Positions 1 to 64,000 of a stretch of DNA of 64,000 bases are shown one piece after another. Origin of the DNA: a virus. A program made the translations under genes and the position numbers. The notes under the pieces were generated by a model. That model was given only the letters and a program-made list of their open reading frames with translations. It ran no database searches and was not told the DNA's origin. The stretch is from positions 1 to 64,000 of IMG/VR virus record IMGVR_UViG_3300005265_000001; one strand, given 5' to 3'. How positions within the stretch are numbered: position 1 is the first letter of the stretch; each line of letters opens with the position of its first letter.

Positions 1-2
1 CA

Positions 3-536
3 TATACAACAACCATTTTTATGTTAGAAAAATATTTTGAAACAAAACTTATGCAAGGATATCCAGAACCCGATATGATTGTGGTGGATTATTTGGATTT
101 GATGAAGCCAATTAGGGAAAGCAAAAAACGTTTTGAACTCGCTGAAATTACATTACATTTGAAACGAATGGGTGTTGAAAAAAATTGTGTAATGGTAACC
201 CCAACACAATTAAATAAAGAAACATATCATGAAATTGATGGTATTCCTGATTTGGGAAATGTGGGGGAATCCTTTGCAAAAACACAAATTGCGGATGTTG
301 TAATGTTGATTAAAAATAATGATCCCGAAGAAGCCTTAGAAAAGGGGTGGAATTGGGGATTATTTATGGCTAAAAATAGGTCAGGAAAATCACGTCAAAT
401 GATACCATTTAATGTTGATTTTGAATATCTAACTTTTGATGAATTTATAGGGGGAATGGAATTAGAAAAACCAAAAGAGGAAATTATCGGAAAACCTGAT
501 TATGACGAAAATTTTTTAGAGGATATAAAATTTTAG
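3..536 (+). CDS. DnaB/T4 gp41-like replicative helicase, C-terminal part (5' truncated by window edge)
   Basis: SF4 motifs IVVDYLDLM, TPTQLN, ESFAKTQIADVV, KNRSG; frame is open back to the window start. Confidence 0.85.
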   Translation, partial: YTTTIFMLEKYFETKLMQGYPEPDMIVVDYLDLMKPIRESKKRFELAEITLHLKRMGVEKNCVMVTPTQLNKETYHEIDGIPDLGNVGESFAKTQIADVVMLIKNNDPEEALEKGWNWGLFMAKNRSGKSRQMIPFNVDFEYLTFDEFIGGMELEKPKEEIIGKPDYDENFLEDIKF

Positions 537-550
537 AGGTGTAGTTGAAA

Positions 551-1339
551 ATGGCAAAAATAAAAAAAGATTATTATAAGTCAAGACAGATAAATAAGAA
601 GCCCAAGTGGTTGAATGTTTCAGAGAAAAGTCAATCAAGATTTGTTTCAAAATTAGTAATGGACTTATCTAAATATATTTCTAATGATGAAACTTTAACT
701 ATGGATAGATTGGCCGAAATGGTTTTATTATATCAAGATGTAAAATCAAATGAGATTTTAAACATCATTTATTCAAATATTTTTGGATGGTTGTTAATGT
801 ATTTGTTGAATGTGAAAAGAAAATATTCAATTTCCCAAAGACAATTTGAAGAATTTTTCGCAGATGCGTATATGCTTTTACAAAGATGTTGTGTAAATTA
901 TAAACACAATCCAAGCAATAATACTTTTTTATCCTATTATAGAATGTGTATTTATTGGATAATTGAGCATACAAAACTAAAACACAAAAATATTATGGAT
1001 TTGATGAGTTTGTCTTATATTGATGAAAAATTTAATGAATTGAATAATGTTGAATTTAATAATGAAAAACATAAGATAAAGAATATGATATTTTTGTCCG
1101 ATATTTTCAAATATATAGTTGAAAATTTTAATGATAAAGAAATTCGATATTTTATTGGTTATCTTGGAAAAAATGAGATATCGGAAAGTGTGGTGTATGA
1201 ATATCTAAAAGATGATAACCTAAAGAAAAAATTAGGAAAAATATTAGAAAAAAAGAGGAAATTTGTTAAAAATAAAGAGTTAGAAAAATCAATTTTTGAT
1301 AGAATAAACAAACATTTTGGAATAAAGGAAAATGAGTAA
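551..1339 (+). CDS. putative phage sigma factor (sigma70 region 2-like)
   Basis: EEFFADAYMLLQRCCVNYKHNPSNNTFLSYYRMCIYWII resembles sigma region 2.2-2.4; lies next to the terminase genes. Confidence 0.5.
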   Translation: MAKIKKDYYKSRQINKKPKWLNVSEKSQSRFVSKLVMDLSKYISNDETLTMDRLAEMVLLYQDVKSNEILNIIYSNIFGWLLMYLLNVKRKYSISQRQFEEFFADAYMLLQRCCVNYKHNPSNNTFLSYYRMCIYWIIEHTKLKHKNIMDLMSLSYIDEKFNELNNVEFNNEKHKIKNMIFLSDIFKYIVENFNDKEIRYFIGYLGKNEISESVVYEYLKDDNLKKKLGKILEKKRKFVKNKELEKSIFDRINKHFGIKENE

Positions 1340-1802
1340 AGATAAAAAATCATTGGTTAATCCAAAGGATTTGATAGTTCGTGGGGCGGCTATTGGAATG
1401 ACCCGAAAAGAACTTTTAAGAACTTTTCGGATTTTTCCCAATGCTTTAGATCAAATTTTATCAGACCCACAAACATTATCTAAAATAGATGAGTATAGAA
1501 AACAACAATTTGAGATTTTAGATGTTAAAATTACTGATTTATATGAAGTTTCATTAGAAAAATTGTATGATTTACTTGAATCACCTAATCCAAATGTTCG
1601 ACTTAAAGCAATAAAAATGATTTTAGATAGTCGATTCCAATTCAAGCCAAGAGAACACAAATTAGAAGTAAGTAAGGGAAAAGATAAATCAACAGAAGAT
1701 GAATTTTTGGAGAGATTGAAAGAATTGAGAACAATTAAAGGTCTTACAGATGATAATGAGGCCATTGATGTTGAATTTGAAGAAAAAGATGGAGATAAAT
1801 AA
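1332..1802 (+). CDS. putative terminase small subunit
   Basis: N-terminal HTH-like segment, helical ESPNPNVRLKAIKMILD, acidic tail; 156 aa, upstream of TerL. Confidence 0.55.
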   Translation: MSKDKKSLVNPKDLIVRGAAIGMTRKELLRTFRIFPNALDQILSDPQTLSKIDEYRKQQFEILDVKITDLYEVSLEKLYDLLESPNPNVRLKAIKMILDSRFQFKPREHKLEVSKGKDKSTEDEFLERLKELRTIKGLTDDNEAIDVEFEEKDGDK

Positions 1803-2365
1803 TGGATATTTATTTTGACACCGAATTTACAGGGCTACATAAAAATACGACGTTAATTTCAATAGGTTGTATTAGTGAAAATGACGATGTTTTTTATGCT
1901 GAATTTACTGATTTTGATGAATCACAAGTAGATGAATGGATTGAAGAAAATGTTCTAAAAAATCTAATTTTAGTTGATTATAATGAAAATGAAGAGCGAA
2001 TTATAAATCATAAAGAATACTATGTGAAGGGAAATAAGGATTTTATTTTTGAAAAATTTAGGATATGGCTATCAAACTTTGATAATGTTCAATTTGTTTC
2101 AGATGTTTGTCATTATGATATGGTTTTATTAATTGATTTATTTGGAAATGCTATTTTGTTACCTGATAATATTTCGCCATGTTGTAAAGATTTGAATGAT
2201 AAAATTGCAAGTTATTTGCGTATTTCTTTAAAAGAAGCCTTCGATATTTCTCGAATAGAGTTTTTGAAAGGATTTCATATTGAAATGGATGGAAATGAAC
2301 ACAATTCTTTATTTGATGCCAAAGTTATAAGACAGTGTTTTTATGCACTTAAAATGGGAGATTAA
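1802..2365 (+). CDS. DEDDh 3'-5' exoribonuclease (Rv2179c-like)
   Basis: IYFDTEFTGL...LISIG, YDMVLL, HNSLFDAK motifs. Confidence 0.85.
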   Translation: MDIYFDTEFTGLHKNTTLISIGCISENDDVFYAEFTDFDESQVDEWIEENVLKNLILVDYNENEERIINHKEYYVKGNKDFIFEKFRIWLSNFDNVQFVSDVCHYDMVLLIDLFGNAILLPDNISPCCKDLNDKIASYLRISLKEAFDISRIEFLKGFHIEMDGNEHNSLFDAKVIRQCFYALKMGD

Positions 2366-2366
2366 A

Positions 2367-3986
2367 ATGTTGCCACGAAGAGAACAAAAGATATTTATTC
2401 AATTTAATAGAGATACAGATTTGTATCAAAGGTTGGTTGATGATGATAATTTTGCTTATGTATCTGAAACGTTTTTATTGATTAAGAATAAAAATAAAGA
2501 AATTGTTCCGTTTGTTTTGAATGATGCACAAAAAGATTTTTTAAAAAAGGAAACGGGACGGGATATTATTTTAAAAGCGAGGCAATTAGGATTTACAACA
2601 TTAAGGGTATTGAGGGATTTTTGGAGAACTATAATGATTCCAAACACAAATGCGGAAATTATAGCACATACCCTTGATGATACTATTGAAATTTTTAGAA
2701 TTATTACATTGGCTTATGAATTATTGCCTCCGTGGGTTAAACTTCCAACTAAATACCAAAATAAAAGAGAATTGTATTTTGAGGATATAAATTCAAAAAT
2801 ATCCGTTTCAACGGCGGGAAAGAGGTCGGGATTGGCAAGGGGTTCCACAAAAAACCATGTCCATTGTTCAGAAGTTGCATTTTGGCCGGATGGCGGGGCA
2901 AGTTTACCTGGTTTGATGGAAACTTTACCAAAAGAGGGGTCGATTTGTTTTGAATCAACTTCAAATGGTCCAGGTGATTTTTTTCATGAGCAATGTGTTC
3001 AAGCAAAAGAACACCAAACTGTTTTTGTTCTACATTTTTATTCATGGTGGTGGGAACCACAATATAGAGAAGAAATTGATTCAGTGGTGGGAGAAAGATT
3101 TGCAACTTTTGATGAAAACGGAAACTTTATATTTACAGAAGAGGAAAAGAAATTAGTAGAGGAACATGATTTATCAATAGAACAAATTTTATGGAGGCGA
3201 AATAAAATATCTATTTTAAAAGAAGATTTTCAAAGAGAGTATCCAGAAACATTCGAGCAAGCGTTTTTACCAAAAGGAAAAACAATTTTCAATAGAGAGT
3301 CTTTGGAAATTTATCATGAAAAATCTAAGACATTTATTTTTCCACCCAAACCGGGCAAATATGCAAATATTCCAGAAATAACACTTTTTAGACCTTATGA
3401 TGAGAAAAATCAATATTTACTTTCTATTGACCCGGCGGATAATGTGGGAAGGGATTTTTCAGTTGCATATATTATGCACAAGTATCCTCTTATTGGAATT
3501 AGCGCAAAAATACGAAGTAATACTATGGACATAAATACTTTTGCAAAGTGGGCGTATGAATTGGCGGAAGAGTATGATAGGCCATTGGGGGTTATTGAAA
3601 GAAATAAAGGCGGGGCGATTTTGAATTATTTTTTGAAAGGATTTGTTTATAATATGGGGCAAAAAGACGAAAAAACCTTTGAACCTTATGGTGAATTATA
3701 TTATGATACTGCTAAAAAGGCCGGAATACACATGACTAATTATTTGAAAACTACTATTATTCAAATGCTAAAAGATGGTATTTCCGAAATGTTATTTGAT
3801 ATAAATGATGAAACATTAGTGAGTGAGCTATATACATTTATGTCATTAAGAGATATAAATTCCCCATTGGGCGTTAAAACTGTTTACGGGGCGGCGTCGG
3901 GTTTTAATGATGACTGTGTAATGGCATTTGGTATCGGGGTTTTTGTTTTTAACACAAAATTTACAGAATTGCAAGTAATGTTTTAA
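2367..3986 (+). CDS. terL: terminase large subunit
   Basis: LNDAQ Q-motif, Walker A ILKARQLGFTT, Walker B HCSEVAFW, coupling motif ESTSNG, nuclease IDPA...DFS and FNDDCVMA; start placed at the ATG after GGGAG. Confidence 0.95.
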   Translation: MLPRREQKIFIQFNRDTDLYQRLVDDDNFAYVSETFLLIKNKNKEIVPFVLNDAQKDFLKKETGRDIILKARQLGFTTLRVLRDFWRTIMIPNTNAEIIAHTLDDTIEIFRIITLAYELLPPWVKLPTKYQNKRELYFEDINSKISVSTAGKRSGLARGSTKNHVHCSEVAFWPDGGASLPGLMETLPKEGSICFESTSNGPGDFFHEQCVQAKEHQTVFVLHFYSWWWEPQYREEIDSVVGERFATFDENGNFIFTEEEKKLVEEHDLSIEQILWRRNKISILKEDFQREYPETFEQAFLPKGKTIFNRESLEIYHEKSKTFIFPPKPGKYANIPEITLFRPYDEKNQYLLSIDPADNVGRDFSVAYIMHKYPLIGISAKIRSNTMDINTFAKWAYELAEEYDRPLGVIERNKGGAILNYFLKGFVYNMGQKDEKTFEPYGELYYDTAKKAGIHMTNYLKTTIIQMLKDGISEMLFDINDETLVSELYTFMSLRDINSPLGVKTVYGAASGFNDDCVMAFGIGVFVFNTKFTELQVMF

Positions 3987-3987
3987 A

Positions 3988-4017
3988 GTTTAGTTTTTGA
4001 ATAATTTGTGATATAAT
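3988..4017 (+). promoter_or_regulatory. sigma70-type promoter (GTTTA -35 variant)
   Basis: TTTAGT-17 bp-TATAAT with TG extension, upstream of the recombinase. Confidence 0.6.
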
Positions 4018-4051
4018 ACCAATAAATTTAAAAATAAGGGGAGCATTTATT

Positions 4052-5257
4052 ATGACGGTTGAAGAATTAAGTATAAATGAAGGGTTTAAGGGAATTGATG
4101 GATTTATCGAATCGAAATATAAATCAATGATATTTAGGGGGCATGATTATTCATTCCCAAGTGGCTATATGATTTTAGATGAGTTTTTGGGGGGTGGATT
4201 TGGGGCCTCTAAATTTATTTCAGTTGTTGGAAATGCGGGATCTGGTAAAACCACATTTTTGATAAACTTTCTTTTCAATTTAGTTTCAACAAATATGAAT
4301 GATTATTATATTGTTTATTTGGATGCGGAACGGTCGGCGGAAGAAAGATTTAAAGGTTTGGGGTTTGATATTGATGACGAAATGAATATTATTATTGGAA
4401 CACAAAAAGTTGGAAAGTATCTCAAACCTGTTTCAATTGAACAGACGGCAACATTTTTAAAAGAATTAACTGAATTAAATAGTGCCAATTCAAGTGATAA
4501 AAAAATACTTGCGGTAGTTGATTCTTTTGCGTCTTTACCTGCCAGTGCTGAATTAGATGCTAAAGTTATAGGGGATAATTCGGCGGGGCTTGGGATTAGA
4601 TCACGTCTTTTAAGCGAATTATTTAGAATTTTACCTGGGCAACTTGAAAGGTCAAATGTTACACTTTTTGGCGTAAATCAAATGAGACAAAAAATTGAAA
4701 TAAATCCAATGATGAAATCCCCGAATCCATTGGGATTTAAACGAAATGAAACAATGCCTGGGGGAAATGCAATGTTTCATTTTGCGTATCAAATGATTTA
4801 TTTACAACCTTCTACCCATATTAAGAATAATAAAACGGGCGTAAAATATGGTCGATTGGTCAATTTTTATATTATGAAAAATAAAATGGCTATGCCATTT
4901 ATTGAATTTCCTTTATTTTTAGGGTATTTGACTGGATTTCACAATATTTTCAGTTTATTTTACTTTTTGAAATCAAATAAATTGATAACTTCATCCGGTC
5001 CGTGGTGGAAATTTGCGGATGCTGATCCCACAATAAATCAAAATTTCAAGGCGGCTGAATTTATAAAATTGTATAAAACCGATAAAAATTTTGCTGAATT
5101 GGTTGAAACTACAATAAAAAGATTTATTCAAAGTCATTATTATGATTCGTCTAAAATTGAAAGTGATAGTGATATTATATTGGAAAAATTAGATGGTGGT
5201 GAATCAGTTGACGAATCTAAAGCAGATGAAGAACCTGAAATTGAGGAAATAGAATGA
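4052..5257 (+). CDS. uvsX: RecA/UvsX-like recombinase
   Basis: LDEFLGGG, Walker A GNAGSGKTT, YLDAE, VVDSFASL, NQMRQKI, PGGNA, KNKMAMPF. Confidence 0.92.
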   Translation: MTVEELSINEGFKGIDGFIESKYKSMIFRGHDYSFPSGYMILDEFLGGGFGASKFISVVGNAGSGKTTFLINFLFNLVSTNMNDYYIVYLDAERSAEERFKGLGFDIDDEMNIIIGTQKVGKYLKPVSIEQTATFLKELTELNSANSSDKKILAVVDSFASLPASAELDAKVIGDNSAGLGIRSRLLSELFRILPGQLERSNVTLFGVNQMRQKIEINPMMKSPNPLGFKRNETMPGGNAMFHFAYQMIYLQPSTHIKNNKTGVKYGRLVNFYIMKNKMAMPFIEFPLFLGYLTGFHNIFSLFYFLKSNKLITSSGPWWKFADADPTINQNFKAAEFIKLYKTDKNFAELVETTIKRFIQSHYYDSSKIESDSDIILEKLDGGESVDESKADEEPEIEEIE

Positions 5258-6357
5258 CAGTAAATAACATTATTTATAACAAACACAATAAAGAGATTTT
5301 TGAAAAATTGATAATGAAGCGTGAAGTTCATCTATTTATAGATGGGGCTAATTTGTTTGCTATCAATTTTTTTAAGAATAAAGATTTAACAAATAAACAT
5401 GGTGAGGTAACGGGGGGGCTTTTTGGTTTTATAAGAGCATTTATGAAAATGATGGATATGTTTTATCCCGATATTGATAATGTTCATGTTGTTTGGGATA
5501 AAGGAAGGTCCGCACGGGCATTGAGTCTTGATCCTGAATACAAAGCCAATAGAGATAAAATTGCCAAAAAGCATGAGGAACTTGATCCCGAAAAGGCGGA
5601 AAAAGAAAAGAAAGAATTTTCCACAAATAGACAGAAAACACGGGAATTTATTGAATCAATTGGGGTAAAACAGTATTTAATTGATAATGTAGAGGGGGAT
5701 ATAATTCTATCCTATTTGATAATGAGGTTTTTGAAAAACAAACCGAAAAATTCAATTTGTGTAATAATTTCAAATGATTCTGATTTTTTTCAGTTATTGC
5801 AACATTATCCCGATGTGATTATATGGTCTCCAATTAAAAAAGTGTTTATTACACCTGATTTAATAAGTGAGATTTATTTAAAAAAGAAAGTGGATTACAA
5901 AATAACACCGTTAAAATTTTTGCTTTCAAAGTGTTTAAGTGGGGATACAAGTGACAATATTAAAGGAATTGATGGAATCGGAAAGGTTAGAGCATTTAAT
6001 TTTGTAAAAAGCATACCTAATGATGTGATTACAATAGATGATTTGATTAAATCAATTGAGGAAAAGCCAATTAAAAACAACTATGAAAAATTAGTTTTGA
6101 ATCATGAACACCGATTAAGAACAAATTTTGAATTAATCAATTTAATGGAACCTGAAAAATACATAACTACTCCAATAAAAGCAATGATAAATGATGTGTT
6201 AGAGGGGGAAACAAGACAAGATTTTACAAAGTCATATCAATTATTAAGTTGGTGTGAATGTGGAACTATTATTCAGAAATTTCCAATTTTTATTCAACAA
6301 TATGGTAAAATGAAAATAGAGGAAATATTTGAACTGAATATCCAACTTTCAAAATAG
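5254..6357 (+). CDS. 5'-3' exonuclease / T4 RNase H-like flap endonuclease
   Basis: FIDGANL, YKANR, EGDII, SNDSDFFQL, GDTSDNIKGIDGIG (H3TH). Confidence 0.92.
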   Translation: MTVNNIIYNKHNKEIFEKLIMKREVHLFIDGANLFAINFFKNKDLTNKHGEVTGGLFGFIRAFMKMMDMFYPDIDNVHVVWDKGRSARALSLDPEYKANRDKIAKKHEELDPEKAEKEKKEFSTNRQKTREFIESIGVKQYLIDNVEGDIILSYLIMRFLKNKPKNSICVIISNDSDFFQLLQHYPDVIIWSPIKKVFITPDLISEIYLKKKVDYKITPLKFLLSKCLSGDTSDNIKGIDGIGKVRAFNFVKSIPNDVITIDDLIKSIEEKPIKNNYEKLVLNHEHRLRTNFELINLMEPEKYITTPIKAMINDVLEGETRQDFTKSYQLLSWCECGTIIQKFPIFIQQYGKMKIEEIFELNIQLSK

Positions 6358-6387
6358 TTATATTATTTCAATAAAAAGGGGATTTAT

Positions 6388-6735
6388 ATGTTATTGGTAT
6401 ATTTTTTCAAGTTATTGATTGCCCATGCTTTCACTGATTTTAGTTTACAAAGTGAGATGATGAATAAATACAAAGCCATAGTAACAGATGAGGAAAAGTT
6501 TGTTGTGGCTAATTGGATACATTGGCTTTTGGCACATTCTTTAGTAAATGCGGGCGGGGTTTGGCTTGTAACAGGGAACTATATTTATGGATTTATAGAA
6601 TTTATTGTTCATTTTTTCGTCGATTTAATGAAAGTTAAAAATGTAATAAGTCCGGACGTGGATCAAATAATTCATATTTTTACTAAAGTTGGTATAGTTT
6701 TATTATTTCATTACAACATTTTTATGGTGAATTAA
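6388..6735 (+). CDS. DUF3307-like membrane protein
   Basis: HAFTDFSLQ, HSLVN, HFFVD, DQIIH pattern with hydrophobic helices. Confidence 0.75.
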   Translation: MLLVYFFKLLIAHAFTDFSLQSEMMNKYKAIVTDEEKFVVANWIHWLLAHSLVNAGGVWLVTGNYIYGFIEFIVHFFVDLMKVKNVISPDVDQIIHIFTKVGIVLLFHYNIFMVN

Positions 6736-6736
6736 A

Positions 6737-7279
6737 ATGGACATAACAAAAGAAATGTTTAATCATTTTATGATTAGAACAATTAAACATATTACACGTG
6801 TAATTAAAAATGCAGAAATATTACGTGATAATGGGTTTATAGACATAGTTGATAAAGCAAAATTACATGATTCGTCGAAATTTGAACCGCCAGAAGTCGT
6901 TCCGTATATTTATTTATCATGGCAAAAAGAAACAGGTGTTTATTTACCACCCGATATTTGGAATGAAATAAATAAGGCAACATTACACCATATAAAAAAT
7001 AATAAACACCACCCTGAATTTTGGGATAAAAACTTTAACGGAAGAAGAAATTTTAACAAAGAAAATAGGGATGGTATTCCACCCAAACCAGTTGACGGAA
7101 AATCCATGCCTCAGATATATTTGGCCGAAATGTGTTGTGATTGGCAAGCTATGTCACAAGAACTTGGAACGAATGTTTGGGATTGGTCAAAAAGTGTGAT
7201 AAATAGACGATGGTTATTTACTGATACACAAGTGAAATTTATAAATGATTGTTTGATGAGTTTGAATAAGGATAAATAG
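6737..7279 (+). CDS. HD-superfamily protein (DUF5662-like)
   Basis: HDSSKF, HHIKNNKHHPEFW, EMCCDW. Confidence 0.7.
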   Translation: MDITKEMFNHFMIRTIKHITRVIKNAEILRDNGFIDIVDKAKLHDSSKFEPPEVVPYIYLSWQKETGVYLPPDIWNEINKATLHHIKNNKHHPEFWDKNFNGRRNFNKENRDGIPPKPVDGKSMPQIYLAEMCCDWQAMSQELGTNVWDWSKSVINRRWLFTDTQVKFINDCLMSLNKDK

Positions 7280-7281
7280 AT

Positions 7282-8475
7282 TTGGGAAGAAAAATACTGC
7301 TACTTTCAGATAATCATTTTCAAAATATTTTTTATACTTCCGACAATTATATCAATATTTCCAATAAACAGATGGAAATAGATGGTATAAAGTGCGGTCA
7401 ATATTTTTATTCACAATATAAGTCTTTTGAATATCTTATAGACTATTGTAGAAAAGAAAGAATTGACTATGTTTTTGATTTGGGAGATGTTTTTGAAAAG
7501 CCTGAGATAAATACAATTACAACCAATTTGGTAAATAAATTGTTTACTCGATTGTATGAAACCATAAATGGTCGAATTATTATTTTAAGTGGGAATCATG
7601 ATAGTAAAAATTACAATAATCCAATGTTTTCAAAGGTTTTGAATATAAAACATTCCACGGCAGTATCGGGCAAAGTTTCCTATTTTGATTTTAGTGATGA
7701 TTTTATTTTTGTTTTTGTTCCATATTTTTTGAGTTATGAACTTAATAATGTTTATTCTGAACTATTTAATAGTCTTGACAACCCGAAAAACAAAAAACTT
7801 GTTTTATTTGCACACCATGATTTGATTGAAATAGATAAATTGTTAAACATAGATAATGATAATGATTTTACCATAACAAATTATGCTAATAAATTTTTTG
7901 AAATGTTTTTTGGTCATTATCATAAACGGATATTAACAGAATTGGGGGGGACCAAACTTACTATTATAGGAGCATATAATAAAACAGATGGAAAAGATGA
8001 GGAAAATAATCAAGATCACGGGTTTGCTGTTCTTGAATTTAATGATGATTTAAGTGATTTTGAAACTAATTTTTACAATTTGGGGTTTTTTCCTTATATA
8101 TATTTGGATTACGAAGATGTAAATGAAGAAAATTTACAAATTGCTTATAAATATAAACAAGATAATCCAGACTGTTTTATTACTTTGATAGTAAATACTC
8201 ATAGAAATTTATTGTTTACAGAAGAGTTTGAACTAAAGACATTTTTAAAACATTATGATGGTGTAATAAATAGATATAAGATAAAGACATTTTTTAAGGC
8301 TAAAGAACAAGATTTATCAAAGGTAAGGATGGATTCTCTTAAAAATTTGAGAGAATTTTTTGTAAAATCTGTGGTAGAATATTTAAAGGTAATTGTTCAA
8401 ATTCAAGATAAAGAGGAAATAAAAGAATACGTTGATTTTTTAAAGCGTCTTATGATAGAATCAACTAAAGAATGA
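7282..8475 (+). CDS. Mre11/SbcD-like nuclease (T4 gp47-like)
   Basis: SDNHF, LGDVFE, SGNHD, GHYH metallophosphoesterase motifs; adjacent to Rad50-like gene; TTG start. Confidence 0.88.
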   Translation: MGRKILLLSDNHFQNIFYTSDNYINISNKQMEIDGIKCGQYFYSQYKSFEYLIDYCRKERIDYVFDLGDVFEKPEINTITTNLVNKLFTRLYETINGRIIILSGNHDSKNYNNPMFSKVLNIKHSTAVSGKVSYFDFSDDFIFVFVPYFLSYELNNVYSELFNSLDNPKNKKLVLFAHHDLIEIDKLLNIDNDNDFTITNYANKFFEMFFGHYHKRILTELGGTKLTIIGAYNKTDGKDEENNQDHGFAVLEFNDDLSDFETNFYNLGFFPYIYLDYEDVNEENLQIAYKYKQDNPDCFITLIVNTHRNLLFTEEFELKTFLKHYDGVINRYKIKTFFKAKEQDLSKVRMDSLKNLREFFVKSVVEYLKVIVQIQDKEEIKEYVDFLKRLMIESTKE

Positions 8476-8484
8476 GGTGTTTGA

Positions 8485-8736
8485 ATGAATCTAATAGAAA
8501 AGTGGAAAAAAATAAAAGAGAGGTTATTTTGTGTAATTTGTCGAAAAGTTTCCGATTTTAGAGAAACCGATGACAAAAAAGTTAGTTGTTTAAATTGTGG
8601 ACATTTAGATACCATTACAACAGAATTTCCTTATACTTACTTTTGCAAAAAACATAATAGTGTTTTTGGCGTTTTCTTTAATGAAATCAATTTCTTAACA
8701 ACTCATGTTTGTAATGAATGGAGTCGATATAAATAA
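8485..8736 (+). CDS. small Zn-binding protein
   Basis: CxxC, CxxC, CxxH motifs. Confidence 0.5.
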   Translation: MNLIEKWKKIKERLFCVICRKVSDFRETDDKKVSCLNCGHLDTITTEFPYTYFCKKHNSVFGVFFNEINFLTTHVCNEWSRYK

Positions 8737-10637
8737 TGTTTCATTTGAGGAAATTATATATAGAGAATTTTTTGTCAATTGAACGGGTTACTATTGATTT
8801 TGAAATCAAAGAAAATTTGTTTATATTGATTAAGGGGTGGGATGTAAAAAAACAAGTATCAAATGGGGCGGGTAAATCGGCTATTATTGATGCCATTTTA
8901 TTTTGTTTATTTAAGACAACGATGAGGGGGAAGGTAAATGATAGAGAAAAATTAAAAATAGCACAATTGATAAAAAGGGGGAATAAGGGTGAGGCTGTAA
9001 TTGCTTGTGAATTAATTGATTATGAAGACAATCGAAAGTTAAAAATAGTCCGAAAAATTACAAACAAGGGGCTGAATAAAGTTGTATTATATGAAAATGA
9101 TGAGCAATTTAATGAAAAATCTACTGATATACAAAACCGCATAAACAGACTTTTACTGAATAATTTTACGATTTTTGATTACATACGAAATAATGTTTTT
9201 GTTTCAACTAATTATTATCAATTTTTTGCCTTATCACGGGAAAAGAAAATCCGAATTTTAGAAAGTTTGATTACACAATTTGATTTTGCACGTCTTCAAA
9301 AGTTTATTTCAGAAGAGCAAAAGAATAGAATTGATTTGGTATCAAAAAAGAAACAGGAAATAATAAAACACAATTTTGAAATAGATAAAAACAATCAGTT
9401 AATCGAAAAATACAAGGAATTTTTGGCCGAAGTGGATATGAAGGTTGAAAAAGAAAGTATCAAAAAAGAAATTAAAACAATTACCGGGGAATTGGATCGA
9501 AGCTATAAAATAAAAGAGATGTATGAAGCTGAGATAGAAAAAGAAACAAAAGAATATGAAAAAATGTTACTTGAAATTTTGAAAGTGGAAAAGACAAAAA
9601 AGAAATATGAGGTCGAAAAACGGGTATTGAATAAGTCTTTGAAAGATATGAAAACCTTAGATGGGGTAGCAATTTGCCCTTTATGTGGTAGTGAAATAAA
9701 TCCAGAAAATATAAAACAAGAATTTGAGAAAATATCAAAACAAGTAAAAAAACTGATTGAAAAAATAGGAAACGTAAAAGTTGAACTTAAAAGCAAAAGT
9801 ATAGAGGCAGAAGATAAAAAACAATCCATTGAAAATATTAAGGAAAAATTGAGTAAATTAGTCATGGAAATGGGTATAATTGAAAACAAAAAAATTATTA
9901 TCCAAAAACGTCTAAATGATATTGAAACACAAGAAAATAGCAGTAGTAATAAATTACAGAGTGATATAGATGAATTATTAAAGAGAAATAAAAAGGTGGA
10001 AAAAGATATTAAGAAAATTGAAAATGAAATAGGCGAAATTACAAAGGAAATTGATAAATTGGCTATTTTCAAAGATATGTTTCAAAATAAATCTCAATTT
10101 AAGGTTATGTTTTTGAGACATATTTTTGATGACTTAAATATATTAACTAATCAAGTTTTGAAGAAAATTTTTGATAAAAATGAAATGGAATTAAAATGGT
10201 ATTTTGATGATAGTAATGACATAAGCATTTATGATAAAGTTTCAAAGGTTTCGTATTTTGAAATGTCAAGTGGTGAGAAACGTATTGTTGACATTGTTAT
10301 TTTGTTTTTGTTTTTGGAAATATCAATGTTAAATAATAAAACAAATCTTAATTTGATACTTATGGATGAGCCTTTTGAGCATTTGGATAGATTGTTGACT
10401 ATTAAGTTGATCCAATTATTACGTGATTTTATTTATAATCATAATATCCAATTATTTTTTATTTCCCATTCAAACGAAATAGACGAAATTTTGGGAATTG
10501 ATAATGATGATTATGTGGCCTCCAAAATAGATAGGTTTCGATTTAAGATTAGCAATTATTTGAAAAATGATATTAGATTATTTGATAAAGTGTTATTTGC
10601 GTGGAAAAAAGAAAACACAAAAGTTGTAGAAATTTAG
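8736..10637 (+). CDS. Rad50/SbcC-like ATPase (T4 gp46-like)
   Basis: NFLSI, NGAGKS, coiled coils, CPLCG zinc hook, signature MSSGEK, LMDEPF, ISH. Confidence 0.93.
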   Translation: MFHLRKLYIENFLSIERVTIDFEIKENLFILIKGWDVKKQVSNGAGKSAIIDAILFCLFKTTMRGKVNDREKLKIAQLIKRGNKGEAVIACELIDYEDNRKLKIVRKITNKGLNKVVLYENDEQFNEKSTDIQNRINRLLLNNFTIFDYIRNNVFVSTNYYQFFALSREKKIRILESLITQFDFARLQKFISEEQKNRIDLVSKKKQEIIKHNFEIDKNNQLIEKYKEFLAEVDMKVEKESIKKEIKTITGELDRSYKIKEMYEAEIEKETKEYEKMLLEILKVEKTKKKYEVEKRVLNKSLKDMKTLDGVAICPLCGSEINPENIKQEFEKISKQVKKLIEKIGNVKVELKSKSIEAEDKKQSIENIKEKLSKLVMEMGIIENKKIIIQKRLNDIETQENSSSNKLQSDIDELLKRNKKVEKDIKKIENEIGEITKEIDKLAIFKDMFQNKSQFKVMFLRHIFDDLNILTNQVLKKIFDKNEMELKWYFDDSNDISIYDKVSKVSYFEMSSGEKRIVDIVILFLFLEISMLNNKTNLNLILMDEPFEHLDRLLTIKLIQLLRDFIYNHNIQLFFISHSNEIDEILGIDNDDYVASKIDRFRFKISNYLKNDIRLFDKVLFAWKKENTKVVEI

Positions 10638-10684
10638 ATAAAGAGGTTTAATTTTTTTCTTTTTTGTGATATATTCATAAACAT

Positions 10685-10760
10685 AGCGGGGTTGAGAAGT
10701 GGTTGTCTCGCCTGTCTCATACGCAGGAATACGAGGGTTCAAATCCCTCCCCCGCTACCA
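10685..10760 (+). tRNA. tRNA-Met(CAT), initiator-like body
   Basis: Cloverleaf: acceptor AGCGGGG/CCCCGCT, anticodon arm CCTGT-CTCATAC-GCAGG, T-loop TTCAAAT, encoded CCA. Confidence 0.93.
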
Positions 10761-10775
10761 TTTTTTAAAAAATAG

Positions 10776-10803
10776 TTGACTTTTGATTATTCTATGTTAT
10801 AAT
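10776..10803 (+). promoter_or_regulatory. sigma70-type promoter
   Basis: TTGACT-16 bp-TATAAT with TG extension. Confidence 0.65.
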
Positions 10804-10830
10804 AGATGCAAAAATAAGGGGGCAAAAATA

Positions 10831-11007
10831 ATGACTTTGAGGGAATTGAAAGAGAAAATTGATAAAATGGTGGAAACGGCGGGAAATATGAATGTATTGG
10901 TGGAACATGCTGATAGCAACAAACTCTTTGAAATTGAATTGGATAGTGTTTTCGTGTGGAAAGATATAGTTATTATTGGAATATTGGATTGTAATGAATT
11001 AGAATAG
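10831..11007 (+). CDS. hypothetical protein
   Basis: ATG after GGGGG SD, downstream of a promoter. Confidence 0.6.
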   Translation: MTLRELKEKIDKMVETAGNMNVLVEHADSNKLFEIELDSVFVWKDIVIIGILDCNELE

Positions 11008-11022
11008 GGGGTAGAGATAAAA

Positions 11023-11241
11023 ATGAAATATATTGAAGCCTTTAAATTTTTGATTATTTTTTTGGGGACTGTTATACTTTTATATTTACTAACAAATCAT
11101 AATTATGAAATTTTTGTAAGCGGTATTGAAATGGTAAGGATGGGAAACATTAGTCAGGGGGCGCATACAATTTTCAACAGTTTAATTTTGACATTTGTTG
11201 AATGGATTGCGGTTATTTATGTTGAATGGAAATTGATTTGA
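11023..11241 (+). CDS. small membrane protein
   Basis: two hydrophobic helices. Confidence 0.55.
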   Translation: MKYIEAFKFLIIFLGTVILLYLLTNHNYEIFVSGIEMVRMGNISQGAHTIFNSLILTFVEWIAVIYVEWKLI

Positions 11242-11247
11242 AGTCTT

Positions 11248-11324
11248 GGGGGTGTAGCTCATTTTGGGAGAGCATTTGGTTTGCAACCAAGGGGTAGGGG
11301 GTTCGAGCCCCCCCACTTCCACCA
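11248..11324 (+). tRNA. tRNA-Ala(TGC)
   Basis: G3:U70 pair, loop TT-TGC-AA, GTTCGAG T-arm, ACCA end. Confidence 0.95.
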
Positions 11325-11337
11325 AAATAAGGGGGAT

Positions 11338-12042
11338 ATGATTTTGCTTTGTTTTATGGGAGATGTCCATAGAGAATGGTTTAATGTGTATGGATTATTA
11401 GATAGAATTGAGCGTAGAAAATTAACACATGCAAATATAATTCAGTGTGGGGATTGGGGTGTTGGTTTTGTTGAATATGATGTTGATATGAAAGATATGG
11501 AGGCATTGAATGAATGTTTAAAATCGGTTAATGTCAAAATATTTGTTATTAGAGGAAATCATGATGATCCAAAATATTTTAATGGAAATATTTCATTTTC
11601 TAATCTTAAATTGGTAAGAGACTATGAGGTTTTTTCTATTGATGGGTTTAATATTTTGCCAATAGGGGGGGCAACTTCTATTGATAAAGAATGGAGAAAA
11701 ATACACGGATATGGATGGTGGCCTAATGAAAAAGTTTTTTTAAATGAAAAAAGATTGAAAACATTTGAAAATGTTGATATAGTTGTGTCTCATACGGCAC
11801 CAATTTTTGTTAAACCTTTTGTTATTGATAAGGTTTTTGATATTAATGATGTATTAAAGAAAGAACTCGAAGATGAGCGCAAACTAATGGAAAAAATATT
11901 TAATATGTTACATGAAAAAAATAATATAAGATATTGGTTTTATGGACATTTTCATGGTAATTCTGAAATGGTAAGTGCATTTGAAACCTATGAATCAGTA
12001 GATTTTAGATTTTTAGATGAACATGAAATTTTTTGTCTTTAG
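11338..12042 (+). CDS. calcineurin-like metallophosphoesterase
   Basis: GDVH, CGDWG, RGNHD, SHTAP, GHFH; true start lies after tRNA-Ala. Confidence 0.88.
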   Translation: MILLCFMGDVHREWFNVYGLLDRIERRKLTHANIIQCGDWGVGFVEYDVDMKDMEALNECLKSVNVKIFVIRGNHDDPKYFNGNISFSNLKLVRDYEVFSIDGFNILPIGGATSIDKEWRKIHGYGWWPNEKVFLNEKRLKTFENVDIVVSHTAPIFVKPFVIDKVFDINDVLKKELEDERKLMEKIFNMLHEKNNIRYWFYGHFHGNSEMVSAFETYESVDFRFLDEHEIFCL

Positions 12043-12097
12043 TGGTTTATTTTTTGAGTTTTTGTGTTATAATAACAACCAAAATGGGAGATGAAAA

Positions 12098-12292
12098 ATG
12101 CCTATTACAGATGTAAAGGTTAAATTAATTGGGGAAGATGGAAACGCATTTGCAATTTTGGGAAATGTTAGACGGGCAATGCGGGAAGCGGGAGTCCCGA
12201 ATGAAGTAATTTCCGAATATTTTGAAAAGGCCATGTCGGGAGATTACAATAATTTATTGAAGGTTACTTCTGAATATGTAAAAATTTATTAA
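12098..12292 (+). CDS. conserved phage hypothetical protein
   Basis: VKLIGEDGNAFAILG motif; has its own promoter (12046-12073) and SD. Confidence 0.7.
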   Translation: MPITDVKVKLIGEDGNAFAILGNVRRAMREAGVPNEVISEYFEKAMSGDYNNLLKVTSEYVKIY

Positions 12293-12298
12293 AAAATC

Positions 12299-12376
12299 GG
12301 TGTGGTAGTTCTAACTGGTTAGAACACCGGCCCGTCACGTCGGGGGTTGCGGGTTCGAGTCCCGTCCGCACCGCCA
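12299..12376 (+). tRNA. tRNA-Asp(GTC)
   Basis: acceptor GGTGTGG/CCGCACC, G73, arm CCGGC-CCGTCAC-GTCGG, CCA. Confidence 0.93.
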
Positions 12377-12541
12377 AGGGGTTAAAAATGGATACAGTAA
12401 AATATGCAAAAATTATTTCAAGAAATACAATTGGTCGGATCAAATCAACGGTGGTGTTGGATGGAAAGGCTAAATTTTCAAAAAAACGATACAAAAGAGA
12501 AAAACAAAAGGTTAAATATAATTTGAAACGGGGCAATTACG

Positions 12542-12784
12542 ATGATATTTGAAAAACGAATAGCTGGTTTAATTCATTGGTTATGGTCGCATTGGATGGA
12601 ACATATTTTCTTTGTATCTGAAAAAAATAATGATGGGTCCATTACAATTGATAAATATTTAGTTAAACGATGGAAAAGGCAAATGAGAACACCATACAGA
12701 TTACTTTCAAAAATGGAACAGGAAAGTGATTTAAAATTAGCACGGAAATTTATTAAAATGTTTATGTTTAATTATAACAAATGA
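12542..12784 (+). CDS. hypothetical protein
   Basis: ORF with Trp-rich HWLWSHWMEH...RWKRQM motif. Confidence 0.65.
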   Translation: MIFEKRIAGLIHWLWSHWMEHIFFVSEKNNDGSITIDKYLVKRWKRQMRTPYRLLSKMEQESDLKLARKFIKMFMFNYNK

Positions 12785-12817
12785 TGTGGTATAATAAGGA
12801 AAAACGGGGGAAACAAT

Positions 12818-13834
12818 ATGGGAATTGACACAAATATTATTGATTTTTTGATTGAAAATAATAATGGACAACCAAAAATAAATGATGCACGTTTTCAAGA
12901 TTTGCCCATTGAAGTTGATTATTATAAATGGGAAAAGGGCACAAAACATTTAAGGGGAAAGTTAGTTCCATTTATTATCAATGATAGAAGTTTACCTATT
13001 ATTTCAATGGTTTATCATTATGGATTTAAACAAATTACAAATATAAATGAGAAGGTTGTTTGTATTGAACATTTTTCCAAAGTTTTTGAAGATTCTGTTA
13101 AAATTTGCCCAATTTGTGAATTTTTGAGAAGTTCGGATCATTATAAAATACTGAAATTGTTCAATTATATGTCTTGGAAATCCAAGTATCCATTTAACAA
13201 AACATATATTAAAAATCCAGCGGCACTTGCTAAATTGGATTATTATAGAAAAGCGGTATTTCAATTGAATCCTACTATTATTTATTATATGTTGTTTATT
13301 CCAAAACCATTTAAGGGGCAAATGGTTTTTATGCGAATTTATGACAAAAATATTGGGGAAATTCTAAAGGTTTTGAATAAATACAAAACAAATGGAAAAA
13401 TTGAAAAATGTTATGAAGTCTTTGATGGATACGATGCCGTATTTACCTTTAATAATAAGGGGTATATTACGTCATTAAAATTTGATGAGGAAGATTCTTT
13501 AGTTTCAAATAAGAAGGATGATGTCACAAAAATTAAAGAAACTATTGAAAAATTGGATGTATTTAGACGAATGGATATTGTTATTCAAGAACCTGAATAT
13601 TATGAAAATTTGATTCTTGATTTTTATACAACTTTGATGAGCATTTTGGAAAAACGGTATAAAATTATATATGATAAAGATGAGGAAACATTTACTCCAA
13701 TTGATTATATTGGTCAGGAAACAAATGATGAGTATATTCCTCCTCCAAACAATGAAAATATTCCGCCAATGCCAGAATCGGAAGAAGAGGAAGATGCTGA
13801 ATTTATTGATTTGGGGGATGATATACCATTCTAA
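12818..13834 (+). CDS. single-stranded DNA-binding protein, T4 gp32-like
   Basis: H..C..CPIC zinc site, acidic tail ending DDIPF. Confidence 0.75.
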   Translation: MGIDTNIIDFLIENNNGQPKINDARFQDLPIEVDYYKWEKGTKHLRGKLVPFIINDRSLPIISMVYHYGFKQITNINEKVVCIEHFSKVFEDSVKICPICEFLRSSDHYKILKLFNYMSWKSKYPFNKTYIKNPAALAKLDYYRKAVFQLNPTIIYYMLFIPKPFKGQMVFMRIYDKNIGEILKVLNKYKTNGKIEKCYEVFDGYDAVFTFNNKGYITSLKFDEEDSLVSNKKDDVTKIKETIEKLDVFRRMDIVIQEPEYYENLILDFYTTLMSILEKRYKIIYDKDEETFTPIDYIGQETNDEYIPPPNNENIPPMPESEEEEDAEFIDLGDDIPF

Positions 13835-13844
13835 GGGGTAAAAT

Positions 13845-14231
13845 ATGAGTGAAACAAAATACGATATTTTAGAATTGGGTATTCCGAATGTTTGTTTTTC
13901 ATGCGCTAATGAAGTAGAGGATGAAGAGCGTCGGAAAAAATACAAAGAACAAAGACTTGAGCGGGGTTTTGATGATACTGAAACATGGGATTTAGATTAC
14001 GTTTTTGCAAAATTTATGTTACCACGATTGAAACGATTAATGAAAGTGTCAAATGAAATAGTAGATTGGTCAGAAGATATTGAAGATATTAAAAAATTAG
14101 AAAAAGCACTTGAATTGATTATTTTGGAAATGGAGAGTGACGATGTTTGTTTGTTGACAAAAGAACAAAATGATGAAGTAAAAGAGGGATTGGAAGTTTT
14201 ACCTAAACTTTTTAGAAAATTATGGTGGTAA
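13845..14231 (+). CDS. hypothetical phage protein
   Basis: ERGFDDTETWDLD...FRKLWW; SD present. Confidence 0.7.
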   Translation: MSETKYDILELGIPNVCFSCANEVEDEERRKKYKEQRLERGFDDTETWDLDYVFAKFMLPRLKRLMKVSNEIVDWSEDIEDIKKLEKALELIILEMESDDVCLLTKEQNDEVKEGLEVLPKLFRKLWW

Positions 14232-14234
14232 AAT

Positions 14235-15056
14235 ATGAAAAAAACTTATATTTTGAAAAAGTCATTGTATTTTTATCCCGACGTTTTTAGGTATTATGCT
14301 TATAAAAGGGCATGTTTTGAACCTGTGAATGTAATGGATTTTGAAAAAGAAATTGATTTAACAGAACCGATTACTTTCAATGAAGAGTTTTGTGTTGATA
14401 TTTCAATTGAAAAAATAGGTGGTTTTTATTCTGTTTTACTTTTACCAACTTACCAAACAGAATATTATAATCCTTTTATTCTTTTTAAAAGTGAAAAATT
14501 TTATGCTGATTTTTTTGATGAATGTTTGGAGTGGTGGTTTTTGAAAGAGAAAGATGGGGCACTATTTCCATATATGGAAAGTGTTTCAGTTGTTATTGAT
14601 GATGGGGAAATTGATAAATATTTTAAGGATTTGGTTGTTTATGAACATAAATATACAATAAAACGGTATAATAAATTTGAAGGGTTATCAATAGAGGAAA
14701 TAGAGGAAAAGTTTGGGAAAGAGGCGGCACAAGAGGCATATACAGATGCAATTATTACGGGCAAAAATCCGTCCCGTCATTTAGAACCGATTGAAGTTTT
14801 GGAAAAATGTATTGATTTTACATTTTTTATCAAGAGAGAGGAAAGAAATATAAAAATTCAGATGTTTGCAAATATTCCAGAAACAAATAAACTGAAATTA
14901 TTGGAAACAACTGTTTTAGATGGAAATCATTTTGATTTAAAAGATGTAAAAAATGTGTATTCAGAAATTACTAATACAATGTTCAAAAGAGTTAAATTGA
15001 GATATAATATAAAATGGGAATATACTAAAAAAGAGGATTCGAGTTTATTATTTTAG
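14235..15056 (+). CDS. hypothetical protein
   Basis: 273-aa ORF in operon-like spacing. Confidence 0.7.
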   Translation: MKKTYILKKSLYFYPDVFRYYAYKRACFEPVNVMDFEKEIDLTEPITFNEEFCVDISIEKIGGFYSVLLLPTYQTEYYNPFILFKSEKFYADFFDECLEWWFLKEKDGALFPYMESVSVVIDDGEIDKYFKDLVVYEHKYTIKRYNKFEGLSIEEIEEKFGKEAAQEAYTDAIITGKNPSRHLEPIEVLEKCIDFTFFIKREERNIKIQMFANIPETNKLKLLETTVLDGNHFDLKDVKNVYSEITNTMFKRVKLRYNIKWEYTKKEDSSLLF

Positions 15057-15067
15057 AGGGGGAAATA

Positions 15068-15301
15068 ATGGCTATAAGAGCAAATAATGTCAAAATTTAT
15101 GTTTTGCGGATTATATGTGAAGATTGTATGAATGAAATGGAATTTTTTGGTATGAATCTTGATAGTGAGCCGCAAAAATATCAATATGTTTGTGGAAAAT
15201 GTGGTAAAATAGAAGAACTTTCTGAAAGATATCCAATTATTCAATATAGAACAGATGATGGAGAACTTCTTTTAGAAAAACATGGGGAGAATATAAAATG
15301 A
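15068..15301 (+). CDS. Zn-ribbon protein
   Basis: CEDC...CGKC. Confidence 0.6.
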   Translation: MAIRANNVKIYVLRIICEDCMNEMEFFGMNLDSEPQKYQYVCGKCGKIEELSERYPIIQYRTDDGELLLEKHGENIK

Positions 15302-15648
15302 AAAAAATTTTAATGATTGTGTTTTTTGTATTGTTAATGTCGAATGTTGTATTTGCCGATAGAATTGTTTTGTATTATCCACACGCTGAATATATTCCAG
15401 TTTTTGATACTTGTGAATCGGCCAATGTCTTTTTAAGAACTATGGTTATGAAAGATAAAGATGCGATCCATAAAATTATTGATGATTTGATTAAAAATAA
15501 ACATTTATCTGTTTTGCCAAGTGGAACGGAAGTTGTTATTTTGAATGTAAATAAAACAAATTGTGTTCAAGTTATGGCAATTGATAATAAAGGAAAACAA
15601 AAAGTAGTTATTACTTTGAAAACCTTTTTGAGAAAAACATTTAGGTAA
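15298..15648 (+). CDS. secreted hypothetical protein
   Basis: signal peptide MKKILMIVFFVLLMSNVVFA. Confidence 0.6.
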   Translation: MKKILMIVFFVLLMSNVVFADRIVLYYPHAEYIPVFDTCESANVFLRTMVMKDKDAIHKIIDDLIKNKHLSVLPSGTEVVILNVNKTNCVQVMAIDNKGKQKVVITLKTFLRKTFR

Positions 15649-15656
15649 ATAAAATT

Positions 15657-16730
15657 ATGAGACTTGATAAAATTGAACTTATTGAATATTTATTAGAACA
15701 AAAGGGGTTTTATGTAAAACATTCCCCTGTAAATAGATTGAAAGGACATATAAATATAAGATGTCCTTATTGCGGTGATAGTAAGAAAAATCCCCACAAA
15801 ACCCATGCAAATATTGATGTAAATAATAAACTGTTTCATTGTTTTCGATGTGAACGGTCGGGTTTAGATCAATTATTAGAAGATTTTAATTTAACTGAAA
15901 TCAAAAATATTTTGTATGGTGATACGGGGCTGTCTTCACTTTTTTCTTTTGTGAAAATGTTTGAGCAAATTAACTTTAAAGATGAGAAATTTAATAAATC
16001 TAATGAATTTAAGTATAAGTTGATTAATTTTTTGAAAATGCGGGATTTGATGGAAAATAAAAATTCCATTTTGTTTAAAAAGAGTGTAGAATATCTTGAA
16101 AAACGGGGATTTGATGTTGATTTTCTGAGAGATGAATTTGATGTGTTTTTTGTGACTGAATATGTGGTATTTTTTGAAAGATATAAAGGACGTATTATTA
16201 TACCTTCTTTAAATCGAATTACTTTTCAAAGTAGGGCAATATTCCAACATATTAAACCAAAATATTTTAAACCAACAGGCAGACCCGATGATGTTTCAGG
16301 TAGAATAATTGGAAATGATAAATATCTATTTTTAACAGAGGGTCCTTTGGATGCCTTGAAATTATGTCAATTTGGATATGATGCTTTAAGTTTGAATGGA
16401 AAAGGCACGGCGTCAATGGAATTTTCACTATATAATATGATGTTAAGACAAAGAATACTATCAAAAGAAAAAATTATATACTTTCAAGATAAAGAAATTG
16501 TGAAAAATGAATTGCATGGAATTTTGAAAAAAATAATGAAAGTTTTTGATTATGAAAAAGAACTTCACTTTATTGATTATAGTATATTAGATGATGATAT
16601 TGGAGATGCGGGTGATTTGAAAGATAGAAAAATTGTTAAAGAATTGATTGAAACCGCTTTAATATATAAACCTGAAATTTTTAGAGTTTCTAATACTTTG
16701 GATGAAATTGTAAGTAGTTTAAAAAAGTAA
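15657..16730 (+). CDS. DNA primase (DnaG/T4 gp61-like)
   Basis: CPYCGDS...HCFRC zinc finger, YLEKRG, RIIIP, TOPRIM TEGPLDA. Confidence 0.9.
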   Translation: MRLDKIELIEYLLEQKGFYVKHSPVNRLKGHINIRCPYCGDSKKNPHKTHANIDVNNKLFHCFRCERSGLDQLLEDFNLTEIKNILYGDTGLSSLFSFVKMFEQINFKDEKFNKSNEFKYKLINFLKMRDLMENKNSILFKKSVEYLEKRGFDVDFLRDEFDVFFVTEYVVFFERYKGRIIIPSLNRITFQSRAIFQHIKPKYFKPTGRPDDVSGRIIGNDKYLFLTEGPLDALKLCQFGYDALSLNGKGTASMEFSLYNMMLRQRILSKEKIIYFQDKEIVKNELHGILKKIMKVFDYEKELHFIDYSILDDDIGDAGDLKDRKIVKELIETALIYKPEIFRVSNTLDEIVSSLKK

Positions 16731-16770
16731 TTTTTTATGATATAATAACTAAAAAATGGGGGAATAAAAA

Positions 16771-16941
16771 GTGAGATATGATGATTATGTGAGAGAAATG
16801 GAAGATAGGCATTTAATGATTATTTGGAAATGTGATAAATGTGGCATGGAAAGGGAAGAACCTCCGGGCTATAATGAAGGCGGCTTTTGTGATTGTGGGG
16901 GAACCTTTTATAAAGCGGGTGAAAGTTATGATGCCTATTAG
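16771..16941 (+). CDS. small Zn-ribbon protein (56 aa, not in ORF track)
   Basis: GTG start after GGGGG and promoter 16718-16746; CDKC...CDC. Confidence 0.55.
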   Translation: MRYDDYVREMEDRHLMIIWKCDKCGMEREEPPGYNEGGFCDCGGTFYKAGESYDAY

Positions 16942-17078
16942 TAAAAAACAAAGAAAGGGGTGATTTTGTTTATATTATTAAAGTTTTTGCTAAAATTTTA
17001 ATGATGGGGTGATACTTATATTGTGTAAGTATTTGAATTTATTTAACAATTAAAATTATTAAACGATATTAAGGAGTT

Positions 17079-17579
17079 ATGATTATGGCTAAAACAGATG
17101 GAACTTTTACAACACCGAATCCAGACGATGATTTTCTGAGTGCTTTTAGAAAAGATTTGGAGCGGTTAAATGCTATTAAAGAAGGTAGATATGTAGAATG
17201 GGCGGCTGAGAATGAAGACAACCCAAAAATTAAAAATCTCATTGAGGAAAATGAGGATAAAATTAAAGAAATGTTGGAAAAGGAAGTAGATGAGGAAAAA
17301 GATGGGGAAGATCAGGATGAAACAGATGATGGGGGTGAGGAAGATTATGGGGAAGACCCCGAAGCCGTTGTGAGTGGATTATCAAAAGATGTAATTGAAA
17401 AATTGATTGAAACTCATGGTGAGGAAATCGTTGCACAATTAAATGAAGGTAAAGAAAATATTGAAATTGATTTACCAGCAGAAGAGTTTATTAAATTAGT
17501 AGAGGAAACGGTTGATGAAGTCATTGAGGATGAAGGTGGTGAAGTCGATGACGGCGGCGAAGTTGACGAAGGTGAATAA
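17079..17579 (+). CDS. highly acidic hypothetical protein
   Basis: D/E-rich 166 aa, AGGAG SD. Confidence 0.7.
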   Translation: MIMAKTDGTFTTPNPDDDFLSAFRKDLERLNAIKEGRYVEWAAENEDNPKIKNLIEENEDKIKEMLEKEVDEEKDGEDQDETDDGGEEDYGEDPEAVVSGLSKDVIEKLIETHGEEIVAQLNEGKENIEIDLPAEEFIKLVEETVDEVIEDEGGEVDDGGEVDEGE

Positions 17580-17605
17580 TAAAATTTTATAATTATGTTT
17601 ATAGA

Positions 17606-17932
17606 ATGGCATACAATAAAGTTAAACTGTATGCCATTTTGACTTTTGATTGGGGTGTGTATAAAATGATTGAAGGTTTGAATGAAGACTTTGCCAAAAA
17701 GGTTGTGTATTATATTAACAAAGATGTTTATGGTAGTGTGATTGGAGTAAAATTTGAAAATATTACTGATTTTACATGGGGTATATTGATTTGTATTGAT
17801 GTATATGGTAAAAAAAGATATTTGGATGTTTCTCAGAGTGAATTTGATAATATGAAAGATAATATGAATTACTTTGTTGAAAAATTCAAAAATATTCAAT
17901 CTGAAATGGTTGACAAATTAAATGGAATGTGA
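17606..17932 (+). CDS. hypothetical protein
   Basis: ORF track. Confidence 0.55.
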   Translation: MAYNKVKLYAILTFDWGVYKMIEGLNEDFAKKVVYYINKDVYGSVIGVKFENITDFTWGILICIDVYGKKRYLDVSQSEFDNMKDNMNYFVEKFKNIQSEMVDKLNGM

Positions 17933-17938
17933 TATATT
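17910..17938 (+). promoter_or_regulatory. sigma70-type promoter
   Basis: TTGACA-17 bp-TATATT with TG extension. Confidence 0.65.
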
Positions 17939-17963
17939 AAATAAAAAACAGGGGGAAAGATAG

Positions 17964-18122
17964 ATGAGAATTTCGATTGAAGATATTGAAACGGGAAAAT
18001 GTAAAGTGTATGATGATATCAATAAGATTAAAAATGAATTGGATAAAAGCAATTGCAAAACTCTATTGAAAATCGGTGAAAAAGTAATTTGTGTTGGGAA
18101 AACAGTTTATCGAAGGGTTTAA
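17964..18122 (+). CDS. hypothetical protein (52 aa, not in ORF track)
   Basis: ATG after GGGGG; ends just before tRNA-Leu. Confidence 0.5.
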   Translation: MRISIEDIETGKCKVYDDINKIKNELDKSNCKTLLKIGEKVICVGKTVYRRV

Positions 18123-18123
18123 T

Positions 18124-18200
18124 GGGGGAGTAGCGCAATAGGCAGAGGCAAAGGACTTAAAATCCTTCCAGTGTGGGTTCGAGTCCCACCTTCCCTACCA
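18124..18200 (+). tRNA. tRNA-Leu(TAA), short variable loop
   Basis: arm AAGGA-CTTAAAA-TCCTT, T-arm GTGGG-TTCGAGT-CCCAC, ACCA. Confidence 0.9.
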
Positions 18201-18216
18201 ATTTAAAGGAAATAAA

Positions 18217-18597
18217 ATGAATAAAATAGTTAGATATGGATTTACTCAGGCAATGGAAGGATTGACTTTATGGGTCAATACTCTTTCAGATGAAATAGTC
18301 AAGTTTGATATAAAAGATAGAGAAAAACGATGGGAATTGTATTGCAAACACGTTAAAATAACAATTGAAGAAATTGATGAAAATGATATACCAAAAGAGG
18401 GTGAAGAAATGAAAATAAATTTTGATGATGTTAAAGATTGGTATTTGAAACGTGTTAAACCAATTATTGAACACAAATTTTTGCATGAAGTAGATAAAAA
18501 GGTCTTGAAATCAATAGTTGATGACGTTTTTAAAGATTATGACAATGATATAATGGACGATATTGTAAATGCGTATGTTGAAGAGGTCGATCCGTAA
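18217..18597 (+). CDS. hypothetical protein
   Basis: ORF track, SD present. Confidence 0.6.
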   Translation: MNKIVRYGFTQAMEGLTLWVNTLSDEIVKFDIKDREKRWELYCKHVKITIEEIDENDIPKEGEEMKINFDDVKDWYLKRVKPIIEHKFLHEVDKKVLKSIVDDVFKDYDNDIMDDIVNAYVEEVDP

Positions 18598-18599
18598 AT

Positions 18600-18879
18600 C
18601 TCTAAAAAGTGGTGGGATAAATAATAAATTCTTAAATTTAAAGGAGAGTATTAATGGATAATACCTATATTGATGAAAATTTGGATAAAATGGAAATGAT
18701 TGACTATATTAAAAATACAAACGATGACAAGAAATTGAGGATTTTAAATACTGTGGTTGAATATTTCAGGTTTATTTGTAAAGAAAATGTTGATATCTTT
18801 AAATCAAAAATTCCATTTGTTTGTGAAAAATGGTAAATAAATAATTAAATTATAGCAAATATTCCACCGCTTTTTGGGG
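18600..18879 (+). repeat. 20-nt long-range inverted repeat (18600-18619 / 18860-18879) flanking a 60-aa ORF
   Basis: CTCTAAAAAGTGGTGGGATA pairs with TATTCCACCGCTTTTTGGGG: 16 Watson-Crick + 4 G-U, no mismatch. Confidence 0.7.
18654..18836 (+). CDS. hypothetical protein
   Basis: AGGAG SD, 60 aa. Confidence 0.6.
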   Translation: MDNTYIDENLDKMEMIDYIKNTNDDKKLRILNTVVEYFRFICKENVDIFKSKIPFVCEKW

Positions 18880-18933
18880 TTAGTCCCATGATTAAGGATG
18901 AATTGATTATAAAATAAAATTGGGATTGGGAGA

Positions 18934-19239
18934 ATGAATATAATAATTAATATTAAAAAGGAGATTGGACACAGATGTATTATAAAAGAAGATGGTCAAA
19001 AAATTTATAATAAAATTTATACCACTCTAAAGGAGGGAAAAGTTGTTACACTTGATTTTAATAATGTAACACAATTTAGTGGAAGTTTCTTTAATTATGC
19101 TATTGGTCAATTAATACGGAATATTAGTGCCGAGGATTTGCGATATTTACTTAAAATCGAAAATATTAATGAAAATGGAAAGTTAATTATACAGCGAGTC
19201 ATTGAAAACGCTATTGAACATTATAAAAAACGGAGGTAG
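18934..19239 (+). CDS. STAS-like domain protein (DUF4325-like)
   Basis: DGQKIYNKI...VTLDFNNV..FSGSFFNYAIGQL. Confidence 0.8.
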   Translation: MNIIINIKKEIGHRCIIKEDGQKIYNKIYTTLKEGKVVTLDFNNVTQFSGSFFNYAIGQLIRNISAEDLRYLLKIENINENGKLIIQRVIENAIEHYKKRR

Positions 19240-19244
19240 TTATT

Positions 19245-19433
19245 ATGGTTGTTATGTGTCCTATACATAACGTAGTAATGGAAAAAATCGAAACAAATAT
19301 TAGTGGATGTAATTTATTACCAACTATGCCTCCCGGTTGGGTCAGAGAGGAATTAGAAGGGACAGTTAAATTTGTATGTCAATTTGGTTGTGAGTTAATT
19401 TGTAATTTAAAATATTACCAAGGGGAAGATTAA
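19245..19433 (+). CDS. small Cys-rich protein
   Basis: CPIH, CQFGC; GGAGG SD. Confidence 0.55.
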   Translation: MVVMCPIHNVVMEKIETNISGCNLLPTMPPGWVREELEGTVKFVCQFGCELICNLKYYQGED

Positions 19434-19520
19434 ATAATAATTAATATCAATCAATTTATAAACGTTATCAAGAAGGCGATAAAAAAGGTCAATTCATTTA
19501 ATGATAAGGAGTTTGGAGAA

Positions 19521-19757
19521 ATGAAAATTTCTGATGTTACAATGAAACTTGACCCATTTGATGAAGTGATATGGAATCACGAAAAAGAATTTTTGGAACG
19601 ATTTACTGTTAATGGTTGCGGTCAAGAATTAATAGAAACATGTTGGGGACCTAATCATTTACAATTTGTTTTTTTAGTTGATTCTGGTGCAACTCCAGTT
19701 GATTCCGTTTCAATTAATGTTTTACAAAATTGGTTTGATGAATTGATTATAAAATAA
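19521..19757 (+). CDS. hypothetical protein
   Basis: GGAG SD. Confidence 0.55.
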   Translation: MKISDVTMKLDPFDEVIWNHEKEFLERFTVNGCGQELIETCWGPNHLQFVFLVDSGATPVDSVSINVLQNWFDELIIK

Positions 19758-19760
19758 AAT

Positions 19761-19837
19761 TGGGGAGTAGCGCAATTGGCAGAGGCGACGGTCTCAAACA
19801 CCGTATGTTGGGGGTTCGAGTCCCCCCTTCCCAACCA
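19761..19837 (+). tRNA. tRNA-Leu(CAA), short variable loop
   Basis: acceptor TGGGGAG/CTTCCCA, arm ACGGT-CTCAAAC-ACCGT, ACCA. Confidence 0.9.
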
Positions 19838-19860
19838 AAACAATAGAAGGGGAATATATA

Positions 19861-20133
19861 ATGACATTACAAGACACTATTAATTATGTGAAAAATTTAA
19901 AAAATGTTACAAGTAGAGTGGAAATTTTTGAAATTGATGGAAAAACCTATGAAATTACACTTTTTGAATTTGATATGCCTATGTATCACGATGATTGGCA
20001 TATTGCAGAAGATTTAGAATTAATTCATATATGGGATTATTGGGATTCTGATGATATGAGCATGTTTAATAAAATGGCTTTTTGTCATAAGGATGAATTG
20101 GAAAAATGGAATGAAATTGAAGAAATTTTGTAA
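19861..20133 (+). CDS. hypothetical protein
   Basis: GGGGG SD, acidic 90 aa. Confidence 0.6.
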   Translation: MTLQDTINYVKNLKNVTSRVEIFEIDGKTYEITLFEFDMPMYHDDWHIAEDLELIHIWDYWDSDDMSMFNKMAFCHKDELEKWNEIEEIL

Positions 20134-20303
20134 GGATATTTGTTAAGAATAAAAAGGAAATAGGAAAATGATTGAAATTATAAAAAGTGTTTTAAAAAAG
20201 AACAATTTCAAAGTTGAAAAAATGGAGATAAATGAAAATATGATTGAATTGTATGTAAGAAAAGTAACACCGATAGAGCATATTAATGTAATGATTAAAA
20301 TGA

Positions 20304-20600
20304 ATGGAAGTTAGTGGAATGAAAAAATCGTCTAATAGAGTATTATTAGAGTTTGAACAAAAACGGATTAATCATATTGAAAAATTTATAGGTAAAGGAA
20401 ATGCAAAACCATATTTTTTGACAGAAAAAGATGAGGATTTTATTTTAAACAAATACCCATATCCAGAAATTTTAACAACGTTTCGTCGTCTTCTTTATCC
20501 TGATTATTGGACTTGGTTTAATGGTTTCAGTATTTGGTGTCCTATTTATGGAAATATTGACCATGTTTTGTTGCCATTGGGTAAAATGGTGGTTATATAA
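20304..20600 (+). CDS. hypothetical protein
   Basis: ORF track; overlaps an alternative frame 20521-20715. Confidence 0.45.
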   Translation: MEVSGMKKSSNRVLLEFEQKRINHIEKFIGKGNAKPYFLTEKDEDFILNKYPYPEILTTFRRLLYPDYWTWFNGFSIWCPIYGNIDHVLLPLGKMVVI

Positions 20601-20705
20601 ACAACTTAAACGTTATGATATATTATGGCTTGATTATGATAAACCCGATTGGCCTAATCCTATATTTTGGAAACTTGATTCCAGTATAACGGATAAGTAT
20701 GTTGT

Positions 20706-20782
20706 AGGGGAGTAGCGCAATTGGCAGAGGCGACGGCCTTAGAAGCCGTATGTTGTGGGTTCGATCCCCACCTTCCCTACCA
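20706..20782 (+). tRNA. tRNA-Leu(TAG), short variable loop
   Basis: acceptor AGGGGAG/CTTCCCT, arm ACGGC-CTTAGAA-GCCGT, ACCA. Confidence 0.9.
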
Positions 20783-20939
20783 ATTAATTACAAACAGGAG
20801 AAAACATGGCAAATATTCAGAACATTAAATGAGGTGGCGGAAATTTCGGAAGTTGAAAAATGGATTAAAGAGGTGGAAAAGAAATAGATAAATAACATTA
20901 AAATTTTATATTATTATGTAAAACACCATTGGAAGGGCG

Positions 20940-21608
20940 ATGACAATAAATAGAACAGACAATAAACCAGAATTTAAAAATAGTATATTTAAACAGATTG
21001 AACTTGCATTGAAGGAATTATTAGCAATTCCCCACCCCACTGATACAAGTAGGAATTTAACTGTTTTGAATAGTATTCCTAATTTGGCATTTAAAAAAAT
21101 GGAAACAATGTCAATTCCAATGGGCGGAGATCAAACACGTCAAATTGATTTTCCTTTTGTTTCTTTTTACCGACAACGTGGGATAGAGATTGAAAAACCG
21201 GCGTTTTCGGGTCTTGAATTTAGAAAATCGAATTATTCAATGGATTTTAACACAACTGAATTAAGAAAATTATTAACACCGATTATTTTGGTGTATAATA
21301 TTGATACATGGTGTGAGGATTTATATCAACAAAATTATATTTTATCGTATTATTTCCCACTTTTACAAAAAGGTAGTTTGGGGCCTTTTGACATTATGGA
21401 AAATGTGGACCCAATTTATTGCCCATTTCACATGATAAATTCAGATGTTGAAGACAATTCAGATATTGAATTTAATGAAATGGTTGAAATATATAGAAAT
21501 ACATTTAGTTTGACTGTTCATGCCATGTTACCACCGATTTATACAAGATGGGTTAAAACGGTTAGAAGTGTTCAAGATGAAATTATAATTGAAGAGAGGT
21601 TGCAATAA
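20940..21608 (+). CDS. tail terminator / sheath stabiliser, T4 gp15-like
   Basis: FPFVSFYR, TPIILVYNIDTWCEDLYQQNYIL, YRNTFSLTVHAML resemble the gp15-like family pattern. Confidence 0.55.
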   Translation: MTINRTDNKPEFKNSIFKQIELALKELLAIPHPTDTSRNLTVLNSIPNLAFKKMETMSIPMGGDQTRQIDFPFVSFYRQRGIEIEKPAFSGLEFRKSNYSMDFNTTELRKLLTPIILVYNIDTWCEDLYQQNYILSYYFPLLQKGSLGPFDIMENVDPIYCPFHMINSDVEDNSDIEFNEMVEIYRNTFSLTVHAMLPPIYTRWVKTVRSVQDEIIIEERLQ

Positions 21609-21612
21609 AAAT

Positions 21613-22275
21613 ATGTCACTACATGAATTTTTAAAAGATGCTGATAAAATTGGATTTGGTATAGTTGGGATGATGGCAGTGTATTTAGGGTTCAAATATT
21701 TTAAATCCAAAATTGGTGAATTGGGTAAAAAAACTAATCATTACAACCCTTTGAATCATGCTTTTTTTATCAGAATTAAATATATTTCAAAATACCAATT
21801 AAGAGCAATGGAGATTATATATATTCAAAAAGATGGGGTGGATAAATGTAAAACAGAATTGTTTCGAGATATGTTAAAGGTGAAATTTACAATTTGGGAA
21901 CGTGAAGTTAAAAATATGGTAAATAATATTGTAAATAAACAATTTAAAATTACCAATTTGGAAAAAGTTGTAATTGACAATTTGATTTATGTTGTTACAA
22001 GTTATGAGGATGAATGGCGGAAAATGGGTGTTCCAGAAATAGTAATTGAAAAATTTAATAAATGGCACAAACCGCATGTTGATTTGATTTTTGAAACAAT
22101 TAAATCAATTATTGCCGGAAAAATATATAATGATAAAATCCTTTTATTAAATGCTATTTTGGATTTGTATTTGGCTATGATTGTAATGACAATGGCTGAT
22201 GCAGAAGAAACATTAAAACGTTTGAATGGTGAACTGAATGGGATAAAATATAATGATTGTATAGTGGGGGATTAA
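21613..22275 (+). CDS. N-terminally membrane-anchored protein (possible lysis/holin-related)
   Basis: single TM helix IGFGIVGMMAVYLGF followed by a soluble helical domain; function unassigned. Confidence 0.5.
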   Translation: MSLHEFLKDADKIGFGIVGMMAVYLGFKYFKSKIGELGKKTNHYNPLNHAFFIRIKYISKYQLRAMEIIYIQKDGVDKCKTELFRDMLKVKFTIWEREVKNMVNNIVNKQFKITNLEKVVIDNLIYVVTSYEDEWRKMGVPEIVIEKFNKWHKPHVDLIFETIKSIIAGKIYNDKILLLNAILDLYLAMIVMTMADAEETLKRLNGELNGIKYNDCIVGD

Positions 22276-22293
22276 AAATAGGGGGCATTAAGA

Positions 22294-22473
22294 ATGAAAT
22301 TTGATAAAGTTTACAAAATGTTATTGGAGAAATCGAAAAAACGCAAAATAACAGTTGAAAAATTCTATTTTTATTTTGCTAATTTGATGGATGCCCAAAG
22401 AAGTGGCGATGAAAATACTATTGATAAAATTGGGGAACTGTTATTAAATGAAAACACACAAGTATCTTCGTAA
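22294..22473 (+). CDS. small helical partner protein (59 aa, not in ORF track)
   Basis: GGGGG SD; MKFDKVYKMLLEK...LMDAQRSGDENTIDKI; overlaps the start of 22448. Confidence 0.6.
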   Translation: MKFDKVYKMLLEKSKKRKITVEKFYFYFANLMDAQRSGDENTIDKIGELLLNENTQVSS

Positions 22474-23059
22474 ATTTAAAAGAGGGGATCATTGGGTTTA
22501 TATATATAAAAACTCAAAAAAAGATGGCGCACAAGATAAAAGGGGTTTATCAGAAAAAGAAATGGAAATTACAAATAAAATAAGAAATCATAAACGATTT
22601 AGTTATGTTATATTGGATAAAAATGGTAAGGCTATTGGGGGAAAATATGATAGAAATATTGCAAAAAATGATATAGCGGCCTTCAAAAAAATCAAAATAA
22701 AAAAGGGGGCGCATACAGTAATACTTAATAGGGCTGAAAATTTAAAGATTAGGCGAATTGAAAATGGAGATAAAAAAACTATAAATATTGATCCAACTCC
22801 TATTGATTGGGAAATTGAGTATTTTTTTAAAAAAGGAATAAGAAAAATAATAGTTTCAACCGAAAAATATGATAGAATTTTTAATATAAAAACTGATAAT
22901 ATTTCTGATATTATTGGTGATTATTATTCAATTTTGCTTGATAGAGAAAAAGAATTGAAGAAAAATAAATTAACATTTTTTGAGAATGTTTGGAAAATAA
23001 TCAATAAGGATTATCCTGAACTTATTACTTTTCAAAAAAGGGGTGTTAAAAATGGCTAA
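22448..23059 (+). CDS. HKY-leader protein with degenerate JAB-like domain
   Basis: leader THKYLRKFKRGDHWVYIYK; KIRNHKRFSYVILDKNG aligns with the JAB paralogues but HxH is absent. Confidence 0.65.
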   Translation: MKTHKYLRKFKRGDHWVYIYKNSKKDGAQDKRGLSEKEMEITNKIRNHKRFSYVILDKNGKAIGGKYDRNIAKNDIAAFKKIKIKKGAHTVILNRAENLKIRRIENGDKKTINIDPTPIDWEIEYFFKKGIRKIIVSTEKYDRIFNIKTDNISDIIGDYYSILLDREKELKKNKLTFFENVWKIINKDYPELITFQKRGVKNG

Positions 23060-23372
23060 ATGGACACGAAAATTTATTAATGATTTACCAGATTCATCAT
23101 TTGCTTTGATTTTACCTGGGGGCAAAAAAGATGAAGAAGGAAAAACCAAACCAAGAGATTTGCGGATGTTCCCATACAAAGATGTGAATGGAAATCTTGA
23201 TAAAGATCACATAAGAGCGGCACTTGTTTATTTGGATAGGGCAAAAATTTCCGAAAAAGATAAGAAAAAGGTCTTGAAAGTATTAAAAGCGGCTGAGAAA
23301 AAATTGGAAATGGGTGAATATAAAAAATCAACCATTTTAAGGGTCAATGATATTTATGTTCTGAATAAATAA
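23052..23372 (+). CDS. phage head-associated small protein
   Basis: INDLPDSSFALI..GGKKD...RMFPYKD...HIRAAL motif recalled from phage head/prohead-protease-associated proteins. Confidence 0.55.
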   Translation: MAKWTRKFINDLPDSSFALILPGGKKDEEGKTKPRDLRMFPYKDVNGNLDKDHIRAALVYLDRAKISEKDKKKVLKVLKAAEKKLEMGEYKKSTILRVNDIYVLNK

Positions 23373-23402
23373 ACTGTTTTTGGAAATAGTAAGGAAATAA
23401 AG

Positions 23403-23651
23403 ATGTTAAGGTTTCGTAATAAAACCGACAATGATTTTGAAAAAAAACTAAAGAATACGTGTTTACATTTAATGGATAATTTTAATGGTCTAAAGGATGA
23501 TGAAAAACTTTTATTATTATATGGATTAACAAGTGCAATAAAAGAAAACAACCATGTTAAACTTGATGCTTTAAATCAAATTAAACATTTGATTGATACA
23601 AATCAATGTAAAAATTGTGGGGACACCTTTGATGGAAACAATAGTCGATGA
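23403..23651 (+). CDS. hypothetical protein
   Basis: ORF track, SD present. Confidence 0.5.
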   Translation: MLRFRNKTDNDFEKKLKNTCLHLMDNFNGLKDDEKLLLLYGLTSAIKENNHVKLDALNQIKHLIDTNQCKNCGDTFDGNNSR

Positions 23652-23838
23652 TAAAAAAATGAAAAAAATCATTAAGAAATTGAGTGAATTACAAATTAAA
23701 ATGATAGAAAACAAAACACCTTATGCTTCTCAGTATGCACAATCTATTATTGAGGCGTTTAAAAATAACAATTATGATGAATTGGTATTAATTGCCAATA
23801 AAATGACAGAAATTTTGAAGCCCAAAAAGAAAAAGTAG
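23593..23838 (+). CDS. small helical protein (start probably internal)
   Basis: KKIIKKLSELQIKMIE...IIEAFKNNNYDELVLI resembles the JAB-partner family. Confidence 0.5.
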   Translation: MIQINVKIVGTPLMETIVDDKKMKKIIKKLSELQIKMIENKTPYASQYAQSIIEAFKNNNYDELVLIANKMTEILKPKKKK

Positions 23839-23873
23839 TTGAATTTTATAAATAAATATGATATATAATATTT

Positions 23874-24401
23874 ATGAATTTTACAAAGTATTGGACAATT
23901 GCGGACACACATTTTGGGCATGATAAAATAGTAGAATATCACCCGGTTCGATCCCAAAATTTTAGTGAAAAAATTTTAAAGTGTATTTCAAACACACCCT
24001 TTAGACAGGGGGATATTTTTATTCATTTGGGTGATGTTTGTTTTGGAAATGATAAAGAATGGCATGAAAAATTAATTCAATCAATTCCACCTTTTGTAAA
24101 TAAATGGCTAATATTAGGAAATCACGATAAAAAATCAATAAGTTGGTATTACAGAATGGGGTGGAATCTTGTTTGTGAAAATATAACTTTAAACATTTGG
24201 GGTAAAATTATAACATTTTCACATTATCCTCTATATGGGGTGTTTGATTTTGTGAATTATGATGTTAAAGATTTTGTGAATGTTCATGGGCACACACATG
24301 ATAATAGATATAATATAAAGTCTTATCATGTATGTATTTCAATTGAAAAAAATGGCTACTGTCCTGTAAATATGCGTAAAATAATAGAAAAACGGGGGTA
24401 A
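23874..24401 (+). CDS. calcineurin-like metallophosphoesterase
   Basis: ADTHFGH, LGDV, LGNHD, SHYP, HGHTH. Confidence 0.9.
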   Translation: MNFTKYWTIADTHFGHDKIVEYHPVRSQNFSEKILKCISNTPFRQGDIFIHLGDVCFGNDKEWHEKLIQSIPPFVNKWLILGNHDKKSISWYYRMGWNLVCENITLNIWGKIITFSHYPLYGVFDFVNYDVKDFVNVHGHTHDNRYNIKSYHVCISIEKNGYCPVNMRKIIEKRG

Positions 24402-24404
24402 ATT

Positions 24405-24695
24405 ATGAAGACAGTTGATATGCACATGGTTTTTAAAATAACAAATTTGATTTTGTGGACTTCTTTGTTTTTGGATTTTGTAACTGGTTGGTTGATTATA
24501 AATAATAGTGGGGGATCTGATAGTTTTATTGAATTGTTTAATTTTGCTTGGATTTTTTCTATTTTATTGTTTGTTGCATTTAGGGGGTTTGGGTGGATAA
24601 ATTATAATTATTGGTGGGCTATTGTTATTTATATTGTGTTTTATATAGTTGGATTGGTGTTTTGTGGGACACTTTATGCAATTTTTAGAGGGTAG
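24405..24695 (+). CDS. membrane protein (3 TM)
   Basis: three hydrophobic helices. Confidence 0.65.
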   Translation: MKTVDMHMVFKITNLILWTSLFLDFVTGWLIINNSGGSDSFIELFNFAWIFSILLFVAFRGFGWINYNYWWAIVIYIVFYIVGLVFCGTLYAIFRG

Positions 24696-24696
24696 T

Positions 24697-24772
24697 GGGG
24701 CGTTAGCTCAGTTGGCAGAGCAACGGACTTTTAATCCGTAGGCCATAGGTTCGACCCCTATACGTCCCACCA
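24697..24772 (+). tRNA. tRNA-Lys(TTT)
   Basis: TAGCTCAGTTGGCAGAGC D-arm, arm ACGGA-CTTTTAA-TCCGT, ACCA. Confidence 0.96.
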
Positions 24773-24783
24773 TATAATATTAT

Positions 24784-24858
24784 TCCACGGTAGTTCAGGG
24801 GTAGAACAGGCGACCGATAATTGTCATGCCGAAGGTTCAAATCCTTCCCGTGGAACCA
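24784..24858 (+). tRNA. tRNA-Ile(GAT)
   Basis: acceptor TCCACGG/CCGTGGA, arm GGCGA-CCGATAA-TTGTC, ACCA. Confidence 0.88.
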
Positions 24859-24877
24859 AAAATTAAGGGGTTATAAA

Positions 24878-25192
24878 TTGACAAAAAGTGAAAGAGAAAT
24901 TTTTTTGAAAGCAATTGATGTTTTTGGGAGTGGAAATCAAGTTATTATGGTTATGGAAGAAATGAATGAATTGGGAAAGGAACTTTGCAAAACATTTAGG
25001 GAAAGTGGCGCACCGATAGATAACATTTGTGAAGAAATTGCGGATGTTGAAATTATGTTAGATCAACTAAAATTGATTGTTGGAGAAAAGAATGTAACAT
25101 ATTATCGTAAAAAGAAAATAAAAAGACTCAAAGAGCGGTTAGATACTTATGATAAATCAATGAAAATTGCAAAGAAAATGCAGGATATTTAA
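24878..25192 (+). CDS. MazG-like NTP pyrophosphohydrolase
   Basis: MEEMNELGKELCK...ICEEIADVEIMLDQL; TTG start after GGGG, downstream of tRNA-Ile. Confidence 0.8.
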   Translation: MTKSEREIFLKAIDVFGSGNQVIMVMEEMNELGKELCKTFRESGAPIDNICEEIADVEIMLDQLKLIVGEKNVTYYRKKKIKRLKERLDTYDKSMKIAKKMQDI

Positions 25193-25194
25193 AA

Positions 25195-25569
25195 ATGAAT
25201 CTTGATTATTTGTTAATTATTATTTGGTTACATTTTTTTGCGGATTTTCTTTTTCAATATGATAGAATGGCAATTGAAAAAGGTCATAATTGGAAGTATC
25301 TATTTTTTCATGGTGAGATTTATACAGCAACTTTTTTACTTTTTAATCCCATTTATGCGGTTGTAAATGGAATTTTACATATTGTGGTCGATTTTGCAAC
25401 TTCAAAACTTATAACTTATTTTTCCACAAATAATCAAAGACATTGGTTTTTTGTGACAATTGGAATGGATCAAGCCATTCATTTCACTTGTTTAATTATG
25501 TCTTTTTTCATTTTGAATATAATTTATCCAAACATTCAATGGCTATTTTTTCTAAAATATTTTGGGTAG
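25195..25569 (+). CDS. DUF3307-like membrane protein (second copy)
   Basis: HFFADFLFQ, HGEIY, HIVVDF, DQAIH. Confidence 0.8.
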   Translation: MNLDYLLIIIWLHFFADFLFQYDRMAIEKGHNWKYLFFHGEIYTATFLLFNPIYAVVNGILHIVVDFATSKLITYFSTNNQRHWFFVTIGMDQAIHFTCLIMSFFILNIIYPNIQWLFFLKYFG

Positions 25570-25572
25570 AGG

Positions 25573-25601
25573 TTGATTTTTTGAAAAAAGTGTGGTATAA
25601 C
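25573..25601 (+). promoter_or_regulatory. sigma70-type promoter of the RNA + TerD-like cassette
   Basis: TTGATT-17 bp-TATAAC with TG extension; RNA unit 1 begins 14 nt downstream. Confidence 0.7.
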
Positions 25602-25614
25602 ATATACATGATTA

Positions 25615-25682
25615 ATTGACAAAAGGAAAAGTTACTTAAACCAACAGGCCAACACCCTGTTTTTGATCACTTTTCCGTCAAT
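25615..25682 (+). ncRNA. structured RNA unit 1 with anticodon-like hairpin (loop CC-AAC-AC)
   Basis: ATTGAC/GTCAAT stem, AAAA bulge, GGAAAAGT/ACTTTTCC stem, TACTT, inner AACAGG-CCAACAC-CCTGTT. Confidence 0.7.
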
Positions 25683-25710
25683 ACTAAAAAATTGAAGAGG
25701 ATAAGAATTA

Positions 25711-25773
25711 ATGGCAAAAGAATGAGTTACTTAAAAAATGAATCTGTTAAATTCAAATTTACTCATTCGCCAT
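25711..25773 (+). ncRNA. structured RNA unit 2 with tRNA-Asn-type loop (CT-GTT-AA)
   Basis: ATGGC/GCCAT stem, AAAA bulge, GAATGAGT/ACTCATTC stem, TACTT, inner TGAAT-CTGTTAA-ATTCA. Confidence 0.75.
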
Positions 25774-25819
25774 ATAAAAATGGAGGTGTTTAAAATGCAC
25801 TAAAACATAAAAGGGTTTC

Positions 25820-25882
25820 TTGACAGCAGGGGAAGTTACTTTTTTAAGATTATTTGGAAATCGCCTTTTACTTCCCCGTCAA
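25820..25882 (+). ncRNA. structured RNA unit 3 with anticodon-like hairpin (loop AT-TTG-GA)
   Basis: TTGAC/GTCAA stem, AGCA bulge, GGGGAAGT/ACTTCCCC stem, TACTT, inner GATT-ATTTGGA-AATC. Confidence 0.7.
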
Positions 25883-25912
25883 TTTCAACCTTAAACTCAA
25901 TGGAGTGTCAAA

Positions 25913-27994
25913 ATGACTTATGATGATTTTGTTGTTGAATTTGGTAGAACAAATAAAATTGGGGTTTTGTTATCTAACAAAAATATTAACAAAAATCCTG
26001 AAAAGTTTTTTATGTTTCTTTTGAAACTTGGTTTTATTCCTTCCAAACAGTTTTTAGAAAAAGCACCACGTATCAAAAATTTGAATAAAATTCTTGATTT
26101 TTTCATTGCATACAAAAAACAAGATAAAAATTGGCAAAATACACTTTTTGGGGATTACGAAAATGTAGTTGGTAAGGTTCCCGATGTTGTTTTGCGAATT
26201 GAAACTCTTTTACACTATTTTACAACTTATGGTGCTGAATTTCTTGAAATGGATATTCCAACTTATTTTCCTAATGAACAAACAAAAATTGGAAAAAGGG
26301 AAATCAAGAAATTTTTAAAAGAAATTGATGTTTCAAAAAATGATATGTCAAATTTTTTGATTGTGGATATTGAGGCACCACATATTTTACGTCAAATTGT
26401 GGTTGAAAAATTGGTTTACACTAATACTCCATTAACTGAAATGGAAATGGAATATTTGAAAAAAAGATTGATTGATGCAAAAGGTATTGAATTTGATGTT
26501 AATCGTATTAGATTTAGTGAGGTTAAGACTCTTGTTTTGGATAGTGGAAATCAGAATATCAAAAATTTGGAGTATTTTGATGTTCTGAGATGGGCATGTT
26601 ACAAAATTACTGATAAACCAATTCTATTAAATTCAAAAGATTTGGATAAAATGGCAGATTTTATTAGTGATGATATAAAAAACACTTTTTGGAAGTTATT
26701 GGGTGTAGTAAATTATGATAAAATTTCAAAGGGCTATAAACAAAAAAGAAAATTATCCAATAAAATTTTTCAAATAATGGCAATTAAAGAGTTTAAAAAT
26801 AAATATGATGCGGCTAAATTTGCCAAAACGTTGAAAAATGGAAATGCGGGTATTAAAAGGGTTCAAACAGATTATGCAATTTTTTCAAGGTTAATGAAAA
26901 AAGATAGAAAAAGAGCAATTGAATTGTATCCACATATTGCCTTGGAAAAATATAATCAATTTAATTGGACATTGAAAGATACAGTGTATCTAATGGAACA
27001 TTTATCAACAAAATTACAATTGAGACTTTTTAATGTTATTCGTATGAGTGAAGAAATGTATGATTTTGGTGTTTATAAATTACCTAATGGTAAAATCTAT
27101 GTAAGAGATGATATTTTAACAAAAACACCAAAATTCAAAACTTATGCAAATAAATTTTGGGATGTAATTTTGAAGAATAAACCAACTGTTAGAGTAAATA
27201 TTTCACCTGAATTGAGGGAATACGTTGAAAATGTTGTGAATATGAAAATTCCTTTGACTGTTAGGGATGTTGGCGATGGTTTGGAATTTGAAAGAGGGTC
27301 CTATATTACCTTGAAATATGGTGAACGTTACAATGTTGGGGTTTATTGGAAAAATCAAAAAGGACATAGAATTGACTTGGATTTGGCTTTTAGATATTAT
27401 GATAAGGATTTTTCAAGTTCTAATGTAATAGGTTGGAATGGGTCTTATGGAAGTGGTGATGGATTAGATATTAAATTTTCAGGTGATATTACGGATGCAC
27501 CCAAAGGGGCGGCGGAATTTATTAGTTTTACAAATGTAAATGAACCTTTGTTTGGTATTTTTGCGGTGAACTGGTTCAATAGTGGTTACAGTAATAAAAT
27601 GAAAGTTAGATTTGATTTGTTTATTAATGAAAAAAGAAATATGAGGGGCCATGTAAATCCAGCAACTTCACTATTTTTCAATACAAGGTTTTTGGATAGA
27701 GAAAATTCCTATGTTTCTTTGGGGATTATGGATTTTGAAAGGGGTTGGTTTTTTCCTGTGAGTGGCAATATGAATTTACGTCCCGGATCAAGTTTAAAGA
27801 ATATGAGTGGAACAAGTTTTATAATTCGCACAATGATTGAAAAAGAATATAGAAAAGTTGATTGTAATGAATTTTTTCAATCAGCGGTTAAACGTAAGAA
27901 AATTGAATTGGTAAATGATACTGAAAATGTTGATTATACGATTAAAGATATTAATCAATTCAAGAATTTTGTTGTAGAGTATTTGGGGTTGTAA
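25913..27994 (+). CDS. large helical (possibly TROVE/ROT-like) protein with C-terminal TerD-like domain
   Basis: N-terminal LLHYFTTYG motif, long helical basic middle, C-terminal ERGS...GVYWKN...RIDLDL...IGWNG...FSGDITDAPKGAAEFI. Confidence 0.7.
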   Translation: MTYDDFVVEFGRTNKIGVLLSNKNINKNPEKFFMFLLKLGFIPSKQFLEKAPRIKNLNKILDFFIAYKKQDKNWQNTLFGDYENVVGKVPDVVLRIETLLHYFTTYGAEFLEMDIPTYFPNEQTKIGKREIKKFLKEIDVSKNDMSNFLIVDIEAPHILRQIVVEKLVYTNTPLTEMEMEYLKKRLIDAKGIEFDVNRIRFSEVKTLVLDSGNQNIKNLEYFDVLRWACYKITDKPILLNSKDLDKMADFISDDIKNTFWKLLGVVNYDKISKGYKQKRKLSNKIFQIMAIKEFKNKYDAAKFAKTLKNGNAGIKRVQTDYAIFSRLMKKDRKRAIELYPHIALEKYNQFNWTLKDTVYLMEHLSTKLQLRLFNVIRMSEEMYDFGVYKLPNGKIYVRDDILTKTPKFKTYANKFWDVILKNKPTVRVNISPELREYVENVVNMKIPLTVRDVGDGLEFERGSYITLKYGERYNVGVYWKNQKGHRIDLDLAFRYYDKDFSSSNVIGWNGSYGSGDGLDIKFSGDITDAPKGAAEFISFTNVNEPLFGIFAVNWFNSGYSNKMKVRFDLFINEKRNMRGHVNPATSLFFNTRFLDRENSYVSLGIMDFERGWFFPVSGNMNLRPGSSLKNMSGTSFIIRTMIEKEYRKVDCNEFFQSAVKRKKIELVNDTENVDYTIKDINQFKNFVVEYLGL

Positions 27995-28005
27995 TTTGTG
28001 AATTT

Positions 28006-28034
28006 GGGGGGGCGTCGTTCCCCCCCTTTCCTTT
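28006..28034 (+). terminator. intrinsic terminator
   Basis: GGGGGGG-CGTCGTT-CCCCCCC followed by TTTCCTTT, 11 nt after the stop. Confidence 0.75.
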
Positions 28035-28069
28035 ATATTATTTTCAAAAAATAATGGGGCATTGATAAT

Positions 28070-28564
28070 ATGAAAGGAACTCACAAGTATTTATCCAAAA
28101 AACGTGTTGGGCATAGATGGATTTACAAATACAAAAAAGTCGAAGGCAAAAACAGAGATAATGATGATGATTTGTCTTCAAATTCTGTGAAAACTGAAAT
28201 AAACACTAAAATAAAAAATATAGTTAATTCCAAACTAATTGATAAAACTAAAAGAAAAAGGATAAAAGCACTTATTGATAATGTCAAACATGATATTAAA
28301 ATTGCGAGTGAAGCCATTCATAAATATAATGAACTTAAAGGTTATGGATATAATGATGGGGAAATTCAAAACAAATTAAAAGATTATTTTAAGAATTTTG
28401 AAACAGACCATTTTGCCGATTTGTATATGACACATTCAAATATAAATGAGGCCATAAAAAAATATGATAGTATGGTTGGGGAAATCAAAACCTATATAGG
28501 AAAATTAGATGATTTTATTGGGAATCCTACAAATAATCCTAATAGGATTTTGATATTCTTTTGA
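28070..28564 (+). CDS. HKY-leader protein, unknown helical C-domain
   Basis: THKYLSKKRVGHRWIYKYK. Confidence 0.75.
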   Translation: MKGTHKYLSKKRVGHRWIYKYKKVEGKNRDNDDDLSSNSVKTEINTKIKNIVNSKLIDKTKRKRIKALIDNVKHDIKIASEAIHKYNELKGYGYNDGEIQNKLKDYFKNFETDHFADLYMTHSNINEAIKKYDSMVGEIKTYIGKLDDFIGNPTNNPNRILIFF

Positions 28565-28577
28565 GGGGAGTAGAAAA

Positions 28578-29015
28578 ATGGCTAAAAGTCACAAGTATTT
28601 ATCAAAAAAGAAGGTTGGAAATAAATGGGTTTACAAGTATAAGGAAACCACAAAAAAAGATAAGCGGACACCTTTTGAAAAAACGGGCACACCGTCACCA
28701 TTTTCAACATTCAAAAGAGATTTTTATAATGAATATGGTAAAACTAACATTGGAAAACATTTATATGATGACGATTTTTGGAAAGGACCAAAAGAATTAA
28801 TGGATTTATTAGATAAAGTTGCTCAAAAACATGGTTGGGTTTGGAACATTGAAGGCACAAAATATGAGCAAGATGAAAATATGAATCCAGTTAGAAAAAT
28901 TTGGAAAATAAAATTAACAAACGGAAAGACAGATCGTTATGGGTTTTTGACAGCGCACGGGGCGGGAACTGTGAGTGAGCCTCTAAAAAAATATGATATT
29001 ACACTAACTTTTTAA
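28578..29015 (+). CDS. HKY-leader protein, unknown C-domain
   Basis: SHKYLSKKKVGNKWVYKYKE; C-terminal AHGAGTVSEPLKKYDIT. Confidence 0.75.
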   Translation: MAKSHKYLSKKKVGNKWVYKYKETTKKDKRTPFEKTGTPSPFSTFKRDFYNEYGKTNIGKHLYDDDFWKGPKELMDLLDKVAQKHGWVWNIEGTKYEQDENMNPVRKIWKIKLTNGKTDRYGFLTAHGAGTVSEPLKKYDITLTF

Positions 29016-29106
29016 AAAATAGGTTGATTTTTTGTTTGTTTTGTGGTATTATAAGAAAAAATTGAAAGGGGGTAATAAATATGAGGTAAGAATAAATAAC
29101 AAATTT

Positions 29107-29182
29107 CGGGGTGTGGCGCAGTTGGTAGCGCACTTGGCCTGGGACCAAGATGTCGGAGGTTCGAGCCCTTCCACCCCGACCA
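29107..29182 (+). tRNA. tRNA-Pro(TGG)
   Basis: C1:G72 acceptor CGGGGTG/CACCCCG, arm CTTGG-CCTGGGA-CCAAG, ACCA. Confidence 0.93.
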
Positions 29183-29237
29183 GCATGTTATTTCACATCA
29201 TGCAAATCTTCTTTTCATTCGTTTTGACTTCCTTTGG

Positions 29238-29266
29238 AAAAAAGTGGGAAAAATCCCACTTTTTTT
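29238..29266. terminator. bidirectional-type intrinsic terminator
   Basis: AAAAAAGTGGGA-AAAA-TCCCACTTTTTTT. Confidence 0.7.
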
Positions 29267-29278
29267 CTTTTAAATATG

Positions 29279-29307
29279 TTGACTTTTTAAATAAGGGGGT
29301 ATATAAT
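29279..29307 (+). promoter_or_regulatory. sigma70-type promoter of hicA
   Basis: TTGACT-17 bp-TATAAT. Confidence 0.7.
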
Positions 29308-29340
29308 GGGGCCGAAAGAAAAAAGAAAAAGGGGGAAAAA

Positions 29341-29529
29341 ATGAAAAGAAAGAAAATGATAAAACTCCTGAAAAATTACGGCTTCCAAGAAAAAAGACAA
29401 GGAAGGGAACATACAATCCTTACAAACGGGGAAAGGTCAGTTTCAATTCCCCGTCATAAGGAAATCAAACGTAAAACCGCCATTAAGATTATTAAAGAGG
29501 CGGGATTAAGGGTTGCGGAGGTTATGTAA
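29341..29529 (+). CDS. hicA: HicA-family mRNA interferase
   Basis: MKRKKMIKLLKNYGF..KRQGREHTIL...VSIPRHKEIK..TAIKIIKEAGL; ATG after GGGGG. Confidence 0.88.
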   Translation: MKRKKMIKLLKNYGFQEKRQGREHTILTNGERSVSIPRHKEIKRKTAIKIIKEAGLRVAEVM

Positions 29530-29530
29530 A

Positions 29531-29713
29531 ATGAAAAAGGTGGAATTACAAAATATAGTGGAAATTCTCAAAAAAAGAATTGAGGATTCCAGTTTGTCAA
29601 ATGAGCAAAAAGAAGGACTTACTAATTATTTGGTAAGTCTTGAAGATAAGAATAAATACAAATGGGAAAGGAAATTAAATCATTTCGATAGATTGTTGTG
29701 GGAAATTCTCTAA
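29531..29713 (+). CDS. hypothetical protein (not HicB-like)
   Basis: GGAGG SD, helical 60 aa directly after hicA. Confidence 0.6.
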   Translation: MKKVELQNIVEILKKRIEDSSLSNEQKEGLTNYLVSLEDKNKYKWERKLNHFDRLLWEIL

Positions 29714-29751
29714 ATTTATTATATTATTTTAAAAATTTATCGGAATGAAGC

Positions 29752-30153
29752 GTGACACACAAATATTTCAAAAGGGTCTTAGTTGGCGGCAAATGGAGAT
29801 ACTTCTACCATGATCCCAACAAAAAGAAATTTAAACTTCATCCAATTGACGTAAAAGACAAAACAAAGGGTTACTACATTATAAAAATGGCGAGAAAAAA
29901 GGATGATTTGAATAAATTTAATCAAAAATTAAAAGAGATTAAAACAAAAGGGTTTACTGAAAATATAGATGATTTGCGAATTGCGGGAAAAGATGGTTGG
30001 ACTATTGCCCATGAGCAAGCCCTTAGAGGGTGGAAACCAAAAGATAAACGAATTTTGAATATGGAAGATAAATTTGGATATAGAGTAAAAGATGTTATGA
30101 AATATGGAAATTCTGTATTTCAATCAATTAAGGGGGTCATTAAAAATGCCTAA
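29752..30153 (+). CDS. HKY-leader protein with ankyrin-like segment
   Basis: THKYFKRVLVGGKWRYFY; KDGWTIAHEQALRG...DKFGYRV. Confidence 0.65.
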   Translation: MTHKYFKRVLVGGKWRYFYHDPNKKKFKLHPIDVKDKTKGYYIIKMARKKDDLNKFNQKLKEIKTKGFTENIDDLRIAGKDGWTIAHEQALRGWKPKDKRILNMEDKFGYRVKDVMKYGNSVFQSIKGVIKNA

Positions 30154-30481
30154 ATATTTATCCAAAAAACGGGTAGGCAACCGATGGGTTTACAAATATA
30201 AATTACCACAAAAAAAGTATAATTTACATTCATACCGATTTTCAGAAGAAAATGATGAACATGCTGATAAAATTAGAAACAAGGTTATTGATTTAATTAA
30301 TGAGGTTAAATATTACAAAGACCCAAAAAATCATAAAGATAAACATTTATTGCCTGAGAATTACTATGAAAATATGTTAAATAAACGAAAAGATGAATTG
30401 AAAACAGTTGTAAGTTCAATTGATGCCAAAAAATATCCAATTTTGGTTAGGACAATCAAAAAAGAAATGAGAGGTTTATAA
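30146..30481 (+). CDS. HKY-leader protein, unknown C-domain
   Basis: MPKYLSKKRVGNRWVYKYK; ATG after GGGGG. Confidence 0.7.
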   Translation: MPKYLSKKRVGNRWVYKYKLPQKKYNLHSYRFSEENDEHADKIRNKVIDLINEVKYYKDPKNHKDKHLLPENYYENMLNKRKDELKTVVSSIDAKKYPILVRTIKKEMRGL

Positions 30482-30482
30482 A

Positions 30483-31508
30483 ATGCCAAGACCACATAAA
30501 TATTTACGAAAATACAAAAAAGGTAATACGTGGCTTTATGTTTATAAAAAAGAAGAAACACCAAAGTCAATTCACAAAAAAATGACCAAAAAATACAAGC
30601 AAAAAGTTAAAGATATTGCAGATGCTTTTGGAAAATTAGCACATAAAGATAAACCAGAAGCAAGCAAATATGAATTATATACAAAACTTTTGGATATTCA
30701 CGGTTATTTAGAAAGAGGCAGAGGACCCTTGGAGATCGGCAATTTACACCAAACTACAATTGATGTTTTTAAACAATTCTTGAAAAATAATAAAATGAAA
30801 TTGAATCGAAAAGTGGTAGATGACTTAAAAAATATTAATAAAATTGTTGGAACAGATGTTATGACTAAACTTGTAAGTGATATGGATAAAGAAGTTCCAG
30901 CAAAGAAAGAAAAGCCTAAACCCAAAACTGAAATCGAAGTTGAAAATTCTGCCAAATTGAGTGATATGAAAACAGTATTACCAAAAAAGGAAAAAATTAT
31001 AGATACTTACATTAGAAATTTTATTGTTAAAATGAAAGATGGAAAGTTTTATTATAAAAGAAATTCAAGAATGGGGTTTAATAGCAAAAAAGAGGTCGAA
31101 GATATTCTTAAAAAGAAATATGAAATGGTTAAAGACTATCCCAACAAGTTTTTCTTGGGCTATTTGGATATGAGACAGGAAGATTTTGCTAAATTGCCTG
31201 ATAAAGAAAAGAAAAAAGCCCTTGAACAATATTTTATTCACCAATTTGATATAGATGTTAATAATACAGTTGACTACAAACTTCAAGAAAAATTGGAAAA
31301 AGAAAAAAGTGCAAAAATTTATGAAAAAATCAGAAAGGATAAAGAAGCAGGCAAATTTATTGATTTAGGTTTTATCAATGCCTATGATGTTGACAAGTTA
31401 CCCTTTAAATTGGAAAATGATGAAATTAGAAAAAAAGTGGGTTCTCATGTTTATGAAGTGACTTCAAAAAAAGGAAATTACAGATATTTGGTTGATACAA
31501 GCGGATAA
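30483..31508 (+). CDS. HKY-leader protein, unknown basic C-domains
   Basis: PHKYLRKYKKGNTWLYVYKK. Confidence 0.75.
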   Translation: MPRPHKYLRKYKKGNTWLYVYKKEETPKSIHKKMTKKYKQKVKDIADAFGKLAHKDKPEASKYELYTKLLDIHGYLERGRGPLEIGNLHQTTIDVFKQFLKNNKMKLNRKVVDDLKNINKIVGTDVMTKLVSDMDKEVPAKKEKPKPKTEIEVENSAKLSDMKTVLPKKEKIIDTYIRNFIVKMKDGKFYYKRNSRMGFNSKKEVEDILKKKYEMVKDYPNKFFLGYLDMRQEDFAKLPDKEKKKALEQYFIHQFDIDVNNTVDYKLQEKLEKEKSAKIYEKIRKDKEAGKFIDLGFINAYDVDKLPFKLENDEIRKKVGSHVYEVTSKKGNYRYLVDTSG

Positions 31509-31521
31509 AGGGGGATAAATT

Positions 31522-31776
31522 ATGAATCTTAAATCAAAATTTGACATTGGTGATTTGGTATTTGATAGAATTACTGGATTTGAGGGTATTGTTACGGGGA
31601 TTTTGATGGATGTTGCCAGAAGAATCCAATATGCAGTATCACCACAGGTTAATATTGATAGACTTGACATTGCACAATCAATTTGGATTGATGAAATCAG
31701 ATTGAAAATTAAAGAAAAAAATTCTATTGATTTTTATGGTGAAAATAATAGACCAAAACTTAAACCTATAAAATGA
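31522..31776 (+). CDS. small SH3-like beta-barrel phage protein
   Basis: FDIGDLVFDRITGFEGIVTG...WIDEIRL. Confidence 0.6.
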   Translation: MNLKSKFDIGDLVFDRITGFEGIVTGILMDVARRIQYAVSPQVNIDRLDIAQSIWIDEIRLKIKEKNSIDFYGENNRPKLKPIK

Positions 31777-31785
31777 GGGGGTAAA

Positions 31786-31989
31786 ATGTTTAATAAAATT
31801 CTAAATCGAAAAACATATTGGGTTTTCCACCCAGACAGTCCGGGAGAAAAAATACTTGTAACCCGAAGTTGGTTGGGAAGACTGTTTAAACCGATTGCAT
31901 TTGCAACTTTAACAGAAACAATGAAATTTGGAGTAAATAAAATGAACAAAAGGGCGGTATTTGGGGAGTATCAAAATGAAGGAAATTGA
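31786..31989 (+). CDS. hypothetical protein
   Basis: GAGGGG SD. Confidence 0.5.
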   Translation: MFNKILNRKTYWVFHPDSPGEKILVTRSWLGRLFKPIAFATLTETMKFGVNKMNKRAVFGEYQNEGN

Positions 31990-32158
31990 TAAAAAAATTA
32001 AGGAAGTTTTTAATAAAATACTCAAATTGGAATTGGAATCAGTAAAAAATGGAAACAAAATTGATGATAGTTTTCAACAGGTTCCAAAAATGGTTTACAA
32101 TAGAGACTATAATGGTTTGAAAGATTTTTATGGGAAAAAAGTAAAGGAATATAGATAA
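31976..32158 (+). CDS. small helical partner protein
   Basis: MKEIDKKIKEVFNKILKLELE...VYNRDYNGLKDF; stop 2 nt before the JAB gene. Confidence 0.6.
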   Translation: MKEIDKKIKEVFNKILKLELESVKNGNKIDDSFQQVPKMVYNRDYNGLKDFYGKKVKEYR

Positions 32159-32160
32159 AT

Positions 32161-33108
32161 ATGCAAGGGATTGTGTTGAAGGGTCCGCATAAATATTTGC
32201 GAAAATATAAAGGTAAGAATGGGAAGTGGGTTTACATTTATAAGGAAAAAAGGGGCAAATCTCATTCAAAAACTCCAAAAACATTATTTTCAGATGTTCC
32301 GAATCTTGAGTTTGAAGCCAATTCACACCGATTTAATCCATTTGAAACTTTAATTTTATTTGATGAAAAAGGAAATGTTATTCATAGGGAGAAAGGAAAT
32401 TCTGAACGGGTATCAATAGAAAAAATAAGAGATAAACTTGATAATGCACCTATAACTTTTCATAATCACCCTTTGGTAGATGCGTCGTTTTCTCCTAATG
32501 ACGTTGGTGTGGCTATGAATCATAGAACAAAAAGAATGGTTGTAGCGTCACCTAATTATAATTATGAAATGACTTTTGATTGGGATAAAATTTATAAACA
32601 TTATGGCGGCTATAAAAAGTTTTCAAAGGAAATCAATAAATATTATGCCCATTACGCAACAATTATAAAATTAGAAATGGAATCTGAAATACAACATGGC
32701 AGTAAAATAACAGATAAAGAAATTGATAGAAGATTTTTTAGTGGGGTTTGGAGAAGTGTAGCAAGAGAGATTGTGGGAATGGAATATAAACAAGAAAAGA
32801 TAAAATTTGATATGGAAACACCCTATGATAATAAGAAGTTTAAAACAAATGTTAAGACTATAAATCCAGACGATTTATCCAAAGAATTTAAAAAATCAAA
32901 ATATGTCAAAAATGTTAGAATATTTCCAATGAATAAAATGTATGCTTTTAGCATAATAATGAAAAATGGAATGGTTTTGAATATGACTATTGATAAAAGC
33001 AAACCGCTTACTGAGGCCGTTTGGGGTTCAAAGGGTATATATGGGAAAATGAAAGAAGATGTTCAACGCATTTATTACAAATTCATAAAGGCAAAAGAGG
33101 TAAAATAA
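32161..33108 (+). CDS. HKY-leader protein with JAB/MPN-like metallo-domain plus second C-domain
   Basis: leader HKYLRKYKGKNGKWVYIYKE; FETLILFD...HNHPLVDASFSPND = E...HxHx7Sx2D. Confidence 0.8.
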   Translation: MQGIVLKGPHKYLRKYKGKNGKWVYIYKEKRGKSHSKTPKTLFSDVPNLEFEANSHRFNPFETLILFDEKGNVIHREKGNSERVSIEKIRDKLDNAPITFHNHPLVDASFSPNDVGVAMNHRTKRMVVASPNYNYEMTFDWDKIYKHYGGYKKFSKEINKYYAHYATIIKLEMESEIQHGSKITDKEIDRRFFSGVWRSVAREIVGMEYKQEKIKFDMETPYDNKKFKTNVKTINPDDLSKEFKKSKYVKNVRIFPMNKMYAFSIIMKNGMVLNMTIDKSKPLTEAVWGSKGIYGKMKEDVQRIYYKFIKAKEVK

Positions 33109-33109
33109 A

Positions 33110-33274
33110 ATGGATAAAAAGGAAATTGAAAGACTTTTTAATTTACAGTTTAAAGCGGCTATGGAAGTAAAAGATAAAATTGATGATAAAATTCACTTAG
33201 ATTTTTCACGGGCAATGGTAAGGGGGGATCAAGAAAAAATAAAAGAGTTGGAAAAAGAATTTTCAAAAAAATAA
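33110..33274 (+). CDS. small helical partner protein (54 aa, not in ORF track)
   Basis: GAGG SD; MDKKEIERLFNLQFKAAME...FSRAMVRGDQEKIKEL. Confidence 0.6.
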   Translation: MDKKEIERLFNLQFKAAMEVKDKIDDKIHLDFSRAMVRGDQEKIKELEKEFSKK

Positions 33275-33287
33275 TTGGGGCAATAAA

Positions 33288-33932
33288 GTGAAATCGGAAC
33301 GGGCAAATCACAAATATTTACGAAAATATAGAGGCAAGAATGGGAAATGGGTTTACATTTATAAGGAAGGAAAAAAGAAAAGTGGTGATACACCTGAAAT
33401 TAATGCCTTACCCAAAATTGTAAAAGCTGATATGAATAGAATCAGAAATCATAAATATGAAATCGGCATTTTTTATAATAAATACAATGAAAAAATAGAT
33501 GAGATGACAGATGATGAACCCGATACACTTGAATATGATGACGATGATATCAAATACATAAGAGGTCAAAAACCTACAATTTTTATCCACAACCACCCCA
33601 ATTCGGCGTCATTTTCAATTAATGATATTGCAACGGCCTCCATTTTTAAAGTTCCAAAAATAATAGCAACATCTAAAAAAGCTGATTATTTAATGGTATT
33701 TAAGAAATCATTTATGAACAAATCTATTAAAACGAGAGAAAAAATAGTTAATAAATTGGCTAATCATTACATATTACTTAATGAAATGACAGTTGGAAAA
33801 TTCTTGGATGCTATTGATGCGGGTAAAATGACAGTGGAAGAAGCTGATTTTATCCATTTTCATAATCTAATTGAAAATCTTGTTAAGACATTTCCAGAAG
33901 TTTTTGAAAAATACGAAAGAAAATTAAAATAA
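33288..33932 (+). CDS. HKY-leader protein with JAB/MPN-like domain
   Basis: leader; YEIGIFYN...HNHPNSASFSIND. Confidence 0.8.
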   Translation: MKSERANHKYLRKYRGKNGKWVYIYKEGKKKSGDTPEINALPKIVKADMNRIRNHKYEIGIFYNKYNEKIDEMTDDEPDTLEYDDDDIKYIRGQKPTIFIHNHPNSASFSINDIATASIFKVPKIIATSKKADYLMVFKKSFMNKSIKTREKIVNKLANHYILLNEMTVGKFLDAIDAGKMTVEEADFIHFHNLIENLVKTFPEVFEKYERKLK

Positions 33933-33937
33933 AATAG

Positions 33938-33966
33938 TTGACTTTTTTCCCTTTTACTGTTATAAT
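33938..33966 (+). promoter_or_regulatory. sigma70-type promoter
   Basis: TTGACT-17 bp-TATAAT with TG extension. Confidence 0.75.
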
Positions 33967-33992
33967 GTTTGTGAATTTAACAGAAGGGGGAA

Positions 33993-34721
33993 ATGATGGC
34001 GATTCATGTAACTATTAGTGATAAAGATGGAAAAAAGGTGGTTACTTTTGAACCATTTCAAATGCCCAAAATTAAGGTTGGAGAAAAAGTTGTATTTAAA
34101 ACTGGTGAAAGCAGAAAATATGGTGTTATTGCGAAAGTAAAAAACAATGCTATGTTTCATTATATTGAATGTGTAATGTTTGACACTTTTGTTAGGTCGG
34201 ATGTGGCAAATTCAATTAATTGGGATAGGGTTGCCGCAAAAATCTATAAGGTTAGAGGTGGAAAATCTTTTGAGGTTCCAACAATTAAAACCAAAGCAAT
34301 TGTTTTTGAATTTTCAAATGATAGTAAAAATTTTGGTTGGTTTGCCTTTCCAGAGTCTATGACTGAATATATTGATGAAAAAAATTATAAAGAAGTGGTG
34401 GCGGAAATTAATAGGGTAAGAAAAGAAATTGATACTCAAAAAGCAAAAGAAATTATTAAACTGAGAATGGGTGAATTTGATGCTTGTATTATTGATGAAT
34501 TTAATAAACCACCATTCAATCATGGGTTCCCGTGGGATGAATACAAGGCCGTTTTTCTCAAAATGACTTCTTGTCGGAATACAACGGTTGTGGTTTTCAA
34601 AGATAAAGATGTTCTGAATGTTCCCCAAAAAATTGCGGGTATTGTAATTGGGAAAGGGGGCAGAACTATTAAAGAAATACAAAAAGTTCTGGAACACAAA
34701 GTTTCAGTTAATGTTATTTAG
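33993..34721 (+). CDS. KH-domain RNA-binding protein
   Basis: C-terminal VPQKIAGIVIGKGGRTIKEIQKVL (GxxG loop). Confidence 0.75.
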   Translation: MMAIHVTISDKDGKKVVTFEPFQMPKIKVGEKVVFKTGESRKYGVIAKVKNNAMFHYIECVMFDTFVRSDVANSINWDRVAAKIYKVRGGKSFEVPTIKTKAIVFEFSNDSKNFGWFAFPESMTEYIDEKNYKEVVAEINRVRKEIDTQKAKEIIKLRMGEFDACIIDEFNKPPFNHGFPWDEYKAVFLKMTSCRNTTVVVFKDKDVLNVPQKIAGIVIGKGGRTIKEIQKVLEHKVSVNVI

Positions 34722-34803
34722 GAATATATTATTGTGAAAAAGGAAATTTTATACAAGGATTGTAATAAAAATATGCCGGCGTTTTTATGTGGATGGTTAA
34801 AAT

Positions 34804-35067
34804 ATGAATAAATATGGAGAAAAGAAGGAAAAGTTTGAATGGTTTTTAGCATGTTCAATAAGGCAGGCTAAAATTTATTGTAAATTAAACAAAATTCCAT
34901 TCAATCCCAATAAAATTATAACAAAATTTCAGGATGTGTTGGGTTTGTATGGAATAATTGTTAGAGCAATTGGAGAATGGTATAAAAATGATGATTTAGA
35001 TAAAATAATAGAATATATGAATAATCATAATATTGTATTGGTAACGGCAATTCAACAACTTGATTAA
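34804..35067 (+). CDS. hypothetical protein
   Basis: ORF track. Confidence 0.5.
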   Translation: MNKYGEKKEKFEWFLACSIRQAKIYCKLNKIPFNPNKIITKFQDVLGLYGIIVRAIGEWYKNDDLDKIIEYMNNHNIVLVTAIQQLD

Positions 35068-35080
35068 AAGTGAGAGGAAA

Positions 35081-35233
35081 ATGAAAAAAATTGTAATTGA
35101 TTTTAGTGAAGATATTGAAAATTCTGATTGGCTTTATATTAGTAGATTAAAACGAAAAGCCAAACAGGGAGATAAAGAGGCTGAAAATGAATTAAAAAAA
35201 CTTGGAATTAAAATGGAGGAAGAAAATGATTAA
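35081..35233 (+). CDS. small protein (50 aa, not in ORF track)
   Basis: GAGG SD; MKKIVIDFSEDIENSDWLYISRLKRKAKQGDKEA. Confidence 0.55.
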   Translation: MKKIVIDFSEDIENSDWLYISRLKRKAKQGDKEAENELKKLGIKMEEEND

Positions 35234-35513
35234 TTTGGATGCTTTTGATGATGAAATGAAAGAAAAAATGCAGAAAAAAAATGTTGATTTTATAATGGAG
35301 GTTGAAAGAATAATTAAAAAGTATAATTTGGATGAGGAAAAAGTTGCAACCATGATGAATTTTATGATGGGGGCGTCAGTTGCCACGATGTCAAAAGAAC
35401 AATTGAGAGTTGTAAAAGTTACAGTATGGTTGTTAATGAAATCATATTTGGGAATTGATATTGAAGAGTGGGGGAAAAACAATCTTATAGAAAAGGAAAC
35501 TTTTATAAATTGA
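35226..35513 (+). CDS. hypothetical protein
   Basis: ATG after GGAGG; stop overlaps the next start. Confidence 0.6.
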   Translation: MINLDAFDDEMKEKMQKKNVDFIMEVERIIKKYNLDEEKVATMMNFMMGASVATMSKEQLRVVKVTVWLLMKSYLGIDIEEWGKNNLIEKETFIN

Positions 35514-36397
35514 AATTTGTGATATTGGTAAAATCGGAACAGACAAATCATAAATACCTAAGAAAATATAAAGGTAAGAATGGGAAATGGGTTTACATTT
35601 ATAAGGAAAGTAGCGTCAAAAAAGGAAAAGATGAGTTAGATATTCAGATTAAACCCCAATATAAAGCACAATATCAAAAATATTATAATCAATATGCTGA
35701 AATGTTTTCAAAAATTCCAGAAAAAGATGTCAAAGGATTTAAAAATTCCATAAACGGTTGGATGAATATGTTGGGAAATGATAAAACAATTCCACGGGGG
35801 TTTAAAGAAAATCCAGTTGGAAAAATTATCATAAACACAACAAATGAAAATAAAGATGTTAAAGATTTATTGATGATGTGGTGTCATTCTACATATAGTT
35901 GGGGTGGACATGATTTTAGAAAAGCAATTTATGAAATCGAAGATAATGTAGCTGAAAGAAAGAAAATAAAGAAAGAAAAAGATGATTATCACAATCCAAA
36001 AAATCTTGAAATAGTTTTGAAATTGAGGGCATTTGGGCAAGCATATTTTGACGTTATTAAAAATGATGTAAAAGAAATTCAATTATATAGAGCTATTGGG
36101 GGGGATACGGGAAAACAAATATTAAAAGGATTACAAGAAAACGCTGAAATTTCCTATCGTGATTTACCAATGTCTTCATGGACAATAAAAAGGAAAGAAT
36201 CAATTTTTAGAGGAATTGGTGATATAGCAATTAAACACACCTTTTCAACTAAAGACATATTTTTACCACGTGAAATTTTGTATTCAGTTTTTGATAATGG
36301 TGAATTTGCAGATGAACATGAATATATGGTAGTTGGGCGGAATGAAGAAAAACCGATAAATAAAAATGATGTGGTTTTTGTTGAAAGAGGTTATTAA
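35510..36397 (+). CDS. HKY-leader protein with ADP-ribosyltransferase-like domain
   Basis: leader; R-S-E pattern QLYRAIG...MSSWT...DEHEYMV; TTG start inferred. Confidence 0.7.
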   Translation: MKFVILVKSEQTNHKYLRKYKGKNGKWVYIYKESSVKKGKDELDIQIKPQYKAQYQKYYNQYAEMFSKIPEKDVKGFKNSINGWMNMLGNDKTIPRGFKENPVGKIIINTTNENKDVKDLLMMWCHSTYSWGGHDFRKAIYEIEDNVAERKKIKKEKDDYHNPKNLEIVLKLRAFGQAYFDVIKNDVKEIQLYRAIGGDTGKQILKGLQENAEISYRDLPMSSWTIKRKESIFRGIGDIAIKHTFSTKDIFLPREILYSVFDNGEFADEHEYMVVGRNEEKPINKNDVVFVERGY

Positions 36398-37212
36398 TGA
36401 ATAGAAATCACAAATACCTAAGAAAATATAGAGGCAAGGGGGGGAAGTGGATTTATATTTATAAGGAATCTACATTATCTCATGATCCTGGTTGGAAAAA
36501 AGATTTTCCAAAAGTTTTGAGTAATACAACTGTAAAATATTTAAAATCCAGAAAAGATTATGATAAGGCCAAAAAAGGTCTTGATGTTAAAGCGGCTGTA
36601 AATGTTATAAATGAAGTGGTGAATGAAAAAAAGATAAAACAAACTTTATCAAAATATAATCCAAAAGATACAATTGTTTGCGCTGTTCATGCAATTGAAG
36701 TTCAGGGTCATAATTATTTACCTACGGCGTATGCGGCTAAAATATCGAATTTAATGGGGTTCAAACTTGATGATAATATTGTTCAAGCTAATGTGGTTGG
36801 TAGAACAAAGAAAAATGCTTATGAAAGATTAGTAGCCAAACCAAAATTTTCAGGTAATGTTATCAAAGGTAAAAAATATATTTTAGTTGATGATGTTATA
36901 GGTCAAGGGGGAACAATAAATGAATTGAGAAAATATATAGAAAAACGTGGTGGTGAAGTAGTTCATGTTTCCAGTTTGGCGGTTGGGATTTTTGCCGCAA
37001 CTTTGCCAATTTCAGATAAAACTAAAGGTGAATTGATTAAAAAATATGGTAAAAAAGGATTGAGTGAATTTCTGAAAAAATATAATATAACTGATAATAT
37101 AGATTCAATGACTGAAAAAGATGGCCGGTTATTGCTTAATAATAAATCAATGACAATCGAAAAACTTTCAAAAAAACTTGACGAAATAGTTGACAAATTA
37201 AAAAAGGGATGA
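36397..37212 (+). CDS. HKY-leader protein with type I phosphoribosyltransferase domain
   Basis: leader; PRPP loop YILVDDVIGQGGT. Confidence 0.85.
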   Translation: MNRNHKYLRKYRGKGGKWIYIYKESTLSHDPGWKKDFPKVLSNTTVKYLKSRKDYDKAKKGLDVKAAVNVINEVVNEKKIKQTLSKYNPKDTIVCAVHAIEVQGHNYLPTAYAAKISNLMGFKLDDNIVQANVVGRTKKNAYERLVAKPKFSGNVIKGKKYILVDDVIGQGGTINELRKYIEKRGGEVVHVSSLAVGIFAATLPISDKTKGELIKKYGKKGLSEFLKKYNITDNIDSMTEKDGRLLLNNKSMTIEKLSKKLDEIVDKLKKG

Positions 37213-37218
37213 TATAAT
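37190..37218 (+). promoter_or_regulatory. sigma70-type promoter
   Basis: perfect TTGACA-17 bp-TATAAT with TG extension. Confidence 0.75.
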
Positions 37219-37352
37219 GATGGCGGAGGTGAATGGTGTGAAAAATCTTAAAAATGACGAAATTGCAAAATTGCAAAATGAAAAAAATCTTTTGCAAAAA
37301 ATCTTTTTGCAATTATTTGAACACCCCCAAAAAATGAATGAGGATAGTAAAA

Positions 37353-37520
37353 ATGAGAAAAAAAATTGATAAATTATTTGATGATGTAATGAGACTTATT
37401 GTGGAGAAGGCGGATAAATTACCTCTTGATAAATATTCAGTAGATGTAATTGAATCCGTGTATAGAGAAGATGCAAAACAGTTACAAAAAATAAAGAGAG
37501 AATTGGAAAAAATTGAATGA
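37353..37520 (+). CDS. small helical partner protein
   Basis: MRKKIDKLFDDVMRLIVE...VIESVYREDAKQLQKI; ATGA overlap with the JAB gene. Confidence 0.62.
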   Translation: MRKKIDKLFDDVMRLIVEKADKLPLDKYSVDVIESVYREDAKQLQKIKRELEKIE

Positions 37521-38140
37521 AAGAGCGGACAACCCATAAATATTTACGAAAATACAAAGGTAAGAATGGGAAATGGGTTTACATTTATAAGGAAACAAGT
37601 TTAAAAGATTCCAAAAATTCTTTATTTGAATTTGAATCTATTGGAAAAATTGCCAATAAAATAAGAAATCAAAAATACGAAACCTTTGTGTTGTTTGACA
37701 ATAAAGGAAATGTTGTATTTCAAAAAGATGGTGGTGAAGATTACGTTAAATTGGACGGCTATTCTTTAAAAAAAGCCATTAAACGAAATAAAACAACTAT
37801 TCACAATCATCCCAAAGGTAGTTCATTTTCTTGGGAAGATATTAATATTGTTTTAAATGCGGGCCACGAATCAATGTATGTTTGCTCGAAAAAATATGAT
37901 TATAAAATTGAATTTGATTATGAAAAAATAAATGAAAAATATGGAGATATTGAAAGATTCAGAAAAGAATTGGCAAATGAAAATTTAAGAGCAAATGTAG
38001 AAGTGCGAAATAAACTTGAAGATATGATAGATGACGGAAAAATAACACCACAAGAAGCAGAAATATTACATGAAAATTTGGTTTGGAATAAAATTCAGGA
38101 TAGAATGGTAGGTATAAAATATATAAGGCGAGAGATATAA
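37517..38140 (+). CDS. HKY-leader protein with JAB/MPN-like domain
   Basis: leader; YETFVLFD...HNHPKGSSFSWED. Confidence 0.8.
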   Translation: MKERTTHKYLRKYKGKNGKWVYIYKETSLKDSKNSLFEFESIGKIANKIRNQKYETFVLFDNKGNVVFQKDGGEDYVKLDGYSLKKAIKRNKTTIHNHPKGSSFSWEDINIVLNAGHESMYVCSKKYDYKIEFDYEKINEKYGDIERFRKELANENLRANVEVRNKLEDMIDDGKITPQEAEILHENLVWNKIQDRMVGIKYIRREI

Positions 38141-38145
38141 ACAAA

Positions 38146-39291
38146 ATGAAAAAAAGAACAAATCATAAATATCTTAGAAAATATAGAGGCAAGGGTGGGA
38201 AGTGGATTTATATTTATAAGGAAGGAAAAAAGAAAGATAGGACTGTAAAGGTAAAATTAACAAAATATCAACAATTAGCTATTGATAGAGTTAATGAAAA
38301 TTCTCCCGAATTGACACTTGAAAATGTCAGGAAATTATTTTATAAATATTTTATAAAAAACAAAAGAATGGCAGATTATCTTAAAAATTATAAGAAAGAA
38401 CATGGTAAAGATTTGATTACAACTAAAGATTTCTATAAATTGGGCAAATTTTTCCAAAAAAATATAGGAACAGATATTTTACCTGTTTACATTTTGAGAA
38501 AATTTAAACGGGGGGATTTAGAAAAAAGTTCATCTTATAAAGATTTGGTAAAAACAAAAAGAATGAAAAATCAATTAGAATTGGGTAAAGCCGCAACATC
38601 CAATGGATCATTGATTCCCGCACCTGGGGATTTGAGGGATTATTGGGAACGTAGGTCTTTTTATGGTGCATTTCAGGAAAATCCAGAATATAAAAAATTA
38701 TTAAAAAGAGAATCAGAATATTTTACTAAAAAATTAGGAAGAGAGCGTCCTATTTATGGGTATATGTCTCTTCATAATTCTTCAATGGATTTTAGAACAC
38801 AATCACAATATGGATTTTTCAAATTTAGAGTGAAACCTGAAATTGTTGAAAAATATGTTACATTTACTCCAAACAATAGCAGTGATTCAGATGAATTAAA
38901 TAGAACATTTACAAAAAAGAATCCGTATTACTTGCTTGAATACATAATGGATAGTATATCAAATAGGAAAACTAAAATTGGTATAATGGAAAAGGATATA
39001 GAAATTATAAAAAACATAATAAAAACGGGTAAAATAGATGCCCCAAAAGAAACTTTTGATAATTTAGCAACATTTTTTAGAAGATATGTTGAATCACAAT
39101 TAATTGGAGATGCAACACTTGATAAATTTGAATATGTTGCCATTGAAGATTGGAAAAATAATGAAAATCTTAAAAGATATTATGGGTCTGATTATATTGA
39201 TAAAGAAATGCAACGATTTTCTCCGAAAATATTAAAACAAATTGCAAAAGAATTGGGTATTCCAGTTAAAATAGAGGGGGGCAATAAATGA
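38146..39291 (+). CDS. HKY-leader protein with DUF3626-like (possibly ART-fold) domain
   Basis: leader; ERPIYGYM, SQYG, VTFTPNNS, YVESQLIG. Confidence 0.6.
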   Translation: MKKRTNHKYLRKYRGKGGKWIYIYKEGKKKDRTVKVKLTKYQQLAIDRVNENSPELTLENVRKLFYKYFIKNKRMADYLKNYKKEHGKDLITTKDFYKLGKFFQKNIGTDILPVYILRKFKRGDLEKSSSYKDLVKTKRMKNQLELGKAATSNGSLIPAPGDLRDYWERRSFYGAFQENPEYKKLLKRESEYFTKKLGRERPIYGYMSLHNSSMDFRTQSQYGFFKFRVKPEIVEKYVTFTPNNSSDSDELNRTFTKKNPYYLLEYIMDSISNRKTKIGIMEKDIEIIKNIIKTGKIDAPKETFDNLATFFRRYVESQLIGDATLDKFEYVAIEDWKNNENLKRYYGSDYIDKEMQRFSPKILKQIAKELGIPVKIEGGNK

Positions 39292-39584
39292 AAGTTTTAA
39301 GTATTGACAAACATGAAAATGAATATAGGGTTTATATAGAAAAAAATGGCAAATATTATTTATATTCTATTACTCCAAAAAAACAAACCGAAATAGTAGA
39401 TTATCCCGATATCAAAAATTATGGGCATTTTGTAAATGTTATTTGGAAATTTGACAATTTTGTGTGGTTTACTAAAGAACCTTATGAAATTTCAAAATTG
39501 GATTATGATACAATTCAGAAAGTTCATTCATATTGGAGCAAAAAATATTGGAATGGAAAAGATGGACCTGAATGGGTAGAATAA
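39288..39584 (+). CDS. hypothetical protein, translationally coupled to 38146 gene
   Basis: start overlaps the upstream stop; GAGGGGG SD. Confidence 0.65.
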   Translation: MKVLSIDKHENEYRVYIEKNGKYYLYSITPKKQTEIVDYPDIKNYGHFVNVIWKFDNFVWFTKEPYEISKLDYDTIQKVHSYWSKKYWNGKDGPEWVE

Positions 39585-39585
39585 G

Positions 39586-39614
39586 TTGACTTTTGCTTGA
39601 AATGGTGATATAAT
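39586..39614 (+). promoter_or_regulatory. sigma70-type promoter
   Basis: TTGACT-17 bp-TATAAT with TG extension. Confidence 0.75.
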
Positions 39615-39639
39615 GGTTAAAATTTAATGGAGGAAAATA

Positions 39640-40158
39640 ATGATTATTGAAAGACAAGAAAAAGGGATTGTTCTAAAAAAAGAAGAAGAAAATTCCATTT
39701 CTGATTTTATCGAAAGTCCTGATTTAATCTCAAACTATTTAGAATTTTATTTTTCCAAACAAGACGGTTGGAGTTATCTTTATGATATTCAAAAAAATTG
39801 TGTTTATTGGTTGACTGATTATGGTTTTAGTGCCATAGATGAATTTTTGAATTGTGATAAAGTATTTCTTCCAAAACACCCAAACGATAATACATATAAA
39901 GGATATGAATGGAATGAAGGCCGGCCGTCATGGATACGGTATGAAGTTTTTTTGAGAACTGGTTATTATTTAAAAAAATACAAAGACAGGGATAGGGCAT
40001 TTAAAGAAACTTTGGAATCAATGAAAGAATTGATTGAGGCGAAAGATATTGAAAAAACTGAAATAATGAAAGCATTTAATTTAACATATATGTGGGAGGA
40101 ACCTAACAAAAGACAACAAATGGTAATTGGTATTTTGAAAATTTTATTGGGAGAATAA
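39640..40158 (+). CDS. hypothetical protein
   Basis: GGAGG SD. Confidence 0.65.
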   Translation: MIIERQEKGIVLKKEEENSISDFIESPDLISNYLEFYFSKQDGWSYLYDIQKNCVYWLTDYGFSAIDEFLNCDKVFLPKHPNDNTYKGYEWNEGRPSWIRYEVFLRTGYYLKKYKDRDRAFKETLESMKELIEAKDIEKTEIMKAFNLTYMWEEPNKRQQMVIGILKILLGE

Positions 40159-40161
40159 AAG

Positions 40162-40419
40162 ATGGATATATGTGGCGTTAAGATTCCACTTTGGAAATAT
40201 ATTGCTTTTAAAATGTGGGAATGGAAACATTGTTGGAGATACATAAATATAGAATACCAAGGCAAAATATATAATTGCAGATGTTGTGATTATTGTTGTG
40301 ATTTACAAATTAAAAATAGCAATGGAAAATGGAAAAAATTCAGGGGCGAAATAGCCGATAATATTTTAAAAACTTTGAAAGAAAAGCATAGAAGAATTAC
40401 AAATATTAAAATAAATTAA
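40162..40419 (+). CDS. hypothetical Cys-rich protein
   Basis: CRCCDYCC. Confidence 0.5.
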   Translation: MDICGVKIPLWKYIAFKMWEWKHCWRYINIEYQGKIYNCRCCDYCCDLQIKNSNGKWKKFRGEIADNILKTLKEKHRRITNIKIN

Positions 40420-40626
40420 AGGAGTATTAAAATGAGAGAATGGGGAACAGATGAATGGGAAAAAATGTATGAAGAAAAAGAACCCCCCAAAAAATCCAAG
40501 AAAGAACCAACTCGTGAAGAAATTGAAAGGGAATATGAGACGGTTGATTATATGTGGCGAAAATATTTGGTTGATGATTAATTTTGATTTATATTATTAA
40601 CTAAAATATAAGAGGTGTAAGGTCTT

Positions 40627-40941
40627 ATGAAAGAAATAAAAGATGCCAGAAACGTTAAATCCTTTATAAATCTTGACAAAATTGCGCTAATTTACAAAGA
40701 AATGACGTTTTACGTCATTATTGCCAATGATGGAAGCGAATTGAAGGTAAATGACAAATATTTTTCAGAAATTTTCAAAGAAATAAAAAATAGAATGATT
40801 AGAATCAATGGGAAATATTCAACAGAAATGTGGGTGGACCCAAAATTTATTTCAATGTATCGAGAATACCCAAACGGGGATGCTGAAATTTATCTATCGG
40901 GGCAACAGTTTTTTGCAATTTCTCCAATTGAGTTAAAATAA
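40627..40941 (+). CDS. hypothetical protein with duplicated LytTR-like beta motif
   Basis: SFINLDKIALI and MWVDPKFISMY repeats. Confidence 0.5.
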   Translation: MKEIKDARNVKSFINLDKIALIYKEMTFYVIIANDGSELKVNDKYFSEIFKEIKNRMIRINGKYSTEMWVDPKFISMYREYPNGDAEIYLSGQQFFAISPIELK

Positions 40942-40942
40942 T

Positions 40943-41164
40943 ATGGCTATTCAAATAGAAAATTCAGTTGTAACATTAGAACATTTAAATTATTCAGATG
41001 ATATTACAATATCCAATTCAATTGCGGATATAAATAATTCAAATTGTAGTGGTCATGTGACTATAAGTGCCTCATTGGTTAATATAAACCTATCAACTAT
41101 AAATGCTGAATTATTGAATGTTTCAAATAACAGTGTTGTTAATGCTAATATAACAAATTTATAG
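40943..41164 (+). CDS. short beta-helix-like protein
   Basis: N/S/I-rich periodic sequence resembling the N-termini of 41168 and 43916. Confidence 0.5.
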   Translation: MAIQIENSVVTLEHLNYSDDITISNSIADINNSNCSGHVTISASLVNINLSTINAELLNVSNNSVVNANITNL

Positions 41165-41167
41165 AAA

Positions 41168-42103
41168 ATGAAAGAAAATACTGATTTTGATGGATTGACA
41201 TTTTGTGACACTTCCGGTGGTAGTGTTGATGGTGGTAGTGTAATAAACCTAAATTCGTGTGTTATAAATCATGATTTGGCTGTGGTTGGATCAACTATTA
41301 GAGTAAATTCTACAAGCGGCGGTGGGGAAGTTCAATTAACAGGAAATTCAACCGCTTGGGTTAATACAACAACGCTTGGAAAATTGAAAATTTCTAATAA
41401 TGATGGGTCAAATGCAATTATTTCAAATGTAAAAAATGGCAATTTTCAGGTTAATTTACAAGATGCTTGTAATGGTGTTACAGATGTGGATCAAAATTCA
41501 GGTGATTTTAGGATTGCCTCTAAAAATTTTGATAATAGATTGATTGAAAAACTTCAAACAATTTCAGATATTTTACAACATTGTTACAATACTGATAATT
41601 CCGGGCCATGTTCAAATTGTGGGTCTCCCGCTTCTGGTGGAAGTATGGCGTTCGGTGGTGGTGAGACATTAGAACCCGAAGAAATCGGATTACCAGAACC
41701 AGGTCCAGGAAATTCACCCTTTTATAAATTTTCTAATTCAACTTGGACAGTTTCAAATGATTTGCCAGAATATATTTTATGTGCTCATGGAATAACTTGT
41801 AATGAAAAAGGATATATTTGTGGTGATATTTATAATTTTGAATATGTTTCAAATACATTTACTCAAAAATCATGGCCGGACACGTCATATAATTTTTCTA
41901 TTTCATCATTAAATAACAAAATTTACTATAATCATGGAAGATGGGATGCTCAAACTCCCCCTCATGATGATGGAAATAGAGAATACAACCCTCAAACAGA
42001 TACTTTCACAACTGATATGGACGGTTATCTTTCAGAAGGAAATGGTGCTTTTGTTGTAAATGAGAAAATTCATGTATTTGGTGGGGGCATAGTGCCCTAT
42101 TAA
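41168..42103 (+). CDS. putative virion protein: beta-helix + Cys knuckle + partial Kelch repeats
   Basis: paralogous to the 43916 N-half (SVINLNSC...SDILQHCYNTD..G.C..CGS); EYNPQTDTF, IHVFGG. Confidence 0.7.
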   Translation: MKENTDFDGLTFCDTSGGSVDGGSVINLNSCVINHDLAVVGSTIRVNSTSGGGEVQLTGNSTAWVNTTTLGKLKISNNDGSNAIISNVKNGNFQVNLQDACNGVTDVDQNSGDFRIASKNFDNRLIEKLQTISDILQHCYNTDNSGPCSNCGSPASGGSMAFGGGETLEPEEIGLPEPGPGNSPFYKFSNSTWTVSNDLPEYILCAHGITCNEKGYICGDIYNFEYVSNTFTQKSWPDTSYNFSISSLNNKIYYNHGRWDAQTPPHDDGNREYNPQTDTFTTDMDGYLSEGNGAFVVNEKIHVFGGGIVPY

Positions 42104-42116
42104 AGGAAAAGCAAAA

Positions 42117-42602
42117 ATGAAAAGTAATGATTTTGATGGACTAACATTTTCCAATGGGGCGGCTGGATGCGGATATAATTTAGCACGAAGAGAAGACACA
42201 AGTCATTATGAATATATTCCTTTCGTTTCAAAAACAACGAAAACTGATATGCCCTATGCCGTTTATTTTCACGCTTATACAGATTTAAATAATAAAGGAT
42301 ATTCTTTGTGTGGAAAAGATGATTATGATGATTATGCCACAACTGGATATGTTTTTGAATATTTACCCGATACTTGGGTATCTAAAACAGATTATTCACA
42401 TAATTTGTCCCAAATGGGCGCCACAATAGTCAATAATAAAGTCTATGCGTTAGGGGGATATGAAGTTTATGATGATGAATTTGGATATATGCAATATGCG
42501 TCTGTGAGTTGGGTTAATTATTTAGAAAATGACACTTGGACGACAGATGAGCAAATGCCCGATTCAGTAAATCACATGGGGGCATTTAATAATGTTTCTT
42601 AA
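42117..42602 (+). CDS. short Kelch-repeat protein
   Basis: EYLPDTWVSKT, NNKVYALGG; N-terminus DFDGLTF shared with 41168. Confidence 0.7.
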   Translation: MKSNDFDGLTFSNGAAGCGYNLARREDTSHYEYIPFVSKTTKTDMPYAVYFHAYTDLNNKGYSLCGKDDYDDYATTGYVFEYLPDTWVSKTDYSHNLSQMGATIVNNKVYALGGYEVYDDEFGYMQYASVSWVNYLENDTWTTDEQMPDSVNHMGAFNNVS

Positions 42603-43481
42603 ATGAAATTTTTTCATGTTTCTCCAATAAAACCACAAGGTATTTTCAATTCAGTTAAAACACTATCGAATTATACAAAACAACCATTATATTTAATCAA
42701 TTTTCCTCTACATATCCCCAAAAATATTCCGATTCATTTAAATGTTCCGTGGTCTTTTTCTAAGGTTTATCCATATTTGGTTAATACCTTATCTATTTTT
42801 ACAATTCATCATTCGAGTAATTTAATTGGTATCAAAAGTTTTGAAAATGTTTTTTATGTTGTATTGACAAAATGGTTGTATAATAATTTGGTTGATAATT
42901 TGGAAAATGTTGTTTATATTCCTAATGGAATAGATTTGAATTTTTTCAAACCAAACAAATCATTTTTAGAATCCGAAAAGTTTACAATTCTAATAAATGC
43001 CAAGAATTTCAATATGTTGTATAATATTTTAGATAAGTTGAATGAAAATGATATTAGAGTAATGATATATGGAAATCATAAGAAAATAGAAAAATCATTT
43101 AATTTTGAAATAATAGATTGGGGTTGGGTGGAAAATAAAGTTTTGCTATTACATATTTTGAACGGTGTAGATGTTTTTATTCCTTTGTTTGGAAAATCAA
43201 TGTTACCTAATGTTATTTTAGAAAATATGGCTTGTCAGAATGTTCCAATTGTTTTAGATTATTATGGTGTAGATGAAATAATACGTAATAAAATTAATGG
43301 TTATGTTGTTAATAACATAGATGAGTTAATTGAACAAATTTTTGTTTTGAAAGATAACAAAAAGATTTTGAGAAAAATAGGTATAAATGCAAGGACTAAT
43401 GTTGATAAGTATTTTAATCCAATCATTCAAGCTAACAAATTTTTGAATTTTTATGACTCCATTTCCAAATACCATATATAA
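42603..43481 (+). CDS. GT-B glycosyltransferase (GT4-like)
   Basis: YIPNGIDLNFF, PNVILENMAC..VPIV, DEII.NKINGYVV. Confidence 0.8.
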   Translation: MKFFHVSPIKPQGIFNSVKTLSNYTKQPLYLINFPLHIPKNIPIHLNVPWSFSKVYPYLVNTLSIFTIHHSSNLIGIKSFENVFYVVLTKWLYNNLVDNLENVVYIPNGIDLNFFKPNKSFLESEKFTILINAKNFNMLYNILDKLNENDIRVMIYGNHKKIEKSFNFEIIDWGWVENKVLLLHILNGVDVFIPLFGKSMLPNVILENMACQNVPIVLDYYGVDEIIRNKINGYVVNNIDELIEQIFVLKDNKKILRKIGINARTNVDKYFNPIIQANKFLNFYDSISKYHI

Positions 43482-43962
43482 AAATGCTGAAAATTTACAA
43501 CATATTCCTTTTGAATGTTTAATGCTATTTGATAAGCACGGCAATTTATCAGTTTTTTATACGTCTTTTTCAAAAACCAAAGTAAAATTAAAGAAAAAAG
43601 AAATCAAATATCCAATTGAATCTCGCCATTTTTCTATTCATAATCATTTGAAAGATAATTCCTTTTCTCTTGTGGATATTATTACAATTATGAATTTATT
43701 GATAAAATGGTCAATAGTTGTAACACCTAATAGATGGTTTTGCCTGGAATTGGATGTGAAAAATTTACTTTTATTGAATAGATGGGAAGAAATGCAAAAA
43801 ATTAAAATGGAATGGAATCAATTGAAACGATATACCCATACAACAAACCATTATAAAATGAAAGAAATAACAAAAAAGTATCCAAACATATTTAATAGTT
43901 ATATTATTTTACACAATGGAAAATTCAGTAATAAATCTAAATTCATGCTCAATAAACCATAA
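43453..43962 (+). CDS. JAB/MPN-like protein without HKY leader
   Basis: FECLMLFDKHG...HNHLKDNSFSLVD. Confidence 0.65.
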   Translation: MTPFPNTIYKNAENLQHIPFECLMLFDKHGNLSVFYTSFSKTKVKLKKKEIKYPIESRHFSIHNHLKDNSFSLVDIITIMNLLIKWSIVVTPNRWFCLELDVKNLLLLNRWEEMQKIKMEWNQLKRYTHTTNHYKMKEITKKYPNIFNSYIILHNGKFSNKSKFMLNKP

Positions 43963-45205
43963 AATTGAAGTATCAAATTCCACTTTAGAAATTAACTCAA
44001 GCAATGCTCAAAATGTTGATTTGAAGAATGGAAGTGCGGGTAAAATTAGTTCAAGTGATTTGTCTGAATTAAATATTGAAACGGATAATAATTCAACCGC
44101 AATAGTTTCAACTGTAAAATCAAGCAATTTTAATGTAAAAGCTAAAGATGGATGTAATATAAATGAAGTTCAGCAAAATAGCGGAGATGTTAAGTTTTTT
44201 TCAAAAAATTATGATGAGAGATTAATAGAAAAATTTCAATCACTTTCAGATATTTTACAACATTGTTATAATACTGATGTTTCTGGAATTTGTGGTGTCT
44301 GTGGAAGTGGTGGACCTTCGCATGTTCCAAAAGGTTATATTTTTGGGGGATTTAGTGGGTCTGATGGACAACCAAGTTATTCAATTATGGATGATATTGA
44401 TGAATATGATGAAAATGGTGATTTGTGGTCGTCTAAAAGCAATTTATTATCTCCCGCAAGGGATTATACGTCGGCTTTTTATATTTCCACAAAAGGGTAT
44501 ATAGTTGGGGGAAGGGGTGGATATCATACTTTGGATGATACCATTGAATATACACCCGAAATTGATAGTTGTATTTTACGTGGAAATATGGTTCATGATA
44601 GACAAGATGGCACGGCGTTTTCTATAAATAATAAAGGTTATTATAGTGGCGGATTTGGAAGTGATAGTTCCAATCAATCAAATACAAATTTTGAATATGA
44701 TGTAGCCGGGGATAGTTGGGTTACAAAACACACAATTCCCTATCCCGCAAGAAGGGAATTAAGGTCTTCTACTATAAATAATAAAGGATATTTGTTTTCT
44801 GGTTTTAATATGAGTCTTCATTATCTAAGAGATACAGAAGAGTATAATCCTTTGAATGATACATGGGTATCAAAAACAGATCATAATAGTCCAGGACGGG
44901 GACTAAATGCGGCGTCTCCATTTGATAATAAAAGTTATATAATAGGTGGGGATACTGGTAGTTCTTATATAAATGATGTTGATGAATATGAACCTGGTGG
45001 TGATACATGGGTATCAAAAACTAATTATCCTACAATTATAGGAAGACAAGTTAGTAATAATTTATCAAATGGTATATGTGTCTTTGGAGGAGAAAATTCA
45101 TCTACAATTGTTCGAGATGTATATGAATTTAATAACAATTCATGGACTTCAAAAGCAAGTTTACCATCGCCTTCAAGAGCAAATGCGTCAGGAACACCAA
45201 TTTAA
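43916..45205 (+). CDS. Kelch beta-propeller virion protein
   Basis: about six repeats of KGY(I/L)(F/V)GG...EY....D.W.SK(T/S). Confidence 0.85.
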   Translation: MENSVINLNSCSINHKIEVSNSTLEINSSNAQNVDLKNGSAGKISSSDLSELNIETDNNSTAIVSTVKSSNFNVKAKDGCNINEVQQNSGDVKFFSKNYDERLIEKFQSLSDILQHCYNTDVSGICGVCGSGGPSHVPKGYIFGGFSGSDGQPSYSIMDDIDEYDENGDLWSSKSNLLSPARDYTSAFYISTKGYIVGGRGGYHTLDDTIEYTPEIDSCILRGNMVHDRQDGTAFSINNKGYYSGGFGSDSSNQSNTNFEYDVAGDSWVTKHTIPYPARRELRSSTINNKGYLFSGFNMSLHYLRDTEEYNPLNDTWVSKTDHNSPGRGLNAASPFDNKSYIIGGDTGSSYINDVDEYEPGGDTWVSKTNYPTIIGRQVSNNLSNGICVFGGENSSTIVRDVYEFNNNSWTSKASLPSPSRANASGTPI

Positions 45206-45282
45206 TTTTTATATTATTTTTAAAAAATTGGGGAATAAAGTTTTTATATTATTAAAAGAGAAAATAAAAGGAGAGCTATATA

Positions 45283-47658
45283 ATGGGTAGTTATGTATCA
45301 CCGGGTGGTTACGTTAGAGAAATAGATTGGAGTCTATATGCACGGTCTTTATCTTCAACTTCGGTTGGATTTATTGGTGCATTTGATAAGGGGCCAATAA
45401 ATGAGGCAACTTTAATTACTAATGTGGATGAATTAGTAAATGTTTTTGGCACACCAAATTTAAATACTTATGCGTGGGATGCCATAAAGCAATATTTAAG
45501 AAGTGGTAGAAGGGCTTGGGTTGTAAGAGTAGCGGATGATGATGCGGCAAAAGCAAAAATTGATGTAAATTCTGAAAATCAATATGGATTTATTTTGTCG
45601 TCAAATAAAAATTTGTTTACTTTTGATCCACCTTATGCTGGAACACTAAAAGGAAGTGAGGTTGAAACATATATTATAAATTCTTATGATGCCTTAAAAT
45701 TTAAGGTTGATGGGAGTGATATAGTTGCTGTTAATTTAACTTCTGGAATTAAAAGCGCACAAGCAATTGTAAATGAAATCAATTCACAAACAACTGGAAT
45801 TACGGCGGTTTATAATAATGGGTATGTTTGGGTTAAATCAAACACAATTGGAAGTTCATCTTCAATTGAGGCAATGGCGGTTGATTGTGTGAGACTTGAT
45901 GTTGAAAGTGTTTCAGGGGATTTTACAATTGGAGAAACAATTACAGGCGGAACGTCTGGGGCAACAGGGGTTTTATATGCCACAGATAATTCAACTTATA
46001 TGGATTTACATAGTGTAACAGGAACATTTTCGCCTTCCGAAACGGTTACAGGTGGAACATCTTCTGAAACGGCTGATATTACGGCGGCGGGTGTTCATGA
46101 AAGAACAGATGCAAATTCAACATTGGGATTTACAACAGGAACAGTTTACACTGGAAGTGACGGAAATAATACATTAAATGTTTCAATTGATGGCGGTGGG
46201 ACACAAACATTTAAAATGATTCCCGATACGGCAAATGAAACAATTTCCAAAACGGCACAACAAGTTGTAAATACTATCAATGCGTCAATTTCAGGCGGAA
46301 AGGCATATAAAACTTATGATGGAAGTGTCAAAATAGTCACAGATACGATTGGAAGTTCAGGTTCGGTTCAAGTTTTGTCTTCTTCAACGGCTGATACTGT
46401 TTTGGGATTTGATAATAATGTTCATTCTGGAAACGATTCAGCGGCTAAATGCTTTTCAGTGGAAGCTATTAATGAAGGTGTTTGGGGGAACAAAATATCT
46501 TTAATGATATCAACTGGAACAAGAACAAATACTTTTAGATTGGCCGTGATTTATGATTCAAAAACAGTTGAAGTTTTTAATAATCTTTCAAAGGTTCAAA
46601 CTTCAAGTGACTATTTTGTTAATAAAATCAATGGAGTATCAAGATATATTACAGTCACAGATAATACAGTTGAAACAAATATGCCGGCATTTGATACTTA
46701 TACTTTGGTTGGTGGAAATTCAGGAATTTCTTCTTTGAATGATGCTGATTATATAGGTATTAATACAGGGTCCACAAAAACAGGATTACAAATTTTTAGA
46801 AATGCGGAAAAATTGCAAATTAATTTACTTGCAATTCCTGGTATTTCAAGTGCGGCTGTAATTTCTGAAATGTTATCTTTGTGTGAGGATAGAGCCGATT
46901 GTATGGCAGTGGTTGATCCACCAAGGGGCTTGACACCACAAACAGTAGTTGATTGGCATAATGGAGAAGGAATTTGGTCTGGAAGTCATACGGCTTTTAA
47001 TTCAAGTTATGGGGCTTTATATTGGCCTTGGGTTAAAGTTTATGACAGTTATAATGAAATTGAAAAATGGGTTCCACCTTCAGGGTTTGCCTTGGATAGA
47101 ATGGCATATACTGATAAAATTGCGGAAGAGTGGTATGCACCTGCTGGATTTACACGTGGACGTTTAACAAATGTTCTTGGATTGGAATATGATACGTCAC
47201 AAGGTGACAGGGATTATATGTATTCCGATGGAAATGCTGTCAATCCAATTGTTGACTTTACACAAGAAGGTGTTGTAATTTGGGGTCAAAGAACACTTCA
47301 AAGAAAACCAACGGCACTTGATAGAGTTAATGTTAGACGGTTGTTACTTTATATTAGAAAAGTTGTAGCAACTACTACAAAATATTTCGTCTTTGAACCT
47401 AATGATAAATTATCATGGGCAAGATTACGAAATGCCCTTATTCCATATTTTGATTGGTTGTATGATCCTGAAACTGGTAGAGCATTGTATTATTACAAAA
47501 TTCAATGCGATAAAACAACCAACACAGATTTGGATATTAACAATGGAGTAATGAGGGTTAAAATCTTCTTACAACCGGTCAAAGCGGCTGAAATTATTGT
47601 ATCAGATTTGATTCTGTTACCAACAGGCGTGACTGCGGAAGATTATGTTATTTCATAA
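45283..47658 (+). CDS. contractile tail sheath protein
   Basis: YVSPGGYVREID, GAFDKGP, ALYWPWV, VPPSG, WYAPAGFTRG, IWGQRTL, RVNVRRLL, FEPND. Confidence 0.97.
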   Translation: MGSYVSPGGYVREIDWSLYARSLSSTSVGFIGAFDKGPINEATLITNVDELVNVFGTPNLNTYAWDAIKQYLRSGRRAWVVRVADDDAAKAKIDVNSENQYGFILSSNKNLFTFDPPYAGTLKGSEVETYIINSYDALKFKVDGSDIVAVNLTSGIKSAQAIVNEINSQTTGITAVYNNGYVWVKSNTIGSSSSIEAMAVDCVRLDVESVSGDFTIGETITGGTSGATGVLYATDNSTYMDLHSVTGTFSPSETVTGGTSSETADITAAGVHERTDANSTLGFTTGTVYTGSDGNNTLNVSIDGGGTQTFKMIPDTANETISKTAQQVVNTINASISGGKAYKTYDGSVKIVTDTIGSSGSVQVLSSSTADTVLGFDNNVHSGNDSAAKCFSVEAINEGVWGNKISLMISTGTRTNTFRLAVIYDSKTVEVFNNLSKVQTSSDYFVNKINGVSRYITVTDNTVETNMPAFDTYTLVGGNSGISSLNDADYIGINTGSTKTGLQIFRNAEKLQINLLAIPGISSAAVISEMLSLCEDRADCMAVVDPPRGLTPQTVVDWHNGEGIWSGSHTAFNSSYGALYWPWVKVYDSYNEIEKWVPPSGFALDRMAYTDKIAEEWYAPAGFTRGRLTNVLGLEYDTSQGDRDYMYSDGNAVNPIVDFTQEGVVIWGQRTLQRKPTALDRVNVRRLLLYIRKVVATTTKYFVFEPNDKLSWARLRNALIPYFDWLYDPETGRALYYYKIQCDKTTNTDLDINNGVMRVKIFLQPVKAAEIIVSDLILLPTGVTAEDYVIS

Positions 47659-47681
47659 ATGGATGAATTAAATCCATTTTT
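47657..47681 (+). terminator. weak hairpin between sheath and tube genes
   Basis: AAATGGAT-GAATTAA-ATCCATTT followed by further T. Confidence 0.4.
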
Positions 47682-47712
47682 CTCTTAAAAAACAAAATGG
47701 AGGATATATTAA

Positions 47713-48192
47713 ATGTTAAGAGCAACACATTTAACTACTAATTTTGAACCTCAAAGGAAATTTGATTTTGAGATAGATTTTGGGGATGATATTTTGAGAC
47801 TATCCGTTTCAAAGGCGTCTCTACCTTCGGGTTCAAATGAAGAAATTGAGTTAAAATATGGAAATGAAAGGGTATGGATTGCGGGTCAAGCTAATTGGGA
47901 AGCCTCTACGCTTGAAATTCGTGATACTCTTGATGCTGGAACGGCGGAAATTTTGTGGAATTGGCGTCGGCAAGTATATGATGAAGAAACGGGGGCAATT
48001 GGACGGGCGGCAACTTATAAAAGAGTTGGGTCTTTGTTTTTACTTGCACCCGATGGGTCTGATTATAGAGAATGGCAGTTAATTGGATGTTGGCCTCAAT
48101 CACTTAAAATGGGTGATTTGGATATGAGCGACAATAATATTGTTTTAATTGAGGCAACTATTCGATATGATAGGGCTGTCTTTTTGGGATAA
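47713..48192 (+). CDS. tail tube protein (T4 gp19-like)
   Basis: FEPQRKFDF, W.L.GCWP...GDLD, IRYD; follows the sheath gene. Confidence 0.92.
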   Translation: MLRATHLTTNFEPQRKFDFEIDFGDDILRLSVSKASLPSGSNEEIELKYGNERVWIAGQANWEASTLEIRDTLDAGTAEILWNWRRQVYDEETGAIGRAATYKRVGSLFLLAPDGSDYREWQLIGCWPQSLKMGDLDMSDNNIVLIEATIRYDRAVFLG

Positions 48193-48232
48193 TCAAAAAA
48201 TATATTTTAAATCTTTAAAAGGAGATAAATAA

Positions 48233-48967
48233 ATGAGTGAAGTTATTAATCTGCCTTCAAATGGATGTTTTGGTTACGATAGTGAAATTTCAATTAAAGA
48301 AATGAGGGTTGGGGAAGAAAAATTACTTTCTAAAATTAACAAAGTCAATTTTACAAGAACAATGATGGACATTTTTGCACGGTTAATAGATGGAAAAGAC
48401 ATTGATTTTGTGAAAAATATGTTAATTTCAGATGGAAATTATTTGTATATGAAAATACGGGAATATACATACACCCCAAAATATGAATTTTCTGTAAAAT
48501 GTTCAAATTGTGGTGAAATTATCAAAAATGAAATTGATATTCCCGATGATTTAAACATTACAGTTGCAGAATGTGATAAAATAGAAGGTGATGGAGAAAT
48601 TACATTTACACTACCCAAATCTTCCGATGAAATTACATATCGGTTTATAAGATATGCAGATCAAATTAAAATTGAAAACAATATTAGACGATTAAAATCA
48701 AGTGACAGTGCTATTGATTATATTTTTTCAATAGCATACGCAATTAAAACAGTGAATGGCAATGAAATGAAAATTACTGAAAAACTGAAATATGTTGAAA
48801 ATCTATCAAGTTATGATTACTCATATTTACAAGAATATGTCAATTCCTTAACACCCGGTGTTGACCCATTTATAAATGTAGAATGTGGTGAATGTGGCTA
48901 TGAAGATAGATATTTGATGCCATTCAATGAACACTTTTTTCGTCCAAGAGTTATTCGGAAATCCTAA
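48233..48967 (+). CDS. baseplate hub / tail assembly chaperone (T4 gp26-like)
   Basis: LPSNG, two CxxC motifs, TLPKS, terminal FFRP; lies between tube and tape measure. Confidence 0.8.
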   Translation: MSEVINLPSNGCFGYDSEISIKEMRVGEEKLLSKINKVNFTRTMMDIFARLIDGKDIDFVKNMLISDGNYLYMKIREYTYTPKYEFSVKCSNCGEIIKNEIDIPDDLNITVAECDKIEGDGEITFTLPKSSDEITYRFIRYADQIKIENNIRRLKSSDSAIDYIFSIAYAIKTVNGNEMKITEKLKYVENLSSYDYSYLQEYVNSLTPGVDPFINVECGECGYEDRYLMPFNEHFFRPRVIRKS

Positions 48968-49124
48968 TTTAGCCGAAATACTTTCAATTCAATATTATTT
49001 ATCAAAATTCCTTCACCTTTCTATTAGTGAACAGGATATTTTAAATGTTTCAGAATTTCAATTCTTTTGGGAAAAGTTGAAAGAAGAAAATGAACAACAG
49101 GAATATGTAGAAGATGGCTACTAA
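48927..49124 (+). CDS. small tail/baseplate assembly protein
   Basis: QYYLSKFLHLSISE...SEFQFFWEKL; overlaps both neighbours. Confidence 0.6.
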   Translation: MNTFFVQELFGNPNLAEILSIQYYLSKFLHLSISEQDILNVSEFQFFWEKLKEENEQQEYVEDGY

Positions 49125-51642
49125 AGACACAGAAAAAACAGAAGCATTAACCGGGGATTTTGAGCAAGATATTAAACGGCCAAAGGCTGTAATAAAAGAC
49201 ATTCTTTCAATGCTTGAATTACTTTCCCAACGGGGGGGTAAAACAGGCAAATCTTTTGAGGGAATGTATAATATTATAAAGGACGTTTCATCATTAAAAT
49301 TAAGTAAAGAACAAATTGAAAAGTTGACAGGTGTTTTATATGGATATGGTCAGACAATGGCTGACATATCTAATAAAGGTGAAACGTGGAACACTATTAA
49401 TAATGCTTTGGCATATACAATGAACATGCGGTTACGTGGTGTTCTTGAAAATTTGATGAGGGATTTTACGGAAGTTAGAAAAGAAGGTTCCAAAACAAAT
49501 GCTGTAATTAAGGCCATTATTGGAAACATTGTAAAATATGGTAGAATGTATTTAGGTATTCATACATTCAGAAAGTCTTTTTTAATGACGGCACATTTAC
49601 AAGATGAGGCAGTTGAACTTACTGAATTAACTGATAAATACAAAAATGTATTTGAAGCACGTCGGGCACTTATCAAATTTTTTAATCAAATTCCTATTTA
49701 TGCCGAAAATGCTGTGAAGGTTTTGGGGGAATTGTGGAAAAGTGGGTTTACAGGTGGAAAAGAGAAGGCGGAAGAATTTGCAATGGGAATTGCCAAAATA
49801 TTTCAAGCGGTCAAGTATTTAAATAATGAAGTTTTGGTTAAAGGTGCCGTTGGGTTTGAAAAAGTGGGCCTTTCAATCCATGCTTATCAAACCATAGTGG
49901 GAAACTTAATTCAATTAAAACGCCATGCACAAGCCACAACTGAACAAATCAATAGAGCTTTACAGGATGCAGTGGAAAATCATGCAACTTTAGCGTCAAT
50001 AGCAAAAGAACAACATAAAAATTTAGTAGAAGTTGTAAGTGATTATAATAGAGCGTCAATTGCGGCCAATAAACTTGGAAAGGGTGGTAATGAATTATTT
50101 CAACAAATGTTCAAAGCATATAGAACTAAAGATTATGCTGTTTTAATGGATTTATTTGGGCCAAAATTGGGAAAAATGGTCACTGTTACAATAGATCAAA
50201 TGAGAAAAGGTGGAAAAGGATTTACTGAAACTTTTGATGCAATGTTAAAAACAATAATGAGAAGTGGAAATTTTAATGAGGCACTTCTTAAACACTTAGG
50301 TTTTGATGTTTCAACGGAACAAATTAAAAGATTTAGATTGCAATATGATAGATTTATGAAATCCGCAAAACATATTGATTTTGAGGCGGGAGCTGAGCAT
50401 TTTGAAGAAGCTGTTCATAAATATGAAAAAACATGGGAAGCATTTAATAAAAATTTTGTAAATCAATTTAAAGGTGCATTTTTAACAGTTGGAACATATT
50501 TACTTGATTTTTTTAACAAACATAAAGAAACTATTAATAAATTTTTACATACAATTTCCGGGTTTATCAAAAATCACCCCATTGTTACAATGTTAGCGGG
50601 TGGGGCTTTAACATTTGGGTCCGGAAGTTTGATTAAAACATTATTTAGTAAGATTTTTGGGGGATTTTTTGGAAAAGGTGTGTCTGATAATACCAAAAAA
50701 ACCGCCACAAACACAGGTCGTATTTATAGACTTTTATTAAGAGGTGGTATGTTTGAAGGCGGGGCAATTACAAAATTAAGAGGGGCAATTTTATCAAGAT
50801 TGGGAATTGATAGTTTCAAATCAATGTTTACGGCAAGTTTGCCCGCTATGTTTTCAAATTTATTTGGTGGTGGAATGATAGGAAGTATTGCTGGAATAGT
50901 TGGTCCTATTGTAATGGTTATATTGGGATCAATTGCAGTTTATACAATTGTTTCCAAAATTTTCAAATTTTTTGGATGGGATAAAAAAATAGAAGAGGCA
51001 AGTGCAAAATTTTTCAATGATGTTGAAAGGGAACGTAAAAAAATTACAGGATTTTATGAAAAAGAAAGAGTGGCAAAACAAGAAAAAGTTTATCTTGATG
51101 TTCATAAAGGGGATATAATCAAGTGGAAAAATGAATTAGTAAAGGCCGGATTGATATCAAGTGGCGAAAAATATGGGCTTGGAGAAAGTTTATCAAAAAT
51201 TTGGCAAGCAAAACAAATGGGATTAAATGGAACAGAAAATTTAACAAATAAAGAAATGGTTATAATTGCACGCAAAATGGAAAATGAAAGATGGGGCGGA
51301 AAAACATATTCGGCTTGGGATAGGGGTATATTAACACTTTATCAACTTGAATCATATTTACCATTTTTGAAAAAATATAGTCAAAAACGGGCCGCTGAAT
51401 ATATAGAAAGAGAAAAACTTGTCACAACAGAAGGACGTGGACCTGTAACTTTAAATGATGTTAGACAAGTAATTGAAATCCCAGAAGCCAAAGAATTATC
51501 AAGTTCCGCACAAAATTTACAAATATCTTCTGATAATTTGAATAAAGCAACAGATAAATTATTAGCATTGGTAAATGGTATTCCAACATTAAACCATTCA
51601 ACTCAAAACCAAAGTCTTGCGAGATCATGGGGGGTTCCTTAA
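49114..51642 (+). CDS. tape measure protein
   Basis: 842 aa, helical, Gly-rich hydrophobic segments, canonical position. Confidence 0.8.
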   Translation: MATKDTEKTEALTGDFEQDIKRPKAVIKDILSMLELLSQRGGKTGKSFEGMYNIIKDVSSLKLSKEQIEKLTGVLYGYGQTMADISNKGETWNTINNALAYTMNMRLRGVLENLMRDFTEVRKEGSKTNAVIKAIIGNIVKYGRMYLGIHTFRKSFLMTAHLQDEAVELTELTDKYKNVFEARRALIKFFNQIPIYAENAVKVLGELWKSGFTGGKEKAEEFAMGIAKIFQAVKYLNNEVLVKGAVGFEKVGLSIHAYQTIVGNLIQLKRHAQATTEQINRALQDAVENHATLASIAKEQHKNLVEVVSDYNRASIAANKLGKGGNELFQQMFKAYRTKDYAVLMDLFGPKLGKMVTVTIDQMRKGGKGFTETFDAMLKTIMRSGNFNEALLKHLGFDVSTEQIKRFRLQYDRFMKSAKHIDFEAGAEHFEEAVHKYEKTWEAFNKNFVNQFKGAFLTVGTYLLDFFNKHKETINKFLHTISGFIKNHPIVTMLAGGALTFGSGSLIKTLFSKIFGGFFGKGVSDNTKKTATNTGRIYRLLLRGGMFEGGAITKLRGAILSRLGIDSFKSMFTASLPAMFSNLFGGGMIGSIAGIVGPIVMVILGSIAVYTIVSKIFKFFGWDKKIEEASAKFFNDVERERKKITGFYEKERVAKQEKVYLDVHKGDIIKWKNELVKAGLISSGEKYGLGESLSKIWQAKQMGLNGTENLTNKEMVIIARKMENERWGGKTYSAWDRGILTLYQLESYLPFLKKYSQKRAAEYIEREKLVTTEGRGPVTLNDVRQVIEIPEAKELSSSAQNLQISSDNLNKATDKLLALVNGIPTLNHSTQNQSLARSWGVP

Positions 51643-51647
51643 AATAA

Positions 51648-52166
51648 ATGAATAGCACAGAATTTTTAAATCAATGTTACATAAAAGACCTGGTTGATGA
51701 ATGGATTTATAAATTTCAATTGATGCCAAATGAAATAACACTTGAAAAAGGAACTAATTGGGAAGATGTGGAAATTCCTGGGCGGTCTGTTCCACTAAAA
51801 TTTTATAGGTCGTCAAATTCTGAAAAATTATTATTAAATTTGCAATTAGTAACATCTATGTTTCAAGGGGATAATGCTGAGGCTATGGTTTATCAAGCTA
51901 TAAGAAATTTAAAATCAATGCCTTATCCTGATTATTCTGGAAGATATGTTAAACCACCGCATAAATATTTAATTGTGATTAGTAACACTTTTAATGACCC
52001 AACTTTTGATATGTATCAATATATTGCAGTTTGTCGAAATGTTAGAGTCACTTATAAATTACCTTATGATTTTACAAGCGGTCGATCAATGTATGTTGAA
52101 GTTCAAGCGGATTTTGAAGAGGTAAGAGATGAACCTTATGATTTGAATATAATTAGAGGTGTTTAA
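51648..52166 (+). CDS. tail tube initiator / baseplate protein
   Basis: FQLMPNEI...W.DVEIPGRS.P...YPDY...PP. Confidence 0.75.
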   Translation: MNSTEFLNQCYIKDLVDEWIYKFQLMPNEITLEKGTNWEDVEIPGRSVPLKFYRSSNSEKLLLNLQLVTSMFQGDNAEAMVYQAIRNLKSMPYPDYSGRYVKPPHKYLIVISNTFNDPTFDMYQYIAVCRNVRVTYKLPYDFTSGRSMYVEVQADFEEVRDEPYDLNIIRGV

Positions 52167-52168
52167 AA

Positions 52169-52528
52169 TTGTTAAATATCAGTAAAAAACAATCAAAACA
52201 TTTAAAATATGAGGTAAATACTGTTGATGATAAGTTACTTTCAGATGATAAATCAAGATATTATGGTTTGAAATTTTTAGAATCGGCGGTTGTTACGGAT
52301 TCCTTGTGGATTGAAAGTTTTGAAAGAAAAGAAATTCCTGAAAGTGATAATGATTTATACATAGAATTTCAAAAAGGTGACAGATTAGATTTATTATCAT
52401 TTCATTATTATGGAACTTCAAGGTTATGGTGGGCTATTGCAATAGCCAATAATATCCAAAACCCATTTAAAGAAATAAAACCGGGAACAATGATTCGGAT
52501 TCCCGATATAAATTTAATTAGAAGGTAG
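52169..52528 (+). CDS. LysM-like baseplate wedge protein (gp53/gpX-like)
   Basis: GDRLDLLSFHYYG...LWWAIAIANNI.NP...IRIP. Confidence 0.85.
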   Translation: MLNISKKQSKHLKYEVNTVDDKLLSDDKSRYYGLKFLESAVVTDSLWIESFERKEIPESDNDLYIEFQKGDRLDLLSFHYYGTSRLWWAIAIANNIQNPFKEIKPGTMIRIPDINLIRR

Positions 52529-52533
52529 GTTCC

Positions 52534-53928
52534 ATGTTCAATTATAATCAATACATACCCCAACCCGCTTTTGGGTTTGTTCATTTTGAATTGTTTAATA
52601 GAAATAAAAAAGTTGTATTGAAAACTCCAAGTATAAATGAAAAATTAAATTCAAGAATAATTGAAATGCAATACACACGGAACATGGCGAATAGAGCCAA
52701 TCAATTGACATTTAAATTGTTTGATGAAACATGGGGGGAACTTGAAGACGATATTATTGAAATTTATAGAGATGATGATTCAAGATTGTTGTTAAAATAT
52801 GGGTGGATAGGAAATGATGGCGAAATTTATGAATCTCAGTATTATTCTTTATCTTTGACACATATTCGACCTGAATTTAGAATTGATGGACTTATTTTAA
52901 CTTTTGATGCTATTTCAAATGTAGATGATTTTTTTCAAAACAAATTCAAATATAATACATTTGCTTTAAAGGAATTTGCGTGTAGGCATTTACCATATTT
53001 GAATCAATATCTTAAAATGGATCATAAAACATCTAAAGTAAATGCTGATTTAATAGAAAGGTCTCCCGTTTCCCCTTCGGATGTAGTAAAAGCCTTTGCA
53101 ATATTTAAAAAATTTGATTATGATATTGATGAAACTCATATTGTTTTGCACCATTGGTCCCATACAAAAACGATTAGACAACCTTGGGTTCCACCAATGA
53201 ATGATGTTACAATTGGGAGCTATATAAAAGATGAAATTCTACCAATTTCATGTGGTAGAAACAATAAACCTGGATATTATTTTTGGGTTGAAGACGGGGA
53301 AGAAAGGCCAAAAATAATTTTTAAACAAATGAAAGAAAGTGATGATGTTTTGAAATATATATATTTAAGAGAAGAAAATAGTGAAGTGATAAGTTTTAGT
53401 CCCGTTTTATTAGGAAAATTTGCAAGTTTAAAAACACCTTCTGAATCAATGCAATATGTAGATTTGCAAACAGGGCACAAAAAAATCATACTGAAACATG
53501 CGGAGAGGGTTAATTGTGGTGGAAATAATCATTTGCCAATTGATAAAATAGGCGGGAATTATGTTACTTTGAAAAAAAGAGATAATGACACAATACCAGA
53601 AAAAGAAAAAATTGCGAAAAACACACATAATATTAAAGATCAACATCACACCCTTGAAATGAGTGAAATTAAAACGGCGCATAGTATGATTTATGATATG
53701 AATACAACTTTTGAGGCGGAATTGCGTATAATTTGCAACCCTAAATTAAATCCATACGCAACAATTTATGTAGAAGTTCCAAAACCAAACGGGGAACTTC
53801 ATTATGCAAGTGGGCAATATAGAATAACCGAAATCACAGATAGATATGTTAATGGTGTTTTGGAATCAACTATAAAATTGATAAGAAATTCACTTTTAAC
53901 ACAATCACAACAAGTGGTGAAAGACTAA
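52534..53928 (+). CDS. baseplate hub protein (gp27/gpD-like)
   Basis: LKYGW, SGQYRITEITD; position before the spike gene. Confidence 0.7.
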   Translation: MFNYNQYIPQPAFGFVHFELFNRNKKVVLKTPSINEKLNSRIIEMQYTRNMANRANQLTFKLFDETWGELEDDIIEIYRDDDSRLLLKYGWIGNDGEIYESQYYSLSLTHIRPEFRIDGLILTFDAISNVDDFFQNKFKYNTFALKEFACRHLPYLNQYLKMDHKTSKVNADLIERSPVSPSDVVKAFAIFKKFDYDIDETHIVLHHWSHTKTIRQPWVPPMNDVTIGSYIKDEILPISCGRNNKPGYYFWVEDGEERPKIIFKQMKESDDVLKYIYLREENSEVISFSPVLLGKFASLKTPSESMQYVDLQTGHKKIILKHAERVNCGGNNHLPIDKIGGNYVTLKKRDNDTIPEKEKIAKNTHNIKDQHHTLEMSEIKTAHSMIYDMNTTFEAELRIICNPKLNPYATIYVEVPKPNGELHYASGQYRITEITDRYVNGVLESTIKLIRNSLLTQSQQVVKD

Positions 53929-54896
53929 TGATAACAGGAATTTTTTTAGCAACAGTTGAATATAATCTTGACCCATTACAAAGGGGGAGAATAAAGGTAA
54001 GAGTCAATGGAATTGATGATATGGATAAACCAGTTGATGATTTGAATTGGGCGGAAATTATTAATATTGGGGGGGCTGGAAATGATTTTGGAAATATAAA
54101 TATCCCTGAAGTGGGTTCAACTGTTTACGTTTCTTTTTTAAATGGTGATCCTAATAAACCTTTGGTTTTGGGGGGATATTATCAACATTCGGCAAATGAT
54201 AAAAATTATGTTTTTAATGAGGAAAGTGAAAAATTAAGAGAAAATATTTATGAAGATGTTGGAGAAATGTGGGCTGTTACTACAACTCCAATTATACCAA
54301 CACCGCATAATATTAATGAATATCCAATAGAAAGTCAAACATTATTGAATAATCAACCAACAAAAAGATTATCAAAAACTTTAAAAGGGCACACAATTTT
54401 AATTGATGATATGGATGGAGAAGAGTCTTTTGAAATTATAGACAGGGCGGGGCAACTTTTAAAATTCAGGGCGAATGTTATAAAGAATCACAATGCACTT
54501 AACAAAAACAGACGTGGTATAAAAAGAGCGGATGCAAAAAACACCTTTTCAAATGATATTTTTGAAGATAGTGGAACCGAAATTGATTTACTTGACATAA
54601 AAGGGCAAGGACTTAAAATCAAATCCAAAAAACACTTGGAAGAAATAAACATAAAATCTATTTCAAAAGATAGCACACAGGAAATTCAATTAAATTCAGG
54701 AAAAGATGATTTTAACATAACAATAAAAAACAAAAATTCTCAATCAACTATTAGAATAAATAATGGAGAAGTTTCTATATTTTCAAATGGCAACATAAAT
54801 ATCATATCGGACAAAAACATTGTAATGAGTGGCAAACAAATAATAACAAATGAAACAAATGAAATTGATGATGAATTTTTTACGGGAAAAGACTAA
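53928..54896 (+). CDS. baseplate central spike, gp5/VgrG OB-fold
   Basis: DPLQRGRIKVRV, IPEVGSTVYVSFLNGDPNKPLVLG, GHTILIDD. Confidence 0.9.
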   Translation: MITGIFLATVEYNLDPLQRGRIKVRVNGIDDMDKPVDDLNWAEIINIGGAGNDFGNINIPEVGSTVYVSFLNGDPNKPLVLGGYYQHSANDKNYVFNEESEKLRENIYEDVGEMWAVTTTPIIPTPHNINEYPIESQTLLNNQPTKRLSKTLKGHTILIDDMDGEESFEIIDRAGQLLKFRANVIKNHNALNKNRRGIKRADAKNTFSNDIFEDSGTEIDLLDIKGQGLKIKSKKHLEEINIKSISKDSTQEIQLNSGKDDFNITIKNKNSQSTIRINNGEVSIFSNGNINIISDKNIVMSGKQIITNETNEIDDEFFTGKD

Positions 54897-56848
54897 TGGG
54901 TGATATACAGAATCTTATTGATAAATCTTTAACTGAAAGTGAAAATTTTGTGTCTTCAATTAACTGTATTCGGTTAAATGATACAAATGTCAATTTACCA
55001 CGTGGAAATTCCATTAGATTTTATCATAGCAAAATTACAGGTATATTTAAAAATGTCGAAACATATAAGGGGCGGGGGGATATTTTCAATAAAAGGGAAC
55101 AAACTGAATTTATTGATGATAATAACAAATATTATAATGCAATAGTAACAGAATATTCCCTTTTTAATAAATTCCATGTGAAAGGATCGGAAATAATTGC
55201 AGTTTCAACAACATTTCAAGAAATTGAGCTTGATGGTTGCAATGCAAAAATTATTGGAAATCCCTATTATGGTGATATTATTGAGGATTATCATGGAGCC
55301 ATTAAAGATACTTATATAAATGTTACAAATGGGAAATTGATAATCAAACACATGATAATAAAAAATTTGGATGTTTTACTCAAAGATTGTGAAAATGCTG
55401 TAATTGAATTTATAAATTGTGATTTTGATGCTATTAAAGAATTTGGGAATGTTACAAATTGTGAGATATATTTTGCACAATGTAGGGGAGTATCATTTTT
55501 GAGAAAAGGGCTTGTAATGACCAAGTCAAAAATTACTATAAATAATCAAGAAATAAAAAGTAGAAATGATGTAATTTTTAGTGGCACAGAATCGGAAATA
55601 ATTATAAACAATTCTCCCAATATATACTCTTCGGTTGGAATTGTAAATGGAAATGGAACTGATATTAGTATTTATAATTCAAAAATAGATGGAAATCCTC
55701 AATGCGCTTTTGAATTGAGTAATAAAAGCAATTTGAAAATTTCAAAAATTTTTGATGATATAAATTCAGAAGTCTTTCTTAAAAGTAATGATTCGGCAAT
55801 TGATATAAATAATATTCAATCAATATATTCTGAATCAAGTTGTTTTAGTGTTAAAAATTCTTTTGTGAAATTGAATGGGTTTAATATTATTGAAAGTCAA
55901 GATGAAATAATCAATTCAAATCAATCAACCATTAATTATTTCGACGGGAACACAATAAAAGGAATTTCTTTGACTTCTAATAATGATAATTCAATTTTGT
56001 TTAAATCTATAAATACTATTGAAATAGAAACATCGTCATATACCAATTCAAATGTTAAATTTATTGATATAACAGATTTAGATAGTATTATAAATTATAG
56101 TAATTCCAATATATTGAAACTTAATGTTGATACAATAGATAAAGACATAACAACAAACAATTCTAATTTATCTATATATAATAATAGAATACTTAAAAAT
56201 GTCACAGCAAGCAATAAAAGCATTTTTAAGATTTTAACATTTAATGAAATGGGCAATTTTACTTCAAATGATAGTGTGGCAATTATAAAAAAAGGAACTA
56301 AAACAGGAAATATAAATTTGAATGGATCAAAGATAAAAATAGCAAATCTTAATGAAATTGGGTCAATCAACGCAAATAATGATAGTTATTTGGAGGTAAA
56401 ATATATTTCAAATGTTGATGATATAAATGTTTCAGATGGTAGATTCTTAAATCTTTATGATTTGGCTATAACAAGTGGATTGAACTTTGATGGATTTACT
56501 TGTATTTCTAAAGATATAAAAATGGGGTCTTTAAATATTGCCGCAAAAAAAGCGGATTTGTTAAAAATTTATTGTAAAGGAACAATGGAAATTTCGGGGG
56601 CATCTAATGTTGATATGGCCGATATTAGAACAAACGGTTTAAATATAGCAAATTCGTCTAATGTAATGGGAAAAACAGTAAATTCGGGAAGTTTAAATAT
56701 TAGTGGTGGAAGTGTAAATATAAACATTTCGGGTCTTAATGGATGCGGAACTATTTCTGTAAGTAGTTCTCATGATGTTAGCATTTCGCCTGTTACTGCC
56801 ACAAACATCACAATATCCAATTCTAAATGTAATTTGATAAATTATTAA
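54896..56848 (+). CDS. long beta-helix-like tail-associated protein
   Basis: 650 aa, N/S/I-rich periodic beta pattern. Confidence 0.6.
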   Translation: MGDIQNLIDKSLTESENFVSSINCIRLNDTNVNLPRGNSIRFYHSKITGIFKNVETYKGRGDIFNKREQTEFIDDNNKYYNAIVTEYSLFNKFHVKGSEIIAVSTTFQEIELDGCNAKIIGNPYYGDIIEDYHGAIKDTYINVTNGKLIIKHMIIKNLDVLLKDCENAVIEFINCDFDAIKEFGNVTNCEIYFAQCRGVSFLRKGLVMTKSKITINNQEIKSRNDVIFSGTESEIIINNSPNIYSSVGIVNGNGTDISIYNSKIDGNPQCAFELSNKSNLKISKIFDDINSEVFLKSNDSAIDINNIQSIYSESSCFSVKNSFVKLNGFNIIESQDEIINSNQSTINYFDGNTIKGISLTSNNDNSILFKSINTIEIETSSYTNSNVKFIDITDLDSIINYSNSNILKLNVDTIDKDITTNNSNLSIYNNRILKNVTASNKSIFKILTFNEMGNFTSNDSVAIIKKGTKTGNINLNGSKIKIANLNEIGSINANNDSYLEVKYISNVDDINVSDGRFLNLYDLAITSGLNFDGFTCISKDIKMGSLNIAAKKADLLKIYCKGTMEISGASNVDMADIRTNGLNIANSSNVMGKTVNSGSLNISGGSVNINISGLNGCGTISVSSSHDVSISPVTATNITISNSKCNLINY

Positions 56849-56871
56849 AATAAAAACAAAGGATAATAAAA

Positions 56872-58293
56872 ATGGATTTAGAACCAAGAATTTCATACAT
56901 AAATAAAACTTATGATGATATTAAAGAATATATTATAAGGTTAATTCCAAAAATAACTGATAAATGGACAAATTTCAATGAATCTGATATTGGGATTGTT
57001 ATTATTGAATTATTTGCGGCAATTGCAGATATGTTAAATTTTTATATTGATAATCAAGCCAATGAATCCTATCTCAAAACCGCACTTGAAAGAAAAAATA
57101 TCTATAAATTAGTTCAATTAATTGGTTATAAACCACACAATTATATATCCTCACAGGGAACGGCAATAATTTCAATTGATAGTCCAATTTCAAATGATAT
57201 TTTGATACCAAAATGGACACAAATATCCTCAAAATCTAATCTAAAATTTTATACAATGGAAGAGGCAATTATTCATGCGGGTGATGTTTCCACAAGTGTT
57301 AAAATAAAAGAAGGATTGTTGGCAATTGAAACAGTAAATTCACCTGGTATTCAAGATTGGGAATATAAATTAAACAATCCACAAATTGATATAACAACTA
57401 TTTCAGTTCGATTCAATAATATTGAATGGGAATGGAAAAAAACACTTATAAATTCCACAAAAGATGATACTCATTACACAACTTATTTGGATGCGGAGGG
57501 AAATGTGTATTTAATTTTTGGAGATGGTATAAATGGAAAAATGCCGGATTTAGAAGATGTTGGAGAAATTAAATACTTGTTATCAAATGGAGAAATTGGA
57601 AATGTTGGTAGTGATTTTTTGACAAATATAGACAATGTGATTTATGATTCGGCTGGAAATAAAATTGACAATATCAATGTTCAAAATAATGAAAATATTA
57701 CGGGGGGAACGGGGGTAGAAACACTTAATCATATCAAAAAGTATGCTGGAAAAGAATTACGGACACTTGATAGAATGGTGACAGTTGATGATTATAAAAC
57801 TATTATAGATTTACACCCCTCTATTTGTAAATCTGCGGTTTATGATATTTCAAATGCCGATAAAATTCCATTTCGATTTGCAAAGATTTATGCCATTCCT
57901 AATGGAGGTGGAAATTTAACAACATCTCAAAAGGCAGATTTGCTTGAATATGTCTCAAATTATGCTTTAATTGGAACAACTGCTATTATTGATGATGTGA
58001 AATACAAAAATATTGATTTTGAAATAAATGCCTATTATTATTCACAATATGATAAAAATGTGATTAAAAATACTTTGAATCAGATTATTACTGATTATTT
58101 TTCCGTGGAATCTGAATATATTGAATTTGGAACTAATATTGTAAATTTAACTGAATTATATTCAATGTTAAATGAGGTTGAAGGTGTAGCATACATTGAC
58201 AACATAAATCCAACTGAAAGTTTTATTGAATTGGAAGAGGGCGAATATCCTCTATTATCAACATATAAAATAAATATGGAAAAGGTGAATTAA
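56872..58293 (+). CDS. baseplate wedge protein (gp6/baseplate J-like)
   Basis: WTNFNESDIG, FGDGINGKMP, GGTGVET, RMVTVDDY. Confidence 0.92.
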   Translation: MDLEPRISYINKTYDDIKEYIIRLIPKITDKWTNFNESDIGIVIIELFAAIADMLNFYIDNQANESYLKTALERKNIYKLVQLIGYKPHNYISSQGTAIISIDSPISNDILIPKWTQISSKSNLKFYTMEEAIIHAGDVSTSVKIKEGLLAIETVNSPGIQDWEYKLNNPQIDITTISVRFNNIEWEWKKTLINSTKDDTHYTTYLDAEGNVYLIFGDGINGKMPDLEDVGEIKYLLSNGEIGNVGSDFLTNIDNVIYDSAGNKIDNINVQNNENITGGTGVETLNHIKKYAGKELRTLDRMVTVDDYKTIIDLHPSICKSAVYDISNADKIPFRFAKIYAIPNGGGNLTTSQKADLLEYVSNYALIGTTAIIDDVKYKNIDFEINAYYYSQYDKNVIKNTLNQIITDYFSVESEYIEFGTNIVNLTELYSMLNEVEGVAYIDNINPTESFIELEEGEYPLLSTYKINMEKVN

Positions 58294-58295
58294 CT

Positions 58296-59285
58296 ATGAA
58301 ATACATATTAGATAGAGTTATTTTGATGGTTATAATTGCGGGGATGCTTTTTGCTGGATTGTGGGCTTTTAAATCTTATTTGGAAACAAAAAAAGCAATT
58401 GCATACAAACAACTTGAACACCAAGATAAAGAATATTTGAAAGAATTTGTGAAATTGAAGGATGAAATAGTAAAATTAAAAAGTGAAAGTGTTTCTGAAA
58501 GAAAAATCAAAAAAATAATCAAAGAAGAAATGGGAAAGGTTGTAGTTGATGCAATTAAAAAACATAAAGAAAAACCACAACTTATAACTGTTTCAACCGT
58601 AAACACGAAACAAGAAGTCGAATTGGACCCAAAAATTTGGAAACATTATGAAAATAAAGATAATCCCCATGCTGAATACTATTTTATGAAATTATATAAA
58701 ACTGATTCAAGTGGAACGAAAATTCCTTGGGCATGGGTCATGTATTTTCCAAATAGAGATAAAAAATGGAAATATGGGTTTTATCCATTGAAGTTAAGGT
58801 CAAAAACAGTTGTAACTAAACAAGAAACGGGCGGATTAAATACCTATACTCAATTGACAGTCGAAAATGAAAAGGATAAAGATTCGGCGGGAAAAATTCA
58901 AAAATTAACAATTTCCCCAAAAGATTCTTATGTTAAATTTGTATATCCCCCAAAAAGAGAACGTTTTCATTGGTGGAATCCTAATTTGTCAATTGGTTAT
59001 GGGGTCTATTATAATATAGATGATGATAATTTTGTAAATGGTTTGGAATTTGGTTTTAACTTTTTGAATTATGGAGTTAAAGAACGTGTAAATTATAAAT
59101 TTTTAACATTTGGAATTGGGTCTAATTTTGGTGATGATAATTGGGGCTTTGTAAGTCCTGTGGAAATAAATTTGCAAAAATTTAGAATCCCTCTAATTCA
59201 CCATATTCATTTGATACCTGTAAAAGCGGGATATACAGATGGAAGTGATTGGTTAATTGGAAGCGGATTAAATATTGAATTTTAA
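58296..59285 (+). CDS. membrane-anchored coiled-coil protein with C-terminal beta-rich domain
   Basis: N-terminal TM helix, coiled coil, amphipathic strands ending GLNIEF. Confidence 0.6.
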   Translation: MKYILDRVILMVIIAGMLFAGLWAFKSYLETKKAIAYKQLEHQDKEYLKEFVKLKDEIVKLKSESVSERKIKKIIKEEMGKVVVDAIKKHKEKPQLITVSTVNTKQEVELDPKIWKHYENKDNPHAEYYFMKLYKTDSSGTKIPWAWVMYFPNRDKKWKYGFYPLKLRSKTVVTKQETGGLNTYTQLTVENEKDKDSAGKIQKLTISPKDSYVKFVYPPKRERFHWWNPNLSIGYGVYYNIDDDNFVNGLEFGFNFLNYGVKERVNYKFLTFGIGSNFGDDNWGFVSPVEINLQKFRIPLIHHIHLIPVKAGYTDGSDWLIGSGLNIEF

Positions 59286-59305
59286 TAAAAAAGGAGATTG
59301 TAAAA

Positions 59306-60316
59306 ATGGCAATTAAAAGAATACCTGGGTATTATGTTTTATATGATAGGTTGAGAAGTGATAAGTATTTTATGGGATATGATTATGGATTTAGAGTTCA
59401 ATTAATGCAGGCTGATTTTGTATTTGATCCTGTAAATCATAAGTCTTGGAATAATATTTCGTCACACGCTTTACCTTCTGGAAACGGTTATTCTCCAATA
59501 ACAGTAGATCATGGATATTTAAGAGACCCAACCAGAGCAGGTGCAATTTACACTAATTCAGAAGGAAATTATGTATCGTCAGCAAGATATAAATATAACA
59601 ATTCTACTGATTCTGTTTTGTGGACGGCTTCTGGGGGGGACATTGGTCCAACTTCGGGGGCCTGTATATGGCATACCTATGGGAATGCAAATGCGGGAGT
59701 TGCGTATGCTATTGTTGGTTATATTGATTTTGGGCAAAATATAACTATAACAGATGGTGACACTTTAAAATTGGATCATTGTTTTTGGTTCGATTTTGTA
59801 AATGATTCAGAATATATTTCCAACTCCATATTTAGGAATTTTGCCTATTATGATGTTTATAAAAATAGATGGGACGTTTTTTCGTCACAATATGAACTTC
59901 AAACATCTGAAAAAGTTCAAATGGCTTTGGTTAAACCAAGTTTTGTTTGGAGTAAAGGTATTAAAACAAAAGGGGATGTAAATTCGGCGGATCTTTTACC
60001 CGCTGGAAATGGTTATAGTGTAAAAAATTTAAAAAATCCCCACCAAACCATTGTGTATGAGAGTGATAAAGCCTATGTTCAATTTTCGTGGGACAATGTT
60101 ATTTGGATTGCGTCTGGGGGAGATATTGGACCAACGTCGGGAGCAATATTATATAGTTTAAATACAAATGTTAGATTGATAACATCTACTTCTAATTATG
60201 AAAGCGTAAATTACCCAATGTTAGGTTATATTGATTTTCTCAGTGATATTACTGTAACAGATGGTCAAACATTAACAGTTAAAAATATAAAAATTAAAAT
60301 AAATTCAATATATTAG
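59306..60316 (+). CDS. virion structural protein, tandem duplicated domain
   Basis: two copies of LP.GNGYS...W.ASGGDIGPTSGA...GYIDF...TDG. Confidence 0.75.
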   Translation: MAIKRIPGYYVLYDRLRSDKYFMGYDYGFRVQLMQADFVFDPVNHKSWNNISSHALPSGNGYSPITVDHGYLRDPTRAGAIYTNSEGNYVSSARYKYNNSTDSVLWTASGGDIGPTSGACIWHTYGNANAGVAYAIVGYIDFGQNITITDGDTLKLDHCFWFDFVNDSEYISNSIFRNFAYYDVYKNRWDVFSSQYELQTSEKVQMALVKPSFVWSKGIKTKGDVNSADLLPAGNGYSVKNLKNPHQTIVYESDKAYVQFSWDNVIWIASGGDIGPTSGAILYSLNTNVRLITSTSNYESVNYPMLGYIDFLSDITVTDGQTLTVKNIKIKINSIY

Positions 60317-60328
60317 GACTAAAAACCT

Positions 60329-62575
60329 TTGGCGGCTATTGTAATTGAAAGCAAAATTGATTTTAAAGAAAACGATTTTCATCCATTATATGATGTGGAT
60401 GGAACCAATTTTGTTCATTCTAAAATTGATTTTCAGGGGATACCGTCAAAATTTTCAACTAATGAATTAACCTATGATGGGCATGTTATAGACAATTACA
60501 CACATGCCCAAAGTAACCTTTATTTACAAAGTGTTGATATTTCCCATGAAGAAGCAATAGGTTCCGCAACACGAGTTGATTCAAAACTTTATTTAATTTC
60601 AGAAATCAATGGTGATTATGATATTGACCATTATAGGTTTGTAGATACCTGGATACAATTTAAAGGTATTCCAAACAAATTTTCAACTAATGAATTAACC
60701 TATGATGGACACGTTATAGACAATCAAACAAACGCCAAGTCTAATTTGTTACTTGAAAGTTCGGGGCCAAGCGGTGAAACTGATATTAGAGATGCCATAA
60801 GAAAAACTTCTAATATTCAATTTAGTTCTGAGCATTTATTGGGATTTTATGATGTTGATGGTGTTGTTTTTGCCCATTCAAAAATTGATTTTGAAGGTAT
60901 TCCAAACAAATTTTCAACTAATGAATTAACCTATGATGGTTATACAATTGATAATCAAACAGATGCAAAGTCTAATTTATATTTTGAAAGTGATTATATA
61001 AGTAAAGAAGTTGAAGCTGGTAGGGGGGAAAGAATTGAAACTAAAAAGGTTTTTAATGTAACACTTGAATGTGAAATAGATGATAATGTTAGTATTTTTG
61101 ATATTTCTTTACCAACAGAAACATCATTATCATATTTTTTACAAGTTGATAGATATTTTTATAATTTAGGGTTAGATGGAATTGCGGAAATATCCGCCAC
61201 AGAACCGCATTTGGGAAAGGTTTTAGAAGCAATTCCAATTGAAAGTGATACTGAAATTAATGCTGTATTTGCGGAAGAATATTGGGCAACCCCCGGAAAT
61301 GTAGAATCTATTTCAGAAATTTCAAATGGATTATATGTAGATAAAATACTTTATGGCAATCTTTTTAATTCAGAAACTAACATTGGTTTTGATTATGTTG
61401 TAGATGTTTATATAAATGAAAATTTATTAAATATTTCTACTGAACTTATTTCAGAATTGGCAGTTGGTGTTTTGGTAGAACCAACTGAATTAAATGTTGA
61501 TTCTAATATAGATGCCACACAATTTTTGAATATAAATGCTTTTCCTGGGCCTATTGAATCTATAACTGAATTAATTGGATTTTATACACAAGACACTATT
61601 ATTATGAATCCCACCCTTATAAGTGAGGGTGAAAATAAATTTGATTCACTTATTTTAGAAGTATTTGGTGATTATTTCAATTCAATTGGAAGTTTTGATT
61701 TTAATATTGTTAAAGGTCTTGTAATTATTCCCAATTCTTTGAAACTTTCTACTGATATATCTTTTAATTTAGAGGTTGGGTGGATAAATATACATGCAAT
61801 TGTAATGTATTCTAATTTATCTCTTGGGGCACATGCGGCAACTGATACACTTATATATCCAAACCCATTAAATTCAATAAATTCTTTAAATTATTATCAA
61901 ATAACTGATCTCATAGTTAGGGATTTTGATTTAGAAAGTATTGCTAAATTAAAATATTTGCCCGATACAGTTGTAAATTTAAAAGACCCGATTCTATCAA
62001 ATTCGGAAGTATTATATTTATTAGGGGATTTAAAAGGGCCTCCATTACACACAAACACTGAAATTAAGTATAATTTTGAAATTTATTATACAAAAAAACC
62101 TGGACATGATTATTTAGTAAGTATAGAGCGGTTAGGGAAAAGAAGTCAAGAATTATTTTCCCAAAAAACTCAAAAAACAATAGGAAATGGGGTAGATTTT
62201 CCGTTTAAATATGATAAAGAGGGGCTTGATACAAATGCTGGACTTGAATTGATAAACGATTCGATTGAAATGATACTTTCAACTTGTAAGGGGTCGAGAT
62301 TTTTTGAACCTGAATTTGGGTCAAATTTATGTAAAATGGCCTTTGAGCCAATTGATGAATTGTTTTTTGAGAGATTAAAAATTGAAGTTGTTGATGCGTT
62401 AAGAAAATGGGAAAAAAGAATAAAAATTAAAAGGGTTGAATTATCAGATAAAGATGAAAACTTGATAAATAATGGAATAGTATATATTAAAATATTTTAT
62501 TCCATTAGAAACACACAAATAGAGGGTAACTATGTTTATCCATTTAGAACAAAAGAATTTTATGAAAGACAATAA
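60329..62575 (+). CDS. repeat-rich protein with C-terminal gp25/GPW-like baseplate domain
   Basis: C-terminal GVDFPF...INDSIEMILST.KGSRFFEPEFGS...FEP...WEKRI; three N-terminal ~76-aa repeats. Confidence 0.8.
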   Translation: MAAIVIESKIDFKENDFHPLYDVDGTNFVHSKIDFQGIPSKFSTNELTYDGHVIDNYTHAQSNLYLQSVDISHEEAIGSATRVDSKLYLISEINGDYDIDHYRFVDTWIQFKGIPNKFSTNELTYDGHVIDNQTNAKSNLLLESSGPSGETDIRDAIRKTSNIQFSSEHLLGFYDVDGVVFAHSKIDFEGIPNKFSTNELTYDGYTIDNQTDAKSNLYFESDYISKEVEAGRGERIETKKVFNVTLECEIDDNVSIFDISLPTETSLSYFLQVDRYFYNLGLDGIAEISATEPHLGKVLEAIPIESDTEINAVFAEEYWATPGNVESISEISNGLYVDKILYGNLFNSETNIGFDYVVDVYINENLLNISTELISELAVGVLVEPTELNVDSNIDATQFLNINAFPGPIESITELIGFYTQDTIIMNPTLISEGENKFDSLILEVFGDYFNSIGSFDFNIVKGLVIIPNSLKLSTDISFNLEVGWINIHAIVMYSNLSLGAHAATDTLIYPNPLNSINSLNYYQITDLIVRDFDLESIAKLKYLPDTVVNLKDPILSNSEVLYLLGDLKGPPLHTNTEIKYNFEIYYTKKPGHDYLVSIERLGKRSQELFSQKTQKTIGNGVDFPFKYDKEGLDTNAGLELINDSIEMILSTCKGSRFFEPEFGSNLCKMAFEPIDELFFERLKIEVVDALRKWEKRIKIKRVELSDKDENLINNGIVYIKIFYSIRNTQIEGNYVYPFRTKEFYERQ
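60449..60939 (+). repeat. three intragenic repeats (cores at 60449, 60677, 60908)
   Basis: identical AAATTTTCAACTAATGAATTAACCTATGATGG at spacings of 228 and 231 bp. Confidence 0.85.
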
Positions 62576-62593
62576 AAATAGGAGATTTTAAAA

Positions 62594-63526
62594 ATGGCAC
62601 ATAAAAAAATTATAACACCTGAAGTATTAAAGGAATTGTTATATAAAGGAAGTAGTTCTACGGGAATTTACAGCACAGGAAGAACGTTAAAAGTTTATTT
62701 AATGAATGATTCTTTTGTGTTTAATCCGGCCACTCATAAACAGTGGCCTAATGTTTCTTCTTATGTTCTACCTTCTGGAAATGGGTATTCTCCAAAGTCG
62801 CATTATTTTAATTCTCGGGCACATTGGGCGAATTATTCATATAATACCGCAAAATTATATTACTATCCTGGGGATAGTTGGGCGTCATGGACAGCAAGCG
62901 GGGGGAGTATAGGACCCACAAATGGGGCAATATTGTGGCTTGATTATTCAAGTCATGATTATATATGGGCGTATGTTGATTTTGGTGGAAGTATTACTAT
63001 TCCCGATGGAGAAAGTTTGGTAATAAAAAATATAGATGCTTTTTATTTTAATGATTTATCTACAAGTTGTATTTATAAAGATATTGTGGTTTCAGCACAA
63101 CAAAATTCATTATACATGACAGATATAAATGGTCATAATACACGATTATATTTAATGCAGTCTGGATTTACATGGAATCCTAATGTAAAAAAATGGGATG
63201 ATATTTCCTCACAAGCGTTAGCGTCTGGAAATGGTTATACGGCTGGAACAAAATTGAGTTATGTATCTTGTGGAGCTACAACTTCGGGAGAACTTTATAG
63301 TTATATAAAATATGGAGATTTAATATTTGCGGCAAATGGGGGACCTATTGGGCCGTCACCTGGGGCTATTATAATGGCATATAAAAGTGTTTATGTAGGT
63401 TCAACAACTATAAACAATCCAATTTTGGGGTATATAGATTTTGGTGGGGATAAAACCGCAAATGATGGAGACAATTTTGTTATTAACAATATAATGTTTA
63501 AACTATCTTCAAAAGATACTATTTAA
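62594..63526 (+). CDS. virion structural protein, paralogue of 59306
   Basis: two copies of L.SGNGY...A.GG.IGP..GA...Y.DFGG. Confidence 0.75.
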   Translation: MAHKKIITPEVLKELLYKGSSSTGIYSTGRTLKVYLMNDSFVFNPATHKQWPNVSSYVLPSGNGYSPKSHYFNSRAHWANYSYNTAKLYYYPGDSWASWTASGGSIGPTNGAILWLDYSSHDYIWAYVDFGGSITIPDGESLVIKNIDAFYFNDLSTSCIYKDIVVSAQQNSLYMTDINGHNTRLYLMQSGFTWNPNVKKWDDISSQALASGNGYTAGTKLSYVSCGATTSGELYSYIKYGDLIFAANGGPIGPSPGAIIMAYKSVYVGSTTINNPILGYIDFGGDKTANDGDNFVINNIMFKLSSKDTI

Positions 63527-63537
63527 AAAAGTGAATT

Positions 63538-64000
63538 ATGGAATTTGATGTTTTATATTCAACAGGATTTATAACAAACGGTGTTGGAAAAATTTCCAAT
63601 GATTCTGTTCTTGTAAATAGATACGATGTAACAGATTTTATAGTTCCTGCTAATGGTAAAATATCAAATGATTCTGTTCTTGTAAATAGATACGATGTAA
63701 CAGATTTTATCATTTCCGCTAATGGTAAAATATCAAATGATTCTGTTCTTGTAAATAGATACGATGTAACAGATTTTATAGTTCCCGCTAATGGAAAGGT
63801 TTCTAATGATTCCATTTTGGTAAACGCAAACCGTGGAATTGCTTTTAGATTGAGGGGTGCATATAATTATGAGCAATTAATTGATGAGCCTGAAAAAGTT
63901 ACTATTGATGGATATGCCGATTTAGATTTTAGTCATTTAGCAATTGATAAAATAATGACAAATTCAGAAGTTGATTCAACATCAGAATTGACTTCAATGG
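63538..64000 (+). CDS. repeat-containing structural protein (3' truncated, not in ORF track)
   Basis: open frame MEFDVLYSTGF... to the window end. Confidence 0.7.
   Translation, partial: MEFDVLYSTGFITNGVGKISNDSVLVNRYDVTDFIVPANGKISNDSVLVNRYDVTDFIISANGKISNDSVLVNRYDVTDFIVPANGKVSNDSILVNANRGIAFRLRGAYNYEQLIDEPEKVTIDGYADLDFSHLAIDKIMTNSEVDSTSELTSM
63586..63824 (+). repeat. 69-bp in-frame tandem repeat, about 3.4 copies
   Basis: unit GKISNDSVLVNRYDVTDFIVPAN; AATGATT recurs at 63598, 63667, 63736, 63805. Confidence 0.9.

Follow-up and report, generated by a model that had tools for sequence, protein, structure and literature searches.

A predicted β-hairpin module of phage polyvalent proteins at the start of twelve genes in an uncultured phage from marine sediment

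Polyvalent proteins and other head-carried enzymes are regarded as the weapons that a phage delivers first and, to our knowledge, only in a few model phages has the route by which such enzymes enter the head been established (that is, through the capsid-targeting sequence (CTS) of T4 and through MuF fusions). The T4 CTS attaches to the scaffolding core and is cleaved off by the prohead protease, and MuF-type polymorphic toxins join a constant N-terminal head-associated part to swappable C-terminal enzyme or toxin domains. Encapsulin cargo-loading peptides, which are short, usually C-terminal and attached by a flexible linker, address enzymes into a shell of the HK97 fold. The internal proteins of T4 are diverse, counter defences and have only the capsid-targeting sequence in common (PMC3012670), and fusions of MuF with phosphoribosyltransferase (PRTase) and ADP-ribosyltransferase (ART) domains occur elsewhere among phages (PMC5512222, PMC9503650). 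Phage polyvalent proteins, whose listed payloads include JAB/RadC, ART and PRTase domains, are encoded among head genes (Iyer et al. 2017, PMC5512222). Here we analyse a 64,000-nucleotide stretch (hereafter, the window) of a 105,897-base (105.9 kb) virus record from an uncultured marine-sediment phage, in which a short leader precedes a varied set of such domains.

A common leader under selection

The N-termini of 12 open reading frames, all on the + strand between positions 22448 and 39291, match a leader of about 20 residues (HKY[LF]x[KR]-x4-7-G-x-W-x-Y-x-Y) that a regular-expression search of all six frames found nowhere else in the window. A profile of the 12 leaders (A1) recovered the same 12 sites (E 7e-18 to 1e-14; 52–62 bits) and no further site in the whole 105,897-base record; both methods therefore agree with the initial annotation, which had described 12 proteins with a common N-terminal HKY leader. 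K, Y, W, Y and Y are invariant in all 12 copies, H, L, K and K are nearly so, and a stretch of only about 20 residues carries a net charge of +5 to +9. Two of the assigned starts lie inside longer open frames and are plausible: an ATG at 30146, with a GGGGG ribosome site 9 nt upstream, and a TTG at 35510. No match to the leader was found in Pfam, PHROG, NCBIfam or the PDB. Its likeness to the KxYKxGKxW signal region (TIGR03715) and to the cell-wall/choline-binding repeat (PF01473) is one of flavour only (G-K-W-Y-Y). No leader matched any NCBIfam or Pfam model, these two included, at E ≤ 0.01.

AlphaFold2, using a 17-sequence alignment, predicts the leader to be an isolated β-hairpin (pLDDT about 94) that makes no packing contact with the payload, from which a disordered linker separates it; in the model of the 37517 protein, the hairpin spans residues 9–14 and 20–24, followed by a disordered stretch (24–34) and a confident domain (40–207). 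Together with the positive charge, these models support the earlier description of the leader as a basic β-hairpin. Across 63 nt, the six closest copies show 76–94% DNA identity, which stops sharply at the edges and drops to random in the flanks, whereas the DNA of the remaining six has drifted while the same residues are kept. Because dN is 0.09 versus a dS of 0.65 among the six closest copies, the leader is maintained by selection on the peptide.

Payloads behind the leader

At least nine unrelated payload types lie behind the leader (three JAB folds plus one degenerate copy, a PRTase, a DUF3626 domain, a probable ART and unknowns). Once the leader is removed, pairwise similarity is confined to the JAB group, and no relationship links the remaining eight payloads at E ≤ 0.01, as expected from the earlier claim of unrelated downstream domains, to which the JAB group is the sole exception. 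Each window protein consists of the hairpin and one payload, rather than the two or more domains of polyvalent proteins.

JAB domains follow the leader in the proteins at 32161..33108 (leader 32161–32241; 315 aa, with a C-terminal extension), 33288..33932 (leader 33288–33362; 214 aa) and 37517..38140 (leader 37517–37588; 207 aa), and the protein at 22448..23059 (leader 22448–22507; 203 aa) carries a degenerate JAB-like payload that aligns with these paralogs, has lost the HxH and gives a weak BLASTP match to o37517. A fifth, leaderless paralog (43453..43962, + strand; motif IHNHLxxxSFSxxDI; BLASTP 6e-7 to o32161 and 2e-6 to o37517) precedes a virion structural gene (43916–45205, matching phrog_16120). 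The JAB payloads have no Pfam match; their alignment contains the motif IHNHPxxxSFSxxDI, and the H-x-H ... S-x-x-D metal-site motif is present at 32161, 33288, 37517 and 43453 and absent at 22448. The best PDB matches of the AlphaFold2 model of 37517 are all JAB/MPN structures (RadC 2qlc, JAMM1 5lda, Rpn11 and Cap3; Foldseek probability 0.99–1.0, E about 3e-3), so that the initial count of three JAB domains plus one degenerate copy stands.

Two further assignments made from the sequence were confirmed by family models. The payload at 36397..37212 (leader 36397–36462; 271 aa) is a PRTase that matches PF00156 above the gathering threshold (28.8 bits versus a cut-off of 26.3; E 8.6e-7; residues 137–195) and phrog_22413 at 2e-40 over residues 48–252 (that is, without the leader), and the payload at 38146..39291 (leader 38146–38217; 381 aa) matches DUF3626 (PF12294, 42.7 versus a cut-off of 27; E 4.5e-11). 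The ART-like assignment at 35510..36397 (leader 35510–35602; 295 aa) fared less well: triad candidates (R / S-x-S / E-x-E) can be read by eye and DRAT-family neighbours occur at 0.92 in the ESM Atlas, but there is no Pfam or PDB sequence match, and BLASTP against an ART-PolyVal protein is not significant; we treat a putative ADP-ribosyltransferase here as a lead only. No match in Pfam, PHROG or NCBIfam was found for the payloads at 28070..28564 (leader 28070–28132; 164 aa), 28578..29015 (leader 28578–28640; 145 aa) and 30483..31508 (leader 30483–30545; 320-aa payload). The payload at 29752..30153 (GTG start; leader 29752–29808; 133 aa), previously called ankyrin-like, has no Pfam match that would confirm that label, and the remaining unknown payload, at 30146..30481 (111 aa), follows a leader variant in which P replaces H (30146–30199).

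Genome context, promoters and strain variation

The cluster is flanked by replication/tRNA genes on one side and by the tail block on the other, and its end lies about 2–4.6 kb upstream of virion and tail genes (43916; sheath at 45283). No capsid, portal, protease or terminase gene is visible in the 105.9-kb record, which CheckV estimates to be 58% complete. A promoter-like motif, TATATTATT, lies at 28034..28042 (+ strand) before the HKY gene at 28070, just behind a terminator (28006–28026), and recurs at 29720 (before the 29752 gene) and 34725 (before the operon with 35510 and 36397), at two sites ahead of the tail sheath gene (45210 and 45245) and before other virion genes; the record has 18 copies on the + strand versus 2 on the − strand, mostly 30–45 nt before start codons. 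Inside the cluster, a perfect sigma-70-like promoter (TTGACA-17-TGnTATAAT) is found at 37190..37218 (+ strand), and others are found at 29279, 33938 (beside a KH-domain gene at 33993) and 39586, with an extended −10 element at 33938 and 37190. The sigma-70-like promoters in the cluster would fit early expression.

Breaks in public assemblies fall at the leaders. In a related strain, one public contig (run X4) fuses two leaders in frame, from 35551 to 36412, with loss of the putative ART payload between them, and in related strains a GG→AA change at 38194–38195 turns a leader G into the N of the paralogs.

The module in other phages

A search of other proteins with the leader profile, as the initial annotation had proposed, yielded fused domains in abundance: among 1.84 billion proteins, A1 matches 133 protein clusters at E < 1e-3, and outside proteins score 35–103 bits. 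The hairpin occurs outside the record in 158 copies in 124 proteins, 28 of which bear 2–4 copies each, and 87 of the 158 copies are located beyond the first 60 residues of their protein; the N-terminal position, as originally claimed, thus holds for all 12 window proteins but not for these internal copies. The module (consensus H-K-Y-[IL]-x-[KR]-x4-7-G-x-W-x-Y-x-Y) spans roughly 25–35 residues and consists of H-K-Y-hydrophobic-basic-basic, a tight G-containing turn and W-x-Y-x-Y-(H/K)-E. NUDIX is present in 29 of 52 hairpin-bearing outside proteins, the other domains in the hairpin-bearing giants being LPD1, RelA/SpoT, SNF2 helicase and ART-PolyVal, and relatives P0001–P0005 and L005:6317-12004 carry two or more disparate domains. 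At seven related IMG/VR loci (L001, L003–L006, L008 and L009), HKY proteins lie between the portal gene (phrog_12) and genes for the head maturation protease (phrog_1028) or SPO1-type major head protein (phrog_752). The module is absent from cultured phages with virion proteomics. Judged by sequence, the leader exemplifies an uncatalogued β-hairpin module of phage polyvalent proteins. This protein class was already known (Iyer et al. 2017); the hairpin unit itself has no Pfam model and was not found in the main text of that study (PMC5512222).

In the relatives, a motif that looks like a head-protease cut site accompanies the module. [DE]L.KA occurs 3–8 times per relative locus versus 0.2–0.5 times in shuffles (10–20 times more often), at portal position 25, at capsid position 27 and directly before HKY, where the consensus upstream of outside hairpins reads D-L-x-K-A-R-x-H-K-Y. 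Candidate remnants precede HKY in the window at 32161 (I-V-L-K-G), 35510 (I-L-V-K-S) and perhaps 28578 (M-A-K-S), and the other window proteins begin 2–6 residues before the H. The K-S or K-G protease sites suggested earlier thus gain a [DE]-L-x-K-[AS] counterpart in relatives, although they pertain to only two or three of the 12 window copies.

A possible docking tag

From the module family and its architecture, from the place of its genes in the genomes of relatives and from the peptide-level selection, we tentatively favour, at somewhat less than even confidence, a reading in which the hairpin is the docking tag of a 'disassembled' polyvalent set, most likely for capsid loading. Cleavage, docking partner, packaging and injection are steps that we infer. 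In relatives, the hairpin separates enzyme domains in giant proteins, usually right after [DE]-L-x-K-A, and cleavage by the head protease at this motif would yield enzyme fragments that are each headed by a hairpin. The window phage would encode such end-products directly, as 12 genes for a hairpin, a floppy basic linker and one enzyme domain. The hairpin would then attach to a single shared partner, most probably part of the head under assembly (scaffold, portal, inner shell or packaged DNA), and the enzyme set would travel in the virion and enter the host with the DNA. The 12 N-terminal copies on at least nine unrelated payloads favour a docking tag, and the head-block position of the relatives' genes, the cut-site-like motif there and the motif common to HKY genes and tail sheath/virion genes favour a virion role. 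Counting against it, the link to the head module is drawn from distant relatives, because the record shows no head genes, and the strong sigma-70-like promoters inside the cluster would suit early rather than late expression; moreover, as one tag would suffice to load a polyprotein, targeting by itself leaves the repeated copies inside proteins unaccounted for.

The hairpin might instead be a nucleic-acid-binding element that tethers early or middle host-takeover enzymes to DNA or RNA in the infected cell (phage genome, host chromosome or transcripts), with the proteins never packaged. We consider this improbable, although the hairpin's charge (+5 to +9) and the invariant aromatics on one of its faces (Y, W, Y, Y and H) would suit such a role, given that small β-sheet proteins bind nucleic acid through comparable aromatic faces. 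The payloads and the partner domains of relatives (PRTase, NUDIX, RelA/SpoT, SNF2 helicase and RadC-like JAB) have nucleotides or nucleic acids as their targets, the cluster contains sigma-70-like promoters next to the KH-domain gene at 33993, and repeated copies along a polyprotein would give avidity on a polymer. However, the match to a characterised nucleic-acid-binding motif that the initial annotation had set against its own packaging proposal is absent (no catalogued binding family in Pfam, NCBIfam or any PDB chain), and the relatives' genes lie in the head block and not among replication/transcription genes. As the packaged genome could be the bound DNA, this explanation is only partly a rival to packaging. 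The predicted architecture of a free hairpin on a flexible linker is also that of a docking or assembly tag in general, and could serve a non-capsid partner (RNA polymerase, ribosome, protease, chaperone or phage factor) or self-association into an enzyme complex through β-sheet pairing of hairpins. The T4 fibritin foldon is a hairpin oligomerisation unit that the strand-turn-strand pattern Y-x-R-K ... G-x-W-V may recall, and the promoters common to 12 co-located genes would agree with such a complex; still, the position of the relatives' genes in the head block speaks for the virion, and we regard a non-capsid partner or self-association as similarly unlikely.

Far less credible is a leader that serves as a DNA-level recombination handle left by duplications, through which cassettes are swapped or lost and whose peptide is now functionless. 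The 76–94% DNA identity of six leaders with their sharp edges, the assembly breaks at leaders, the X4 join (35551–36412) and the G→N change in the 38146 leader all speak for recombination, yet the low dN relative to dS, the residues kept by the other six leaders despite DNA drift and the retention of the peptide across 133 distant clusters speak against a functionless peptide. Recombination there seems to follow from the leader's conservation rather than to account for its existence. An extension of the docking-tag reading, which we find doubtful, would make the hairpin a portable, self-sufficient capsid-loading (perhaps ejection) signal shared by the uncultured tailed phages of one large clade, with the giants as head-protease-cut strings and the window phage as the free-standing form; any protein given the ~25-residue hairpin would enter the head, and the 12-gene array would evolve by recombination at the tag.

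An uncatalogued hairpin that heads or separates enzymes in more than 100 protein clusters offers a testable handle on head entry, and its signature flags candidate injected anti-defence enzymes in metagenomes (for example, JAB, ART, PRTase, NUDIX, alarmone synthetases and many unknowns).

Comparison with known systems

Encapsulin cargo peptides resemble the HKY unit in joining a short peptide and flexible linker to varied enzymes, but differ in sequence, in their usually C-terminal position and in having no hairpin; they may serve as a working analogy only. MuF proteins likewise combine a constant N-terminal part with exchangeable enzyme domains, yet MuF comprises about 100–300 residues, has a Pfam model and a known head location, whereas the HKY unit comprises about 25 residues and shows no similarity to MuF (no Pfam match). 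As with the T4 CTS (IPI–III and Alt), the 12 window leaders are a short N-terminal segment shared by diverse proteins, and the proposed prohead loading and the head-protease motif in relatives would extend this parallel by analogy with T4, for which packaging is known. There is no sequence relation between the two, the HKY unit is predicted to be a folded hairpin that is also internal and repeated, and, whereas the CTS is removed, the candidate HKY cut site precedes the hairpin, which would thus stay on the mature protein. With polyvalent proteins, the likeness extends to the domain vocabulary (ART, RadC-type JAB, PRTase, NUDIX, SNF2 helicase and LPD1), of which the window contains PRTase, JAB-fold and probable ART payloads, along with the DUF3626 payload of the same repertoire. 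The hairpin is found inside proteins with the Pfam families LPD1 and ART-PolyVal, and the relatives' HKY genes lie among head genes; the difference is that the window set is split over 12 genes, with one payload each.

A common leader on different payloads

The record (IMG/VR IMGVR_UViG_3300005265_000001) is a linear sequence of 105,897 bases from a marine sediment metagenome (58% complete by CheckV estimate; the window is its first 64 kb), with a G+C content of 29% and nine tRNA genes; its genes lie almost without exception on the + strand. Replication genes fill about the first 17 kb and a contractile-tail block starts from ~43.9 kb (virion protein 43916, sheath 45283–47658, tube 47713; five-digit names are ORF start coordinates); genes for a capsid, portal, protease or terminase could not be recognised anywhere in the 105,897-base record. 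Further downstream, the full record encodes two adjacent radical-SAM proteins (phrog_1802; 88251–90967) and a T4 Rnl1-like RNA ligase/tail-fibre attachment catalyst (phrog_562, 9e-64; 100122–101186). A 172-kb contig also carries proteins of this phage, and three runs of a second study (2025) hold a phage ~98–99% identical across 21.5–40.5 kb. Searching IMG/VR with the tail sheath gave no close relatives, and the sequencing runs listed as holding the phage include no RNA run.

The initial annotation had listed twelve ORFs headed by a basic HKY leader, and a six-frame regular-expression search recovered exactly these (12 matches, all on the + strand, all at ORF N termini and none elsewhere). A profile built from the twelve leaders matched these twelve positions and no others across the full record (E values of 7e-18 to 1e-14); the residues K, Y, W, Y and Y are invariant and the net charge is +5 to +9. 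Pairwise comparison of two HKY proteins detected likeness in the leader alone (71% identity over 28 residues, E 2e-10), and after removal of the leaders, relationships persisted within the JAB group only, so that at least nine payload types are present. The domain assignments fared unequally: the PRTase and DUF3626 payloads passed Pfam thresholds, and the JAB payloads were borne out by the motif IHNHPxxxSFSxxDI and an AlphaFold2 model for which the top PDB hits are all JAB/MPN proteins (RadC, JAMM1, Rpn11 and Cap3), the metal site being lost in the 22448 copy. The ART-like payload remains a candidate to follow up, and the supposed ankyrin-like payload, which has no Pfam match, is unconfirmed.

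A fifth JAB paralog (43453–43962) has an intact HxH..S..D motif and no HKY leader, and overlaps the start of a virion structural gene; just upstream of it is a group-1 glycosyltransferase (PF13692, 5e-11; 42603–43481). The region 40943–45205 displays, by eye, a second set of common N-terminal segments, in that D-F-D-G-L-T-F starts ORFs 41168 and 42117, S-V-I-N-L-N-S-C-x-I-N-H is common to 41168 and 43916, and a similar N/S-rich repeat is found in 40943. Small, helical-looking ORFs (54–65 aa) precede each JAB-type HKY gene (22294–22473, 31961–32158, 33110–33274 and 37338–37520).

Selection acts on the peptide

Six leaders (32161, 33288, 35510, 36397, 37517 and 38146) share 76–94% DNA identity over 63 nt, with flanks at random identity. 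Across the 21 codons of these six closest copies, dN is 0.09 and dS is 0.65; in the other six leaders the DNA has drifted and the residues are kept, and together these observations indicate that selection acts on the peptide. Public assemblies break at the leaders, and Logan contigs of all four runs end there. In run X4, from a 2025 sample, a single 1,188-nt contig joins 34856–35551 directly to 36412–36903, which drops the ART cassette and leaves the 35510 leader in frame with the PRTase payload. Related strains also carry a G-to-N change in the 38146 leader, N being the state in its paralogs. Joints with sides of ~20 letters were left out as repeat noise. The X4 joint and the G-to-N change hint at recombination at the tag, a hint rather than proof because contigs can be chimeric.

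A hairpin module of polyvalent proteins

Searching 1.84 billion representative proteins with the leader profile returned 133 proteins at E < 1e-3, and a rescan of these counted 158 copies beyond those of the window, spread over 124 proteins. As two to four copies are present in 28 proteins and 87 of the copies are located more than 60 residues in from the N terminus, the HKY unit is more than a leader, namely a small module found either at the start of proteins or between domains. The larger carriers contain NUDIX (29 of 52), LPD1, RelA/SpoT, SNF2 helicase, ART-PolyVal, DUF5661 and DUF6321 domains, and one protein of 2,747 residues combines NUDIX, SNF2 helicase and RelA/SpoT domains with four hairpins. 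LPD1 and ART-PolyVal are families defined on the polyvalent proteins of Iyer et al. 2017, whose payloads include RadC-type JAB, ART and PRTase domains and whose phage versions are argued to be packaged and injected (PMC5512222). The twelve leaders are very probably copies of a hairpin module of polyvalent proteins.

The module appears to be undescribed in the resources searched. The leader had no match in Pfam, PHROGs or NCBIfam, and its profile recovered only a chance ribosomal protein (E 1.1) from PDB sequences; among cultured phages, nothing was found by megablast of 10 kb or by tblastn of the leader or of a 666-aa HKY protein, and a NUDIX-HKY protein matched in its NUDIX parts only (the Mx1 region has no HKY motif). 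A pattern search of GTDB genomes gave no confirmed locus, a metagenome scan gave only duplicates of the IMG/VR loci and two short contigs, and no description of the hairpin was found in the text of PMC5512222, in a survey of NAD/ADP-ribose systems in viruses (PMC9503650) or through broader literature searches. Lacking a hydrophobic core, the leader was rejected as a Sec/Tat signal peptide, and the KxYKxGKxW signal, choline-binding repeats and the foldon gave no model match and are treated as resemblances.

Head-gene context, putative cut site and structure

The module occurs in eleven IMG/VR loci. Loci L001, L003–L006 and L008 (with L009 similar) share a gene order of large terminase, minor-head/DNA-pilot-like protein, portal, NUDIX-HKY protein (800–1,900 residues), a conserved protein of ~320 residues, a second protein (650–840 residues) that starts with a sister form of the hairpin, head maturation protease, scaffold-like protein and SPO1-type major head protein. 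This sister form (H-K-Y-[IV]-K-R-T-G-x-P-G-N-Y-K-Y-W-Y-K-L-P-D-G) stands at the N terminus of proteins of 290–840 aa that lack a family match and are encoded directly before the head protease gene (L003:13181, L004:13183, L005:13095, L006:13839, L008:5886 and L001:3872). In these relatives, the hairpin is therefore carried by proteins that are produced together with the head. The conserved protein (~300–340 aa; for example, L005:12174–13088) always lies between the two head-block HKY proteins in L003–L008, matched nothing in Pfam or PHROG, and is a candidate for the hairpin's partner. A DarB-like helicase ends in the hairpin in L010 and L011.

The consensus leading into the outside copies is D-L-hydrophobic-K-A-R-x-H-K-Y. 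Each head-block locus contains 3–8 instances of the pattern [DE]L.KA, compared with 0.2–0.5 in shuffled protein; these are found at residue 25 of the portal and residue 27 of the capsid protein, ahead of hairpins and near the C termini of other head-block proteins. In the SPO1 capsid protein, D-A-L-N-K-A-L occupies about the equivalent place. From this motif enrichment we infer that [DE]L.KA may be a cut site that the substrates of the head protease have in common. Cleavage there would release fragments headed by the hairpin, which would be the form that the window phage encodes directly. The earlier suggestion that K-S or K-G before the leaders marks prohead-protease sites survives in part: of the window leaders, those of 32161 (I-V-L-K-G) and 35510 (I-L-V-K-S), and perhaps 28578 (M-A-K-S), keep a comparable prefix before HKY.

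In an AlphaFold2 model of 37517, the leader forms a two-stranded hairpin (residues 9–14 and 20–24; low-to-moderate confidence) that is unpacked from the confidently predicted JAB domain and separated from it by a disordered stretch (24–34). An alignment of 17 extended modules raised the hairpin to a pLDDT of ~94 and added a short helix over the D-L-F-K prefix, with a further helix after the hairpin in the head-block family; the invariant aromatics line one face of the modelled hairpin. A wide VIA-align search with a 56-residue module model returned nothing at Z ≥ 2, which is unsurprising because the unit is too small for fold searches to be informative; likewise, the leader alone gave no usable feature match in the ESM Atlas, where structural rows are meaningless at 28 residues.

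Expression signals

Near-perfect TTGAC(A/T)-17-TGnTATAAT sites occur at 10776, 17910, 33938, 37190 and 39586 (also at 29279, without the TG); several of these sigma-70-type sites are inside the HKY cluster, and they are confined to the 10–40-kb part of the genome. Such sites suggest that this part may be transcribed by the host polymerase (that is, early), in a host with this promoter type. Behind the 33938 site, in the middle of the cluster, is a 242-aa protein with a C-terminal KH domain (PF00013, 1.4e-6; 33993–34721), and behind the 29279 site a HicA toxin homolog (PF07927, 1.6e-13; 29341–29529), followed by an unassigned 66-aa ORF (29513–29713) as its possible partner.

The record also contains 18 copies of a second motif, TATATTATT, on its + strand compared with 2 on its − strand, mostly 30–45 nt before start codons. 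Among the sites are 6359, 16971, 20907, 28034, 29720, 34725, 40590, 43900, 45210 and 45245 in the window, and 83898, 85229, 85765, 91846 and 103099 in full-record coordinates. The motif stands twice before the sheath gene, before 43916, 85267 and 91884, and before the HKY genes 28070 and 29752; at 34725 it heads an operon with 35510 and 36397. We regard it as a candidate phage-specific (perhaps late) promoter element. If the TTGAC(A/T) class is early and the TATATTATT class late, the HKY genes would have access to both, which neither proves nor excludes packaging.

Possible roles of the hairpin

We predict, at somewhat under an even chance, that the hairpin is a docking tag for the capsid. This role fits the free hairpin-on-linker architecture, the head-block context of the relatives with its coupling to a putative cut site, the effector-like payloads and the precedent of T4 internal proteins, which are diverse, counter host defences and have a capsid-targeting sequence as their sole common feature (PMC3012670). 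Against it, the record has no head genes, the setting and promoters of the HKY genes look early, and repeated internal copies exceed what targeting needs. The charge of the hairpin, its aromatic face and the nucleotide-centred payloads would also suit a tether to nucleic acid, which we consider unlikely as a separate role and which becomes one with capsid docking if it is the packaged genome that the hairpin binds. It is similarly doubtful that the hairpin docks on some other hub or self-assembles. That the leader is a mere recombination handle is very improbable, being contradicted by the dN/dS result.

Comparison with known systems

The window proteins have evolutionary ties to phage polyvalent proteins and would operate in a like manner, yet they lack the defining feature of several domains per polypeptide; the most fitting description is a disassembled polyvalent set. 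MuF-effector fusions offer another analogy, although their carrier is much larger than the HKY unit. The T4 capsid-targeting sequence is the closest functional analogy; it has no sequence relation to the HKY unit, and the relation between tag and cut site in T4 is the opposite of that proposed here.

What the first reader, a model, noticed from the sequence alone, without database searches (positions are those of the whole stretch)
25573..28034. Self-contained cassette: array of anticodon-loop-displaying RNAs plus a TROVE-like/TerD protein
Seen: a promoter (25573-25601), three RNA units, one 693-aa gene and a terminator (28006). The units differ in sequence but keep one architecture through compensatory changes: 5-6 bp basal stem, 4-nt A-rich 5' bulge, perfect 8-bp stem (GGAAAAGT/ACTTTTCC, GAATGAGT/ACTCATTC, GGGGAAGT/ACTTCCCC), invariant AGT-TACTT, a 5-6 nt linker and an inner hairpin with a 7-nt loop. 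The loops are CC-AAC-AC, CT-GTT-AA and AT-TTG-GA. Established: CUGUUAA is the bacterial tRNA-Asn anticodon loop; Ro60/TROVE proteins bind the bulged terminal stem of Y RNAs, some of which mimic tRNA; the Prok-RING_4 architecture (helical ROT/TROVE-like region + C-terminal TerD) has been proposed to process RNA. Inference: the protein binds the conserved stem and TACTT and presents interchangeable anticodon stem-loops, for example as decoys or inhibitors of host anticodon nucleases, or as specificity modules of an RNP. No RING finger is evident in this copy.
Basis: partly seen in the sequence, partly recalled or inferred. Interest (0 to 1): 0.92.

Follow-up and report, generated by a model that had tools for sequence, protein, structure and literature searches.

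The report
Y-RNA-like handle RNAs with TerD-fold partner
Three small folded RNAs that share one conserved stem sit in front of an unannotated phage protein; the same RNA-protein pair recurs in many other phages, where the RNAs often display pieces of tRNA, so it is probably an undescribed RNA-protein particle that works like Ro60 with its Y RNAs.

Summary
Units at 25616-25681, 25711-25773 and 25820-25882 share a basal stem, a 4-nt bulge, a perfect 8-bp stem and an invariant AGU-UACUU, with six covarying pairs.

They are a divergent subtype of a widespread, uncatalogued RNA "handle". The canonical form is NNGGC-AUA-RRNNGU-UCCU...U-ACNNYY-C-GCCNN. It lies on the gene strand next to homologues of ORF 25913-27994 in 54 of 56 viral loci, about 24 of 30 MAG loci and two cultured cyanophages. 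No protein-coding neighbour is conserved.

Inserts vary:
- Most are short.
- Some are YrlA-like T-arm plus D-arm domains.
- One is a whole tRNA.
- 14 are hairpins whose loops equal real anticodon loops (CU...AA: 18 observed, 0.5 in shuffles). Window unit 2 (CUGUUAA) is one of these.

The protein has a basic helical N-terminal part and a TerD-fold C-terminal domain (Z 10.8). It has no RING, and profile comparison finds no sequence kinship to TROVE. Fold resemblance to Ro60 is weak.

Best reading: a Ro60/Y-RNA-like particle, not a Ro60 family member. The decoy idea is possible but untested. This scan reported the same system in at least ten other genomes. No paper, Rfam or Pfam entry searched describes it.

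The parts
25574..25601 (+). Sigma-70-like promoter candidate: TTGATT, 16 nt, extended -10 TGgTATAAC
   Evidence: Read from the sequence. The consensus scan did not list it because the last base of the -10 hexamer is C. This is a consensus match only.
25616..25681 (+). Handle RNA unit 1: basal stem UUGAC/GUCAA, bulge AAAA, 8-bp stem, GUUACUU, inner hairpin with loop CCAACAC
   Evidence: MFE -19.9, z -4.5; 75.5 bits, own model. In close strains the loop reads CGGACAC, and 25668 C>U restores the family consensus U before AC.
25711..25773 (+). Handle RNA unit 2: AUGGC/GCCAU, bulge AAAA, 8-bp stem, GUUACUU, 5-bp hairpin with loop CUGUUAA. This loop is identical to the tRNA-Asn(GUU) anticodon loop.
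   Evidence: The canonical model R2 gives 18 bits, E 0.03, the best hit in the genome. Real phage tRNA-Asn loops read CTGTTAA. In strains the loop reads CUGCUAA.
25820..25882 (+). Handle RNA unit 3: UUGAC/GUCAA, bulge AGCA, 8-bp stem, GUUACUU, insert with the recurrent UUGGA motif. The 4-bp inner hairpin is doubtful.
   Evidence: R2 gives 16.5 bits, the second-best hit in the genome. UUGG/UGGA is enriched in short inserts of the family.
25902..25905 (+). Shine-Dalgarno-like GGAG, 7 nt before the ATG
   Evidence: Read from the sequence.
25913..27298 (+). Partner protein, N-terminal basic alpha-helical part (residues 1-462) with the invariant motif HYxTTYGxE (residues 101-109)
   Evidence: pI is 9.5 here and the family median is 9.1. 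There is no Pfam, PHROG or PDB sequence match. Fold matches to Ro60 are weak. The Atlas gives TM 0.60 to the Prok-RING_4 cluster.
27308..27832 (+). Partner protein, TerD-fold domain (residues 466-640) with conserved RIDLDLS...GW...SGDxTDAPxGAxE
   Evidence: VIA: 2qz7_B, Z 10.8, rmsd 3.6 over 149 residues; 2kxt, Z 9.5. Foldseek: 3ibz, E 3.9e-5, probability 1.0. Invariant residues are D488, D490, D525 and E535. The Pfam TerD HMM does not match.
27833..27994 (+). Partner protein, C-terminal helices (residues 641-693) and stop codon
28006..28036 (+). Intrinsic terminator: 7-bp G/C stem followed by a T-rich tail

Best explanation
The cassette encodes a two-part ribonucleoprotein built on the plan of Ro60 with its Y RNAs, but from different parts.

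One transcript probably carries three small 'handle' RNAs and the mRNA of a 693-aa protein. It would run from the promoter-like site at 25574 to the terminator at 28006. The protein has a basic helical body and a TerD-fold domain.

The constant part of each RNA is the basal stem, the bulge, the upper stem ending in G-C and U-A, and the conserved GUU(A/C)CU...U-AC internal loop. I infer that this is the docking site for the protein.

The variable insert is a payload. Across the family it is often a piece of tRNA: T and D arms as in YrlA, an anticodon stem-loop, or a whole tRNA. The particle would thereby engage proteins that recognise tRNA, such as nucleases, modification enzymes or repair enzymes. 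It would either tether them to the protein or titrate them.

Shown here:
- the structure and its covariation;
- the strict, strand-specific co-occurrence of handle and gene;
- the TerD fold;
- the tRNA-derived inserts, whose loops equal real anticodon loops.

Inferred:
- that the RNAs are made and processed;
- that the protein binds the handle;
- the target and the outcome.
For: 1. Outer stems covary in the window (6 of 13 pairs). Across 72 canonical units, 9 of 11 pairs change on both sides, in 209 cells, with a covariation score of 0.716 against 0.219 in shuffles. G-U and U-G pairs occur, so it is the plus-strand RNA that folds, not the DNA.

2. Handles lie on the gene strand beside the homologue in 54 of 56 viral loci and about 24 of 30 MAG loci, from Bacillota to Asgard archaea. 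They also occur in the cultured cyanophages S-CRM01 and S-CBWM1. There were 148 plus-strand hits against 7 minus-strand hits.

3. No protein-coding neighbour is conserved among 79 loci.

4. The reciprocal model test links the window's subtype to the family. The most divergent protein (19-23% identity) goes with the most divergent handle.

5. Inserts:
- There are sub-threshold but significant YrlA hits (49.5 bits, E 4e-8), because T-arm, hairpin and D-arm sit inside the handle.
- L056:2641-2758 holds a whole tRNA-Met with CCA.
- CU...AA 7-nt loops number 18 against 0.53 in shuffles. They are identical to the loops of real phage tRNA-Lys, Asn, Ser, Ile and Leu.
- Six CUUUUAA units have different, covarying stems.

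6. Protein: the N-terminal part is basic and the C-terminal domain has the TerD fold. All three Ro60 representatives appear among the best 50 of 48,161 chains, with long alignments (1yvp_A, 255 residues; 9l5y_B, 266 residues).

7. The gene often lies within phage tRNA arrays.

8. Precedent: phage Ro60 binds upstream-encoded Y-like RNAs (PMC12135203), and YrlA mimics tRNA (PMC4201824).
Against: - No expression or binding data exist.
- There is no sequence or profile kinship to TROVE, and the fold matches to Ro60 are in the range expected for unrelated helical repeats (Z 5-6).
- More than half of the units carry short inserts with no evident tRNA feature, so tRNA mimicry cannot be the whole story.
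- In the window the units lie in the 5' leader with no terminator before the gene, so a purely cis-acting role is not excluded.
- The covariation figures come from units selected for pairing, so the 100% paired figure is circular. The variety of pair types is not.
- The match between a divergent handle and a divergent protein rests on one lineage.
Confidence: 0.62

Rival explanations
1. Decoy model. The protein presents anticodon stem-loops that bind and inhibit host anticodon nucleases such as PrrC, RloC, PARIS AriB or VapC-type toxins. This would protect tRNAs during infection. It is a special case of the best explanation.
For: Loops identical to real anticodon loops are strongly enriched (18 against 0.53) and match real tRNA loops. 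The tRNA-Lys(UUU) loop CUUUUAA recurs in six units with different stems. Window unit 2 carries the Asn loop and its strain variant keeps CU...AA. The phage's own tRNA-Asp, Ile and Pro carry C33 in place of U33, which would fit pressure from loop-directed nucleases. Phage tRNAs are known to counter such nucleases (PMC11464382, PMC12409363).
Against: Only 14 of 125 regular units carry such a loop, whereas 69 have short, weakly structured inserts and 26 have plain hairpins with tetraloops. The loop of unit 1 is not conserved among close strains. The hairpin of unit 3 is doubtful. There is no evidence that any nuclease is bound.
Confidence: 0.2
2. Cis-regulatory leader. The handles are operator sites in the mRNA's 5' untranslated region. 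Through them the protein controls its own translation or mRNA stability, and they have no function in trans.
For: In the window there is one promoter-like site before the array and the only terminator follows the gene. In many loci the last unit ends within about 10-30 nt of the start codon.
Against: Arrays hold up to six or seven units (L026, L047). Copies also lie downstream of the gene (L005, L041, L058, L067, S-CRM01). Inserts include elaborate T/D-arm domains and a whole tRNA, which an operator does not need. In the window the ribosome-binding site lies outside unit 3. Autoregulation would also be compatible with the RNP model.
Confidence: 0.12
3. The units are degenerate tRNA-derived repeats or punctuation and processing signals of phage tRNA arrays. 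They would be linked to the gene only because both reside in the tRNA region.
For: The gene and units lie inside or next to tRNA arrays in the window and in about 10 of 49 viral loci, and in both cyanophages. Some inserts are tRNA parts.
Against: Most loci with the pair have no tRNA within 4 kb. The handle itself is not tRNA-like and is conserved with covariation. The handle follows this gene across hosts from Bacillota to archaea.
Confidence: 0.05

Closest known systems
Ro60 (Rsr; TROVE + vWA) with bacterial and phage Y RNAs (YrlA/YrlB, Rfam RF02553; Yrl1/Yrl2 of Thermus phage phiLo; PMC4201824, PMC12135203)
   Same: Small RNAs are encoded directly beside the gene of a large helical protein that ends in a metal-binding-type domain. 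The RNA has a long bulged terminal stem plus a variable module. In some relatives the module is the same T-arm, hairpin, D-arm tRNA mimic as in YrlA. The system occurs in large phages.
   Different: The protein has no TROVE match by HMM or by profile-profile comparison. Its C-terminal domain is TerD, not vWA. The handle motif GGC-AUA-RRNNGU-UCCU differs from GNCGAAN0-1G. Units come in arrays of up to seven, and the payloads also include anticodon arms, whole tRNAs and plain hairpins.
MXAN_6230/SCO0854 family RING proteins (NCBIfam NF041916; Pfam Prok-RING_4 PF14447)
   Same: The predicted N-terminal fold is similar (Atlas TM 0.60 over 415 aligned residues). There is a weak partial HMM match at the start of the TerD-like region (E 8e-8).
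   Different: The score is 30.8 bits against a cut-off of 600. There is no RING finger (2 Cys). Whether the cellular RING proteins have handle RNAs was not tested.
TerD family (PF02342; PDB 2qz7, 2kxt, 3ibz)
   Same: The fold of residues 466-640 matches (Z 10.8 and 9.5; Foldseek E 3.9e-5). Acidic residues are conserved in DLD and SGD...E motifs.
   Different: The Pfam HMM does not match. The domain is fused to a 460-residue helical part, and no other ter genes are nearby.
Phage-encoded tRNAs that evade or neutralise anticodon nucleases (for example T5 tRNA-Lys against PARIS; PMC11464382)
   Same: Anticodon loops are encoded by a phage, often within tRNA arrays. tRNA-Lys(UUU) loops recur.
   Different: Here the loops sit on a non-tRNA scaffold that cannot be aminoacylated, together with a dedicated protein.

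Membership tests
Ro60 / TROVE (PF05731) | TROVE domain recognised by the Pfam HMM | tested here: not met
   No Pfam family at E<=1 for the 693-aa protein. No TROVE match in the whole 105.9-kb record, while the control genomes ring.
Ro60 / TROVE (PF05731) | Profile-level similarity to Ro60 orthologues | tested here: not met
   hhalign of A4 and of A5 against an alignment of 25 Ro60 proteins (Bxz1 Ro and relatives) gave probability 0.1% and E about 0.5. The Ro alignment is not very diverse (55-77% identity).
Ro60 / TROVE (PF05731) | HEAT-repeat toroid fold | tested here: inconclusive
   VIA-align matches: 9l5y_B, Z 6.0, rmsd 5.8, 266 aligned; 1yvp_A, Z 5.8, rmsd 6.4, 255 aligned; 2nvo_A, Z 5.2, 164 aligned; 9l5y_B, Z 6.3 over 64 aligned. 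Foldseek found nothing for the N-terminal part. Z values in this range are common for helical repeats.
Ro60 / TROVE (PF05731) | C-terminal vWA domain with a metal site | tested here: not met
   The C-terminal domain has the TerD fold instead.
Y RNA / YrlA (Rfam RF02553, RF00019) | Score at or above Rfam's gathering threshold (69 bits for YrlA) | tested here: not met
   The window 25000-28500 has no Y RNA or YrlA match at E<=10. The best unit in a relative scores 49.5 bits (L045:2641-2752), and that match is in the T/D part only.
Y RNA / YrlA (Rfam RF02553, RF00019) | 5'/3' terminal bulged stem plus a variable internal module | tested here: met
Y RNA / YrlA (Rfam RF02553, RF00019) | Ro-binding motif GNCGAAN0-1G (bacteria) or GGUCCGA (vertebrates) near the 5' end (PMC4201824) | tested here: not met
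   The window has UUGACAAAAGG or AUGGCAAAAGA. The family has GGCAUARG. Any likeness is loose and by eye only.
Y RNA / YrlA (Rfam RF02553, RF00019) | tRNA-like domain (T arm and D arm) | tested here: not met
   Absent from the three window units. Present in 10 to 16 of 125 units of relatives.
TerD (PF02342) | TerD beta-sandwich fold | tested here: met
   2qz7_B, Z 10.8, rmsd 3.6, 149 aligned; 2kxt, Z 9.5. Foldseek: 3ibz, E 3.9e-5, probability 1.0.
TerD (PF02342) | Match to the Pfam TerD HMM | tested here: not met
   No family at E<=1.
MXAN_6230/SCO0854 RING family (NF041916; Prok-RING_4) | Whole-protein HMM score of at least 600 bits, and a RING finger | tested here: not met
   30.8 bits over residues 445-539 only. 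No PF14447 match. Two Cys in 693 residues. The Atlas fold match is TM 0.60.
Undescribed handle-RNA / helical-TerD pair (this scan's recurring system) | Protein homologous to the family, with invariant HYxTTYGxE and the DLD/SGD...E motifs | tested here: met
   E 1e-16 to 2e-63 to family members. Invariant columns are listed. The family holds 2,785 clusters at 50% identity with E<=0.001.
Undescribed handle-RNA / helical-TerD pair (this scan's recurring system) | Handle RNA recognised by a model built from other members | tested here: met
   R2, built without window units, scores unit 2 at 18 bits (E 0.03) and unit 3 at 16.5 bits. These are the two best hits in the genome. Unit 1 is not reported. 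The window's subtype differs in having a 4-nt bulge, an 8-bp stem, UACUU and no 3' bulged C.

The most novel reading that the evidence does not exclude
A modular phage RNP in which one constant handle loads interchangeable tRNA parts onto a dedicated TerD-helical protein. The parts are anticodon arms, T/D elbows or whole tRNAs. The particle would intercept or redirect host enzymes that attack or process tRNA. That would make it a widespread, RNA-based counter-defence or tRNA-care device in viruses of bacteria and archaea, evolved independently of Ro60 and Y RNA.
Probability: 0.3. Interest if true: 0.9.

Novelty: new variant of a known kind. Interest (0 to 1): 0.8.

Why it matters
A protein family of about 2,800 clusters at 50% identity has no Pfam, PHROG or literature description that I could find. 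It travels with a structured RNA family that is absent from Rfam.

The pair looks like a second, independent version of the Ro60/Y-RNA design. Its payloads are taken from tRNAs, and it is often placed among phage tRNA genes.

If the RNAs and protein form a particle, three things follow:
- It opens a new class of viral non-coding RNAs.
- It gives a function to a very common 'hypothetical protein'.
- It offers a direct handle on how large phages manage or protect tRNAs.

Cultured hosts are available (Synechococcus phages S-CRM01 and S-CBWM1), so the idea can be tested at the bench.

This window adds a rare, divergent subtype in which handle and protein have changed together. That is useful for mapping the contact between them.

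Tried and rejected
The contig of P0002, the only close relative (34% identity), therefore could not be read.
- A search for P0002-like loci in viral contigs found none.
- The metagenome scan for the window's subfamily returned only distant members.
- A 14-base pattern for the window-type handle gave 35 viral stretches, none of which fits model R1. They are chance matches.
- blastn of the region against 50,697 phage records found no match. tblastn with the window protein found only a short TerD-region match in S-CBWM1.
- A profile of the family against PDB sequences found no hit at E<=10.
- Foldseek with the N-terminal model found nothing significant in PDB.
- Sequencing runs: no RNA holder is listed. 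Only DNA contigs could be laid, so nothing can be said on expression.
- Complex prediction was not used. It does not take RNA, and no protein partner is proposed.
- Pairing between the handle's UCCU and a downstream GGA in short inserts was considered. Window unit 3 keeps UUGGA although its handle reads UACU, so the idea was dropped and the motif stays unexplained.
- An RtcB or other repair gene as a conserved neighbour was not seen in my sample.
Full report
**What is in the window**

The window is part of a 105,897-bp IMG/VR virus record that CheckV estimates to be 58% complete. It comes from a marine sediment sample. It is A+T-rich, nearly all its genes are on the plus strand, and it carries nine tRNA genes.

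An upstream membrane-protein ORF ends at 25569. After it come, in order:
- a promoter-like site at 25574-25601;
- three RNA units;
- a GGAG ribosome-binding site;
- a 693-codon ORF (25913-27994);
- a strong G/C hairpin terminator at 28006.

Among them, six of the thirteen outer base pairs change on both sides and none is broken. The minimum-free-energy folds reproduce both outer stems. The inner hairpin is convincing only in unit 1. It is a weak A/U stem in unit 2 and doubtful in unit 3.

**The units belong to a large RNA family tied to this gene**

The protein has no Pfam or PHROG match, but it has homologues. There were 19 in the word-indexed search. A full profile search found 2,785 clusters at 50% identity with E<=0.001, of which 1,217 have E<=1e-30.

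I fetched 56 viral loci. A covariance model built only from the three window units was then searched against them. Its hits fell almost only on the gene strand, just upstream of the homologue.

Reading those hits gave the canonical handle: NNGGC-AUA-RRNNGU-UCCUAUU...insert...U-ACNNYY-C-GCCNN. It has a 5-bp basal stem, a 3-nt 5' bulge, a 6-bp stem ending in G-C and U-A, a conserved UCCU, and a bulged C on the 3' side.

A simple descriptor gave these results:
- The first, stricter version found 107 hits against 4.4 per shuffle.
- The broader version found 148 plus-strand hits against 7 minus-strand hits.
- 54 of 56 viral loci hold at least one unit, and arrays reach six or seven units.
- About 24 of 30 MAG contigs hold units next to the gene. 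The MAGs are labelled from Bacillota, Myxococcota and Chloroflexota to Asgard archaea.

On 72 short canonical units, nine of eleven pairs show changes on both sides, in 209 cells. The covariation score is 0.716 against 0.219 in shuffles, and at most 0.19 when the partners are slid. The units were selected for pairing, so the 100% paired figure is circular. The diversity of pair types is not. G-U and U-G pairs occur, which points to the plus-strand RNA rather than to DNA.

A model built from these relatives, without the window units, returns window units 2 and 3 as the two best hits in the entire phage record. The window's subtype is divergent: a 4-nt bulge, an 8-bp stem, UACUU in place of UCCU and no bulged C. 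Its protein is also the most divergent member, at 19-23% identity. I could not find a second lineage of this subtype.

**Nothing else is conserved around the gene**

I clustered all ORFs of 79 loci. The only shared protein family was the partner protein itself, apart from an antisense artefact inside the gene.

tRNA genes lie within 4 kb in about 10 of 49 non-redundant viral loci and in the window. Both cultured cyanophages that carry the gene have it in the middle of their tRNA arrays: S-CRM01 g174 and S-CBWM1 gp22, both annotated as hypothetical. S-CRM01 has four handles upstream and one downstream, at up to 55 bits. S-CBWM1 has one, directly upstream.

**The variable inserts**

Of 125 regular units:
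- 69 have short, weakly structured A/U-rich inserts;
- 26 have a stable hairpin, often capped by GNRA or UUCG;
- 16 carry a T arm, a D arm or both;
- 14 carry a hairpin with a CU...AA seven-base loop.

The T-arm, hairpin, D-arm inserts are why Rfam's YrlA model gives significant but sub-threshold hits in relatives. The best is 49.5 bits, E 4e-8, against a gathering score of 69. The match covers the tRNA-like part, not the handle. One unit, L056:2641-2758, encloses a complete tRNA-Met with CCA.

CU...AA loops on stems of at least 4 bp number 18, against 0.53 in composition-matched shuffles. Their sequences are CUUUUAA, CUGUUAA, CUGCUAA, CUGAUAA, CUUAAAA and CUUGAAA. These are letter for letter the anticodon loops of real tRNA-Lys, Asn, Ser, Ile, Leu and Ser genes in the same set of phages. 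Six CUUUUAA units have different, compensating stems, which argues for selection on the loop rather than recent copying.

In the window, unit 2 (CUGUUAA) is of this kind. In closely related strains from another study it reads CUGCUAA. The loop of unit 1, CCAACAC, shares its CC...AC frame with this phage's own tRNA-Asp loop. That tRNA is one of three here with C33. However, unit 1's loop reads CGGACAC in the strains, so it is not constrained as an anticodon loop. Unit 3 carries UUGGA, a motif enriched in short inserts (11 against 2.3 expected). Its meaning is unknown.

**The protein**

An AlphaFold model of the window protein has mean pLDDT 72. A model of the N-terminal part of a canonical member has mean pLDDT 83. 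Together they show a helical N-terminal part of about 400-460 residues and a beta-sandwich.

The beta-sandwich (residues 466-640) is a TerD fold: 2qz7_B at Z 10.8, 2kxt at Z 9.5, and Foldseek 3ibz at E 3.9e-5. Its invariant acidic residues lie in DLD and SGD...E motifs.

The helical part is basic, with a family median pI of 9.1. The TerD part is usually acidic.

For the helical part, all three Ro60 representatives in the library appear among the top 50 of 48,161 chains, with long alignments. However, Z is only 5.2 to 6.3, and Foldseek finds nothing. The Pfam TROVE model does not match the protein or anything in the genome. Profile-profile comparison with a Ro60 alignment gives a probability of 0.1%.

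The ESM Atlas places the N-terminal fold near MXAN_6230/SCO0854 Prok-RING_4 proteins (TM 0.60). NCBIfam gives a weak partial match to that family. The window protein has no RING.

'TROVE-like' remains an analogy.

**Interpretation**

The simplest account of a conserved bulged stem that follows one basic helical protein through very distant viruses, with nothing else conserved, is that the protein binds that stem. The parallel with Ro60 is close in plan:
- the RNAs are encoded beside the gene;
- they have a bulged terminal stem;
- they have a variable module that in some cases is the YrlA-type tRNA mimic;
- the protein is a helical body followed by a metal-binding-type domain;
- the system occurs in large phages (PMC4201824, PMC12135203, PMC7824862).

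Membership in the Ro60 and Y RNA families fails on every sequence-based test. I therefore file it as working like Ro60/Y RNA, not as a member.

What the particle does is open. The tRNA-derived payloads and the tRNA-array context point to proteins that recognise tRNA. A decoy for anticodon nucleases fits the anticodon-loop units, but it does not fit the majority of units. A role of the handles as autoregulatory operators in the leader is compatible with the window's layout. It does not explain downstream copies, large arrays or elaborate payloads.

**Novelty**

Rfam 15 has no model for the handle. Pfam, PHROGs and NCBIfam have no model for the protein. Six full-text searches found no description.

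The earlier notes of this scan show that the same pair was reported independently in at least ten other genomes, with the same reading. I re-derived the main claims here from this window alone before consulting them.

Noticed in passing
window 12299-12376, 24784-24858, 29107-29182: Three of the phage's nine tRNAs (Asp, Ile, Pro) have C instead of the near-universal U at position 33. Their loops are CCGUCAC, CCGAUAA and CCUGGGA. The other six have U33.
   Followed up: partly
L056:2641-2758 (IMGVR_UViG_3300028888_000083): A complete tRNA-Met(CAU) with an encoded CCA end is enclosed between the two halves of a canonical handle. The scaffold can therefore carry a whole tRNA.
   Followed up: partly
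short inserts of about 20 units, e.g. L012:222-296, L017:2307-2357, L122:4329-4380; window 25857-25861: The motif UUGG(A) is enriched in short inserts (11 against 2.3 expected). It is kept in window unit 3 although that handle lacks the UCC it could pair with. This is unexplained. It may be a D-loop-like GG.
   Followed up: partly
L122:2291-2437 (Synechococcus phage S-CRM01, g173c): An annotated 48-aa antisense 'hypothetical protein' overlaps handle units on the opposite strand (2248-2306, 2316-2377 and 2389-2468). It is probably a mis-annotation.
   Followed up: no
window 25400-28100: Contigs from three runs of a 2025 study carry a strain about 97-98% identical. Within the array the listed differences fall in loops, bulges and linkers (25650, 25651, 25668, 25739, 25747, 25827, 25828), not in the outer stems. 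The change at 25739 removes the basal pair of unit 2's inner stem. A further 65 differences were not shown by the tool.
   Followed up: partly
window 24821-25192: The MazG-like NTP pyrophosphohydrolase ORF, as listed from its TTG start, overlaps tRNA-Ile (24784-24858). Its true start is probably further downstream.
   Followed up: no
window 28070-28564 and further downstream: The genes after the terminator belong to the series of proteins with a shared basic N-terminal tag that other notes of this scan describe. No link to the cassette was seen.
   Followed up: no
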